39,157 bases of DNA, taken from the NCBI GenBank assembly GCA_002068205.1, contig MVZB01000001.1, positions 1 to 39,157 of the forward strand. The letters run 5' to 3'. Source of the stretch: a candidate division BRC1 bacterium ADurb.BinA292. GTDB lineage: Bacteria > Sumerlaeota > Sumerlaeia > MVZB01. Under the pieces are notes generated by a model. It did not search any database, was not told the origin of the DNA, and saw only the letters and a list, made by a program, of their open reading frames with translations. Positions 1-39,157 of this stretch are shown in pieces (position 1 is the first letter of the stretch; each line of letters begins with the position of its first letter). A program made the position numbers and the translations under genes.

Positions 1-243
1 GCTCGCCGCGTCGCTGAAACCCAGGGCGGCAGCAATGTCGTCGACCTCGAGGAACGAGGTCGACAGGTAGTCGACAGCCAAGGCCTGGCGCACGCTCGCC
101 AGCAGTTCCAGATAGGTCGTCCCCTCTTCGTTGAGCCGTCGCCGCAGCGTCCGGGCGTTGATGCACAGCCCCGCCGCGATCTCGTCGATGCTGGGAAAGC
201 GGCCGGGTGTTCGCGTCAGTTCAGCATACACGCGGCGGCTCAT
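1..243 (-). CDS. AraC/XylS-family regulator fragment: C-terminal double-HTH domain only; 3' end lies beyond the window edge
   Basis: Own translation of the minus strand from the ATG at 243-241 gives MSRRVYAELTRTPGRFPSIDEIAAGLCINARTLRRRLNEEGTTYLELLASVRQALAVDYLSTSFLEVDDIAAALGFSDAAS. This covers both helix-turn-helix units of the AraC signature. It is absent from the ORF track because there is no stop inside the window. The same frame upstream of about 330 is Arg-rich nonsense, so no ligand-binding domain is present. Confidence 0.55.
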   Translation of the reverse strand, partial: MSRRVYAELTRTPGRFPSIDEIAAGLCINARTLRRRLNEEGTTYLELLASVRQALAVDYLSTSFLEVDDIAAALGFSDAAS

Positions 244-1285
244 GCCCGAGCTCCACTTGTGGTCCTCCAACAGCTTGGCGCAGGCTGCCGAAACTGCATG
301 CCCCGCCGCGGATGCTGAAGTGGTCATAGGCGCGCTCGTCCGGCGAGAGGGTCCGCTGAATGACGATCGAAGGCGGTTGGCCCGTCGCCTGATCCAGCAA
401 AAACGGCCCGGAGAGCCCCGCGCGCGTTGCGCTGACCGTCCAATACCACGTGCCGGGCGCCAGGGGCGCGGCCAGCGTGTGGCGGGTCCCCGGAACCGCG
501 TCGAGCTCGGTGAGGCAGGCGGCGGCGAAGAGCGGATCGCGCGAGCAGATCAGCGTGTAGCCGTCCGCGGGGGAATCCGCGGGCGGCGCCCAGCGCAGCG
601 TGACGGGCTCGCCTTCCCTGAATGCCGCCGGCGTTTCGTCCGCCGCCACTGGCGCCCCCGGCGGCTCCCCCTCGCCGCCGGGCGCGCCCAGCTTGATCCA
701 GTCGAGATAGACCTCGATGTCCCGCGGCATTGGGCGGAAGTCGCCCTTGGGCGGGTTTTCCCGCGTCGGCGACGGCGGCGAACTGCCGTCCTTCGTCAGC
801 TCGACGCGCACCCGGAGGCTGCGCGTCCCCGCCGGCAGCTTGTCGCGCAGATCCACCGTCAGCAGCTCGTTGGCCGGCGGGCGTTCCGCTTCGTCATAGT
901 GATTCAGGATCACGTGCGGCACGCCGCCGTCGGCGTCGGAGATCGCATACAGTTTCAACCGCGCGCGCGGCGTCAACCGGCTGAAGCGGATCTGGCAGAA
1001 GCGATTCGTCGATGCGTCCCAGGGGAAGGACCGGCTGGTTGTAACCCAGCAGCGGTAGGCGTCCTCGGAATGGAGCGCCAGGCGGCCGATCTCGCCGTCG
1101 GAGGTCCATTCGGCCCAGCCCGTGCCCGAGATCACGACGGGCTCCTCCCAGGGATGGTCGAAACCCAGCGAGGAGGTTTTGAAATCCTCGACCCACATGT
1201 CGGCCGCCTCCGCCGCCGTTCCAGCGCAGAGGATCCATGGAACCAGCATCAAGCTGAACAGCGCTGTCAGTCGCATCACACGCAC
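221..1285 (-). CDS. secreted hypothetical protein (Sec signal peptide, no family recognised)
   Basis: 354-aa ORF. The N-terminus MRVMRLTALFSLMLVPWILCAGTAAEAAD looks like a cleavable signal peptide. Composition is balanced, unlike the Arg/Pro/Gly-rich overlapping frames. It lies 72 nt downstream of, and co-directional with, the GH2 gene. The last few codons overlap the AraC fragment, so the exact 3' end is uncertain. Confidence 0.6.
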   Translation of the reverse strand: MRVMRLTALFSLMLVPWILCAGTAAEAADMWVEDFKTSSLGFDHPWEEPVVISGTGWAEWTSDGEIGRLALHSEDAYRCWVTTSRSFPWDASTNRFCQIRFSRLTPRARLKLYAISDADGGVPHVILNHYDEAERPPANELLTVDLRDKLPAGTRSLRVRVELTKDGSSPPSPTRENPPKGDFRPMPRDIEVYLDWIKLGAPGGEGEPPGAPVAADETPAAFREGEPVTLRWAPPADSPADGYTLICSRDPLFAAACLTELDAVPGTRHTLAAPLAPGTWYWTVSATRAGLSGPFLLDQATGQPPSIVIQRTLSPDERAYDHFSIRGGACSFGSLRQAVGGPQVELGHEPPRVC

Positions 1286-1357
1286 CCTTCCCCACGGTGT
1301 GTTGGCGCGGCCCGGGCCGCATCGAAGCCGGCAAACCGGATCCCGAGTGATTGGCGC

Positions 1358-3664
1358 TTAGACGTTGGCCAAGGTTGACGGTGCGCCGGACAACGTCCCG
1401 TACTGGCGCTTGAGCCATTCCAGATCGAACAACGGAGCCCCCGCCAGATAGTGGTTCGTGTAGACCGATCCGTTGACCTGCGCGCGGAGCAGATAGAAGG
1501 CCGCCTTGGCCGGATCCGCGGGGATCGTCTCGGCCAGGATCGAGCTGTTCGCCGGCACGTGGATGCGGCCGGAGCGGACCACGCCGCCGTCGAGCGTGAC
1601 TTCGTAGTTCACGTCGCAATCGCTCAGCTTTTCGCTCACCACGAACAGGCAGAGGCTCCCCTCGATGCTTTCCAGGCAGATCAGGATGTCCTCCTGCACG
1701 CGCCGGATCACGTCGAAGGCCAGCTTTTTCTGGTAATAGTAGTCCACGACGGCGTCGGAGACCTGCGGGCAGCCGTCCAGCAGGTTCCACCACAGGATGC
1801 CGCCGCAACTGAACTTGCGCCGCCGCGCGCGTTCGATCCATGTCTTGTAGGCTTCGGCCTGGACGATCTGCGAGGCGATGATGAAATCGTCCAGGTTGTC
1901 CGGCACCGCGCCGAACATGTTCCTGACGTTCATCTCGTTCTGGATCAGCCGGCCGTCGGGATAGCAGTAGCTGGAGGGATCGGAAAGGCTGCCGCAACGG
2001 TAACCCCAGATGATCCGGTCGTAGGGCCAGAGCACCTCTTCCGGGATGAACCTGGCGAGGCTGTCGCGGTTGTTCAGCGCCAGGTGGCCGATCTCGCTGA
2101 TGAACGGCGACAGATCCTGGCTGTAGATCGGCGCCTTGTAATACAGCCCGTGACACCAGATGTGGGTGTCGCCGGCCTTGACCGAGTGGGCCGGCTCGCC
2201 CGGGATCGGCGTGTAGGGCGACGACGGCCAGTAGGGCCGGGTGCCGTCGTAGCGCGTCAGGTACTCCGGCAGGATCTGGTTGGCGATCGCCCGGTTGCCC
2301 CCCTCCTGGTGCGGGCTGAAGAAATGCGTCAGGTGCGTTTCGATCTCGTTGTCGCCGCACCACAGGACGATGCTCGGGTGGTTGCGCAGGCGGCGCACGA
2401 CCGCGGCCGTCTCCCGGCGGACCAGCTCCAGGAATTCCTCGGCCTGCGGGTAGAGGGCGCAGGCATACATGAAGTCGTGCCAGACCATGACGCCCATCTC
2501 GTCGCAGGCGGCGTAGAAGTCGCTCGATTCGTAAATGCCGCCCCCCCAGACGCGGATCATGTTGCTGTTGCTCTCGTCCAGCAGCCGGAAGAACTCCTTC
2601 TCGCGCTTGGCGCTCAGCGCGGGGAAGTTGTCCAGCGGAACGTGATTCGTCCCGTAGGCGGAGACCGGCACGCCGTTGATCTGGAAGTAGAACGTCTGGT
2701 GCTCTTCGACCGGATCGTGCTCCTGGATGATCTCGACCGAGCGGACGCCGAACCGTCCCGACCAGGAATCCAGGACCTCGTCCCCGGCGAGCAGTTCGAC
2801 CTCGGCCTGATACATATTGGGATCGCCATACGGCCGCGGCCACCACAGCTTGGGGTTTTCCAGCGGGAAGCTGAACACCACCAGCGGGAACTGCATCCGA
2901 TAGGTTTCGGTGTAAACCGGATCGCCCTGATCCAGGACGCGGATGCGCACCGACAGATCGGTCCGGTAGACCTTGGGGGTTTTCAGGAAGACCCGCGCCA
3001 TGATGCGGCTGACGTCGCGGCCGAACTTCTTGGTGAAGACGAAGACGTCATCAATGTGGTAGTCCGGCTCGAACTCCAGCTGGACCGGGCCCCAGAGACC
3101 GGCCGAGAGGAGGCGGGGGAAAATGTTCCAGCCGTGGGCGTGGCCGGCCTTGCGGATCCAGATGCGGCTCGGCTCGTTGGCGACCAGTTCCACCGCGCCT
3201 TCGAAATCCCGGTCGGCGACCTCGAACAGATCGCTCTTGATGCGGACATGCAGCGTGTGGCGCGTCCCGGGCTGGAGCGGCTCGGGGAGCGCGATCCGAT
3301 GCGGGATCAGCATGTTGTCGGTCGTGGCGATCAGTTTGCCGTCCAGATAGATTTCGGAGAACGTATCGATGCCTTCGAAATAGAGGTTCTGACGCCCTCC
3401 CGCGGTCGGCAGGTCGGCGGTGAATTCAGTCCGATACCACCACTCGTGGGTTTCCAGCGGACGGATCTTCTCGGGGTTCTGGCCCATGAACGGATCGTCG
3501 ACCAGGCCATGGCGATAGAGATCGAGGACGACGTTGCCGGGCACCTCGGCGTCGATCCAGTCCAGCCGGGCGCGGCCGCTCAGAACGTCGGCCGAGGCGA
3601 GATCCTCCTGGTGGAAGTGCGCCAGTTGCCAAGGCGCGGCGATCGGGGTCTTGCGGGTGGGCAT
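1358..3664 (-). CDS. glycoside hydrolase family 2, beta-mannosidase-like
   Basis: 768 aa. Blocks NMIRVWGGGIYESSDFYAACDEMGVMVWHDFMYACALYP and NHPSIVLWCGDNE match the conserved GH2 beta-mannosidase catalytic-domain signatures as I remember them. Confidence 0.85.
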   Translation of the reverse strand: MPTRKTPIAAPWQLAHFHQEDLASADVLSGRARLDWIDAEVPGNVVLDLYRHGLVDDPFMGQNPEKIRPLETHEWWYRTEFTADLPTAGGRQNLYFEGIDTFSEIYLDGKLIATTDNMLIPHRIALPEPLQPGTRHTLHVRIKSDLFEVADRDFEGAVELVANEPSRIWIRKAGHAHGWNIFPRLLSAGLWGPVQLEFEPDYHIDDVFVFTKKFGRDVSRIMARVFLKTPKVYRTDLSVRIRVLDQGDPVYTETYRMQFPLVVFSFPLENPKLWWPRPYGDPNMYQAEVELLAGDEVLDSWSGRFGVRSVEIIQEHDPVEEHQTFYFQINGVPVSAYGTNHVPLDNFPALSAKREKEFFRLLDESNSNMIRVWGGGIYESSDFYAACDEMGVMVWHDFMYACALYPQAEEFLELVRRETAAVVRRLRNHPSIVLWCGDNEIETHLTHFFSPHQEGGNRAIANQILPEYLTRYDGTRPYWPSSPYTPIPGEPAHSVKAGDTHIWCHGLYYKAPIYSQDLSPFISEIGHLALNNRDSLARFIPEEVLWPYDRIIWGYRCGSLSDPSSYCYPDGRLIQNEMNVRNMFGAVPDNLDDFIIASQIVQAEAYKTWIERARRRKFSCGGILWWNLLDGCPQVSDAVVDYYYQKKLAFDVIRRVQEDILICLESIEGSLCLFVVSEKLSDCDVNYEVTLDGGVVRSGRIHVPANSSILAETIPADPAKAAFYLLRAQVNGSVYTNHYLAGAPLFDLEWLKRQYGTLSGAPSTLANV

Positions 3665-3882
3665 GTTATCGAGTCACTTTCGTTGTTTCAGTTGGTTGAT
3701 GTGGAGTTGCGCGGAGCTGTGATTGCGCATCCGCGCGGGGAAAGCAGAATGATTGACGCGCCGGGGGGAAGGCAACATGCCATCCGTTCACACGGGATCG
3801 GGCGATCTGAATCGGTTGCGAGGGGCCGGCCCGCCGACAGGACCGGCGCCGCCACAGCCCTGGAACCACCCGCGCATCCAAT

Positions 3883-3898
3883 TTATCACGCATGATAA
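3883..3898. promoter_or_regulatory. 16-bp palindrome TTATCAcgcaTGATAA (candidate operator) in an AT-rich divergent intergenic region
   Basis: Perfect 6-bp inverted half-sites separated by 4 nt. They sit inside a locally AT-rich stretch (about 3880-4110) between the divergent GH2 gene (start 3664, minus) and gmhA (start 4274, plus). A TATAAT hexamer is present at 3989-3994. Confidence 0.25.
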
Positions 3899-4273
3899 TT
3901 ACAGGGGCCCTCACCCGTTGTCAATCCATAAGCGGTCGCCGGTTCGGTGCGGTTGCCAGACAACGGCCCAGCTACAACATAAATCAATTATAATCAGTGC
4001 TTTGTCATTATTTCGCGCATATTCAAGACGCCCATCGGCGATCGTATCTCGCATCTGCACGCCGCCTGATCACGGCCCTTCAGCGGGAATTTATTATGTG
4101 GGAAAATCGTGATGCGGCGGCTAGACTCTGTCCCGGATCCTGGGGGGGCGAATGCGCGGCTGTCGCGGCGTCAGTGGCGGCGAATCGCTCAGCGCCGGCC
4201 TTCAGCCCAGGATTGAGGAAACACCCGCCGGAGCTTATTCTGGAGCGACGATTGGCGGCAACGGGAGGATCGG

Positions 4274-4864
4274 ATGAACAGCATCAGTTCGGCGCGCGAA
4301 CAGGCCGATCAACTGCGCGAGTTGCTCGAACGCATCGCCCAGCAGCCCGACCTGTTGGACACCCTGGACCGGATTTGCCGGACGGTGGTCGAGGCGCTCG
4401 CCGCCGGCGGCAAGGTGCTGACGCTGGGCAACGGCGGCAGCGCGACCGACGCGCTGCATCTGGCCGAGGAATTGATCGGGCGGTATCGGACCGATCGGGC
4501 GCCGCTGCCGGCGGTCTGCCTGTCGGCCGATGTTTCGGCCCTGACCTGCATCGCCAACGATTTCGGCTACGACGCGGTGTTCGAACGCCAGGTGCAGGCG
4601 CTCGGCCGGCCGGGCGACGTCGTCATCGGCTTTTCGACGAGCGGAAATTCGCCCAATGTGAATCGGGCATTCGGCGCCGCCCGCGCGGCGGGCGCCACAA
4701 CGATCGGCATGCTCGGCAAGACCGGCGGGGCCGCCCGCGACCTCGTCGATCTGGCGTGGGTCGTCCCGCACGACAACACGGCGCGGATCCAGGAACTGCA
4801 CACGCTGGCGCTGCACGCCATCTGCGAGGCGGTGGAAGCGCGATTCGGTCTGTCGTCAACTTAA
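4274..4864 (+). CDS. gmhA: SIS-domain D-sedoheptulose-7-phosphate isomerase
   Basis: 196 aa. Blocks LGNGGSATDALHLAEELIGRY, CIANDFGYDAVFERQVQALGRPGDVVIGFSTSGNSPNV and TARIQELH follow the GmhA consensus almost block for block. A GGGAGGA Shine-Dalgarno sits 5-6 nt upstream. Confidence 0.8.
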   Translation: MNSISSAREQADQLRELLERIAQQPDLLDTLDRICRTVVEALAAGGKVLTLGNGGSATDALHLAEELIGRYRTDRAPLPAVCLSADVSALTCIANDFGYDAVFERQVQALGRPGDVVIGFSTSGNSPNVNRAFGAARAAGATTIGMLGKTGGAARDLVDLAWVVPHDNTARIQELHTLALHAICEAVEARFGLSST

Positions 4865-4928
4865 ATAAGGTGTCCATCGGGCCGCGGTTAGGGCCGATGC
4901 AACATCCGGCAAAGGGGGAGGATGCGAC

Positions 4929-5957
4929 ATGAACCTGACACCTCGTGAGATCGTACTGAGAACGCTGGCGTTCGATCATCCGCCGCGGGCGCCGCGCCAG
5001 CTCTGGGTCCTGCCCTGGGCCGAGCTGCATCACCCCGGCGCCTTCGACCGGATCCAGGCGGAATTCCCACCCGACATCGTCTACGCCGATGGCCACCAGC
5101 GCGAACCGCGCCAGGTCCAGGGCAGTCCCTACGAGCGCGGGGTCTACATTGATGAATGGGGCTGCCGGTTCACCAATATCCAGCCCGGGGTGCACGGCGA
5201 AGTGTGCGATCCGCTGATCCGCGACTGGGACGACGCCGGCGCGATCCGCTTCCCGCGCGAGATGCTGACGATCGACCCCGATGCCGTCAACCGCGACTGC
5301 GAGGCCAGCGACCGGTTCCAGCTGGTCCCCTATTGCCCGCGCCCGTTCGAGCGCCTGCAGTTCCTGCGCGGCTCGCAGGCGCTGTATCTGGACCTGATGA
5401 TGCGCCCCCCCGCGATGCTCGCGTTCCTGCGCAAGCTGCACGGGTTTTACTGCGAATTTCTGGAACTGTGGTGTTCGCGGACGCAGGTCGACGCGATCAT
5501 GTTCATGGACGACTGGGGCTCGCAGCGCAACCTGCTGATCGCCCCCGAGCTGTGGTGCGAGCTGTTCAAGCCGCTCTACCGCGACTACATCGAGATCGCG
5601 CATGCGCACGGCAAGAAGGCCTTCATGCACTCGGACGGCTACATCGTGGCGATCTATCCGCATCTGATCGAGCTGGGGCTCGACGCGCTCAACTCCCAGA
5701 TCTTCTGCATGGGCGTCGAAAACCTCCGTCCGTTCGCCGGCAAGATCACGTTCTGGGGCGAGATCGATCGCCAGCAGTTATTGCCCCACGGCAGCCTTGA
5801 GCAGATCGACGCGGCGGTCGAATCGGTCTACCATACGTTGTGGCGCGGAGGGGGCTGCATCGCGCAGTGCGAATTCGGCCCCGGCGGCAAGCCGGAGAAT
5901 GTGCGCCGCGTGTTCGAGGCGTGGGACCGGCTGACCTCGCCGGCGATGACGAAATAA
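4929..5957 (+). CDS. uroporphyrinogen-decarboxylase-like (URO-D / MtaA-CmuA superfamily) protein, function unknown
   Basis: 342 aa. The overall pattern (DAIMFMDDWGSQRNLLIAPELWCELFKPLYRDYIEIAHAHGKKAFMHSDG, then a C-terminal GG.IAQCEFGPG block) resembles URO-D-fold TIM-barrel proteins. A GGGAGGA Shine-Dalgarno lies upstream. This is a family-level call from memory only. Confidence 0.55.
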   Translation: MNLTPREIVLRTLAFDHPPRAPRQLWVLPWAELHHPGAFDRIQAEFPPDIVYADGHQREPRQVQGSPYERGVYIDEWGCRFTNIQPGVHGEVCDPLIRDWDDAGAIRFPREMLTIDPDAVNRDCEASDRFQLVPYCPRPFERLQFLRGSQALYLDLMMRPPAMLAFLRKLHGFYCEFLELWCSRTQVDAIMFMDDWGSQRNLLIAPELWCELFKPLYRDYIEIAHAHGKKAFMHSDGYIVAIYPHLIELGLDALNSQIFCMGVENLRPFAGKITFWGEIDRQQLLPHGSLEQIDAAVESVYHTLWRGGGCIAQCEFGPGGKPENVRRVFEAWDRLTSPAMTK

Positions 5958-6053
5958 GGCGCCGCCCGGGGGGATCCCGTCGCTCGTCCATGTGACCAGC
6001 CGGTTTCCCCTGTCCTCTCATCCCCTTTGTGAGCAAGGCCAAGAACGCCGCCC

Positions 6054-7970
6054 ATGACGCTCCAACCGATCACGCTCCACGATGCGGCGCTCCCGCGCCA
6101 CGACCTGGAAGCCCTGATGCACGACATCCAGTCGGTCTCGGTGGCGGTCCTGGGTGATTTCTGTCTGGACGTTTACTGGTTCACGGACCTGTCGGCGGCG
6201 GAGCTGGAGACCCGCCCCGTCCGGCGGGCTCATCTGTCGCTGGGGGCGGCCGGCAACGTCGCGGCCAATCTGCTGGCGCTGGGGTGCCGGCGCATCGAAG
6301 CCTTCGGCGTCGTCGGCTGCGACATCTGGGGGCGCGAAATGCTCCACCTGCTGCGCGAAAGCGGCGTGGGCACCAGCGGCATGCTCTCCGAACCGCGCGA
6401 CTGGTCCACGCTGGTGTATGTCAAGCCGCACATCCATGACAAGGAAACCAGCCGGTTCGATTTCGGCAATTTCAATCGTCTGCCGGCGCAGACCGCGCGA
6501 ACGCTGATCGGCGCGCTCGTCGAACGGCTCGACGAATTCGATGCCGTCCTGATCAACGAGCAGGTGACCAACGGGCTGCACAGCGCGGAGCTGCGCCAGG
6601 CGCTGGCCGAGGCGATCCAGCGCCACCCGGGGACGAACTGGATCGTCGACAGCCGCCATTTCCCCGAGGCCTACCCCGGGGCAAGCCTCAAGATCAACGA
6701 TCTGGAGGCCACCCGGTTGCTGGGCATCGAGCGGCCGGCGGGGGCGCTCGTGCCGCGCGAGGAGGCGCTGACGGCGGCCGAAGCCCTGGAGCAGCGGATG
6801 GGCCGGCCGGTTTACGTAACGCGCCGCGATCGGGGCGTGATCGTCCACGACGGCCGGGCGCCGCAGGAGATCCCCGGCCTGCTGATCCTGGGCCGGATCG
6901 ACCCGGTCGGCGCGGGCGACAGCATGCTGGCGGGGATCGCGGCCGCCATCGCCGCCGGCCGCTCGCCCGTTCAGGCGGCCACGCTGGGCAACTTCGTCGC
7001 CGGCGTCACGATTCAGAAGCTGTATGTCACCGGCACCGCCTCGCCCGACGAGGTGCTCCGGCTGGGCGCCGAGCCCGATTACGTCTATCGCCCGGAACTG
7101 GCCGAAGACCCGCGCGGCGCGGTCTATGACGACGGCGCCGAGATTGAGATCGTCAGCCGCCGCTCGCCCGCCGGCCGCCCCACCGTCGCCATCTTCGATC
7201 ATGACGGCACAATTTCCACCCTGCGCCAGGGGTGGGAAGCCGTGATGGAACCGATGATGATCCGCGCCATTCTGGGCGAGCAGTATCAGAGCGCTGACGA
7301 GTCGCTGTATCATCAGGTGGTCGACCGCGTCCGCGAGTACATCGATCACTCCACCGGCATCCAGACGTTGCTGCAGATGCAGGGGCTGGTGCGGATGGTC
7401 CGCGAGTTCGGCTGCGTGCCGGAGGACCAGATCCTCGACGAGTTCGGTTACAAGGCGATCTACAACGAGGCGCTGATGGCGATGGTGAGCCGGCGGCTGG
7501 CCAAGCTGGAGCGCGGCGAGTTGCAGGTCGAGGATTTCCTGATCAAGAACGCCTGGGCCCTGCTCGAGCGGCTGCGCGACGCCGGCGTGCGGCTGTGCCT
7601 CGCCAGCGGAACCGACCAGGAGGACGTGCGCCGCGAGGCGTGCGCGCTGGGTTACGCCGACCTGTTCGACGGCGGCATCTGGGGTTCGGTGGGCGACGTG
7701 AACAAGGACGCCAAGCGGATCGTGCTCGACCGGATCATGAACGAGATCGGGGACGTCGGCATGGCGGGCCTGGTGACGTTCGGCGACGGCCCGGTGGAGA
7801 TGCGCGAGACGCGCCGCCGCGGCGGCTTCGCCATCGGCGTCGCCAGCGATGAGATCCGCCGCTACGGGCTCAACCTGGAAAAACGATCGCGCCTGATCCG
7901 CTCCGGCGCCGACCTGATCGTTCCGGACTTCTCGCAGCTCGACCGCCTGCTGGACTGCCTCAACCTGTGA
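6054..7970 (+). CDS. bifunctional PfkB-family sugar kinase (RfaE/HldE domain-I-like) fused to a HAD-superfamily phosphatase
   Basis: 638 aa. The N-terminal half carries the PfkB signatures VAVLGDFCLDVYW, GAAGNVAANLLALG and DPVGAGDSMLAGIAAAI. The C-terminal half carries the HAD motif I FDHDGTIS (DxDxT), LCLASGT (motif II) and FGDGPVE (motif IV-like). Confidence 0.75.
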   Translation: MTLQPITLHDAALPRHDLEALMHDIQSVSVAVLGDFCLDVYWFTDLSAAELETRPVRRAHLSLGAAGNVAANLLALGCRRIEAFGVVGCDIWGREMLHLLRESGVGTSGMLSEPRDWSTLVYVKPHIHDKETSRFDFGNFNRLPAQTARTLIGALVERLDEFDAVLINEQVTNGLHSAELRQALAEAIQRHPGTNWIVDSRHFPEAYPGASLKINDLEATRLLGIERPAGALVPREEALTAAEALEQRMGRPVYVTRRDRGVIVHDGRAPQEIPGLLILGRIDPVGAGDSMLAGIAAAIAAGRSPVQAATLGNFVAGVTIQKLYVTGTASPDEVLRLGAEPDYVYRPELAEDPRGAVYDDGAEIEIVSRRSPAGRPTVAIFDHDGTISTLRQGWEAVMEPMMIRAILGEQYQSADESLYHQVVDRVREYIDHSTGIQTLLQMQGLVRMVREFGCVPEDQILDEFGYKAIYNEALMAMVSRRLAKLERGELQVEDFLIKNAWALLERLRDAGVRLCLASGTDQEDVRREACALGYADLFDGGIWGSVGDVNKDAKRIVLDRIMNEIGDVGMAGLVTFGDGPVEMRETRRRGGFAIGVASDEIRRYGLNLEKRSRLIRSGADLIVPDFSQLDRLLDCLNL

Positions 7971-8114
7971 GGCCCAACGTCGTCTTCGTCCCCGCTCGCC
8001 GATCCCGTCTCATGCCCGCGGCGTGCGCGAAGCTTCGCCGCCGGGTATGATGACCGGGCCGAGGGCGTCGGTTGGCGCCCCCGCCAAATTTCCTGTAAAG
8101 GACGACCTCCCCAG

Positions 8115-9236
8115 ATGCCGTACCCGCAACTGGATCGCTCGCGGGTCAACATGCGGCCGCTGCGCGAGCGCAAGAATAAGAAGCGGATTGAGCAGGACCA
8201 CATTGCGCTGGATACCCAGCCGCGAGGGCTCACGCCGAGCGACGAACGCCTGATCGCCGAAGTGGCCGAGCGGATCGAGGCGTCCCGCGCGGCCGACCGG
8301 TCGGTGATGCTGGCCTTCGGCGCCCATACGATCAAGAACGGGCTCGCCCCGGTCCTGATCGAGCTGATCCGCCGCGGCTGGGTGACGCACCTGGCGACCA
8401 ACGGCGCCGGCGTGATTCACGACTGGGAATTCGCCTACCTCGGCGAGTCAAGTGAGGACGTGCGCGCCAACGTCGCCCGGGGGGAATTCGGCAACTGGCA
8501 CGAGACGGGGTTTTTCATCAACCTGGCGATCAATGTCGGCGCGTGGGAGGGCCGGGGCTACGGCGAAGCAGTCGGCGCGCTGATTCAGCGCGAGGGCCTG
8601 GAAATTCCGACGCCGGCGCGGCTGGAGCAGGAAGTGCGCGCTGTATTGAAGGCGGACCCCGCGCGCGCGGCGGCGGCCGCCGAACTGCTCGGCGTCATCC
8701 GGCGGTTCGAGCTTGAGCCGGGTTGGCTCGCCGTGCCGCACCCCTTCAAGGAGTTCAGCGTGCAGGCCGCCGCGTTTGAACTGGGCGTTCCGTCGACCGA
8801 CCATCCGATGTTCGGACACGATATTATCTACAATCACCCGATGAACAATGGGGCGCTGCTCGGGCGCGCCGCCGAACGCGACTTCCTGCGCTTCGCCGCC
8901 GGGGTCGACCGCATTGCCGGCGGCGTCTATCTGTCGCTCGGCTCGGCCGTGATGAGCCCGATGATCTTCGAAAAATCGCTCTCGATGGCGCGCAACCTCG
9001 CGATGCAGGGGGGCCGCCGGATCGACGATCATTACATGCTCGTCGTCGACCTCCAGCCGTCGCACTGGGACTGGCGCCAGGGCGAACCGCCCGAAGACAA
9101 CCCCGATTACTACCTGCGCTACTGCAAGACGTTCGCCCGCATGGGGGGGACGATGCAGTACCTCTCGGCCGACAACCGGGATTTTCTGCTGGCCCTTTAT
9201 CGCGCGCTGAGCGGCCGCCGCGCGCCGGGAGAGTAA
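8115..9236 (+). CDS. deoxyhypusine-synthase-like (DHS-fold) family protein, function unknown
   Basis: 373 aa. The block MLAFGAHTIKNGLAPVLIELIRRGWVTHLATNGAGVIHDWEF mirrors the DHS-family pattern (LtlaG...aGl..vi.dLi....vd.ivsTGAn..hD). The assignment is from memory of that pattern only. Confidence 0.45.
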   Translation: MPYPQLDRSRVNMRPLRERKNKKRIEQDHIALDTQPRGLTPSDERLIAEVAERIEASRAADRSVMLAFGAHTIKNGLAPVLIELIRRGWVTHLATNGAGVIHDWEFAYLGESSEDVRANVARGEFGNWHETGFFINLAINVGAWEGRGYGEAVGALIQREGLEIPTPARLEQEVRAVLKADPARAAAAAELLGVIRRFELEPGWLAVPHPFKEFSVQAAAFELGVPSTDHPMFGHDIIYNHPMNNGALLGRAAERDFLRFAAGVDRIAGGVYLSLGSAVMSPMIFEKSLSMARNLAMQGGRRIDDHYMLVVDLQPSHWDWRQGEPPEDNPDYYLRYCKTFARMGGTMQYLSADNRDFLLALYRALSGRRAPGE

Positions 9237-9266
9237 TCCGCGCGCCCGCAACCGACCCGCCGCCCG

Positions 9267-10223
9267 TCAGACCTGGCTGAGGACCGGCGTCTTCTTCATC
9301 TCGCGCCGGCCCGCGCACTGGATGGCTTCGGCATTGGCCAGGTATTGCTCCAGCGGAACCAGTTCGTAGGCGCGGATCAGTTCCTGCACATCGACTTCCT
9401 GGTCGCGCGGCAGAATCCGCCACCACGCCTCTTCGGGATAGATCTTGATCTCGATCGCGCGGCCCAGGTCGGCGCGCAGCCGGTCGATCTTCTCGAAATG
9501 GAAATCGAGGTGAAACAGCGGGCTGTCGAGCCGCAGGGTCGCCGCCACCCATTTCTGGTAAATTGCTTCCCAGTTCAGGTCGAGGCCGTCGATGTCGATG
9601 ATGCGGCAGCTCGTGCGGCAGGTGGCGGCGACGATCGGGACGTGGAACAGCGTCGCCATCGAATGGAGGACGCGGCCGGCCGGATAGGCCGAGGAAAAGA
9701 AGATGATCTCCGCGCCGGCCTGCTTCAGTTCATCCCAGTTGCGCCACCAGTTCGCGTCGAAGCAGATCTGGCAGCCGATTCTGGCGAAGTCGGTCTCGAT
9801 GATGGTCGGCGCGGGATCGCCGGGAATAATGTAGTCCTCGACCTCGCAGCCGGGGCCGGCGGTCGGATGGATTTTGTCGTAACGGCCGCAAATCTCGCCG
9901 TTGCGGTCGAGGACCACGCACGTGTTGTAGATGTGTTCGCCCCGGCGTTCGATGAACGGGCAGATGATGTAGCACCCATGCTGGCGGGCCTTCTCGCGCA
10001 TGCGGGTCACGGTCGGGCCGTCGGCCGTCTGCGCCATTTCGGGATGACACGAGGAGACGAGCCGCGTGTCGAACGTCTCGGTCATGCACATGATGTCGGG
10101 CTGTTCCGAACCGCTGATCTCATCGATGACGTCGCTGGCGTAGTTCAGGTTGTCCTCGAGCGTGCGCGGCTGCTTGTCGAAGCGGTCGATCGTGAACGCC
10201 GCGACGTTGACTTTGCGTATCAT
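9267..10223 (-). CDS. carbon-nitrogen hydrolase (nitrilase superfamily) amidase
   Basis: The Glu-Lys-Cys triad contexts are present: MTETF, YDKIHP and IGCQICFDANW. I place the start at the ATG at 10223-10221 (MIRKVNVAAF), which is preceded by AAGGGGA. The track start at 10250 is a TTG nine codons upstream. Confidence 0.8.
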   Translation of the reverse strand: MIRKVNVAAFTIDRFDKQPRTLEDNLNYASDVIDEISGSEQPDIMCMTETFDTRLVSSCHPEMAQTADGPTVTRMREKARQHGCYIICPFIERRGEHIYNTCVVLDRNGEICGRYDKIHPTAGPGCEVEDYIIPGDPAPTIIETDFARIGCQICFDANWWRNWDELKQAGAEIIFFSSAYPAGRVLHSMATLFHVPIVAATCRTSCRIIDIDGLDLNWEAIYQKWVAATLRLDSPLFHLDFHFEKIDRLRADLGRAIEIKIYPEEAWWRILPRDQEVDVQELIRAYELVPLEQYLANAEAIQCAGRREMKKTPVLSQV

Positions 10224-10492
10224 GATGCGTGTCCCCTTTGCGTGGTGCAATAGCCCGCGGAGGCAGTAGCTTGGTAACCGATCGTTTATATCCTACCCCG
10301 GCCGCGTTTCCCCCACAAGCGAAATTCCGGCGTCGCCGTAAGCCACTCGTTCTCTGCTCGCAGCCTCTCAGGCAATCCCCTTCCGCCGGGCTTCCCCTTT
10401 TCGCCCGCCGCGGATAAAATGATCACTCCGCGCGGATCGGCCCGCGCGCCGCGCGCCGCATCCCCCGCCCTTGCCGGCCTGGAGCCGCCACG

Positions 10493-12403
10493 ATGCCCCG
10501 CCTTTGCATTCCGCTCGTCCTGACCCTCGTCGTTGCGCTCATCGCGCCGGCGCCCCTCCCGGCGCAATCGGCCGGTTCGGACATGCCGACGGAGATCACC
10601 GAACGGCTCTGGCGCGATCCCGGTCCCGAGCAGGACGGCCCCGGCGCGCCCCGACTGATGGTGGTCTATCCCGCCGCCGCCGGCGGGCCGTATGACGGCG
10701 AGGCGATGCGCTACGCCGGCCGCGTCGACCCCGAGGACGCGACGGTGACGCTCAACGGCGACGAATTGCAGGTTTACCCCGGCGGCGTGTTCACCGGACT
10801 GCGCCGTTTCGGCGACGCCGAGAGCGAGACCTGGACCTTCCGCGCCGCCGCCGGCGGCAAAACGACCACGGTCAGCCGCTCGCTCCGCATCCGGCGGCCG
10901 GCGCCGCCGCCCGCCCATTGGCCGCTGCAATTCGCCTCCTGGCCCCACTCCCCTTCCGGGCTGTTCGTCCTGCCCGAAGGCGAAGAGCTCGAGATCAAAC
11001 TGTTTGCCAGCCCCGGCCACAGCGCCGAATACCGCATCGGCGAGGCCGGCGCCTGGCGCGCGATGACCCCCGCCGAGCCGCACCCCCGGCTGGGAGGCGT
11101 CTACACCGCCTCGCTGACGCCGCCGCTGCTGGACGACGCCGGGCCGCGCACCGTTCACTTCCGCCTCAGCGGCAGCCACGAGGGCCGGTCCGACCGCATC
11201 GAGCGGGCCTCCGCGCTGCGGGTCGCGGCGCGGCCCGACGGCGTGCGCTACGCCGGCCGCGTCACGAACTACCTGGCCAATTACCTCAAGCACTCCGACC
11301 CCGAGAACTGGGACCGTTATGGCCAGCTCGTCAAGGGCACGCCGTTTCCGGTCACGGAGGTCCGCGGCGACCGCTGCAAGGCCGATTTCGGCCGGGGAGA
11401 AACCGGCTGGCTCGAGTTGGAACATGTCAAGATCGACTGGGAACCGTTCGCCGGGCCCGCACCGCGGCTGGACGAGACGCGCGTCGTCGTCACCAGCGAC
11501 AGCCTGACGCTCGCATGGCCCGACGCCGCCCAGCCTGTCCTCTACGTATTCGACGACCGGAGTCACGCCGGCCCCGAGCATGAGGTCCGGCTCAGCCTCC
11601 CCGGCGCCGACGAAAGCATGCGTTGCGATCCGCCGGACTCCCTCCCCGGCGGGCCGGTCGACTCGCTCCAGTTCCGCCCAGCCGAGGGCGCGGCGGCGCC
11701 CGCCTTCCTCATTTCGCTCACCCGGCCGCTATGGGGTTACTCGATGCTGGCGGGGGCGAGCGACGAGGCCGACCAGCCGGGGCTGCGCTTCGTGCTGCGC
11801 ACACGGCCGCGCCTGCCGGCGGCCACCGCCGCCAAGCCCCTCGCCGGCGCCCGGATCATGCTCGATGCCGGCCATGGCGGCGACGACCTCGGCGCCATCG
11901 GCCCCTCGGGCCTCGTCGAGGCCGATCTCAACCTCGTGCAGGCCGCCTGGGTGCAGACCTATCTGGAGGAACTGGGCGCCGAGGTCGAACAGACCCGCCG
12001 GTCGCACGCGACGGTTGACCTGGACGAACGCGCCCTGGCCGCCCACCGCTGGGATCCCGACCTGTTCGTCAGCCTCCACCATAATTCGGTCGGCTTCACC
12101 AGCGATCCGCTCGCCGACAGCGGACCGATTGTCTTCTATCACTATGACCACGCGCGGCCGGTCGCCGAGACCGTCGGCGAGGCGCTCACCAGCGCCATCG
12201 CCCCCGACCGGTCCCCCCGGGTGAACAGCGCCGTGTTCCGCGTCGCGCGCAACGTCCTGCTTGCCCCCTCGATCCTGATCGAGACCGGGTATGTCTGCAA
12301 TCCGCACGATGAAGCGGCGCTGCGGCGGACCGAGAGCATCAAGCAATCGGCGCGCGCAATCGCCGAGGGGATTCGCGCGGCGCTGACGGAGCCGGCCGAT
12401 TGA
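10493..12403 (+). CDS. secreted N-acetylmuramoyl-L-alanine amidase (Amidase_3 / AmiC-type) with a large uncharacterised N-terminal region
   Basis: 636 aa. Signal peptide MPRLCIPLVLTLVVALIAPAPLPAQS. The C-terminal domain carries IMLDAGHGGDDLGAIGP, DLFVSLHHNS and LIETGYVCNPHDE, which are typical Amidase_3 blocks. Confidence 0.85.
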   Translation: MPRLCIPLVLTLVVALIAPAPLPAQSAGSDMPTEITERLWRDPGPEQDGPGAPRLMVVYPAAAGGPYDGEAMRYAGRVDPEDATVTLNGDELQVYPGGVFTGLRRFGDAESETWTFRAAAGGKTTTVSRSLRIRRPAPPPAHWPLQFASWPHSPSGLFVLPEGEELEIKLFASPGHSAEYRIGEAGAWRAMTPAEPHPRLGGVYTASLTPPLLDDAGPRTVHFRLSGSHEGRSDRIERASALRVAARPDGVRYAGRVTNYLANYLKHSDPENWDRYGQLVKGTPFPVTEVRGDRCKADFGRGETGWLELEHVKIDWEPFAGPAPRLDETRVVVTSDSLTLAWPDAAQPVLYVFDDRSHAGPEHEVRLSLPGADESMRCDPPDSLPGGPVDSLQFRPAEGAAAPAFLISLTRPLWGYSMLAGASDEADQPGLRFVLRTRPRLPAATAAKPLAGARIMLDAGHGGDDLGAIGPSGLVEADLNLVQAAWVQTYLEELGAEVEQTRRSHATVDLDERALAAHRWDPDLFVSLHHNSVGFTSDPLADSGPIVFYHYDHARPVAETVGEALTSAIAPDRSPRVNSAVFRVARNVLLAPSILIETGYVCNPHDEAALRRTESIKQSARAIAEGIRAALTEPAD

Positions 12404-12509
12404 GCCGTGGCGACAGGTCGGGCTCAAGATTCCCCGCGCCCCCTCCGATGCGTACTGGGAGCCCCATGCTGCCCCGTGCGCCCGAAGCTCGCCGTCGGAG
12501 TCCCGTGCC

Positions 12510-12836
12510 ATGCCCGCATCCGCCTACAACTGTCACTACGTCCACGCCACGGGGACGCTGCAGATCGTCCTGCTGCCCGGCTTCCGCCAGGAATACTGGG
12601 ATGAACTGATGCATTATGTGGAAAACACCGACCGGTCGGGCAATTACCGCTGGGATCTCGACCTGCGGCGGATCGAGGTGATCAACAGCATGATGCTCGG
12701 CCTGATCGTCGGTCTGCGCGCCCGGCTCGACGCGCGCGGCGGCAACCTGCGCGTGCTGATCGCGCCGAATTCGAAAGTCGAGCAACTCCTCCAATTGACC
12801 CGCTTGGACCAGATCGTCGAGACGGTGAAAGCCTGA
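12510..12836 (+). CDS. STAS-domain anti-sigma-factor antagonist-like protein
   Basis: 108 aa. The pattern DLRRIEVINSMMLGLIVGLRARLDARGGNLRVLIAPNSKVEQLLQLTRLDQIV matches the SpoIIAA/RsbV-type STAS layout. The Ser in INSMM occupies the usual phospho-site position. Confidence 0.7.
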   Translation: MPASAYNCHYVHATGTLQIVLLPGFRQEYWDELMHYVENTDRSGNYRWDLDLRRIEVINSMMLGLIVGLRARLDARGGNLRVLIAPNSKVEQLLQLTRLDQIVETVKA

Positions 12837-12842
12837 GCCGCC

Positions 12843-12871
12843 AACGAGGCGAGTCGTCTCCCGTCCTCGTT
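12843..12871. terminator. 7-bp hairpin AACGAGG...CCTCGTT between convergent genes (weak bidirectional terminator candidate)
   Basis: It lies between the STAS stop (12836) and the PP2C gene stop (12890). There is no strong U-tract. Confidence 0.3.
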
Positions 12872-12889
12872 TACGATAATCAACCCGCC

Positions 12890-14620
12890 TCAGAACGTGT
12901 CGCGGCGATCAAGCGACTTGGCGACCAGGATCGTCACGTCGTCAAAGGCCTCGGCGTCGCGCGAGAACCGGTTGACTTCCTCCAGCATGCCGCGGCGGAA
13001 ATCGGCCGCCGGCTCGCCGACATGCCGCCGCAGGTAGTTGATGATCCGCTGCTGGCCGAACATGTCGCCCTTGACGTTCTGAGCGTCGGTCACGCCGTCG
13101 CTGTACATCAGCAGCATGCCGCCGGGGGGCAGTTCCAGGGTCTCGGTCTCGTAATTGATCCCCGGCATCACGCCGAGCAGCGTTCCGCCCGATTCCAGCG
13201 TCCGCAGTGTGCCGTCGGCCAGGCAGAGCAGCGGGTGCACATGGCCCGCGTTGCAGTAGGTGAACTGGCGCGTGTGGGGGTCCAGGACGCCCAGCACCAT
13301 TGTGACGAACATGCTGTTGGAAGTGTCGCGGCAGACCATCTGGTTGATGCGATCGACGATCGTCGCAAGCGTTTCGTTGCCCAGCGAGCGCACCTCGATC
13401 TGCACGGCGGTGCGGATCGCCGCCAGCAGAATCGCGGCGGGAACCCCCTTGCCGGTCACGTCGGCGATCGCCAGCACGAGCCGGCCGTCCGGCAGCGAGA
13501 TGACGTCGAAGTAGTCCCCCCCGACCATATAGGCCGGCCGCGTCGTGCCGGAGATTTCGAAGTTGTCCAGCTCCGGCATGCTCTTGGGCAGCAGGTGTTC
13601 CTGGATCGTGCGGGCGATCTCCAGTTCGCGGGCGCGGGCGTGCTGCTCGAGCAGTTGGCTGTGGAAACAGGCGTTGGCGATGGCGACGGCCGACTGCTTG
13701 GCGATGCCCGCCACCAGTTTGAGGTCCTCCTCGCCGAACGAGCCGCTGGGCCGGCGCCGGTCGAGGTAAATCACGCCGAGGACTTCGTTGTTGAAGATCA
13801 GCGGGGCGCACAGAGCCGAATGGATCCGCTGGATGACGATCGAATCGGAGGCGCGGAAGCGCGCGTCGCGCGGCGCATCGCTGACGATGATCGCCACTTC
13901 GTCCTCGACCGACTTGGTGATGATCGAGTTGGAGATGATGATGTCGTCGGTCGAATCGGGCGGGCGCCGCACCGCGCGCGGCAGCAGGATGCCGTAGCGT
14001 TCGTCGTGGAGCAGGATGCCCGAGCGGTCCGGCTTGAGCGTCTCCTGCACCAGATCGATGATCTTCTCTAGCAGCTCGTCCAGGTTGAGGACGATGCTGG
14101 TGACGTCGAGCAGGCGGTAGAGCACGCCGAGCTGGCGGTTGCCGGCATACGGCATGGTGTAGAGCGGCGCGGTCGAATCGCCCGAGCTCTTCTCCGACAT
14201 GCGCAGGATCTGGCTCGGGACAAGCATGCCGTGGTCGTCGAGCACGCGCACGCCGCTGCTCGTTTCGACATGGCCGTCGTGTGTCGGTTCCAGCTCGAAG
14301 GCGAAGACGGTATCGCCGATCTGAATCCGGTCGCCGTGGCCCAGCACCTGGTCGCCCGGGATCGCCCGGCCGTTGAGCAGCGTGCCGTTTTTGCTCCCGA
14401 GGTCGCGCACGAGCCACTGCGAGCCGTTCAGGATGAAGAGCGTGTGATTGCGCGACATGCGCGGATCGATGATCTGAATCACATTGTCCGGTCCGCGCCC
14501 GACGGAAACCACCTTGTCGCGCAACGGAAAGACCATCCCCTTCTGCTCGCCTTCCTCGACGACGAGTCGGCAGGGGGCGTCATCGGACGAATGTTGCGCG
14601 CGGTCCAGCGTCTGATTCAT
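12890..14620 (-). CDS. FHA-GAF-PP2C (SpoIIE/RsbU-type) serine phosphatase
   Basis: FHA block: VVSVGRGPDNVIQIIDPRMSRNHTLFILNGSQWLVRDLGSKNGTLLNG. The central part is GAF-like. PP2C/SpoIIE block: GGDYFDVISLPDGRLVLAIADVTGKGVPAAILLAAIR ... LLMYSDGVTD. I prefer the start at ATG 14620 (MNQTLDRAQ). The track start at 14671 is 17 codons upstream. Confidence 0.85.
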   Translation of the reverse strand: MNQTLDRAQHSSDDAPCRLVVEEGEQKGMVFPLRDKVVSVGRGPDNVIQIIDPRMSRNHTLFILNGSQWLVRDLGSKNGTLLNGRAIPGDQVLGHGDRIQIGDTVFAFELEPTHDGHVETSSGVRVLDDHGMLVPSQILRMSEKSSGDSTAPLYTMPYAGNRQLGVLYRLLDVTSIVLNLDELLEKIIDLVQETLKPDRSGILLHDERYGILLPRAVRRPPDSTDDIIISNSIITKSVEDEVAIIVSDAPRDARFRASDSIVIQRIHSALCAPLIFNNEVLGVIYLDRRRPSGSFGEEDLKLVAGIAKQSAVAIANACFHSQLLEQHARARELEIARTIQEHLLPKSMPELDNFEISGTTRPAYMVGGDYFDVISLPDGRLVLAIADVTGKGVPAAILLAAIRTAVQIEVRSLGNETLATIVDRINQMVCRDTSNSMFVTMVLGVLDPHTRQFTYCNAGHVHPLLCLADGTLRTLESGGTLLGVMPGINYETETLELPPGGMLLMYSDGVTDAQNVKGDMFGQQRIINYLRRHVGEPAADFRRGMLEEVNRFSRDAEAFDDVTILVAKSLDRRDTF

Positions 14621-14763
14621 GCCACTGACCTTTGATCGACATGCGGGGGGCCGGCGGGGGGGCAGGTTCACCGGTGCGCGCCTGGCGGCCCTCCCCGGCT
14701 ACTGCTGGTCATCGTATCGGAAGAATCCCGATTTTCCATCAGTCTGTATCCAGCGGGCGAAGG

Positions 14764-15765
14764 TCAAGCGGCGCGCCGCGCGCGAAGCTGGTCGAGCGCC
14801 ACCGCCAGCACGATGATCAGGCCGACGAGAATCTCCTGGATGTAGTTCTCCCAGCCGGCCTGCGTCGCGCCGGTGGCCAGCACGCTCATGATCAATGCCC
14901 CGGCCAGCGTCCCCAGGATGCGGCCCTCGCCGCCCATCAGGCTGCCGCCGCCGATCACCACGGCTGCAATGACGTTCAGCTCCAGGCCGACGCCGACCGA
15001 GGGATCGCCGCGCGTCAGCCGCGCCGCCTGCACCACGCCGGCCAGGCCGGCCATCGCGCCGGCGACGACGTAGAGGCTGATTTTCAGCCAGCCGATCCGC
15101 AGGCCGCACAGCCGGGCAGTCGGCTCCGAGCTGCCCAGCGCCACCACATGGCGACCGTAGACCGTCCGGTGCAGCACGAGGCCGAAGACGAGCGCCAGGC
15201 CGAGCGCGAGCCAGACGCTCGGCGCCACCAGCAGCCAACTCCAGCCCTCCGGCAGGTAGGGCTGCACCCATTCGCCGAAATCGTAGGTGATGTTGATCGG
15301 AATGTTGGCGGACTGCCATTTGGCGGCCCCGCGTGCGATCGAGAGCATCCCCAGCGTGGCGATGAACGGGACCACGCGCAGGCCGACGATCGCCAGTCCG
15401 TTAATTGCTCCGCAGAGCATGCCAATGCCGATGCCCGCACCGAACGCCGCGCACCAGGCGGCGGGCGTCATCGCGCCGTCGACGCCGATCAGGCCGGCAA
15501 GCGACTTGGCGCAGACGACGCTCGCCAGCGCCACGACCGAGCCGGTCGACAGATCGATGCCGCCGCCGATGATGACCAGTGTCATGCCCAGCGCGGCGAT
15601 GGCGACGATCGTCGTGTCGGCGAGGATCGTCTGGACGTTATACCAGTCGGTGAATCCCTCGCCGACGATGATCCGGAAGATCACGACGATCAGCCCCAGG
15701 CCGAACAGCGGCCCCAAGGCCGAAGCCAGGCGGCGAAGGGACGGCGCGTGAGGGAGCAGCGACAT
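14764..15765 (-). CDS. sugar ABC transporter permease (RbsC/AraH type)
   Basis: 333 aa, polytopic. Typical blocks are GGIDLSTGSV, RLTRGDPSVG.GLELNVIAAVVIGGGSL.GGEG and ILVGLIIVLAV. Confidence 0.85.
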   Translation of the reverse strand: MSLLPHAPSLRRLASALGPLFGLGLIVVIFRIIVGEGFTDWYNVQTILADTTIVAIAALGMTLVIIGGGIDLSTGSVVALASVVCAKSLAGLIGVDGAMTPAAWCAAFGAGIGIGMLCGAINGLAIVGLRVVPFIATLGMLSIARGAAKWQSANIPINITYDFGEWVQPYLPEGWSWLLVAPSVWLALGLALVFGLVLHRTVYGRHVVALGSSEPTARLCGLRIGWLKISLYVVAGAMAGLAGVVQAARLTRGDPSVGVGLELNVIAAVVIGGGSLMGGEGRILGTLAGALIMSVLATGATQAGWENYIQEILVGLIIVLAVALDQLRARRAA

Positions 15766-15851
15766 CGGATTCCTCCCGGAATTTCGCCATTATCGGGATC
15801 AGACGCAAGCCTGCAAGCGGCAACGCCCGGCTTGGTGATCCGCGTTTTCGA

Positions 15852-17334
15852 TCATTCTTCCTCGCGCGGCGGGGGCTCGCCCAGCGTCGCGGCACGCAGC
15901 AGCCGCTCCTCGGTCCACTGCGCGCGCGGCGCCAGCGCCACGAGCCGTCCGCGATACATCACGCCGATCCGATCGCAGATCCCCAGCAGCTCGGGGTTGT
16001 GGCTGCTCGTCAGCAGAATCGCTTTTCCTTCGGCCGCCTCACGATTGAGCCACTCGTAGATCAGCACCTTGGAGCCGACGTCGATCCCGCGCGTCGGCTC
16101 GTCGAGCAGCAGCACGCGCGCCTGGCTGAAGCGCAGCCGGGCCAGCGCCACCTTCTGCTGATTGCCCCCCGAGAGATCCAGCGCCCGCTGGCCGATATCG
16201 CGGTAAACCGTCGAGAGCGCGTCGGCGGCGGGGATGGCGAGGCGGCGCAGGCGAGCGCCCGACAGCCAGCCGATGCGCGCGATCCGCCCCAGTGCGCCGA
16301 GGCCGATGTTTTCGGCGAGGCTCAGCCGCAGGGCCAACCCCTCGTTCTTGCGATCCTCGCTGGCGAAGCCCAGGCCGAGCCGGATCCGGCGATCCGCCCC
16401 CGCCGTCAGCGGCCGCGGCCGGTCGCCGGCGATGAGGACGGCCCCGCCCGACGCCGGCTGCAGCAGGCCGTAGATCGTCCGCAGCAGTTCGCTGCGTCCC
16501 GAGCCGACCAAGCCGCCGATGCCGACGACTTCGCCCGCGCGCAGCGACAACGAAACGCCGGCCGGCCGGCCGCCGGGGCCCGACAGATTCGCCACGGTGA
16601 GCACTTCGGCGCCGGGCGTCCGCGCCGGGCGTGGAAAGAGCTGATCAACGCGGCGGCCCACCATCTTCGCCACCAGGTCATCCGGTCCGATCTCTGCGAC
16701 GCGGCCGCTATCCACCGTACGACCGTCGCGCATGACCGTGTAGCGGTCGCACAGTTCCATCACTTCCTCCAGGAAATGGCTGACATAAAGGAAGCTGACG
16801 CCCTGATCGCGCAGGGCGCGGATCCGGTCGAACAGATGGCGGGCGTCGGCCTGAGTCAGGGCGCTCGTCGGTTCGTCCAGGACGATCAGTTGCGCGTCGG
16901 CCGCCAGCGCGCGGGCAATCTCGACGAACTGCTGCTGCGCCAGCGGCAGTCGCCCGGCCGGCAGGTGCAGCGGGATGTGCGACTGCTCGAGCAGGGCGAG
17001 CAGCGCGCGCACGCGCTCAGCGGACGGCCTCCGGCGGATCCAGCCGGCCCGCGCAAGTTCCTGACCCAGCAGGACGTTTTCGGTGACGGTCAGATGGGGC
17101 GCGATCGCCAGTTCCTGATGGCAGGTGGCGATCCCGCGCCGGCAGTCGGCGGTCGCCCGTGCCTCGGCGCGCCCCCGCGAGAATCTTGATCATCGTGCTC
17201 TTGCCGGCGCCGTTCTCGCCGACGAGGGCGTGGATTTCTCCCCGGCCGATGCTCAGCTCCGCGCCGTCGAGCGCGTGCGTCGCACCGAAATGCTTCTGGA
17301 TGGCGTGAGCGTGGAGGAGAGGGGATTCGGGCAT
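15852..17334 (-). pseudogene. ribose/galactoside-type (RbsA/MglA-like) tandem ABC ATPase disrupted by an out-of-frame internal deletion
   Basis: ORF 17334-17017 gives [17 protein letters not shown]...[19 protein letters not shown] and then nonsense. The rest of the protein ([26 protein letters not shown]..., continuing through the 386-aa ORF ending at 15852) is in another frame. Only 37 nt separate ILAG from GIA. E. coli RbsA has 27 codons at this position, so about 44 nt are missing in the region 17136-17178. Confidence 0.7.
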
Positions 17335-17364
17335 GGAGGCAGAGGTTTGTCCCTCGTGATCGTC

Positions 17365-17594
17365 CTCACTCGAAAATCTGTCCGCTATTCGCGGGATCGC
17401 CTGGATCGGTTCTGCCGTCCCTAAGGGACTCTGTCGCTAGGGGTGTGCCTGTTTCCCGCCACTGGAGTAGCGGGCTGAAGTCTGCCGTCCCTGACGGGAC
17501 TGCCCTGCTGAAGAATCCGGCAAGGCCAAGGCTGTTCGACTCGGCAGTTTGCCCCCCCATTTCCATCCCTCGTTGTGAAGCGCGGGTTCATGAG
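17365..17594. repeat. structured intergenic repeat element, copy A (core)
   Basis: Aligns block by block with 27449-27674, 33353-33574 and 36371-36700. Shared blocks are CTCACTCGAAAAT, GATCGGTTCTGCCGTCCCtaaGGGAC, CCCGCcactggagtaGCGGGCTGAAG, CTGCCGTCCCTGACGGGACTGCC and CCCTCGTTGTGAAGCGCGGGTTCATGAG. It is flanked by a 9-bp inverted repeat: GTCCCTCGT (17349-17357) and ACGAGGGAC (17615-17623). Confidence 0.85.
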
Positions 17595-17662
17595 CCTCGC
17601 AATCGGATTCGAAAACGAGGGACGAGAGACGAAGGGAGGGGGGATTGGCAGAGGAACCCGCT

Positions 17663-18676
17663 TTATTCCTTCAGGTACTCCTCCAGCGGCGGCGCGATGA
17701 CTTCCTGAATCTCGGGCAGCTCGAAGTTCTCCCGTGTCACCAGCGCGACGCCGGTGTCGATCCGATCCGCCACCTCGTCGCCGGCGAGGGCGCGCGCGGC
17801 CGCCATCACGCCTTCATAACCCATCAGGAACGGATTCTGCACGACCAGCCCGTCGATCTGCCCCGCCTTCAGGGCGTCGAGCAGTTTGGGGCTCGCATCG
17901 AACCCAATGAACCTGACCTTGCCCGCCAGGCCATGGTTGCGCAGGGCGAGCAGCATGCCGAACGTGCTCGATTCGTTCGGACAGAAGATGCCGTCGATCT
18001 GCTGGTCCTTCAGCGCGTTGAGCAGGCTGTTGCTCTTCTGCAACGCTTCGTCGGAGGTGGCGCCGGCATACTGGTTTTCGCTGATGACCTTGATCTCGGG
18101 AAACTCGGCAATGGCTTTTAGGAAGCCGGCCTCGCGCGCCTCGGTGGAGGCGCTGCCGACGGCGTAGCGCAGCATGATGACATGGCCCTTGCCGCCGAGC
18201 AGCCGGCCCAGTTCGCGTCCCGCCAACTCGCCCCCCCGCTCATTGTCGGTGGCGACGAAACTGACAATCTCGACCCCCTCGCGTTCGATGTCGCTGTCGA
18301 TGATGACGACGGGGATGCCGCGCCGGTTGGCCTGAATGACGGCGTTGCGCAGCGAACGGGCGTCGAGCGGCGCCAGCACGATCGCATCGGTCTTCTTCGC
18401 CACGTGCGATTGCACGATCTGGATCTGGCTGTTGCGGTCGTCCTCGCGCAGCGGCCCCTGCCAGGTGATCGCAACCTGGTCCAGTTCGCGATCGGCCTTG
18501 GCGGCGCCGGCGTGAACCGCCTGCCAGAAATCATGCGTCGTTCCCTTGGGGATGACGACGATGTTGGAACCCTCGCCCGCCTGCGCGTGAAGCTGAGGCG
18601 CGGCGAACGCGACCAGCGCCGCGACGGCGGCCAGGCGCCACGCGGAGCGCGCGAGCGAATGGAAATGAACGGGCAT
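17663..18676 (-). CDS. periplasmic sugar-binding protein (RbsB-like) of the ABC transporter
   Basis: I place the start at ATG 18676 (MPVHFHSLARSAWRLAAVAALVAFAAPQLHAQA signal peptide, GGAGAG Shine-Dalgarno). Blocks IVVIPKGTTHDFWQAVHAGA, DAIVLAPLD and GIPVVIIDSD are typical of the Peripla_BP family. The 58 codons upstream in the track ORF look spurious. Confidence 0.85.
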   Translation of the reverse strand: MPVHFHSLARSAWRLAAVAALVAFAAPQLHAQAGEGSNIVVIPKGTTHDFWQAVHAGAAKADRELDQVAITWQGPLREDDRNSQIQIVQSHVAKKTDAIVLAPLDARSLRNAVIQANRRGIPVVIIDSDIEREGVEIVSFVATDNERGGELAGRELGRLLGGKGHVIMLRYAVGSASTEAREAGFLKAIAEFPEIKVISENQYAGATSDEALQKSNSLLNALKDQQIDGIFCPNESSTFGMLLALRNHGLAGKVRFIGFDASPKLLDALKAGQIDGLVVQNPFLMGYEGVMAAARALAGDEVADRIDTGVALVTRENFELPEIQEVIAPPLEEYLKE

Positions 18677-19126
18677 GATTGACTCTCCTCTCGGCACGGA
18701 TTCACCCAAGCCCGAGCATTTTAAGTCGCCGCCCACCGGGCTGCAAGCGATCCGGACCGACTGATCCCGATCGCCGTTCGCGATCATCGCGCTTCCCCCG
18801 CGCCCCTGGCGGAATTGCCGACTTCGGCATGCGGCCCGCTTCTTGCTCACAGCAGCTTAAACGGCCGGGCGCTCCGCCCCGCGCGGCGCGGCCGCCCGAC
18901 CAGTTGCCCCATGCGAGGCTGCATCATGGCGAAGTCAACGACCAAACAGATTGGCCGGCGGCGGCGAGAGCCGGTTCTGCCAACTCGTCAGCCGACACGG
19001 CGCATCATCATTTCCCCGCGGGTAATTTCCATTGGAATTTTTGGATAATTCAAACGACGCACCGTCCAGTCATCCCGAGGGGCTTACTCCCCGGGGTTCG
19101 ATCCAAACGCGAAGAGGGTAATTACA

Positions 19127-19288
19127 ATGAGTATCGTCGGCATGATCCTGTTGATCCTGTTGATCATGATTGTTCTGGGCTCGCTCCCTGCGTGGCCCTA
19201 CAGCCGCGGCTGGGGCTACTATCCCAGCGGATCGGTGGGATTGATCCTCATCATCGTGATCGTGCTTCTGGTGCTTGGCGTGATCTGA
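19127..19288 (+). CDS. small membrane protein, DUF3309-like
   Basis: A 53-aa ORF below the track cutoff, found by eye: MSIVGMILLILLIMIVLGSLPAWPYSRGWGYYPSGSVGLILIIVIVLLVLGVI. The WPYSRGWGY core between two TM helices is the DUF3309 hallmark as I recall it. GAGGG lies upstream. Confidence 0.7.
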   Translation: MSIVGMILLILLIMIVLGSLPAWPYSRGWGYYPSGSVGLILIIVIVLLVLGVI

Positions 19289-19350
19289 GCGTCTGAACCG
19301 CAATCCCCCTGTTGTAACTCCCCGCGAGGCGGCGTCGGCTGTTTTTACAA

Positions 19351-20522
19351 ATGGAAGTATTCGAGCACGTGATTCTTGGGGGCGGCGTCGCCGCCGGCCA
19401 CGCCGCCCGCGAGTTCGTCAAGCGGGGCGTTAAGCCGGGTCAGTTGGCCCTTGTTTCGGCCGAGGCCTCGTTCTGCTACGAACGCCCACCGCTTTCCAAG
19501 GCCCTGCTGGCGGGCACGAAGCGGCCCGAGGAAACGCTGATCAGTCCCCCCAGGTTCTATGCGGAAAACGGCATTGCCTTTTATCATGAATGGCGCGCCG
19601 TCGGCATCGACTTCGGCCGGCGGCTGATGATGAACGATCAGGGCGAGACGATCGGCTTCCGCAAGCTGATGCTGGCGACCGGCTCGCGGGTGCGCAAGCT
19701 GGCCATCGCCGGCGGCGATCTGCCGGGCGTGCATTACCTGCGGACGCTGGAGCATGCGCGCGCGATCGTCGGCGCGCTGCGCGACGTGCGGCGCATCGTC
19801 GTCATCGGCGGCGGCATTTCACGCCCGAAATCTCGGCTTTCTTCAAGGGCTACTTTCAGAGCAACGGTATTCATCTTATCTTTTCCGCCAGGCCCGCGGC
19901 GCTTCACGGCCCAGAGCATGTCACGCGCGTCACGCTGGAGACCGGCCAGTCGCTCCCCGCCGAAATGGTGGTCGTCGGCATCGGCGTCGTGCCGGAGCTG
20001 GAGCTGTATCGTCAGACCGGCCTGCAGCTCGACGCGGGCGTCCTGGCCAACCAGTTCCTCGAGACCAACATCCCCGATGTCTGGGCCGTCGGCGACATCT
20101 GCCAGTATGAGGATGTGCTGTTCGGCAAGCGCCGGCGCATCGAACACTGGGATAACGCCAAAAGCCAGGGCGAACACGCCGCGCGCGCGATGCTCGGCCG
20201 GCGCGAACCGTTCATACACGTGCCCTACTTCTTTTCCGACGTGTTCGATCTGTCGTGGGAATTCTGGGGCGACACCGAGGAGGCGGATCGCGTGCTCTAC
20301 CGCGGCGATCTGGGGCGCGGCGGCATCAGCGCGTGGTGGCTGCGCGGCGACCAGGTGCACGCCGCGTTCGTAATGAACCGGCCCGATGAAGAACGGCGCG
20401 CCGCGCCGCTGCTGATCGCGCACGGCACGCCGATCAACGCCGAATGCATTGCCAACATGGAAATTCCACCGGCGCGATGGACCCCGGCGCAGAACTGCGA
20501 AACTGGTCCCTCTCTTGCTTAG
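19351..20522 (+). pseudogene. FAD/NAD(P)H pyridine-nucleotide-disulfide oxidoreductase (ferredoxin-reductase-like) with an out-of-frame internal deletion
   Basis: Frame 1 reads MEVFEHVILGGGVAAGHAAREF...LMLATGSRVRKL...RRIVVIGGG and then nonsense. Frame 2 resumes at about 19818 with FTPEISAFFKGYFQSNGIHL...VVVGIGVVPE...VWAVGDIC...IEHWDNA. The roughly 30 residues that normally follow the second GxGxxG (yIGlE.A..l...G..Vt...) are absent. Confidence 0.7.
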
Positions 20523-20621
20523 TAAATCATTAACGGGACGGCGCGCGAGGAACTCCCCGCAAATTCATCTCCTGTCCCGCTTCAATCATCCCTGGGGTGA
20601 TTCCTTCGGAGGTTAAGGACC

Positions 20622-20795
20622 ATGTTATACTGGGCTCTCGTGTTCTTCATTCTGGCGCTGGTCGCCGGTCTGCTCGGCTTTGGCGGGCTCTACGCCGCGT
20701 TCGCGACGGTTGGCAAGATTCTGTTCGTCATCTTCCTGATCGTCTTCCTCGTCTCGCTGATCATGGGTCTGGTCGGCGGACGGCGAGTCGTCTGA
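20622..20795 (+). CDS. small membrane protein, DUF1328 / UPF0391 (YtjA-like)
   Basis: A 57-aa ORF below the track cutoff: MLYWALVFFILALVAGLLGFGGLYAAFATVGKILFVIFLIVFLVSLIMGLVGGRRVV. The LGFGG..a..a.iaKiLFf.Fl pattern is characteristic. GGAGG lies 8 nt upstream. Confidence 0.75.
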   Translation: MLYWALVFFILALVAGLLGFGGLYAAFATVGKILFVIFLIVFLVSLIMGLVGGRRVV

Positions 20796-20810
20796 GCCTC
20801 TGCTTGCGCA

Positions 20811-20845
20811 CCCCGCCCTCTCGTCAGGGCGGGGTATTTGTTTTT
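20811..20845 (+). terminator. rho-independent terminator after the DUF1328 gene
   Basis: An 8-bp GC stem, CCCCGCCC (20811-18) with GGGCGGGG (20827-34), followed by TATTTGTTTTT. Confidence 0.6.
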
Positions 20846-21181
20846 CAGCGGACTGCTGGGGAAATCCCCCACCGATCCGACCGCATTCGTTCCCACCCGC
20901 GGGTCCTGTTTCACGGAAATTGTCCGTCGGCTGCTTCCGTTAACAAAATCTGCAATACACATTCTCGGGCTGATTTGCTAACCTGACATACCGCGGCCCT
21001 TACAACCCAGGGCGCCGCACGGGGGCAAGTCGAACACGAGACTGACAGGGGAATCGCTCCCCGCCAGGCGCCGCCGACAGGCAGCATGGTTTAGAATCCC
21101 CGCCACCGGGGCGGGGAGCATCGCAGCGCGCAGCGGCGCAACAACCGGGCTGCCCATCATCAGGAAGCAACGACGATCCGG

Positions 21182-22246
21182 ATGAATTCGAAGATCACCG
21201 TTACGCAGGTCCCGCTCCAGCAACTGATCGACGTGCTCGACGTGGGCATCCTGGTGCTGGGGCGCGACGGTCAGCCCGATTTTTCCAATGCGCCCGCGCG
21301 CATGCACTTCGGCTGCACCCGACACGATGATCTCGTCGAACGCTGGCAGCAGATTGACCGCGAGCTGAATGAGATCCCGACCGACGGCCAGGGCGCCGTC
21401 GCCTGCACCGTGCAGCTCGAAGTCCCCGGCCCGGTGCGCGCCCGCCGGCTGCAACTGGAATTCTATCCGCTCAACCATGAGGACTGCGAAGGCCAGATCG
21501 TCCTGATCCGCGACCGCGAAATGCTCGACGCGATGGAAACCGACCTGCGCCTGGCCTCGCGCTTCCGCGGCCTGACCCGGCTCTACCGCGCCATCGCGCA
21601 CGATCTGAAGGCCCCGCTCAACGCGATGGTGATCAACCTGGAACTGCTCAAGGAGACGATCAATCTCCCCCATCGCGATGCCTCGACGCAGGAACGCAAG
21701 GACCGCTATGTGAACATCCTGATGTCGGAACTGGGCCGGCTCAACCGCACGCTGCAGCTCCTGCTGACGCAGGCCGATCTGTCGACGAAGTCCAGCGAAC
21801 GGATCGACCTGGGCGAGATCCTGCTCGATGTGGTGACCCTGCTGACCCCGCAAGCCAAACAGCAGGAGATCTCGGTCAATTATCACCTGCCCGAGGAGCC
21901 CGTGCTCATCATCGGCAGCGAGGACTGGCTCAAGCAGGCGGTGCTCAACATCACGATCAATGCCCTGGAGGCGATGGATCGCGGTGGACGGCTGACGATT
22001 CGGCTCCATGTCAAGGAACACGTCGCGACGCTGCTGGTGGAGGACACCGGCTCGGGGATCTCGCAGGAAGACCTGGAAAAAATCTGGAACATGCATTTCA
22101 CGACGAAGTCATCCGGAACGGGGATCGGGTTGTACGTCAGCCGCTCGGTGATTCAGTCGCACGGGGGGAGCATCGACGTGATGAGCGTCCCCGGCGAAGG
22201 CAGCCTGTTCCGCATAACCCTTCCCACCGCCGGAAAAGAGAACTGA
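21182..22246 (+). CDS. sensor histidine kinase (PAS-like N-terminus, HisKA, HATPase_c), cytoplasmic
   Basis: 354 aa. H-box YRAIAHDLKAPLNAM, N-box LNITINALEAM, G-boxes EDTGSGI and GTGIGLYVSRSVIQSHGGSI. Confidence 0.9.
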   Translation: MNSKITVTQVPLQQLIDVLDVGILVLGRDGQPDFSNAPARMHFGCTRHDDLVERWQQIDRELNEIPTDGQGAVACTVQLEVPGPVRARRLQLEFYPLNHEDCEGQIVLIRDREMLDAMETDLRLASRFRGLTRLYRAIAHDLKAPLNAMVINLELLKETINLPHRDASTQERKDRYVNILMSELGRLNRTLQLLLTQADLSTKSSERIDLGEILLDVVTLLTPQAKQQEISVNYHLPEEPVLIIGSEDWLKQAVLNITINALEAMDRGGRLTIRLHVKEHVATLLVEDTGSGISQEDLEKIWNMHFTTKSSGTGIGLYVSRSVIQSHGGSIDVMSVPGEGSLFRITLPTAGKEN

Positions 22247-22254
22247 GGTAGACG

Positions 22255-23625
<1,371 letters not shown>

Positions 23626-23728
23626 AGGGCTGAAGGCTGTTTTTCAGGGTTGGTTCGATAGCGATAGCGATCCCGATCCCGATAGTGGCGTCGGCGTGTC
23701 GTTTAGTCCCCGGCTGTTTCCCCCAGTT

Positions 23729-23819
23729 TGTTTCCAATTGAAAGAACGGCTCGGCTTGCGATTAGATGGAAGCACTTCCGCTGTCATCGGGAAGAAGTCA
23801 TCGTGTTTCCAACACGGAA
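23729..23819. promoter_or_regulatory. cluster of TTCC/GGAA inverted repeats (candidate enhancer/UAS for the NtrC-type activator)
   Basis: TGTTTCCAATTGAAA (23729-43), GGAAGCACTTCC (23768-79) and TGTTTCCAACACGGAA (23804-19). They lie 35-125 nt upstream of the -24 element. Confidence 0.3.
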
Positions 23820-23851
23820 GGCAGCCCATCGGAACCGCGCCCGGCGGTTGT

Positions 23852-23867
23852 TGGCACAAATGCTGCT
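23852..23867 (+). promoter_or_regulatory. sigma-54 (-24/-12) promoter
   Basis: TGGCACaaatgCTGCT. The GG (23853-54) and GC (23865-66) have the canonical 12-nt register of TGGCAC-N5-TTGC. It sits directly downstream of a sigma-54 activator gene and about 105 nt upstream of the next ATG. Confidence 0.55.
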
Positions 23868-23971
23868 TTGGGTGCGGTCACAGCCGATGGCTGCCCGGCC
23901 GGGAGGAAGTGCCGTTGGCCATCCACGCCACCCCTTCCCCCGCGATTCCCCCTGAAGAAAGGTTGATTGAA

Positions 23972-24163
23972 ATGCTGACTCACTTCACGGTGGCCTTTAG
24001 GCGTGTGCTGATGCTGTTGGCGCTGCTCTTCGCCAGCGTCGCGGTCATGCCGACCCTCGTGGCCTGCAACGGCGGCGCCGAGGACAATCTGGAAGACGCC
24101 GGCGAAAACCTGGGCGACGCCGTCGAGGATCTGGGCGACGCGGCGGAGGATGCCCTCGACTGA
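23972..24163 (+). CDS. small acidic lipoprotein (63 aa)
   Basis: MLTHFTVAFRRVLMLLALLFASVAVMPTLVAC with the lipobox LVAC. The mature part, NGGAEDNLEDAGENLGDAVEDLGDAAEDALD, is made of degenerate acidic repeats. GAAAGG lies upstream. It is the 3' part of track ORF 23696-24163, whose upstream part starts at a GTG and looks non-coding. Confidence 0.55.
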   Translation: MLTHFTVAFRRVLMLLALLFASVAVMPTLVACNGGAEDNLEDAGENLGDAVEDLGDAAEDALD

Positions 24164-24209
24164 TTTGATCCGCCGGCGGCCTTCCCGCTGGCGGCACGGG
24201 TCCCTTCAG

Positions 24210-24246
24210 GCGGACAGCCTGCCCGCACGGGCGCTGTCCGCTTTTT
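24210..24246. terminator. bidirectional rho-independent terminator
   Basis: A 9-bp stem, GCGGACAGC (24210-18) with GCTGTCCGC (24233-41), followed by TTTTT. It lies between the convergent lipoprotein gene and the GH-like gene. Confidence 0.55.
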
Positions 24247-25277
24247 CATTCCACCGCCGCGCCGGCCATGCCGGCCGCCTCCCACCGCACCAGATCCCGG
24301 CTGCGCGCGATTCCCAGCCGGTTCCATCCGCGGCCGCCGAAATCCGCGCGCCGCTGCCCGTTGCTGCCCGCATAAAACAGGTAGAACCAGCCGTCGGTCG
24401 CGCGCCGGTCCAAAAGCCAGGCGCCGTTGGCCAGGATTTCCCGGTTGAAGTCCTGGACCGGGATGTCCAGCGCGGTCCCGTTCTCCCAGCGCGAGAATCT
24501 CAGCCCCGCGCTGGTCGATTCGGGCCGCTCGAACAGATACGGCCGATGGCGATCCTCGCGCGCCGCCGCCAGCAGGCGCCACCCCTCCCCGATGCGCAGG
24601 ACCTGGAAGCTGGCGAAATACGGCCGGTGCGCGCCGTCGACCGTGCTCAGCTCCAGGTATCCCGGTCCCAGCCACGCAAAGTCGCCGACGAGCCGCTCGC
24701 CATGGGCCACGCGCGGCAGCCGCCCCTGGTTCCAGATCAGAAGGTGGACCTCGCCGAACGGCGCCAGGGCGGGGTCGACCGCCCGCGCCTCCCCAGTCAG
24801 GTTGGCCGCCAGGGGGCGGGGACTGGACCAGGCCATCAGGTCCGGCGACTCACACCAGAAGAGCGCGTTGGGCTGCTCCGGCGCGTCGCCCCACGAATTG
24901 CCGACCAGGACATAGCGGTTTCCGTCGTGCACGACATAGGGCGAAGCGGTCCCGCGCCAACCGCGGCTCGCGCCGTCCAGCCGGTTCACCTCGGCGAATC
25001 GCACCAGATCGGCGCTTGTGTACTGGACGATTGTGCAGTTCGGCGCGTCCCCGGATTCCTGGAAGGCGGAGCAGAAGATGTGGAACAAGCCGTCGGCCTC
25101 GACGACGCAGAAATCGTGCAGCGATTGATCGTGATCGCCGAGGATCGGATTGCGCAGGGCCTCCCAATCCAGCTCGGCCGGCGCCGCCCCGGCGGCGAGC
25201 GTGAAGCAAAGCAGGCCCGCGGCCGCGACGCGACGCGGAAGACCTACCAATTGTGATAGCCGCTCAGCCGTTTTCAT
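24246..25277 (-). CDS. secreted beta-propeller glycoside-hydrolase-like protein (GH43/GH130-like fold; family uncertain)
   Basis: I place the start at ATG 25277 (MKTAERLSQLVGLPRRVAAAGLLCFTLAAGAAPA signal). Recurrent propeller-blade-like blocks include DFCVVEADGLFHIFCSA, SPYVVHDGNRYVLV, GWFYLFYAG and WNRLGIARSRDLVRWE. The coding call is more secure than the family call. Confidence 0.5.
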   Translation of the reverse strand: MKTAERLSQLVGLPRRVAAAGLLCFTLAAGAAPAELDWEALRNPILGDHDQSLHDFCVVEADGLFHIFCSAFQESGDAPNCTIVQYTSADLVRFAEVNRLDGASRGWRGTASPYVVHDGNRYVLVGNSWGDAPEQPNALFWCESPDLMAWSSPRPLAANLTGEARAVDPALAPFGEVHLLIWNQGRLPRVAHGERLVGDFAWLGPGYLELSTVDGAHRPYFASFQVLRIGEGWRLLAAAREDRHRPYLFERPESTSAGLRFSRWENGTALDIPVQDFNREILANGAWLLDRRATDGWFYLFYAGSNGQRRADFGGRGWNRLGIARSRDLVRWEAAGMAGAAVE

Positions 25278-25282
25278 CGCCG

Positions 25283-25381
25283 TTCCGTCCCTTTCGTCCA
25301 TAGTTCGGCTCTCGTCCTCGTCCTCGGCTCTCGAAAACCCGTCGATTCGATCCCGATAGCGATCCCGGTCCCGCTACCGAT
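25283..25381. repeat. partial repeat modules shared with other intergenic regions
   Basis: 25304-25355 (CGGCTCTCGTCCTCGTCCTCGGCTCTCGAAAACCCGTCGATTCG) aligns with 36742-36800 (CGGCTCTCGTCTTTCGTCCTCGGCGCTCGAATATTCGCAATCGGTCGATTTT). 25346-25381 shares TTCGAT-NNN-GATAGCGATCCCG-R-TCCCG with 23654-23686. Confidence 0.5.
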
Positions 25382-25452
25382 GGAAGGAGTCGCATCCCGC
25401 CGCCGGGTTGGCTATGCTCGGGGCAATTCTTGTCTGCAAGGAGTCACGCCCC

Positions 25453-26412
25453 ATGCCCGCCTCGCCTGAACCCGCCGCGCCGCCATTCATCATCGGTGTC
25501 GATATCGGCGGCACCAAATGCGCGGTGGCCAAGAGCACGCGGGACGGCCAGATCCTGGCGCACGAGACGTTCCCGACCGAATCGATGGCGCGCACCGTCG
25601 CGCTCATCCTGGAGGCCGTCGAGCGGCTCCAGCCGGGCGGCGACCCGCTTTTCGGCGTCGCCTGCGGCAGTCCGCAGGACAGCGCCCGCGGCATCATCCA
25701 GGCGCCGCCCAATCTGCCCGGCTGGGTCGACGTCCCGATCATCGACCACTTGACCGGCCGGTTCGGCGGCCAGGGGTGGCTGATGAACGATGCCAACGCC
25801 TGCGCCCTGGCCGAGTGGTTCTTCGGCGCCGGCGTCGGCACGCGCCACATGATCTACCTGACGTTCGGCACCGGGCTGGGCGGCGGCCTGATCCTCAACG
25901 GCCGGCTCTATGCCGGGGCCTGCGACAACGCCGGCGAGGTCGGCCACTTCCGGCTGGCGGAGGACGGCCCGGTCGGCGTCGGCAAGGCCGGCTCGTTCGA
26001 GGGCTTCTGCAGCGGCGGCGGCATTGCGCAACGGGCGCGCGACTGGGCGCGGGCGCGGGCCGCCGGCGCCGATGACCGCCCCGTGACGGCGCGCGAGGTC
26101 GCCGCGGCCGCCGACCAGGGCGATCCCGGCGCCATCGCCATCTTCACCGAGACCGGGCGCCGGCTGGGCCAGGGCCTGGCGCTCATCATCGACATGCTCA
26201 ATCCCGAAATGATCGTCCTGGGCAGCATCTACGTCCGGTGCCGTCACCTGCTGGAGCAGCCGATGATGGAGGTGCTGCGCCGCGAGGCGCTCGGCCCGTC
26301 GCTCGCCGCCTGCCGGATCGTGCCGGCGGCGCTCGGCGAAAACCTCGGCATCTGCTCGGCGATCGCCGTGGCGCGCTATCACCTGGGCAACCTGCCGCCG
26401 GCGTCCGCCTGA
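25453..26412 (+). CDS. ROK-family sugar kinase
   Basis: Blocks IIGVDIGGTKCAVA, NDANACALAEWFFGAG and LTFGTGLGGGLILNGRLYAGACDNAGEVGHFRL. I prefer the start at 25453 (AAGGAG Shine-Dalgarno 10 nt upstream). The track start at 25408 is 15 codons upstream. The usual CxCGxxGC zinc motif is not evident. Confidence 0.8.
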   Translation: MPASPEPAAPPFIIGVDIGGTKCAVAKSTRDGQILAHETFPTESMARTVALILEAVERLQPGGDPLFGVACGSPQDSARGIIQAPPNLPGWVDVPIIDHLTGRFGGQGWLMNDANACALAEWFFGAGVGTRHMIYLTFGTGLGGGLILNGRLYAGACDNAGEVGHFRLAEDGPVGVGKAGSFEGFCSGGGIAQRARDWARARAAGADDRPVTAREVAAAADQGDPGAIAIFTETGRRLGQGLALIIDMLNPEMIVLGSIYVRCRHLLEQPMMEVLRREALGPSLAACRIVPAALGENLGICSAIAVARYHLGNLPPASA

Positions 26413-26432
26413 CCGTCGCGCGCGGCCGGCGG

Positions 26433-27359
26433 TCACCGGCCGCGATCCTCGTCCGACTCGTCAGCCTCGTATTCCCACGGCGGGATGTCGAGGCTCAGTT
26501 CCCGGTCGCGCTCTTCCTCGGCGGCGAACATCTCGCGTTTCTGCCGGGCGAACCGCCGCTTGCGCCAGTAGGCCAGCAGAAACAGCACCCCGGCAAAGAG
26601 CCAGATAAAGCCGGACCCGCTCAGGAAGGCGATCCAGGTCCAGACGTTGCGGTGGTCGCGCCGCCACTGCGCCTCCAGCGAACGGCGGAAATGGACGTCC
26701 CACAGCCGGGTGAGCAGCCGCGGCCCCTCCACCGGGTCGGCCAGTTCGCGCGCCAGCGGCGCCGGGTTGAGGCCCCCCGGGCCGGCCGTCGATTCCGGCC
26801 AGCTTCGCTCCAGATAGAACCGCGTCACCGAGAGGCTCTGGGCGTAGGCCAGTTCCTGCAGTTCGGAACCGATCGCAACCTGGCTTTCGAGTTGCTCCAG
26901 CGGGATCAGCGCGCCGAAGGCGCCGGCGACCTGGACGCGCCACGCCGATCGATAATTGCCCTCGCCGGCCACCAGCATGGCCAGGCCCTCGTTGAGCCAG
27001 CCGGGCAGCTCGCCCCGCACGCGGCGACCCAGAATCAGGTGAACCATCTCGTGGACCAGCGTGCGCTGCTGCTCGACGGGGGTCTGCCGGAAGAACGCCT
27101 CGCGATGGATGACGATTTCGTTGCGGCGCGAACGGGCGACCGCGACCACATGCGCCGGCCGCGATTGCAGGTATTCATGGAATTCCCGCTCGCTCCCCAG
27201 CGAGACGATGCGCGCCGTCTGATCCAGGCGCAGACCCAGCCGGGCCTCGGCGGCCTCCAGCGCCCGCTCGGCCGAGTCCAGCAGCGCCGGCCCCCACGGC
27301 GCGTCCGCGTCGGCCTGATGCAGACGGATCCGGGGGGTGGGTGCGAGGGAGGCGGGCAT
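26433..27359 (-). CDS. peptidase-MA-like zinc metalloprotease with C-terminal TM segment and acidic tail
   Basis: HEMVH (HExxH) followed by WLNEGLAMLVAG (third-ligand Glu context). One TM helix (IAFLSGSGFIWLFAGVLFLLAYW). I prefer the start at ATG 27359. The alternative at 27389 lies inside a tandem 9-mer repeat. Confidence 0.6.
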   Translation of the reverse strand: MPASLAPTPRIRLHQADADAPWGPALLDSAERALEAAEARLGLRLDQTARIVSLGSEREFHEYLQSRPAHVVAVARSRRNEIVIHREAFFRQTPVEQQRTLVHEMVHLILGRRVRGELPGWLNEGLAMLVAGEGNYRSAWRVQVAGAFGALIPLEQLESQVAIGSELQELAYAQSLSVTRFYLERSWPESTAGPGGLNPAPLARELADPVEGPRLLTRLWDVHFRRSLEAQWRRDHRNVWTWIAFLSGSGFIWLFAGVLFLLAYWRKRRFARQKREMFAAEEERDRELSLDIPPWEYEADESDEDRGR

Positions 27360-27369
27360 GGGCCGTATT

Positions 27370-27674
27370 AGAAGGGACAGAAAGGACATAAGGGATATAA
27401 AGGACGGATAGGGGCCATTATCATCCGTTCAGGGTACGTCGTGAAGAGCTCACTCAAAGACATGTCCCCCAATCTGGAGATCGCTTGGATCGGTTCTGCC
27501 GTCCCTACGGAACCCTATAGCTATGGGCATCCCGGTTCCCGCCGCTGAAGTAGCGGGCTGAACACTGCCGTCCCTGACGGGACTGCCCCGCGGAGGACCC
27601 GGCCAGGCCGAAGGCGTTTGGATCGACGGTCCACCCCCAGTTTCCTCCCTCGTTGTGAACCGCAGGATCATGAG
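27370..27674. repeat. structured intergenic repeat element, copy B (core 27449-27674, plus 5' purine-rich module 27370-27413 and shared linker)
   Basis: Same block order as copy A. The invariant GTCCCTGACGGGAC is at 27570-27583 and CCCGCcgctgaagtaGCGGG at 27537-27556. The upstream part (GAAGGGACA...TCATCCGTTCAGGGT...GAGCTCACTC) is shared with copy C. Confidence 0.85.
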
Positions 27675-27767
27675 CAACTCGTAGTCGCTCCCAGAGGCCA
27701 ATCTTTTCAAACCGCCGGTTTGTGCCGCCGGCGTTTGCCGTTTCATGTGCCCTGTGCTTCGTGAATA

Positions 27768-29153
27768 ATGATCGCCATGATCCAGGTCCGGCAGCTCAGC
27801 AAACGCTACATGCTCTACGACCGGCCGCTCGATCGGCTGGCGGACTGGCTGCTGCCGGCGGCGCTGCACCGCGGCCATCCGTTCTGGGCGCTGCGCGAGA
27901 TGACGTTCGACGTCGCCGCCGGCAGTTCGGTCGGCATCATCGGCGTCAACGGCGCGGGCAAATCGACCCTGCTCAAGATCCTGACCGGCACGACGCGCCC
28001 CACCAGCGGCGACTATCGGATTCAGGGGCGCGTCTCCAGCCTGCTCGAACTGGGAACCGGATTCCACCCGGAATTCACCGGTCGCCAGAATATCCAGTTC
28101 GGCGCCAAGATGGCCGGCCTGACCGATGCCGAACTGGCCGAGCGGTACGACGGGATCGTCGAGTTCGCCGAGCTGGGCGACTTCATCGATCAGCCCGTGC
28201 GCACGTATTCCAGCGGGATGCTGCTGCGCCTGGGGTTCGCCCTCGCCTCCTCGGTCGACCCCGATGTGCTGATCATCGACGAAGCCCTCTCGGTCGGCGA
28301 CCTGCATTTCCAGCAGAAGTGCCTGCGCCGCATCCGCGAGTTTCACGAGCGCGGCACCACCGTCCTGTTCGTCAGCCACGATCCCTCGATGATCCAGAAT
28401 TTCTGCAACGAGGCGATCCTGCTGGATGAGGGCCGCATGATCGACCGGGGTAAACCGGACCAGGTCATTGATTACTACACGGCGCTGCTGGCCGAGAAAT
28501 ATCGCGACGGGGGCGCCGGCGTCCGGATCGTGCGGCCCCGCGACGACGCACCGGCGACCGACACCGCCCAAGCCGCCGAGGGCCCGGCGCCAGACGCCGC
28601 CGCCGACCAGAACGGGTGGAAGACGCCTCCGCTGCACGCCCGGGGGCACCGCACCGGCAACTTCCGCGCGATGATCACCTCGGTCTGGCTGGAGGCGCGC
28701 GCCGTCCACGGCAATTCGCAGATCGTCGTCACGGGCACGTCGGCCGTGCTGCACGTCCGCTGGATCGCCCGCGAGCCGATCCCCTCGGCCACCGTCGGCA
28801 TCATGCTGCGCGACCGCCTGGGGCAGGAGATCTTCGGCGTCAATTCGCACTACCGCGAGGTGCGGATGGGACCGTTCCAGCCCGGCGAATCGGTCGACGT
28901 CGGCTTCCGCATGCCGATCAACCTGGGCGAAGGGCTTTATTCGATCACCGCCGCCGTCCATGAGGGGGAAAACCACATCGAGACCTGCTACGACTGGGTG
29001 GAGCATGCCTTTTCGCTCCAGGTGCTGCCCAACCCGGAGGAGCGCTTCACGGGACTCTGCCGCCTGCCCGTGGAGATCGAGGTTCAGCGCGAACCGACGC
29101 CGCCGGCCGAACGCCAGTTCGCCGAGTGGGTCCGCTCGCGGCTTGCCACCTGA
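27768..29153 (+). CDS. polysaccharide/O-antigen ABC exporter ATP-binding protein (Wzt/TagH type) with a C-terminal extra domain
   Basis: 461 aa. Walker A GVNGAGKSTLLK, signature SSGMLLRLGFA, Walker B LIIDEALSVGD. The N-terminal YMLYDRPLDRLADW pattern is typical of Wzt/TagH. The roughly 200-aa C-terminal region is consistent with a Wzt-type glycan-binding domain. Confidence 0.85.
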   Translation: MIAMIQVRQLSKRYMLYDRPLDRLADWLLPAALHRGHPFWALREMTFDVAAGSSVGIIGVNGAGKSTLLKILTGTTRPTSGDYRIQGRVSSLLELGTGFHPEFTGRQNIQFGAKMAGLTDAELAERYDGIVEFAELGDFIDQPVRTYSSGMLLRLGFALASSVDPDVLIIDEALSVGDLHFQQKCLRRIREFHERGTTVLFVSHDPSMIQNFCNEAILLDEGRMIDRGKPDQVIDYYTALLAEKYRDGGAGVRIVRPRDDAPATDTAQAAEGPAPDAAADQNGWKTPPLHARGHRTGNFRAMITSVWLEARAVHGNSQIVVTGTSAVLHVRWIAREPIPSATVGIMLRDRLGQEIFGVNSHYREVRMGPFQPGESVDVGFRMPINLGEGLYSITAAVHEGENHIETCYDWVEHAFSLQVLPNPEERFTGLCRLPVEIEVQREPTPPAERQFAEWVRSRLAT

Positions 29154-29155
29154 CG

Positions 29156-31129
29156 ATGCGGCGCTACCCGCGCATCGTCCGCGTCCTGCGCTGGCTGCTC
29201 CTGCTGATCGTCGTCGCCGGACTGCTGGTCTACCTGATGCAGCTCGTGCGCCACGGCCGGACGAGTTATCGCCACGGCATGTTCGCCATCATCACCGGGC
29301 CGTACCAGTGGTCGTGGCAGGTCCATCCCGGGCTCAGCCTGCGCTGGCTGGGCGCCTACGCACTGATGGCGTGGCTCGTCTGGGGCGGCCGGCTGCGCGC
29401 GCTGGCGGCGAGCCTGCCCGCGCGCATGCTGATCATGACCCCGATCCTCGTGCTGGCCGGCTACCTGACCGTCTCGCACGGAACCGGCGCGCCCGACATC
29501 CAGCCGGCATTCTTGCTGGCGGTCATCGTGGTCGCGGTCGCGGCGTCGTATTTCATCGCGCGGCTGGACGACCGGCCGGCCCTGCCCGGCCCCGCCCCGC
29601 GCTGGGAGGCGCCGCTGCTCTACGGGCTGGCGACCGCGGCGGGGGTCGGCGTCGCGGTTCTGTGCTGGCGCCTGGTGTACCACGGTTTTCCGATCATGAT
29701 GGACGCCCAGTCGCAGGTCGTCCAGGCGCGCATGCTCTGGCAGGGACGCTGGGTGTTGCCGATCTCACAGGCGCTGCGCGACGTGATCGAATTCCCCAAT
29801 TCCGTTTTCACCGTCCCGGTTTATTCGCAATACCCGCCGGGCTATATTTTCCTGCTGATCCCGGTGGTGGCGCTGGACCTGCCCCCGCAGACGCTCAACC
29901 TGGCGGCGGGCGGGGGCCTGGTGGCGCTGACGGCCTGGCTGGCGCGGCGGCTCGGCGGCGCGCGGGCCGGCTGGGCGGCCGCCGTCCTCTGCGCCGGCTC
30001 GCCGTTCATGATCCTGTGCGGCACGGCGATGAACCACGCCACCAGCGCTCTGGCACTGCTGGGAACGACCTGCTGCCTGCTCCCCCGGCTGGGCCGCGCC
30101 GAGCCGCGACGCTGGGCGCTGCGCGGCCTGGTCGGCGGCCTGCTCCTCGGCTGGGCCGTATCGACCCGACCCCTGACCGGATTGGCGCACGCGCTCGTCT
30201 GGCTGGCGGCGTGGCTGGCGCAACTGGGCGAACTGGCGTGGCGCCGCCGCTCCGGCCGGATCGTCCGCCCCGGGCAGACCCTGGCCGCCGTCCTCTGGCG
30301 CGGCCTGTGGGTGCTGCTCGGGCTTATCCCGCCCGCGCTGCTGTTCATGTTCTACAACCTGAAGACGACCGGCAGCCCGTTCATCTTCGCCTACGAGGTC
30401 AGCAATCCCGACCTGCATCGGATCGGTTTCGGCCAGGCCACCGAACTCCATTACACCCCGGCCGACGCGCTCCACAACTCCATGGCGAGCTATCTGGACC
30501 TCAATATCAAGCTGTTCGGCTGGGCGGTGGGCTCCTGGACGCTGATCCTGGCGTGGTGGCTGCGCGCGCGCCTGACCCGGGCGGAGCTGACGCTCCTCGG
30601 GTTGATCGTGTCCCAATCGATCTTCTACGGCCTGTATCAGTATCACGACCTGATTCTGGGGCCGCGGTTCCTTTTCGATCTGCTGCCGTATTTCGCGGTG
30701 CTGGCGGCGCTCGGGCTGGCTCCCGCACTGCGTCGCGGGCGACGCCGGGGGATGGTGCTGGCGCTGATCGTCTTCGCATTTTCGATCGTCGGCATTCAGC
30801 GCGGCATCAATTTCTGGATCACCAAATTCCGGCCGGTGATCGAGCGCAACGTCCAGTTCGCCGGGTTCATGGACGAGATCGAGCCGCTCGAGGGGCCCAC
30901 GGTCGTCGTCATGGACCAGCCCTACAACGAGGTCATCGGCCAGTACTTCCAGCACCCGCGCTATCAACACCCGCTCTGGTTCGTCTTCGAGCATCGCGAG
31001 GCCGAAGCGCGCCTGCTTCCGGAACTGGCCGGGTTCCACTGGGTCCGATTTGATGACGGCAACCGTCCGGCGCCGGGCCCGCCCCCGGAACTTCCGCAGT
31101 TCCCTCAGGGCGGCGAACCGGCAAGTTGA
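29156..31129 (+). CDS. polytopic membrane protein, GT-C fold (ArnT/PMT-like) glycosyltransferase candidate with an N-terminal extension
   Basis: The ATG is 2 nt after the Wzt stop, suggesting translational coupling. There are at least 12 hydrophobic segments. The loop motif MDAQSQVVQARMLWQGRWVLP ... YSQYPPGY resembles the D(E/x)..y...A..m...G.w..P ... KPPL pattern of GT39/GT83 enzymes, but it starts about 190 aa in. Confidence 0.5.
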   Translation: MRRYPRIVRVLRWLLLLIVVAGLLVYLMQLVRHGRTSYRHGMFAIITGPYQWSWQVHPGLSLRWLGAYALMAWLVWGGRLRALAASLPARMLIMTPILVLAGYLTVSHGTGAPDIQPAFLLAVIVVAVAASYFIARLDDRPALPGPAPRWEAPLLYGLATAAGVGVAVLCWRLVYHGFPIMMDAQSQVVQARMLWQGRWVLPISQALRDVIEFPNSVFTVPVYSQYPPGYIFLLIPVVALDLPPQTLNLAAGGGLVALTAWLARRLGGARAGWAAAVLCAGSPFMILCGTAMNHATSALALLGTTCCLLPRLGRAEPRRWALRGLVGGLLLGWAVSTRPLTGLAHALVWLAAWLAQLGELAWRRRSGRIVRPGQTLAAVLWRGLWVLLGLIPPALLFMFYNLKTTGSPFIFAYEVSNPDLHRIGFGQATELHYTPADALHNSMASYLDLNIKLFGWAVGSWTLILAWWLRARLTRAELTLLGLIVSQSIFYGLYQYHDLILGPRFLFDLLPYFAVLAALGLAPALRRGRRRGMVLALIVFAFSIVGIQRGINFWITKFRPVIERNVQFAGFMDEIEPLEGPTVVVMDQPYNEVIGQYFQHPRYQHPLWFVFEHREAEARLLPELAGFHWVRFDDGNRPAPGPPPELPQFPQGGEPAS

Positions 31130-31167
31130 ACCAGAGCCGTTCGGCGTGGGACCGGCGCGCTCGCCAG

Positions 31168-33171
31168 TCATCCGCCCGCCGCTTCGGATCCCCCACCGCC
31201 CGGTTGATAATCCGGGATCAGTTCCTTGAGCATCCGGCGGATCGCGGCGTCGTCCCGCAGCACGGCCAGCGCCTCCAGCTCGAGGATCCGCGGTCGCAAT
31301 TGCTCCCAGTCGTGCGCCGGCTGCGACGAACGGAAAATCTTCGGATGCGCCGTCGGCTCGCGGCCCTGCTCGGCCGTCAACAGCTCCTCGAACAGCTTCT
31401 CGCCGGGCCGCGCCCCCGTGAAGACGAGCGGGATATCGCGCTCGGGCTCCAGCCCGCTCAGCGTGATCAGGTTGCGCGCCAGATCGACGATCTTGACCGG
31501 CTCGCCCATATCGAGCAGGAAGACCTCGCCCCCCTGGCCCTGCGAGCCGGCCTCGATCACCAGGCTCACCGCCTCGGGGATCGTCATGAAGTAGCGCGTC
31601 ATCTCCGGGTGGGTCAGCGTCACCGGCCCCCCCGCCTGGATCTGCCGGCGGAAGAGGGGAATCACCGAACCGCGGCTGCCCAGGACGTTGCCGAACCGCA
31701 CGGCGACGAAGCGCGTCGCCCCCGGTCGGTTCAGCGCGCTCACGATCATCTCGGCCAGGCGCTTGCTGGCGCCCATCACGCCGGTCGGCCGCACGGCCTT
31801 GTCGGTCGAAATCAGGATGAATCGCTCGACCCCGGCGGCCCGCGCCGCCTCGGCCAGGACGCGCGTCCCCATGACGTTGTTCTTGATCGCCTCGGCCGGC
31901 TGCGCCTCCATCAGATGGACGTGCTTGTGCGCCGCCGCGTGCAGGATCACGGCGGGCCTGGCTTCGGCCAGCAGCGGCTCGATCAGCGCCGCGTCGCGGA
32001 CGTCGCCCACGACCAAGCGCAGCGCGGCGCCCTGCTCCCGGGCCGGCGCCGCCAGCTCCTGGTGGATGTCATAGAGGCTGTTCTCGCCGCGCCCGAGCAG
32101 AATCAGCTCGCTGGCCCCATGCGCGAGCGCCTGGCGCGCCAGTTCGCTGCCGATCGACCCGCCGGCCCCCGTGATCAGCACGCGCCGGCCCGTCAGGCAC
32201 GATTCGGCCGGCCCCGCCCCGCGCACGACCACCGGCGGCCGGCCCAGCAGGTCCTCGATCTCCACCGGCCGCAGGCGGCTGACCTCGACCTGGCCGTGGA
32301 CCACCTCCTCCATATTGGGCACGGTGCGGAACGCCAGCCGCGCCTCGCGGCAGTGGTCGACCACCGACCGCATCAGCGCCGGCGTCGCGCGCGGCAGCGC
32401 GATGATCAGCATGTCGATGTGATGGCGCCGGGTCAGCTCGGGCAGGTCCTCGATCCCGCCGGCGACAACCAGACCGTGGATTCGCCGCCCGCGCAAGGCC
32501 GGGTCCGGATCGGCGAAGGCCACCGGCCGCAGCCCCGCCGCCGGGTTGCGCCGCAGATCGCGCGCCACCTGTTCCCCGGTATCGCCCGCGCCCAGGATCA
32601 GGACGCGCCGCGCGCGCGGCGCCCCCGCCAGGCCCGCGGGAAACCGCTCCGCCACCAGCCGCCGGCTCAGCCGCAGCCCGAGCAGGAACGCGCCGGCCAG
32701 CAGCGTGTCGATGACGACGACGCCCCACGGCACGCGCAGGACGTGAGCCCCGCCGGAGGCCAGCGGGTAATTGCCCAGCGACGGGATATACCGGTGGATG
32801 AAGTTGAACACGATCAGCCCGCCGGTGCCGGTGAGCACCGCCAGGACGATATTGACCGCCTCATCCAGGCCGGTGTAGCGCGTGAAGCCGTGATAGAGCC
32901 CGAAGCGCCAGAGCGCGAAGAGACGCAGCGCCACCAGGCACGGCACGAGGTAGAAAAACTGCCGGATATAGTCTTCGCTGAACCGGTCAGGCTGCAGGTC
33001 GAAGCCGATGCTGTAGGCGAGGCCGAAGGCCCCGGCGATGAGGAGGATATCGGCCAGGGCCAGGATCAAGCGCCGCAAGCGCGGATGGCGCGCCATCAGG
33101 CCGGCGAACTGCCCGACGGCGGGCGGGGCGGGGGAGGCGCCGGGCGGCGGTTGGGGATCGGAGGGGTTCAT
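31168..33171 (-). CDS. membrane-anchored nucleotide-sugar 4,6-dehydratase (CapD/PglF/WbpM family)
   Basis: 667 aa. Four N-terminal TM helices, then two Rossmann regions: VLILGAGDTGEQVA and VLITGAGGSIGSELARQ. Also NVMGTRVLAEAA and STDKAVRPTGVMGASKRLAE. Confidence 0.9.
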   Translation of the reverse strand: MNPSDPQPPPGASPAPPAVGQFAGLMARHPRLRRLILALADILLIAGAFGLAYSIGFDLQPDRFSEDYIRQFFYLVPCLVALRLFALWRFGLYHGFTRYTGLDEAVNIVLAVLTGTGGLIVFNFIHRYIPSLGNYPLASGGAHVLRVPWGVVVIDTLLAGAFLLGLRLSRRLVAERFPAGLAGAPRARRVLILGAGDTGEQVARDLRRNPAAGLRPVAFADPDPALRGRRIHGLVVAGGIEDLPELTRRHHIDMLIIALPRATPALMRSVVDHCREARLAFRTVPNMEEVVHGQVEVSRLRPVEIEDLLGRPPVVVRGAGPAESCLTGRRVLITGAGGSIGSELARQALAHGASELILLGRGENSLYDIHQELAAPAREQGAALRLVVGDVRDAALIEPLLAEARPAVILHAAAHKHVHLMEAQPAEAIKNNVMGTRVLAEAARAAGVERFILISTDKAVRPTGVMGASKRLAEMIVSALNRPGATRFVAVRFGNVLGSRGSVIPLFRRQIQAGGPVTLTHPEMTRYFMTIPEAVSLVIEAGSQGQGGEVFLLDMGEPVKIVDLARNLITLSGLEPERDIPLVFTGARPGEKLFEELLTAEQGREPTAHPKIFRSSQPAHDWEQLRPRILELEALAVLRDDAAIRRMLKELIPDYQPGGGGSEAAGG

Positions 33172-33277
33172 CGTGCCCCAAAGGTAATGAGCCCGCTCCC
33201 CGCTTGCAACCTGACTCTAACCGCCGTCGGTCAGTGAAAAAACTGTCCCCGGGACCTCCGACGATGATTTTCGTTTC

Positions 33278-33574
33278 AGAAGGGACATAAGGTAAAGGAC
33301 GCATGCGGGGCGTTTTCATCCATTCAGGGTGACGCCGAGGTGTCGTGATAAGCTCACTCGAAAATATTGCCCGATTCTCGGGATCGCTTGATCGGTTCTG
33401 CCGTCCCTGCGGGACTCAGCCGTTGTGGGGATCCCGGATCCCGCCACTGAAGTAGCGGGCTGAAGTCAACCGTCCCTGACGGGACTGCCTGCGGAAGGAT
33501 CCGGCAGGGCCAGGGTCATTCGAGTCAGCCGTTCACCCCGTGTTTCAATCCTCGTTGAAGCGCAGGTTCATGCG
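33278..33574. repeat. structured intergenic repeat element, copy C (core 33353-33574, plus 5' module)
   Basis: Same block order as copies A and B. GTCCCtgcGGGAC is at 33403-33415, CCCGCcactgaagtaGCGGG at 33439-33458 and GTCCCTGACGGGAC at 33472-33485. Confidence 0.85.
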
Positions 33575-33740
33575 TTGATTCTGGGATTTCGCGCGGCTCA
33601 GGGAGGAGCCTGGCATCCTTGCGGGATGCGGGGATGTCGGGCGGCCGTCAACCGGTGGCGTCGCCGCGCTCAACCACGGGCTACCCTCTGGCACCCCTGC
33701 GGATGCGGGCTGGACCCATTCGAGCCGCTCCGACCCGCGC

Positions 33741-34055
33741 TCAATCCAATCCCCGGCGTTTCAGATCAGGCAGCGTCTCGGGTTTGCCCGCTTCCATGAC
33801 CTTGCTCTCACCGGGCAACGCGGTCACGTTCTCGTAAACGCCCGAGTCGCGCCGGACGAGCTTGGTGAAGCCCATCGACTTCAGTTCACTGTCGGTCGTT
33901 GGCGTCGAAATGTTGGGCAGCGAAATCAGCCGTTTGACCGGCCCGCCGCACTCGGGGCAGGTCGTGAGGGCGTCTTCGCTCATCGCCTGGGTCCGTTCGA
34001 AGAAACGGCCCACCGCGCAGGGGTCGGCCAGATGCTCGTATTCATAGACAGGCAT
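33741..34055 (-). CDS. FmdB-family zinc-ribbon protein
   Basis: Start MPVYEYEHLADPCAVGRFFERTQAMSEDALTTCPECGGPVKRLIS. The MP.YEY start and the CPxCG knuckle are the FmdB signature, although the first CxxC pair is reduced to a single Cys. The upstream 33 codons of the track ORF are Gly/Ala-rich and probably not translated. Confidence 0.6.
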   Translation of the reverse strand: MPVYEYEHLADPCAVGRFFERTQAMSEDALTTCPECGGPVKRLISLPNISTPTTDSELKSMGFTKLVRRDSGVYENVTALPGESKVMEAGKPETLPDLKRRGLD

Positions 34056-34363
34056 GGGAAACATCCCCGGCGTTGCGGTCTGGGTGGCGGCCGGCGATTC
34101 CGCGCCGGCCCGAAACCCACCTCCACCCTTATTGTCGGCACAACGCCCGCCCAACGCAAGCCGCGCGCCCCTCAGCGGAAAATGCGTCCAAGGTAAGCGG
34201 CCGCTCGGAATTTCGCGGCGTCGGCGGGCGAGCCCGCGCCGGCTGGCGCGACGCCCTGCTTTGAAAAAGGGGGGGCGTGTGGGGTATGCTCTTTAGCATC
34301 CGGATTGAGCATGGGAATCGGCCCTTCTGATCCGGCAATCGACGGAAGGACAGGTACGGCTTC

Positions 34364-36196
34364 ATGTGCGGAATCATCGGGATGATCTCGCGGCGCGACG
34401 TCGGCACCGCGCTGATCGAGGGGCTCAAGAACCTGGAGTACCGCGGCTACGACTCGTGCGGCTTCGCCACGCTGTGCGACGGCCGGTTCGTGATCCACAA
34501 GGAGGTCGGCCGCGTCGATCGCCTGGATGCCTACCTGCCGGAGACCGAGGGCTGCCACATCGGGATGGCCCACACCCGCTGGGCGACGCACGGCCAGCCA
34601 TCCGAGGCCAACGCCCACCCGCACCTGAGCTACGACGGCCGGTTCGCCGTCGTGCACAACGGCATCATCGAGAACTACAGCGTCCTGCGCGAATACCTGC
34701 GCAAGCAGGGCATCGAATTTCGCAGCGAGACCGACACCGAGGTGATCGCCCACCTGATCGCCCACGAGTACCGCAACAGCACGATGCAGGCGGTGCGCGA
34801 TACGCTGGCGCGGCTCGACGGGACGTTCGGCCTGCTGATCCTCGACCGCGACGATCCGCACCGGATGATCGCCGTCCGCCAGGGGAGCCCGCTGGTGCTC
34901 GGCGTCGGCGACGGCGAGTTCTTCGCCGCCTCGGACGTCTCCGCGCTGATCCAGCATACCCGCCAGGTGATCTACCTCGACGACGGCGAGCTGGCCGAGC
35001 TGACGCTGACCGGCTATCGCACCGCCACATTCACCACCGACCTGACCGTCGTGCACGAGACGACCGAGGTCGACTGGGAGATCGAACAGATCGAAAAGGG
35101 CGGCTTCGAGCACTTCATGCTTAAGGAGATCTTCGAGGAGCCGCAGGCGCTCCGGAACACCTTCGCCGGCCGGCTGCGGCCCGATGAGGGGATCGTCAAG
35201 CTGGGCGGCATCGCCAGCCTGGAGGACGACTTCATCCGCGAGATGCGGCGCATCCTGATCACCTCGTGCGGCACCGCGTGGCACGCCGGCCTGATCGGCG
35301 AATACATCCTCGAGGAACTGGCCCGGATCCCCGTCGAAGTCGAATATGCGTCCGAATTCCGCTACCGCAACCCCCTGATCACGCAGGAGGACCTGCTGAT
35401 CGTCATCAGCCAGTCGGGCGAGACGGCCGACACGCTCGCCGCGCTGCGCGAGGGCAAAACCCGGGGCGCCGAGGTCATGGGCATCTGCAACGTGGTCGGC
35501 TCGACGATCGCCCGCGAGGCCGGCCGCGGGATCTACACGCACGCCGGCCCGGAAATCGGCGTCGCCTCGACCAAGGCGTTCATCACCCAGGTGGCGGTGA
35601 TGCCGATGCTCGCCCTGCAATGGGGCCGCCTGCGCGGCTCCGTCTCGGCCCAGACGGTCGAACGCATGATCGCGCAACTGGGCCGCATCCCCGATCATGT
35701 CGCGGCCGTCTGCGATCAATCCGACCAGATCCGGACGATCGCCGAGCAGTACTGCGAGCACCGCAACTTTCTCTACCTGGGGCGCGGGATCAACTTCCCG
35801 GTCGCGCTGGAGGGCGCTCTCAAGCTGAAGGAAATCTCCTACATCCATGCCGAGGGCTACCCGGCGGCCGAAATGAAGCACGGGCCGATCGCGCTGGTGG
35901 ATGAGAACATGCCAGTCGTCGTCATCGCTACCAAGGATCCGGTTTATGACAAGGTGATTTCCAATATTCAGGAAATCCGCGCGCGGCGCGGCCGCGTGAT
36001 CGCGGTCGCCACCGAGGGGGATCAGGAGATCGCCCACCACTGCAACGATGTGATCTACGTGCCCGAAGTCGACCCGCTGCTGACCCCGATCGTCAACGTC
36101 GTGCCGCTGCAGTTGCTGGCCTATCACATCGCCGTCCTACGCGGCTGCGACGTGGACAAGCCGCGCAACCTGGCCAAGAGCGTGACCGTTGAGTGA
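34364..36196 (+). CDS. glmS: glutamine--fructose-6-phosphate aminotransferase (isomerizing)
   Basis: 610 aa. The MCGIIG N-terminal nucleophile, RGYDSCG, HTRWATHG, two SIS domains (SQSGETADT) and the canonical C-terminus PRNLAKSVTVE. Confidence 0.97.
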   Translation: MCGIIGMISRRDVGTALIEGLKNLEYRGYDSCGFATLCDGRFVIHKEVGRVDRLDAYLPETEGCHIGMAHTRWATHGQPSEANAHPHLSYDGRFAVVHNGIIENYSVLREYLRKQGIEFRSETDTEVIAHLIAHEYRNSTMQAVRDTLARLDGTFGLLILDRDDPHRMIAVRQGSPLVLGVGDGEFFAASDVSALIQHTRQVIYLDDGELAELTLTGYRTATFTTDLTVVHETTEVDWEIEQIEKGGFEHFMLKEIFEEPQALRNTFAGRLRPDEGIVKLGGIASLEDDFIREMRRILITSCGTAWHAGLIGEYILEELARIPVEVEYASEFRYRNPLITQEDLLIVISQSGETADTLAALREGKTRGAEVMGICNVVGSTIAREAGRGIYTHAGPEIGVASTKAFITQVAVMPMLALQWGRLRGSVSAQTVERMIAQLGRIPDHVAAVCDQSDQIRTIAEQYCEHRNFLYLGRGINFPVALEGALKLKEISYIHAEGYPAAEMKHGPIALVDENMPVVVIATKDPVYDKVISNIQEIRARRGRVIAVATEGDQEIAHHCNDVIYVPEVDPLLTPIVNVVPLQLLAYHIAVLRGCDVDKPRNLAKSVTVE

Positions 36197-36229
36197 CCGG
36201 CGCCGCGCGCGCCTCGAATCTTTGTTATC

Positions 36230-36254
36230 GAACCGATAAATCGGTTCTTCTATC
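36230..36254 (+). terminator. hairpin GAACCGA-taaa-TCGGTTC plus T-rich tail after glmS (weak terminator candidate)
   Basis: A 7-bp stem 34 nt after the glmS stop, followed by TTCTATC. The U-tract is poor. Confidence 0.35.
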
Positions 36255-36267
36255 TGACGGACGGTGA

Positions 36268-36308
36268 CCGTGGGTTGAATGGCCGCCGGGCAGTCATTCA
36301 ACCCACGG
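36268..36308. other. perfect 14-bp stem hairpin (CCGTGGGTTGAATG / CATTCAACCCACGG, 13-nt loop)
   Basis: Read directly from the sequence. It is bracketed by a 10-bp direct repeat TATCGAACCG at 36226-36235 and 36315-36324. Confidence 0.6.
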
Positions 36309-36370
36309 CTTGGATATCGAACCGCTGACGCGATTCCTGAGTTCCCGCCCCTGAAGTATTTGTCATTGCC

Positions 36371-36700
36371 CAAATTCAGACATGTTCCGGCCGCCCCTTC
36401 CAGGGGCTTGAATCGTTGGAGGCGGCGACGCAGGGTTGCGGCCTTCGACCTCCACCCTGCGCTTTATTCCCGTCGTTCCGCTTCGCGGACTCAGCCGGCA
36501 ACCGAGTCGGAATCGCCTGCATTGGTTTTGGAACCTTGAGCGGATTGCGATTTGGGGAACGACCCGCACTGAAGTAGGGGGTTGTAGTCTATCGTCCCTG
36601 ACGGGACCGCCCGGCTGACGGACCCGGCAAGCTCTGGGGCGCTCGAATCGGCCGTTCACTCCCCACTTTCATCCGTTGGTTGTATACTGCCGGTTCATGG
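36371..36700. repeat. structured intergenic repeat element, copy D (divergent, with insertions)
   Basis: It retains the block order: CAGACATGTTCCGG, the hairpin GCCCCttccaGGGGC, GT(T)CCGCttcGCGGACTCAGCC, CCCgcactgaagtaGGG, the invariant GTCCCTGACGGGAC (36594-36607), CCGGCAAG, CGAATCGGCCGTTCACTCCCC and TTTCATCCGTTGGTTGTATACTGCCGGTTCATGG. Confidence 0.7.
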
Positions 36701-36808
36701 CGACTCGTCATCGTCCCAAACGACCCACCCCCAAATGCGGTCCCGGCTCTCGTCTTTCGTCCTCGGCGCTCGAATATTCGCAATCGGTCGATTTTGGCCG
36801 CGCCCATC

Positions 36809-36837
36809 TTCTCAGCCCCCCGCCCGTCTGTTACAAT
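36809..36837 (+). promoter_or_regulatory. sigma-70-like promoter candidate TTCTCA-N17-TACAAT
   Basis: The hexamers at 36809-14 and 36832-37 have a 17-nt spacer, about 155 nt upstream of the GHL10 gene. This is sequence-pattern evidence only. Confidence 0.25.
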
Positions 36838-36992
36838 GAATCGCGGCGTTCGCCGCTCCAGTTCTCGGGGCGGGGTGGTTTGAGGGGAACCGCCCGGCCG
36901 GGATCGTTGTTCAAGTCAGGCCATGCCTCGCCCCGGACGATCCTCTATCCCGATTCCCACTCCCGGTCGGCCCTCGACCGCCGGCTCAAGGT

Positions 36993-38231
36993 TTGCCCTG
37001 CATGTCGTTCACCATGATCCACCGCTTCGCGCTCTCATCGCTGGTCGTGCTGACGCTGGCCGGCGCCGGCGCCTACTTTGCCCCCGCGCAGGAACCCCAC
37101 AAGACCCCCGGCGCCGAACTGAAGGAAATCGTTGATCCCACGCAGCCCGTGCTCGGCCCCGAGCAGACGATGCTCGACGCCGTCGCGCCGTTCCGCCGCA
37201 TCCTCTGGGTCACGCGCTGGGATTACCGCACCCCCGAAGATGTCCGCCAGATCTGCTACAATGCCGCCGCGGGCCGTTTCACCGACATTCTGTTTCAGGT
37301 CCGGGGCGAGGGGACCGTCTTTTACAAGAGCGACCTGGAGCCGTGGGCCTGGGAACTGACCGGCCGCACCCCGGCCGCCACCGGCCGCGACCCCGGCTGG
37401 GATCCGCTCGCGCTCGCCATCCAGGAGGGGGCCAAATACGGGCTGCGCGTCCACGCCTACCTGAACGTCCTGCCCGGATGGGGACAGAAACAAACGGCGC
37501 CCCCCTACACCGGCCAGCTCTACAGCGTCCACCGCTCGTGGTTCATGGTCGACGCCGCCGGCAACCGGATGAATCCGGCCAACTGGTATGCCTTCCTGGA
37601 ACCGGGGCTGGAGGAAGTCCGGCTGCACGTGACGAAGGTCTTCGCCGATGTCGCCCGCCGCTACAAGGTCGCCGGCCTGCACATGGACTACATCCGCTAC
37701 CCGATGGAAAAGGGGGACTACGGCTATACGCCGCGCGTGGTCGACGACTTTCGCGCGCTGGTGGGGGGCGAGCCGAAACGCCGCCCCGACGAGTGGGATG
37801 CCTTCCGCCGCCAGCACGTGACCGATCTGGTCGTCGGCATCCGCCAGGCCGTCCAGCAGATCAATCCGAAGTTGGAGCTGACGGCCGCGGTCCTCGCCGA
37901 TCGAACCAAGGCCCTGCGCGCCCACCAGGACGCCCTGACCTGGGTCCGCGAGGGGTATGTCGACGCCATTTTGCCGATGGCCTATACGGACGATCTTGAC
38001 TTATTCAGCGATTATTTGAAGGCTTATCAGGACGAGCCGATCCGGAAACGCACCTGGCCCGGCATCCTGGTGGAGAAGGGAAAGGCCCGCGAACAGATCG
38101 AAATGACGATCCAGGGCGACTTTCCCGCGGTCGCGGTGTTCGCCTACGGCGAGGTCTTCTCCGGCCACCGCCAGGGCGCGCAGGCCCGGGCGATTTACGA
38201 AAAATTCATGGAGCTCGCCAAAAGGCAGTAA
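36993..38231 (+). CDS. glycoside-hydrolase-like GHL10 (DUF187 / YddW-YngK family) secreted protein
   Basis: 412 aa. Signal peptide (MIHRFALSSLVVLTLAGAGAYFAPAQ; the start may be 37014). Blocks LWVTRWDY, FTDILFQVRGEGTVFYKSDLEPW, DPLALAIQEGAKYGLRVHAYLNV, GLHMDYIRYP and VDAILPMAY match the COG1649/GHL10 pattern. Confidence 0.75.
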   Translation: MPCMSFTMIHRFALSSLVVLTLAGAGAYFAPAQEPHKTPGAELKEIVDPTQPVLGPEQTMLDAVAPFRRILWVTRWDYRTPEDVRQICYNAAAGRFTDILFQVRGEGTVFYKSDLEPWAWELTGRTPAATGRDPGWDPLALAIQEGAKYGLRVHAYLNVLPGWGQKQTAPPYTGQLYSVHRSWFMVDAAGNRMNPANWYAFLEPGLEEVRLHVTKVFADVARRYKVAGLHMDYIRYPMEKGDYGYTPRVVDDFRALVGGEPKRRPDEWDAFRRQHVTDLVVGIRQAVQQINPKLELTAAVLADRTKALRAHQDALTWVREGYVDAILPMAYTDDLDLFSDYLKAYQDEPIRKRTWPGILVEKGKAREQIEMTIQGDFPAVAVFAYGEVFSGHRQGAQARAIYEKFMELAKRQ

Positions 38232-38242
38232 GGCTTCTTCCC

Positions 38243-39157
38243 ATGACGGCGTCGGCGCCCGTCAGCTTCTGGGAATACCGTCAGCGGCTCAAACGCCGGT
38301 TGACCGAGGGACCCGGCGCGCGCGCCGCCGAGCCGGAAAGCCCCTACGATGGCGCGCACCCCGCCGCGCTCAATCCGGTCAGCGAACGGCTGGTTCAGAC
38401 CATCTGGGCCCAGGGGCTGTTCAGCCCCGACGGGATGCGGACCGTCGACGGGCGCGCATTGCGCGTTCTCGAACCGGGGCGCTGGAACGGCGCCGCCGGG
38501 CCCGACTTCAAGGGCGCCCGCCTGTTGCTCGGACCCGACACGGTCGATGGCGACGTCGAAATCCATCTGATCCCGGCCGACTGGCTGGCGCACGGGCATC
38601 AGCGTGATCTGGATTACAATCGCGTCGTCCTGCACGTCGTCCTGAACAACCCCGACGGCGGGGCCGACGATCCGCTGCACAACGGCAAGCGCGTGCCGCG
38701 CCTCGAACTGGAACCGTTCATATTTCCAGATCTGGAAACGCTGCGCCGGTCGCTCTCGCCGGACGACTACCAGTATGCCCAGCCGGAGGGGCTGGGACGC
38801 TGCCACCGGCTGATGGCGGAACTGCCGCCGGCCGAGATCGCCGATTTCCTTGATCGCGCCGGCGATGAACGCCTGACGGCCAAGATGCACCGCCTGGCCG
38901 AGCAGGCCCAGTCGGCCGAGCTGGAACAGGTGTTCCATCAGGCCGTCATGATGACGCTCGGCGCGGGGCCGGGGCGAACGCTGTATTACCTGCTGGCGCG
39001 GCGCACGCCGCTCAAGGAACTGATGGACTTTGCCCGCGAGCTGGAGCCCTCGCACTGGAATCTGGGGATCGAAACGCTCCTGGTCCATGTGGCGGGGTTG
39101 GCGCCCGCGGCGGGCGACCTTGCCAACGCGCCGGGCGAAGCGCGCGACCGCGCCGCC
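38243..39157 (+). CDS. DUF2851-family protein (3' end beyond window)
   Basis: Own translation from ATG 38243. It is open for all 305 codons to the window edge: ...SERLVQTIWAQGLFSPDGMRTVDGRALRVLEPGRWNGAAGPDFKGARLLLGPDTVDGDVEIHLIPADWLAHGHQRDLDYNRVVLHVVL... This matches the DUF2851 N-terminal signature as I recall it. It is not in the ORF track because there is no stop. Confidence 0.7.
   Translation, partial: MTASAPVSFWEYRQRLKRRLTEGPGARAAEPESPYDGAHPAALNPVSERLVQTIWAQGLFSPDGMRTVDGRALRVLEPGRWNGAAGPDFKGARLLLGPDTVDGDVEIHLIPADWLAHGHQRDLDYNRVVLHVVLNNPDGGADDPLHNGKRVPRLELEPFIFPDLETLRRSLSPDDYQYAQPEGLGRCHRLMAELPPAEIADFLDRAGDERLTAKMHRLAEQAQSAELEQVFHQAVMMTLGAGPGRTLYYLLARRTPLKELMDFARELEPSHWNLGIETLLVHVAGLAPAAGDLANAPGEARDRAA

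Follow-up and report, generated by a model that had tools for sequence, protein, structure and literature searches.

This locus raises the question of what kind of element recurs between the genes of a 39,157-nt stretch of DNA (the window) from a member of candidate division BRC1/Candidatus Sumerlaeota. An earlier note had described four co-oriented copies, A to D, of a structured intergenic element. In the following, the ~250-nt repeat is called E, and a ~208-nt MITE within copy D is called X. Copies A, B, and C proved to be full-length and on the plus strand, while copy D matches E in the 3' half only. The features of the three full-length copies are as follows.

17349..17612, plus strand: copy A of E, full-length; core start CTCACTCGAAAAT at 17365
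17349-17364, plus strand: lead-in of copy A, pyrimidine GTCCCTCGT/TCGTCC
17382-17394, 17417-17429, and 17455-17474, plus strand: hairpins H1, H2, and H3 of copy A
17486-17500, 17576-17590, and 17552-17558, plus strand: hairpins H4 and H5 and the C-run of copy A
17455-17501, plus strand: Rfam Acido-Lenti-1 match of copy A, 32.3 bits
27449..27690, plus strand: copy B of E, full-length
27465-27480, 27501-27513, and 27538-27557, plus strand: hairpins H1, H2, and H3 of copy B
27569-27583 and 27656-27670, plus strand: hairpins H4 and H5 of copy B
27538-27584, plus strand: Rfam Acido-Lenti-1 match of copy B, 28.9 bits
33353..33580, plus strand: copy C of E, full-length
33370-33382, 33403-33415, and 33440-33459, plus strand: hairpins H1, H2, and H3 of copy C
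33471-33485 and 33556-33570, plus strand: hairpins H4 and H5 of copy C
33440-33486, plus strand: Rfam Acido-Lenti-1 match of copy C, 32.1 bits

Copies A, B, and C are homologous end to end (nhmmer E-values 1e-69 to 1e-84), and the mean column identity in the alignment of E copies is 73%. The shared blocks listed previously were all recovered, namely CTCACTCGAAAAT, a variable hairpin, GATCGGTTCTGCCGTCCC-N3-GGGAC, CCCGCC-loop-GGCGGG, CGTCCCTGACGGGAC, CCGGCA.GGCC, a C-run, and CTCGTTGTGAA..GC.GG.TCATG. The block CGTCCCTGACGGGAC, described as invariant, is exact in all four window copies. E contains five short hairpins (H1 to H5) and is non-coding, as had been proposed: the reading frames diverge between copies past the G/C run, and indels of 1 to 2 nt are common. 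The gene contexts of the four copies also agreed with the earlier description. Copy A lies inside a minus-strand sugar ABC operon, where the 328-nt spacer that it occupies separates the sugar-binding-protein gene (18850 to 17663) from the ABC ATPase gene (starting at 17334). Copy B lies between the divergent genes for a Peptidase_MA protein (minus strand, from 27359) and a Wzt-type ABC ATPase (plus strand, from 27768), copy C between the minus-strand CapD-like gene (from 33171) and Zn-ribbon gene (34055 to 33741), and copy D downstream of glmS.

Copy D had been aligned block by block with the other copies; it is a composite of two different repeats and not a diverged full copy.

36310..36358, plus strand: degenerate 5' remnant of copy D, ending in the left H3 arm
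36344-36358, plus strand: left H3 arm of copy D, CCCGCCCCTGAAGTA, outside the core originally reported
36351-36358, plus strand: left copy of the target duplication, CTGAAGTA, within the left H3 arm
36359..36566, plus strand: element X, a separate ~208-nt MITE with inverted ends and target duplication
36362-36375 (GTCATTGCCCAAAT) and 36550-36563 (ATTTGGGGAACGAC), plus strand: 14-nt terminal inverted repeats of X
36429-36470, plus strand: internal hairpin of X, CGCAGGGT...ACCCTGCG, then CTTTATTCC
36567..36710, plus strand: 3' half of E in copy D, from the right H3 arm through the 3' end TCATGGCGACTCG
36569-36576, plus strand: right copy of the target duplication, the second CTGAAGTA, in the right H3 arm
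36593-36607 and 36683-36697, plus strand: hairpin H4 and degenerate H5 of copy D

The left portion of the core reported for D (36371-36566) is X and not E, and copy D is split by X, which is inserted in the loop of hairpin H3 (CCCGCC...GGCGGG). No Rfam Acido-Lenti-1 match was obtained for copy D. With inverted repeats and a target duplication of 8 to 10 bp, X is a MITE, and six copies of it were found across contigs. In D and L046, X occupies an H3 loop and has inverted repeats and a target duplication, which in L046 is a perfect 10 bp (CACTGAAGTG); in L032 and L037, it lies directly beside an H3 arm. The H3 loop is a preferred target of X, which explains the composite structure of copy D. The 3' half of X resembles the 5' part of E (GGAATCGCCTGCATTGGTTTTGG versus GGGATCGCCTGGATCGGTTCTGCC).

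Fragments of E and accessory modules were also present in the window.

36711..36785, plus strand: 3' extension after copy D, ...CCCACCCCCAAATGCGG..CGGCTCTCGTC.TTCGTCCTCGGCGCTCGAATATTCG
25302..25380, plus strand: solo 5' fragment of E, GGCTCTCGTCCTCGTCCTCGGCTCTCGAAAACCCGTCGATTCG...
27369..27445, plus strand: accessory G module beside copy B, short GGGAC/AAGGAC repeats, then CATCCGTTCAGGGT..GTCGTGA

The 3' extension is common to a subset of copies (D, L039, L047, and L050a) and looks like the start of another, truncated E unit, such as a tandem partial duplication would leave. In D, L039, and L047, the copy is followed by a truncated next unit, partial units stand in tandem at L037 (4345-4861), and solo fragments exist. 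The solo fragment in the window is directly upstream of the start of a minus-strand GH43-like gene (25301) and reads ...UUUUCGAGAGCCGAGGACGAGGACGAGAGCCGAACU-AUG on the strand of that gene. The G module also adjoins copy C (about 33276-33350), and L034 and L048 carry it too. The module beside B contains, on the minus strand, TTCACG-17-GATAAT (27445 to 27417), the sole sigma-70-like match near any copy.

The earlier statement that the element belongs to no known RNA or mobile-element family was not borne out. The H3+H4 core of E matches the catalogued, functionally uncharacterised Acido-Lenti-1 hairpin pair (Rfam RF01687; Weinberg et al. 2010, PMC2864571). On other contigs of the same population, fifteen sibling copies scored 37.9 to 48.4 bits and passed the gathering score of 37 bits (covariance-model score); a significant Rfam match had itself been named as what would remove the novelty. 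Copies A, C, and B (32.3, 32.1, and 28.9 bits) fall just below this score because of one C.A mismatch in H3. Their alignments span model positions 1-46 in full, and the hairpin-pair geometry (8 bp plus 5 bp, a conserved 12-nt linker, and the loop bases) is present in the window copies, whose core reads CCCGCCACUGAAGUGGCGGG-CUGAAGUCUGCC-GUCCCUGACGGGAC-U. Shared with Acido-Lenti-1 are the 8-bp stem with a CUNA(C/A)G-type loop, the 12-nt linker GGCU.A...UGCCGU, and the 5-bp stem followed by ACU. In the published alignment, an H2-like hairpin lies about 25 to 30 nt upstream of the motif in Lentisphaera and Koribacter copies, and in E a third hairpin, H2, likewise precedes H3 and H4. Both are multi-copy, clustered or tandem, and intergenic irrespective of the orientation of neighbouring genes; about 55 copies, often in tandem with periods of 74 to 200 nt, occur in one Lentisphaera genome according to that alignment, and E also has many clustered copies per genome without fixed gene association. 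The seed sequences are from Acidobacteria and Lentisphaerae, apart from one in a planctomycete and one in a Geobacter. The BRC1/Sumerlaeota host lies outside this range, which extends the distribution of the motif and is not a disqualifier. A second difference is that the conserved unit is ~250 nt, and the 46-nt model leaves uncovered the 5' module (CTCACTCGAAAAT and H1) and the 3' block (CCGGCAAGGCC...C-run...CTCGTTGTGAACCGCAGGTTCATGAGCAACTCG).

The distribution of E was studied in ~200 kb of the BRC1/Sumerlaeota population genome, whose contigs are at least 99% identical wherever they overlap. E or its fragments occupy at least 21 intergenic loci with ~25 substantial copies, which upholds the proposal that E is a genuine intergenic family: multi-copy, non-coding, and co-oriented locally. 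The flanking genes are convergent, divergent, or in tandem. Wherever a contig carried at least two substantial copies, these had one orientation, and GC skew showed no link between E orientation and replication direction. Neither E nor Acido-Lenti-1 was detected in ~132 kb from relatives, and no E copy was found in the viral contigs and plasmids searched. An empty site was detected in the orthologous ABC operon of relative L062: the binding-protein stop codon overlaps the ATPase start codon, at the junction where copy A fills 328 nt. This is the only empty site found, and L062 is a distant relative, with proteins about 69% identical. Strains that are 99% identical showed no difference in the presence or absence of E, and there is hence no evidence of current mobility.

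The description of E as structured holds locally, for the five short hairpins; the whole element folds no better than shuffled sequences on either strand (z = +0.6, -1.5, 0.0, and +0.5). Stem cells comprised 366 Watson-Crick, 15 G.T, 11 A.C, and 26 mismatched pairs with no strand asymmetry, and only 4 to 5 pairs had changed on both sides. These results show that E stems decay symmetrically on both strands while the copies drift apart. Covariation was weak overall: the hairpin set scored 0.105 versus 0.090 for shuffles on the plus strand (15/500 shuffles reached 0.105) and 0.079 versus 0.058 on the minus strand (0/500 reached 0.079), and related sequences may outscore such shuffles even when no structure is present. 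Conservation of H4 and the 3' block exceeded the prediction from simple decay, and H4 with its TGAC loop is nearly invariant among E copies; for H4, the search pattern by which the copies were collected produced part of this conservation.

Three explanations had been offered previously, a novel structured RNA, a MITE/BIME-like non-autonomous element, and a protein-binding DNA module, and the second fits best. The window had been described as free of transposases, and domain inspection of its genes revealed none, nor any integrase or reverse transcriptase. E has no terminal inverted repeats, since its ends (CTCACTCGAAAAT... and ...TTCATGAGCAACTCGTA) have just a 5-nt GCTCA/TGAGC inversion, and the ACTCG.AAT likeness between them shows no co-variation within copies. 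No target duplication was found in copies with unique flanks (L038b, L044, L045, and L055). Lacking both features, E does not fit a classical cut-and-paste MITE. The absence of both and the presence of hairpins on one strand, as seen in E, are features of IS200/IS605 and REP-RAYT systems; such elements also have a conserved short target 5' of the left end, and the left flank of E is only weakly conserved (..TCGTC/GTC in 5/14), with no clear IS200/IS605-type target.

On balance, E is probably, with moderate confidence, a lineage-amplified, modular, non-autonomous intergenic DNA repeat, an object of the REP/BIME, BOX, or Correia class. The copies arose by inserting into the spacers between genes and through partial tandem duplication on a local scale, and they have since been diverging by drift. 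Spread may have been mediated by a trans-acting enzyme recognising hairpins on one DNA strand, possibly of the HUH/Y1 transposase type, by analogy with REP-RAYT or IS200/IS605-derived elements. Such an enzyme would explain why E lacks both terminal inverted repeats and target duplications, why neighbouring copies share one orientation, and why loops and linker are conserved across phyla while stems covary. Individual copies are presumably transcribed passively with their neighbours, as suggested by the location of copy A inside an operon and by the CTCACTCG end, which is usually just upstream of a start codon. They may alter mRNA stability or translation start and would not be independent, individually selected RNA genes. 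Against this explanation, the position of the CTCACTCG end at gene starts and the A.C/G.U bias of the published Acido-Lenti-1 seed (38 to 8 on the annotated strand) point towards a single-strand, possibly RNA, function.

The same two observations are among the grounds for an alternative that we regard as possible but unlikely: a cis-acting role of E on the minus strand, either as a mobile 5'-leader or as an inter-cistronic RNA module. On that strand, E ends in H1, AUUUUCGAG, and a purine-rich GAGGACGAGG tract just before the next start codon, and it would supply or modulate a ribosome-binding site, insulate the gene from upstream transcription, or stabilise the mRNA. The CTCACTCG end is at most 90 nt from a co-directional start codon in 12 to 13 of 17 intact copies (three exceptions, counted separately, are X-disrupted copies), and the solo fragment before the gene at 25301 is placed similarly, but this orientation bias is equally explicable by target-site preference. 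Copy A has the sense direction inside its operon, and the seed wobble asymmetry favours the strand opposite to the Rfam annotation, which is the minus strand here; within the E family, however, no G.U excess was found on that strand. H1 followed by a U-run was scored as terminator-like on the minus strand of B and C, but the U-run is short and begins 5 to 6 nt past the stem, and in these copies the mRNA strand is rich in pyrimidines between E and the start codon. In some cases (L045 and L055), E is flanked by convergent genes, and the genes downstream of the copies are functionally unrelated (ABC ATPase, peptidase, CapD-like, radical-SAM, and others). The consistent link to one functional class of downstream genes that would mark a riboswitch or cis-regulatory leader was not found.

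It is improbable that each copy is an independently transcribed, trans-acting small RNA gene, the class (Gene; sRNA) to which Rfam assigns Acido-Lenti-1. Covariation is seen in both stems of the published seed (NUM_COV 10), the loops and linker have bases that are conserved across phyla, and the E hairpin set slightly exceeds shuffles in covariation, an excess that relatedness could produce. E copies lack the set of features of such a gene (its own promoter, terminator, stable fold, and covariation): there is no sigma-70-type promoter match inside any window copy and no convincing terminator, only weak terminator-like matches on the minus strand, at H1 of copies B and C; the folds do not reach significant stability; covariation is weak; and the stems have as many mismatches as wobbles (26 each). 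Genes under selection would not be expected to occur as tandem partial units, in truncated form, or split by a MITE, and E is absent from the ~132 kb from relatives. Least probable is a clustered protein-binding module in which GGGAC/GTCCC marks a regulator or nucleoid-protein site array: the motif recurs in H2, H4, the TCGTCC(C) lead-in, and neighbouring G modules, and H4 with its TGAC loop hardly varies, but part of that invariance comes from the search pattern itself, there is no known candidate protein, and the neighbouring genes show no sign of forming a regulon. In other phyla, the motif takes the form of a hairpin whose stems covary, which fits recognition of a folded single strand better than that of duplex sites.

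As an intergenic repeat, E can be compared with several known systems. Pneumococcal BOX and Neisseria Correia elements have no sequence similarity to E but are, like it, modular, with full, truncated, and rearranged versions, and they lie near gene starts and can be co-transcribed; Correia elements differ in having terminal inverted repeats and a TA duplication. From REP sequences and their RAYT systems, E differs in size (~250 nt with five hairpins versus a 20- to 40-nt palindrome), in having no GTAG-type head motif, in the internal rather than subterminal position of its two similar hairpins (H2 and H4), and in that no RAYT or TnpA gene was found within the inspected parts of the genome. REP/BIME elements are, as E is, high-copy extragenic hairpin repeats, and they share with E and IS200/IS605-derived elements the lack of terminal inverted repeats and target duplications. 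They are also located between operon genes: a REP lies in the E. coli malE-malF spacer, after the binding-protein gene, and copy A follows a binding-protein gene as well. Finally, both can be targets for other insertion elements, with IS1397 and ISKpn1 inserting in REP loops.

The four sites were read and aligned, and the repeated plus-strand element (E) described in the earlier note was recovered at all of them, with a mean column identity of 73%. Its invariant block corresponds to the 15-mer CGTCCCTGACGGGAC, which is exact in four of four copies. A profile built from the copies recovered A to D at nhmmer E-values of 1e-55 to 1e-84, far beyond chance. Copies A, B and C are colinear, from CTCACTCGAAAAT through ...TTCATGAGC(AACTCG), and share five short hairpins (H1 to H5), among which the near-invariance of H4 was partly imposed by the search pattern that collected the copies.

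Copies and hairpins of the intergenic repeat E
17349-17612, plus strand, copy A
27449-27690, plus strand, copy B
33353-33580, plus strand, copy C
H1, variable hairpin
H2, GTCCC-N3-GGGAC
H3, CCCGCCAC-TGAA-GTGGCGGG
H4, GTCCC-TGAC-GGGAC
H5, TGAACC-GCA-GGTTCA

E is not coding, in agreement with the earlier note. A small minus-strand protein was rejected, since three different frames are in use past the G-run and most substitutions within the conserved ELLMNLRFTTRDENG stretch are non-synonymous. A scan for tRNA or tmRNA identity found none.

Rfam at the gathering score gave no match on the window. In E-value mode, Acido-Lenti-1 (RF01687) was matched over its full length by the H3 and H4 core of copies A (32.3 bits), C (32.1 bits) and B (28.9 bits). 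These scores lie below the threshold of 37 owing to a single C.A mismatch in H3. Fifteen other E copies exceeded the threshold (37.9 to 48.4 bits), indicating that the family is already catalogued, an identity seen only via E-value mode and then through the sibling copies. The earlier view that E can be assigned to no known family was therefore not sustained. To this known but functionally uncharacterised family, E adds a new member that is much larger and extends it to a further phylum. To our knowledge, Acido-Lenti-1 has been an orphan Rfam motif, without known function, since 2010.

The fourth site, D, is a chimera of E with a separate MITE, X, the only one among the four window copies. What had been taken as copy D holds for 36567-36710, which is E (with a degenerate 5' remnant at 36310-36358), and fails for 36371-36566, which is X. 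The H3 loop of E is the target of X, and the H3 hairpin is interrupted by this second repeat in other contigs too. Contig L046 reads CCCGCCACTGAAGTG-[X]-CACTGAAGTGGCGGG, a perfect 10-bp direct duplication, and H3 becomes whole again when X is taken out together with one of the duplicates. Six copies of X were detected across contigs. The terminal inverted repeats of the element (TTGTCATTGCCCAAAT.../...ATTTGGGGAACGAC) measure 14-20 nt, and its target duplication measures 8-10 bp. In the window, the 14-nt inverted repeats (36362-36375 and 36550-36563) are 86% complementary, and X is flanked by CTGAAGTA at 36351-36358 and 36569-36576. X contains a terminator-like hairpin (CGCAGGGT..ACCCTGCG then CTTTATTCC), and there is an incidental similarity between its 3' half and the 5' part of E. 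No autonomous partner of X was identified, and plasmid BLAST with X gave no match.

Copies of the MITE X
Window 36359-36566, about 208 nt, within the H3 loop of D
L046 ~8084-8289
L032 ~7356-7530
L048 ~1200-1370
L043 ~10904-11008
L037 ~7521-7658

The window is a contig of a Candidatus Sumerlaeota (BRC1) MAG from digester-type samples. A pattern scan of metagenome contigs yielded 25 loci, in which nhmmer detected about 18 near-full-length E copies, 7 partial copies and several fragments; E copies occupy at least 21 distinct intergenic loci. Overlapping contigs were at least 99% identical, indicating one population, and no copy was polymorphic for presence or absence among them. On L038, a tRNA gene (7898-7971) and an RNase P RNA gene (8523-8935, 259 bits) were detected. 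These genes lie about 200-800 nt from the E copy L038b, indicating that the contigs are chromosomal. The scan of GTDB representative genomes, with a 32-column pattern fitting all four window copies, matched 22 loci, all by chance and in coding DNA; it did not return the source species, which has several NCBI assemblies and may be absent from the collection. Two matches in viral contigs were also by chance, and plasmid BLAST with E gave no match. Neither E nor an Acido-Lenti-1 match was present in about 132 kb from relatives with GlmS 74-77% and sugar-binding protein 68-70% identical. A literature search on RAYT in Lentisphaera and on Sumerlaeota repeats found nothing relevant.

An empty and a filled site can be compared at copy A, at large evolutionary distance. 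In the relative L062, the binding protein, ATPase and permease encoded by the orthologous operon share 69%, 64-67% and 72% identity with their window counterparts. There the stop codon of the binding-protein gene overlaps the ATPase start (GTGA), whereas in the window copy A fills a spacer of 328 nt at the same junction. In a search for empty sites of C and D, glmS synteny was not conserved in relatives.

The ABC ATPase gene beside A (window 15852-17334, minus strand) is broken into separate ORFs at 17334-17017 and 17012-15852, and lacks about 65 residues compared with the L062 orthologue. In another strain, L052, this gene shows an indel (70 nt vs 26 nt). The break reflects a pseudogene, variation between strains or a misassembly.

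The genes on either side of an E copy can be convergent, divergent or co-directional. The co-orientation reported for the window extends to every contig with at least two substantial copies, each of which has one orientation. GC skew showed no consistent sign with respect to copy orientation and no link to replication direction. Placement relative to gene starts was biased: for 12-13 of the 17 intact copies, a gene pointing away from the CTCACTCG end, which carries a TCGTCC(C) lead-in, starts no more than 90 nt from that end. The minus strand of the lead-in is a purine-rich GAGGACGAGG tract. A solo 5' fragment of E is likewise placed before the gene at 25301. The gene-start bias could stem from a preference for such targets, or E could have been exapted as a leader or ribosome-binding module.

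E units are also rearranged at the DNA level. At L037 4345-4861, a full E unit is followed by two partial units, and a truncated next unit follows D and the copies L039, L047 and L050a. One copy has an internal deletion, and some fragments consist of the 3' end alone. The window encodes no transposase, as had been stated, and no integrase or reverse transcriptase. The spacers also hold the X, G and Y families, indicating that this genome has a patchwork of repeats between its genes.

Other repeats in the spacers
Window 33609-33712; L043 ~2520-2620 and ~7940-8000: Y repeat
Window 27369-27445 and ~33276-33350; L034 ~9545-9660; L048 ~1040-1090: G module
Window 23649-23684 and 25341-25376; L043 ~7900-7940: hexamer repeats

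The Y family, directly 3' of E copies C and L043a/b, reads CTGGCATCC.TGCGGGATGCGGG...GGGCGGCCG..CCGGTGG.GTCGC.GCGCTC.ACCAC.GGCTA..CTCTGGCA.CCCTGCGG.ATGCGGG. The G module, attached at either end of E copies, consists of GGGAC/AAGGAC short repeats every 8-10 nt, then CATCCGTTCAGGGTGA..GTCGTGA; at B its minus strand holds a sigma-70-like match, TTCACG-17-GATAAT. Short tandem GATAGCGATCCCGAT-type hexamers (GAT.. C/G-rich periodicity) occur in several spacers, and one array adjoins the solo E fragment. Two hairpins lie downstream of glmS (window 36230-36247 and 36268-36309), one terminator-like (GAACCGAT-AAAT-CGGTTC then TTCT) and the other long, with a 14-bp stem (CCGTGGGTTGAATG...CATTCAACCCACGG).

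Whole-element folds of both strands were no more stable than dinucleotide shuffles (z +0.6, -1.5, 0.0 and +0.5), and RNAalifold on three and on 18 sequences gave a poor consensus with a covariation term near zero. An all-against-all stacked column-pair search was uninformative, being swamped by conserved sequence. The five hairpins of 15 non-redundant intact copies comprised 366 Watson-Crick cells, 15 G.T, 11 A.C and 26 mismatches, indicating that wobbles are symmetric between strands and mismatches as common as wobbles. Pairs changed on both sides numbered 5 on the plus and 4 on the minus strand, and the covariation score was slightly above shuffles (plus, 0.105 vs 0.090; minus, 0.079 vs 0.058), values that related sequences can attain without any structure. 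The published Acido-Lenti-1 seed (PMC2864571, supplementary file 183) has 38 A.C vs 8 G.U on the annotated strand, counted over 70 distinct sequences that are not phylogenetically independent. This asymmetry suggests that the single strand, if functional, may more likely be the complement of the Rfam orientation, here the minus strand.

The best-supported reading is that E is a REP/BIME-like family built around Acido-Lenti-1 hairpins, which has multiplied within a single lineage and spreads at the DNA level. Family membership, high copy number in this lineage and absence from relatives were observed, as were one empty site, tandem partial units and symmetric stem decay. E copies had no inverted repeats and no target duplication. 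A hairpin-recognising HUH-type enzyme would mobilise one DNA strand of E, and the copies would be co-transcribed passively, with effects on neighbouring genes.

Pure selfish DNA does not explain the seed asymmetry and the gene-start bias. It is possible, but unlikely, that Acido-Lenti-1-type elements including E are functional single-stranded modules read opposite to the Rfam strand. This is kept alive by the seed counts (A.C 38 vs G.U 8), by the CTCACTCG end beside a co-directional gene start and by the strict co-orientation of neighbouring copies. Such a module may be a mobile 5'-leader RNA cassette, delivering a hairpin, U-tract and ribosome-binding tract to any gene it lands before, or a substrate on which a hairpin-guided system of ssDNA transposition, as yet undescribed and shared by Lentisphaerae, Acidobacteria, Planctomycetes and Sumerlaeota, would act. 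Similarly doubtful is a cis-acting, mobile leader or ribosome-binding module on the minus strand, where H1 followed by AUUUUC scored terminator-like in B and C only. That the copies are independent sRNA genes is less probable still; no sigma-70-type match was found within the window copies. A protein-binding array is very improbable.

The main value of E is in re-reading the nature of Acido-Lenti-1. The range of the family is extended to a fourth phylum-level lineage, BRC1/Sumerlaeota, and the 46-nt motif becomes the centre of a modular repeat far longer than itself, in which a third hairpin is common across phyla. In their behaviour the copies are those of a DNA repeat, as seen in the empty site, the partial units in tandem, the symmetric stem decay and the MITE nested in the H3 loop. 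The strand chosen in the annotation may be the wrong one. Jointly, these findings favour a change of class, away from 'sRNA gene' and towards 'repetitive extragenic hairpin element', and such spacers in Sumerlaeota MAGs should not be annotated as novel ncRNA genes.

Acido-Lenti-1 was originally described from Acidobacteria and Lentisphaerae as probably a non-coding RNA, sometimes near group II introns (PMC2864571). The published alignments contain about 55 copies in Lentisphaera araneosa, many in tandem with 74-200-nt periods and locally co-oriented (PMC2864571). E differs in its 5' module (CTCACTCGAAAAT and H1) and its ~110-nt 3' module, neither of which was seen in the published flanks inspected. 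In both Lentisphaera and Koribacter, an H2-type hairpin (CCGUACCUUCGGCACUC, CGCCCCUGACGGGGCUC) lies ~25-30 nt upstream of the motif, indicating that the H2-H3-H4 architecture of E is common to several phyla.

Follow-up and report, generated by a model that had tools for sequence, protein, structure and literature searches.

Acido-Lenti-1 is a motif described from Acidobacteria and Lentisphaerae, sometimes near group II introns, a proximity that was noted for the Lentisphaerae, and it was rated a probable non-coding RNA that is not cis-regulatory, with no function given (Weinberg et al. 2010, Genome Biol 11:R31, PMC2864571). In Rfam it is family RF01687, of the type Gene; sRNA. Its seed also holds sequences under the accession NC_005027, which we take to be Rhodopirellula, together with soil and marine reads. 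Our search of the later literature found no paper giving Acido-Lenti-1 a function. A second point of comparison is the REP sequence, an imperfect palindrome of 20-40 nt with a conserved 5' tetranucleotide of the GTAG type that occurs in hundreds of copies. REPs are found between genes of one operon at malE-malF and at hisJ-hisQ.

The stretch of DNA analyzed here, called the window, is 39,157 nt long and has a G+C content of 66.6%. It carries four co-oriented copies of a repeat (A-D), each ~230 nt and all in intergenic DNA (Table 1). The copies are 73-76% identical in pairwise comparisons and are homologous by nhmmer (E 1e-47 to 1e-87), with the 5' half of copy D being degenerate. Indels of 1 and 2 nt separate the copies, and the element is thus non-coding. 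No transposase, integrase or RNA gene was found in the window. The neighbors of copy A are part of the same operon, which encodes a periplasmic sugar-binding protein and an ABC ATPase, the permease gene following that of the ATPase. In A the sequence CTGCCGTCCC begins at 17412 and again at 17482, in B it does so at 27496 and 27565, and in C the starts of CCGTCCC are 33401 and 33470, so that the paired starts are 70, 69 and 69 nt apart; a preliminary description of this DNA had placed the repeated motif at these starts with a 69-70-nt period, and both were confirmed in A, B and C. It had also given the spacing inside the motif as N3/4, whereas the actual gaps between CCCT and GGGAC are 2 nt in the first hairpin and 3 nt in the third. 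The pattern CCGTCCCT-N3-GGRAC had 4 matches in the window (0.16 expected), CCGTCCCT-N2-GGRAC had 3 (0.19 expected), and the central 21-nt motif occurred four times against an expectation of 0.

Table 1. Positions in the window of the four repeat copies, their extensions and their hairpins
Feature	Position	Strand	Remarks
Copy A	17365..17594	+	CTCACTCGAAAAT box through TTCATGAG; between ABC ATPase gene (15852-17334, -) and sugar-binding-protein gene (17663-18850, -)
Copy B	27449..27674	+	flanked by diverging Peptidase_MA_2 (26433-27389, -) and Wzt ABC ATPase (27768-29153, +)
Copy C	33353..33572	+	flanked by Polysacc_synt_2 (31168-33171, -) and Zn-ribbon gene (33741-34055, -)
Copy D	36470..36699	+	flanked by glmS (34364-36196, +) and GHL10 gene (37002-38231, +)
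B left extension	27368..27448	+	common to B and C only; AAGGGAC/AAGGAC repeats; element membership uncertain
C left extension	33276..33350	+	counterpart of B left extension
A 5' hairpin	17382..17396	+	TCCGC/GCGGG; variable hairpin
A first hairpin	17417..17429	+	GUCCC/GGGAC; UUCUGCC before, UCU after
B first hairpin	27501-27513	+	one C.A mismatch
C first hairpin	33403-33415	+	
A Acido-Lenti-1-like core	17455..17501	+	8-bp hairpin with C.A and UGAA loop (17455-17474), 12-nt linker, GUCCC-UGAC-GGGAC (17487-17500); RF01687 32.3 bits
B Acido-Lenti-1-like core	27538..27584	+	RF01687 28.9 bits
C Acido-Lenti-1-like core	33440..33486	+	RF01687 32.1 bits
D hairpins	36563-36581; 36594-36607	+	central remnant; third, intact
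A 3' arm hairpin	17530..17546	+	GGCUG-UUCGACU-CGGCA, T-loop-like 7-nt loop; weak support

At the Rfam gathering thresholds no family was reported in the window. With reporting by E-value, RF01687 was the sole family with E <0.1 across the window (E 0.001-0.009), and at E up to 1 only one further match appeared, a chance match to an sRNA. The RF01687 matches span the central and third hairpins of A, B and C, and their scores (Table 1) are all under the curated gathering score of 37 bits; the first hairpin gave a partial match to the second half of the model (positions 26-45 for A), and copy D remained unmatched even at E = 1. Apart from one extra loop base, the cores fall into line with the published seed, and all 13 near-invariant columns are common to both. 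The long hairpin, CCCGCCAC-UGAA-GUAGCGGG, has 7 standard pairs and one C.A and contains C8 and U9. The 12-nt linker GGGCUGAAGUCUGCCGU is ungapped against the seed, with G19, G20, C21, U22, C32 and G33 present, and in GUCCC-UGAC-GGGAC-U all five pairs form wherever the hairpin is retained, its loop being 1 nt longer than the 3 nt of the seed.

The element has much in common with RF01687: an 8-bp hairpin on a 4-nt loop, a linker of exactly 12 nt with GGCU(A/G)A at its start, and a 5-bp hairpin with a U after it. Both are multi-copy and intergenic, and the upstream GUCC hairpin recurs in the published flanks, as do tandem units of ~69-74 nt. Unlike the published family, however, the window copies have a UGAA loop where the seed usually has UNAC, a conserved C.A mismatch in the long stem, a loop of 4 nt instead of 3 nt in the short hairpin, and a 3' arm with a UUCGAAU hairpin that is specific to the window subfamily; the host is most likely a member of Candidatus Sumerlaeota, a phylum outside the published range. 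Beyond the core, primary-sequence homology to Koribacter was not significant (nhmmer E 0.18), and the likeness there is architectural. We conclude with high confidence that a divergent relative of Acido-Lenti-1, scoring below the threshold, lies within this longer repeat.

The central hairpin had been described with a 10-nt loop. The sequences quoted for this loop in A, B and D were right, but this region is better read with C.A, A-U and C-G pairs closing UGAA, which gives the 8-bp stem of the Rfam model. The proposal that stems change from copy to copy while hairpin potential is kept did not hold in the window: eight of nine distinct copies have essentially the same stems in the first, central and third hairpins, and the 5' hairpin is the only one that differs, folding in 6-7 of the nine with shifts of register (mean z -1.3 against mononucleotide shuffles). 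In A, the 5' hairpin is possibly a degenerate copy of the long hairpin from a preceding ~70-nt module. The hairpins that had been cited for D, GCCCC/GGGGC (near 36392-36407) and GTTCCGC/GCGGAC (36475-36490), are outside the element or non-homologous in the alignment.

Because the main stems are invariant within the genome, they are uninformative for or against structure. A cross-phylum alignment was composed of five cores of the window family and 69 of 70 distinct published seed sequences. In it, the share of paired cells is 94.6%, compared with 69.6% for shuffles and 26-45% after sliding of the partners, and 12 of the 13 pairs have changed on both sides. The covariation score for seed plus window cores was 0.642, compared with 0.174 in shuffles. 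Variable stems with kept loops are a property of the whole family and not of the four window copies. The preliminary view that the element is something other than decaying junk is upheld by the RF01687 match, the covariation of the family and the cross-phylum bracket of hairpins described below, but the variable stems cited for it are absent among the window copies; its interpretation as an RNA or a structured DNA is partly supported.

With nine copies, the RNAalifold energy was -22.7 kcal/mol for the + strand and -23.6 for the - strand. Whole-element folding was only weakly better than shuffles (z +0.25 to -2.45). The spacer between the first and central hairpins, which holds the G-run, had no excess folding (mean z +0.5). 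This G-run and the C-run are present in A-D as had been noted, but the multi-stem junction that they might close was not supported, since RNAalifold pairs them with four copies and not with nine. This closing helix was rejected along with three other long-range ones (CTCACTCGAA with TTCGAGTCAG, GGGAU with AUCCC, and GGUUCUGCCG with CGGCAGGGCC) and with an acceptor-like stem in A and C, support from the nine copies being insufficient in each case. Conservation peaks in the interior of the element, loops and linkers included, and is lower at the ends; the flanks beyond the element show no conservation between copies.

The 3' arm, G-UUCGAAU-C, resembles the T-arm of tRNAs and of tRNA-like domains (tmRNA, YrlA) in its T-loop consensus and in a CCCCCA that follows ~8-15 nt later. 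Unlike in a T-arm, the stem is paired in just 73% of cells across the nine copies. A tRNA or tmRNA identity was rejected: ARAGORN predicted 0 genes, and Rfam gave no tRNA, tmRNA or tRNA-like match in the window. The published Koribacter and Lentisphaera flanks showed loose resemblances to the UUCGAAU loop at most, such as GGUUCAAAU and UUAUUCGAGU in two Koribacter copies.

The published copies also bear on the architecture around the core. In the Koribacter flanks, an upstream gccGUCC(C/G)-loop-GGACucu hairpin was present in at least four of the seven copies examined, and in published copies the upstream hairpin sits 22-40 nt before the long hairpin. Lentisphaera copies have an imperfect counterpart, GUACC/GGCAC with one A.C. 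The presence of the upstream hairpin in both Koribacter and Lentisphaera indicates that the bracket of two like hairpins is family-wide. The seed coordinates of Lentisphaera reveal tandem periods of 69, 74, 110, 115 and 192 nt, and the 69-70-nt period of the window is that of some of these arrays. In the light of these tandem periods, the window spacing looks like the period of a basic module, which would consist of long hairpin, linker, short hairpin and spacer. As a second short hairpin lies 69-70 nt upstream with a weaker hairpin before it, we infer that each element comprises about two tandem modules of ~70 nt, of which the first has a degenerate long hairpin, and that a 3' arm of 90-95 nt with lower conservation completes it.

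Metagenome contigs were scanned with the core pattern, and 11 stretches were recovered, three of which are from the same species as the window (98-99% identity). One of them, L009, is contiguous with the window at its left end; the fifth copy that it contains, ~14 kb leftward on the same strand, is thus certainly in the same genome. The other stretches provided four further distinct copies with the pattern, plus a copy (L008a) whose third hairpin was deleted between two GCTGAAG repeats; the L008 stretch holds two copies, both on one strand. Because the other contigs share their assemblies with these and have similar coverage, they are probably from the same genome, and at least nine distinct copies (about nine or ten) appear to lie on contigs of one genome. 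A further 10 kb on the right-hand side of the window contained no additional copy. Among same-species contigs covering each copy, no presence/absence polymorphism was seen. Within the species, 23 differences were counted in or adjoining the copies, none of them in the three main stems, where ~2.8 would be expected by length (P ~0.05).

Exact-protein matches to GlmS place the window species in four NCBI metagenome-assembled genomes (MAGs) and one JGI metagenome. Among named relatives, the nearest to GlmS (63-70% identity) and to the GHL10 protein (41-45% identity) are from Candidatus Sumerlaeota/Sumerlaeia. Searches with Rfam and nhmmer detected no family member in 130 kb around GHL10 or glmS in six related genomes. 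In a comparison of orthologous loci, the GHL10 relatives were at most 53% identical and the GlmS relatives at most 77%, and gene order was lost except for the GHL10-DUF2851 pair, so these relatives lack regions equivalent to the copy-bearing intergenic DNA. A pattern scan of viral contigs and a blastn search of plasmids both returned zero matches. The pattern scan of a genome collection returned a single match, in a gammaproteobacterial MAG, which was dismissed as chance. So far as sampled, the distribution is patchy, with multiple copies in single species from phyla far apart and none in the closer relatives.

The genes next to the copies share no functional theme, either in the window (Table 1) or at the other copies, where they encode a hybrid kinase, a sigma-54 activator, Yip1, HDOD, a pseudopilin, phosphofructokinase, an M23 peptidase and TolB. 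Relative to the flanking genes, five of the nine copies run in the same direction, three run antisense, and the remaining one has diverging genes on its two sides. Eight of the nine are downstream of a stop codon, three of these at a distance of 0-9 nt. In the published flank file, gene ends (47) likewise outnumber gene starts (18) nearby. These flanks are asymmetric, with 100 nt upstream and 300 nt downstream. A strand bias suggested by ten informative copies, all with a reverse-strand stop downstream, was discarded: the gene marks of the full file (PTS 37, STP 10, AUG 10, GUA 8) show no such bias once the flank asymmetry is allowed for.

The four stretches are paralogous copies of a low-copy dispersed intergenic repeat with a divergent Acido-Lenti-1 core, and the explanation that we tentatively prefer for this repeat is REP/BIME-like behavior. 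Such behavior is favored by the occurrence of multiple intergenic copies in either orientation to transcription, often after stop codons or inside operons, as well as by the tandem arrays in one host, the patchy distribution and the lack of a link to gene function. The conserved nucleotides at the feet of the hairpins suggest a protein partner. Proteobacterial REP/BIME elements share with the window family the intergenic position, often just past stop codons or within an operon (as for copy A), the use of either orientation, the clusters and tandem arrays, and the conserved nucleotides at the hairpin feet. The differences are nevertheless considerable. The window unit is composite, with ~230 nt and three to five hairpins, and its like hairpins are direct repeats whereas those of REPs are inverted pairs. 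A family-wide 5' GTAG is lacking; GTAG occurs in the long stem of the subfamily but is absent from the published seed. The copy number of about ten, compared with hundreds, is far below that of typical REP families and counts against a REP-like reading, as do the lack of any mobilizing enzyme, a RAYT included, among the annotated genes in the ~150 kb of the genome examined, as well as the failure to find terminal inverted repeats or target duplications, the lack of presence/absence polymorphism, the weak folding of the whole element and the conflicting strand evidence given below. The only inverted pair of the kind expected of a MITE is an imperfect one of 6-7 nt, CTCGTGA/TCATGAG, found in A, B and C; it is not family-wide, and the flanking bases are unduplicated.

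Under the preferred explanation of a REP/BIME-like repeat, the element would multiply by duplication or by mobilization in trans, regardless of the function or direction of its neighbors. Transcription in either sense would then place a cluster of stable hairpins in the intergenic transcript; in the case of copy A, the hairpins would lie between the binding-protein and ATPase genes of the sugar ABC operon. At the hairpin feet and in the loops and linker, nucleotides that are conserved across phyla could be the contact surface for a putative sequence- and structure-specific protein. Both this partner and the REP/BIME-like behavior are inferred.

The main rival, which we consider rather unlikely but stronger than the others, is a family of stand-alone trans-acting sRNAs, in which every copy would have its own promoter and terminator and in which a protein or target RNAs would be bound by the loops and linker. 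The interior peak of conservation, where loops and linker exceed the ends, would equally suit a functional RNA that stands alone. The same model agrees with the Gene; sRNA typing of RF01687 and the rating of Weinberg et al. as a probable non-cis-regulatory RNA, with the strong covariation at the family level, and with a position unrelated to the function of the neighboring genes. No sigma-70-like promoter, however, was found at a conserved position on either strand, which is weak evidence in an unstudied phylum, and the flanks outside the element are unconserved between copies. The proximity of three copies to a stop codon (0-9 nt) also speaks against separate genes, and the tandem arrays of 69-192-nt units in Lentisphaera would be unusual for sRNA genes.

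It also speaks against an sRNA that the evidence on the strand is conflicting and assigns neither. The conserved C.A of the central hairpin becomes a U.G on the minus strand, and it is only on that strand that this hairpin is a perfect 8-bp stem with one U.G in the window. The minus strand is also favored by the C.A in the first hairpin of copy B, by the published seed, with 38 A.C against 8 G.U cells, many of them inherited and hence not independent, and by a short U run that follows the leftmost hairpin on the minus strand in A, B, C and L008a. This last arrangement would suit an sRNA terminator, but the U runs are short and stand 3-5 nt off the stem. A scan for intrinsic terminators gave weak minus-strand candidates at the left end of B and C, none for A or D, and none on the + strand. 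On the other side, the plus strand is favored by the 3' arm hairpin, with 7 G.U against 2 A.C on that strand, and by a small GATC stem, with 3 G.U against 2 A.C. From the seed counts and the central hairpin of the window, it is conceivable that the published strand of Acido-Lenti-1 is the wrong one.

A further explanation, which we regard as improbable, is a non-autonomous element moved as single-stranded DNA by an HUH/Y1 enzyme, in the manner of IS200/IS605 derivatives or of RAYT and REP, with the GUCCC hairpins serving as the binding sites of the enzyme. Two near-identical short hairpins with conserved 5' (GCC) and 3' (UC/UG) feet would suit such a substrate. PATEs derived from IS200/IS605 are similar in having two like imperfect hairpins and co-oriented copies, and in lacking inverted ends and target duplications, whose absence here is as expected of the class. 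The patchy occurrence across phyla and the proximity to group II introns in Lentisphaerae reported by Weinberg et al. could also be cited in its favor. In the window family, however, the hairpins are internal and not subterminal as in PATEs, with ~50 nt conserved to their left and 95 nt to their right. No transposase, and neither TnpA nor TnpB, was found in the window or the fetched loci of the genome, and the left flanks of the nine copies contain no conserved target sequence, so that the left junction has no fixed target like the 4-5 nt next to which PATEs insert. Five copies over ~53 kb are on one strand, as are both L008 copies, but the chance probability of a shared orientation is no lower than about 1 in 32, and the GC skew of the window is weak.

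That the element serves the adjacent genes as a cis-regulatory leader, a riboswitch or a small-protein gene is contradicted and hardly credible: every copy is intergenic, and A and B have minus-strand ATG frames of 57 and 75 codons starting MN.RFTTR, but the neighbors are unrelated and in mixed orientation, no Rfam riboswitch or leader family matches, and the minus-strand small protein was rejected since C, D and L011 have frames of no more than 8-9 codons, a start codon is missing from L008a, and indels of 1 and 2 nt separate copies whose stops are unconserved.

What is new here is the extended modular architecture across phyla, a probable new host phylum and the doubt on the published strand. 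For the annotation of the genome, four of the larger intergenic gaps represent one repeat family and not four separate regulatory regions. A broader reading, doubtful when all its parts are taken jointly, is that the 46-nt Acido-Lenti-1 motif would be the core of a larger modular element, in which ~70-nt units with one long and one short hairpin are iterated from one to at least four times with lineage-specific arms, common to Acidobacteria, Lentisphaerae, Planctomycetes and Candidatus Sumerlaeota. The element would be the substrate of a putative trans-acting protein, which may be a hairpin-specific nuclease or transposase, or an RNA-binding protein. If this broader reading is true, it would amount to a system of the REP kind beyond the proteobacteria. 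Since 2010 Acido-Lenti-1 has remained an orphan in Rfam, and a sub-threshold relative in another candidate phylum, a conserved extra hairpin in several phyla, an iterable module of ~70 nt and a doubtful strand could help towards resolving it, and offer those who study the family an improved model and search profiles.

The sequence CTGAAG occurs three times in each element, once inside the central loop and once following each of the central and third hairpins. In a family copy on another contig (L008, 5881-6133), the third hairpin is missing, and the gap lies exactly between two GCTGAAG repeats. A solo 3' tail (CCCCTCGTTGTGAACC..GGTTCATGAGCAACTC) was found without the hairpin core on contig L003 (827-881, minus strand), where an AHSA1-family gene begins ~40 nt downstream of it; this suggests that the tail is a separable module. 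The hairpin of the less conserved 3' arm resembles a tRNA T-arm in its loop and closing pair, and a CCCCCA run follows it after ~8-15 nt; no tRNA-like gene was detected by ARAGORN or Rfam. At the other end, copies B and C carry a left extension that is missing from the other copies. It contains repeated AAGGGAC/AAGGAC motifs as well as TCATCCRTTCAGGGT and could represent either a module of its own or an upstream region that the two copies have in common.

Accessory features in or next to the intergenic repeat (window coordinates)
Feature	Position	Description
Left extension of copies B / C	27368-27448 / 33276-33350	~80 nt extra, common to B and C
3' arm hairpin	17530-17546, 27614-27630 and homologous positions	loop consensus UUCGAAU, G-C closing

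Two indels were uncovered by comparison with contigs of the same species. At 19807-19821, a site inside a Pyr_redox_2 gene or immediately 5' of it, the window lacks ~75 nt found in contig L002 (12585-12661), and GGCGGCGGC-type repeats border the site. Within the sugar ABC ATPase gene (15852-17334, minus strand), the window has 25 nt at 17143-17169 versus 69 nt in contigs L005 and L010, a 44-nt deletion that puts the Walker-A end out of frame with the remainder; either the gene is a pseudogene or the assembly is wrong here.

The repeat element family was not found at the glmS locus sampled from a related genome (L024), where a match resembling group II intron domain V/VI (11854-11923, minus strand) follows glmS directly, scoring 34.5 bits against a gathering score of 40.

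In the published Acido-Lenti-1 seed (PMC2864571, supplementary files 61 and 183), read in its published orientation, A.C cells number 38 versus 8 for G.U, and these cells cluster at two pairs. Because reversing the strand of the seed converts its A.C cells to wobble pairs, the annotated strand of RF01687, of which the element core is a divergent form, may deserve re-examination.
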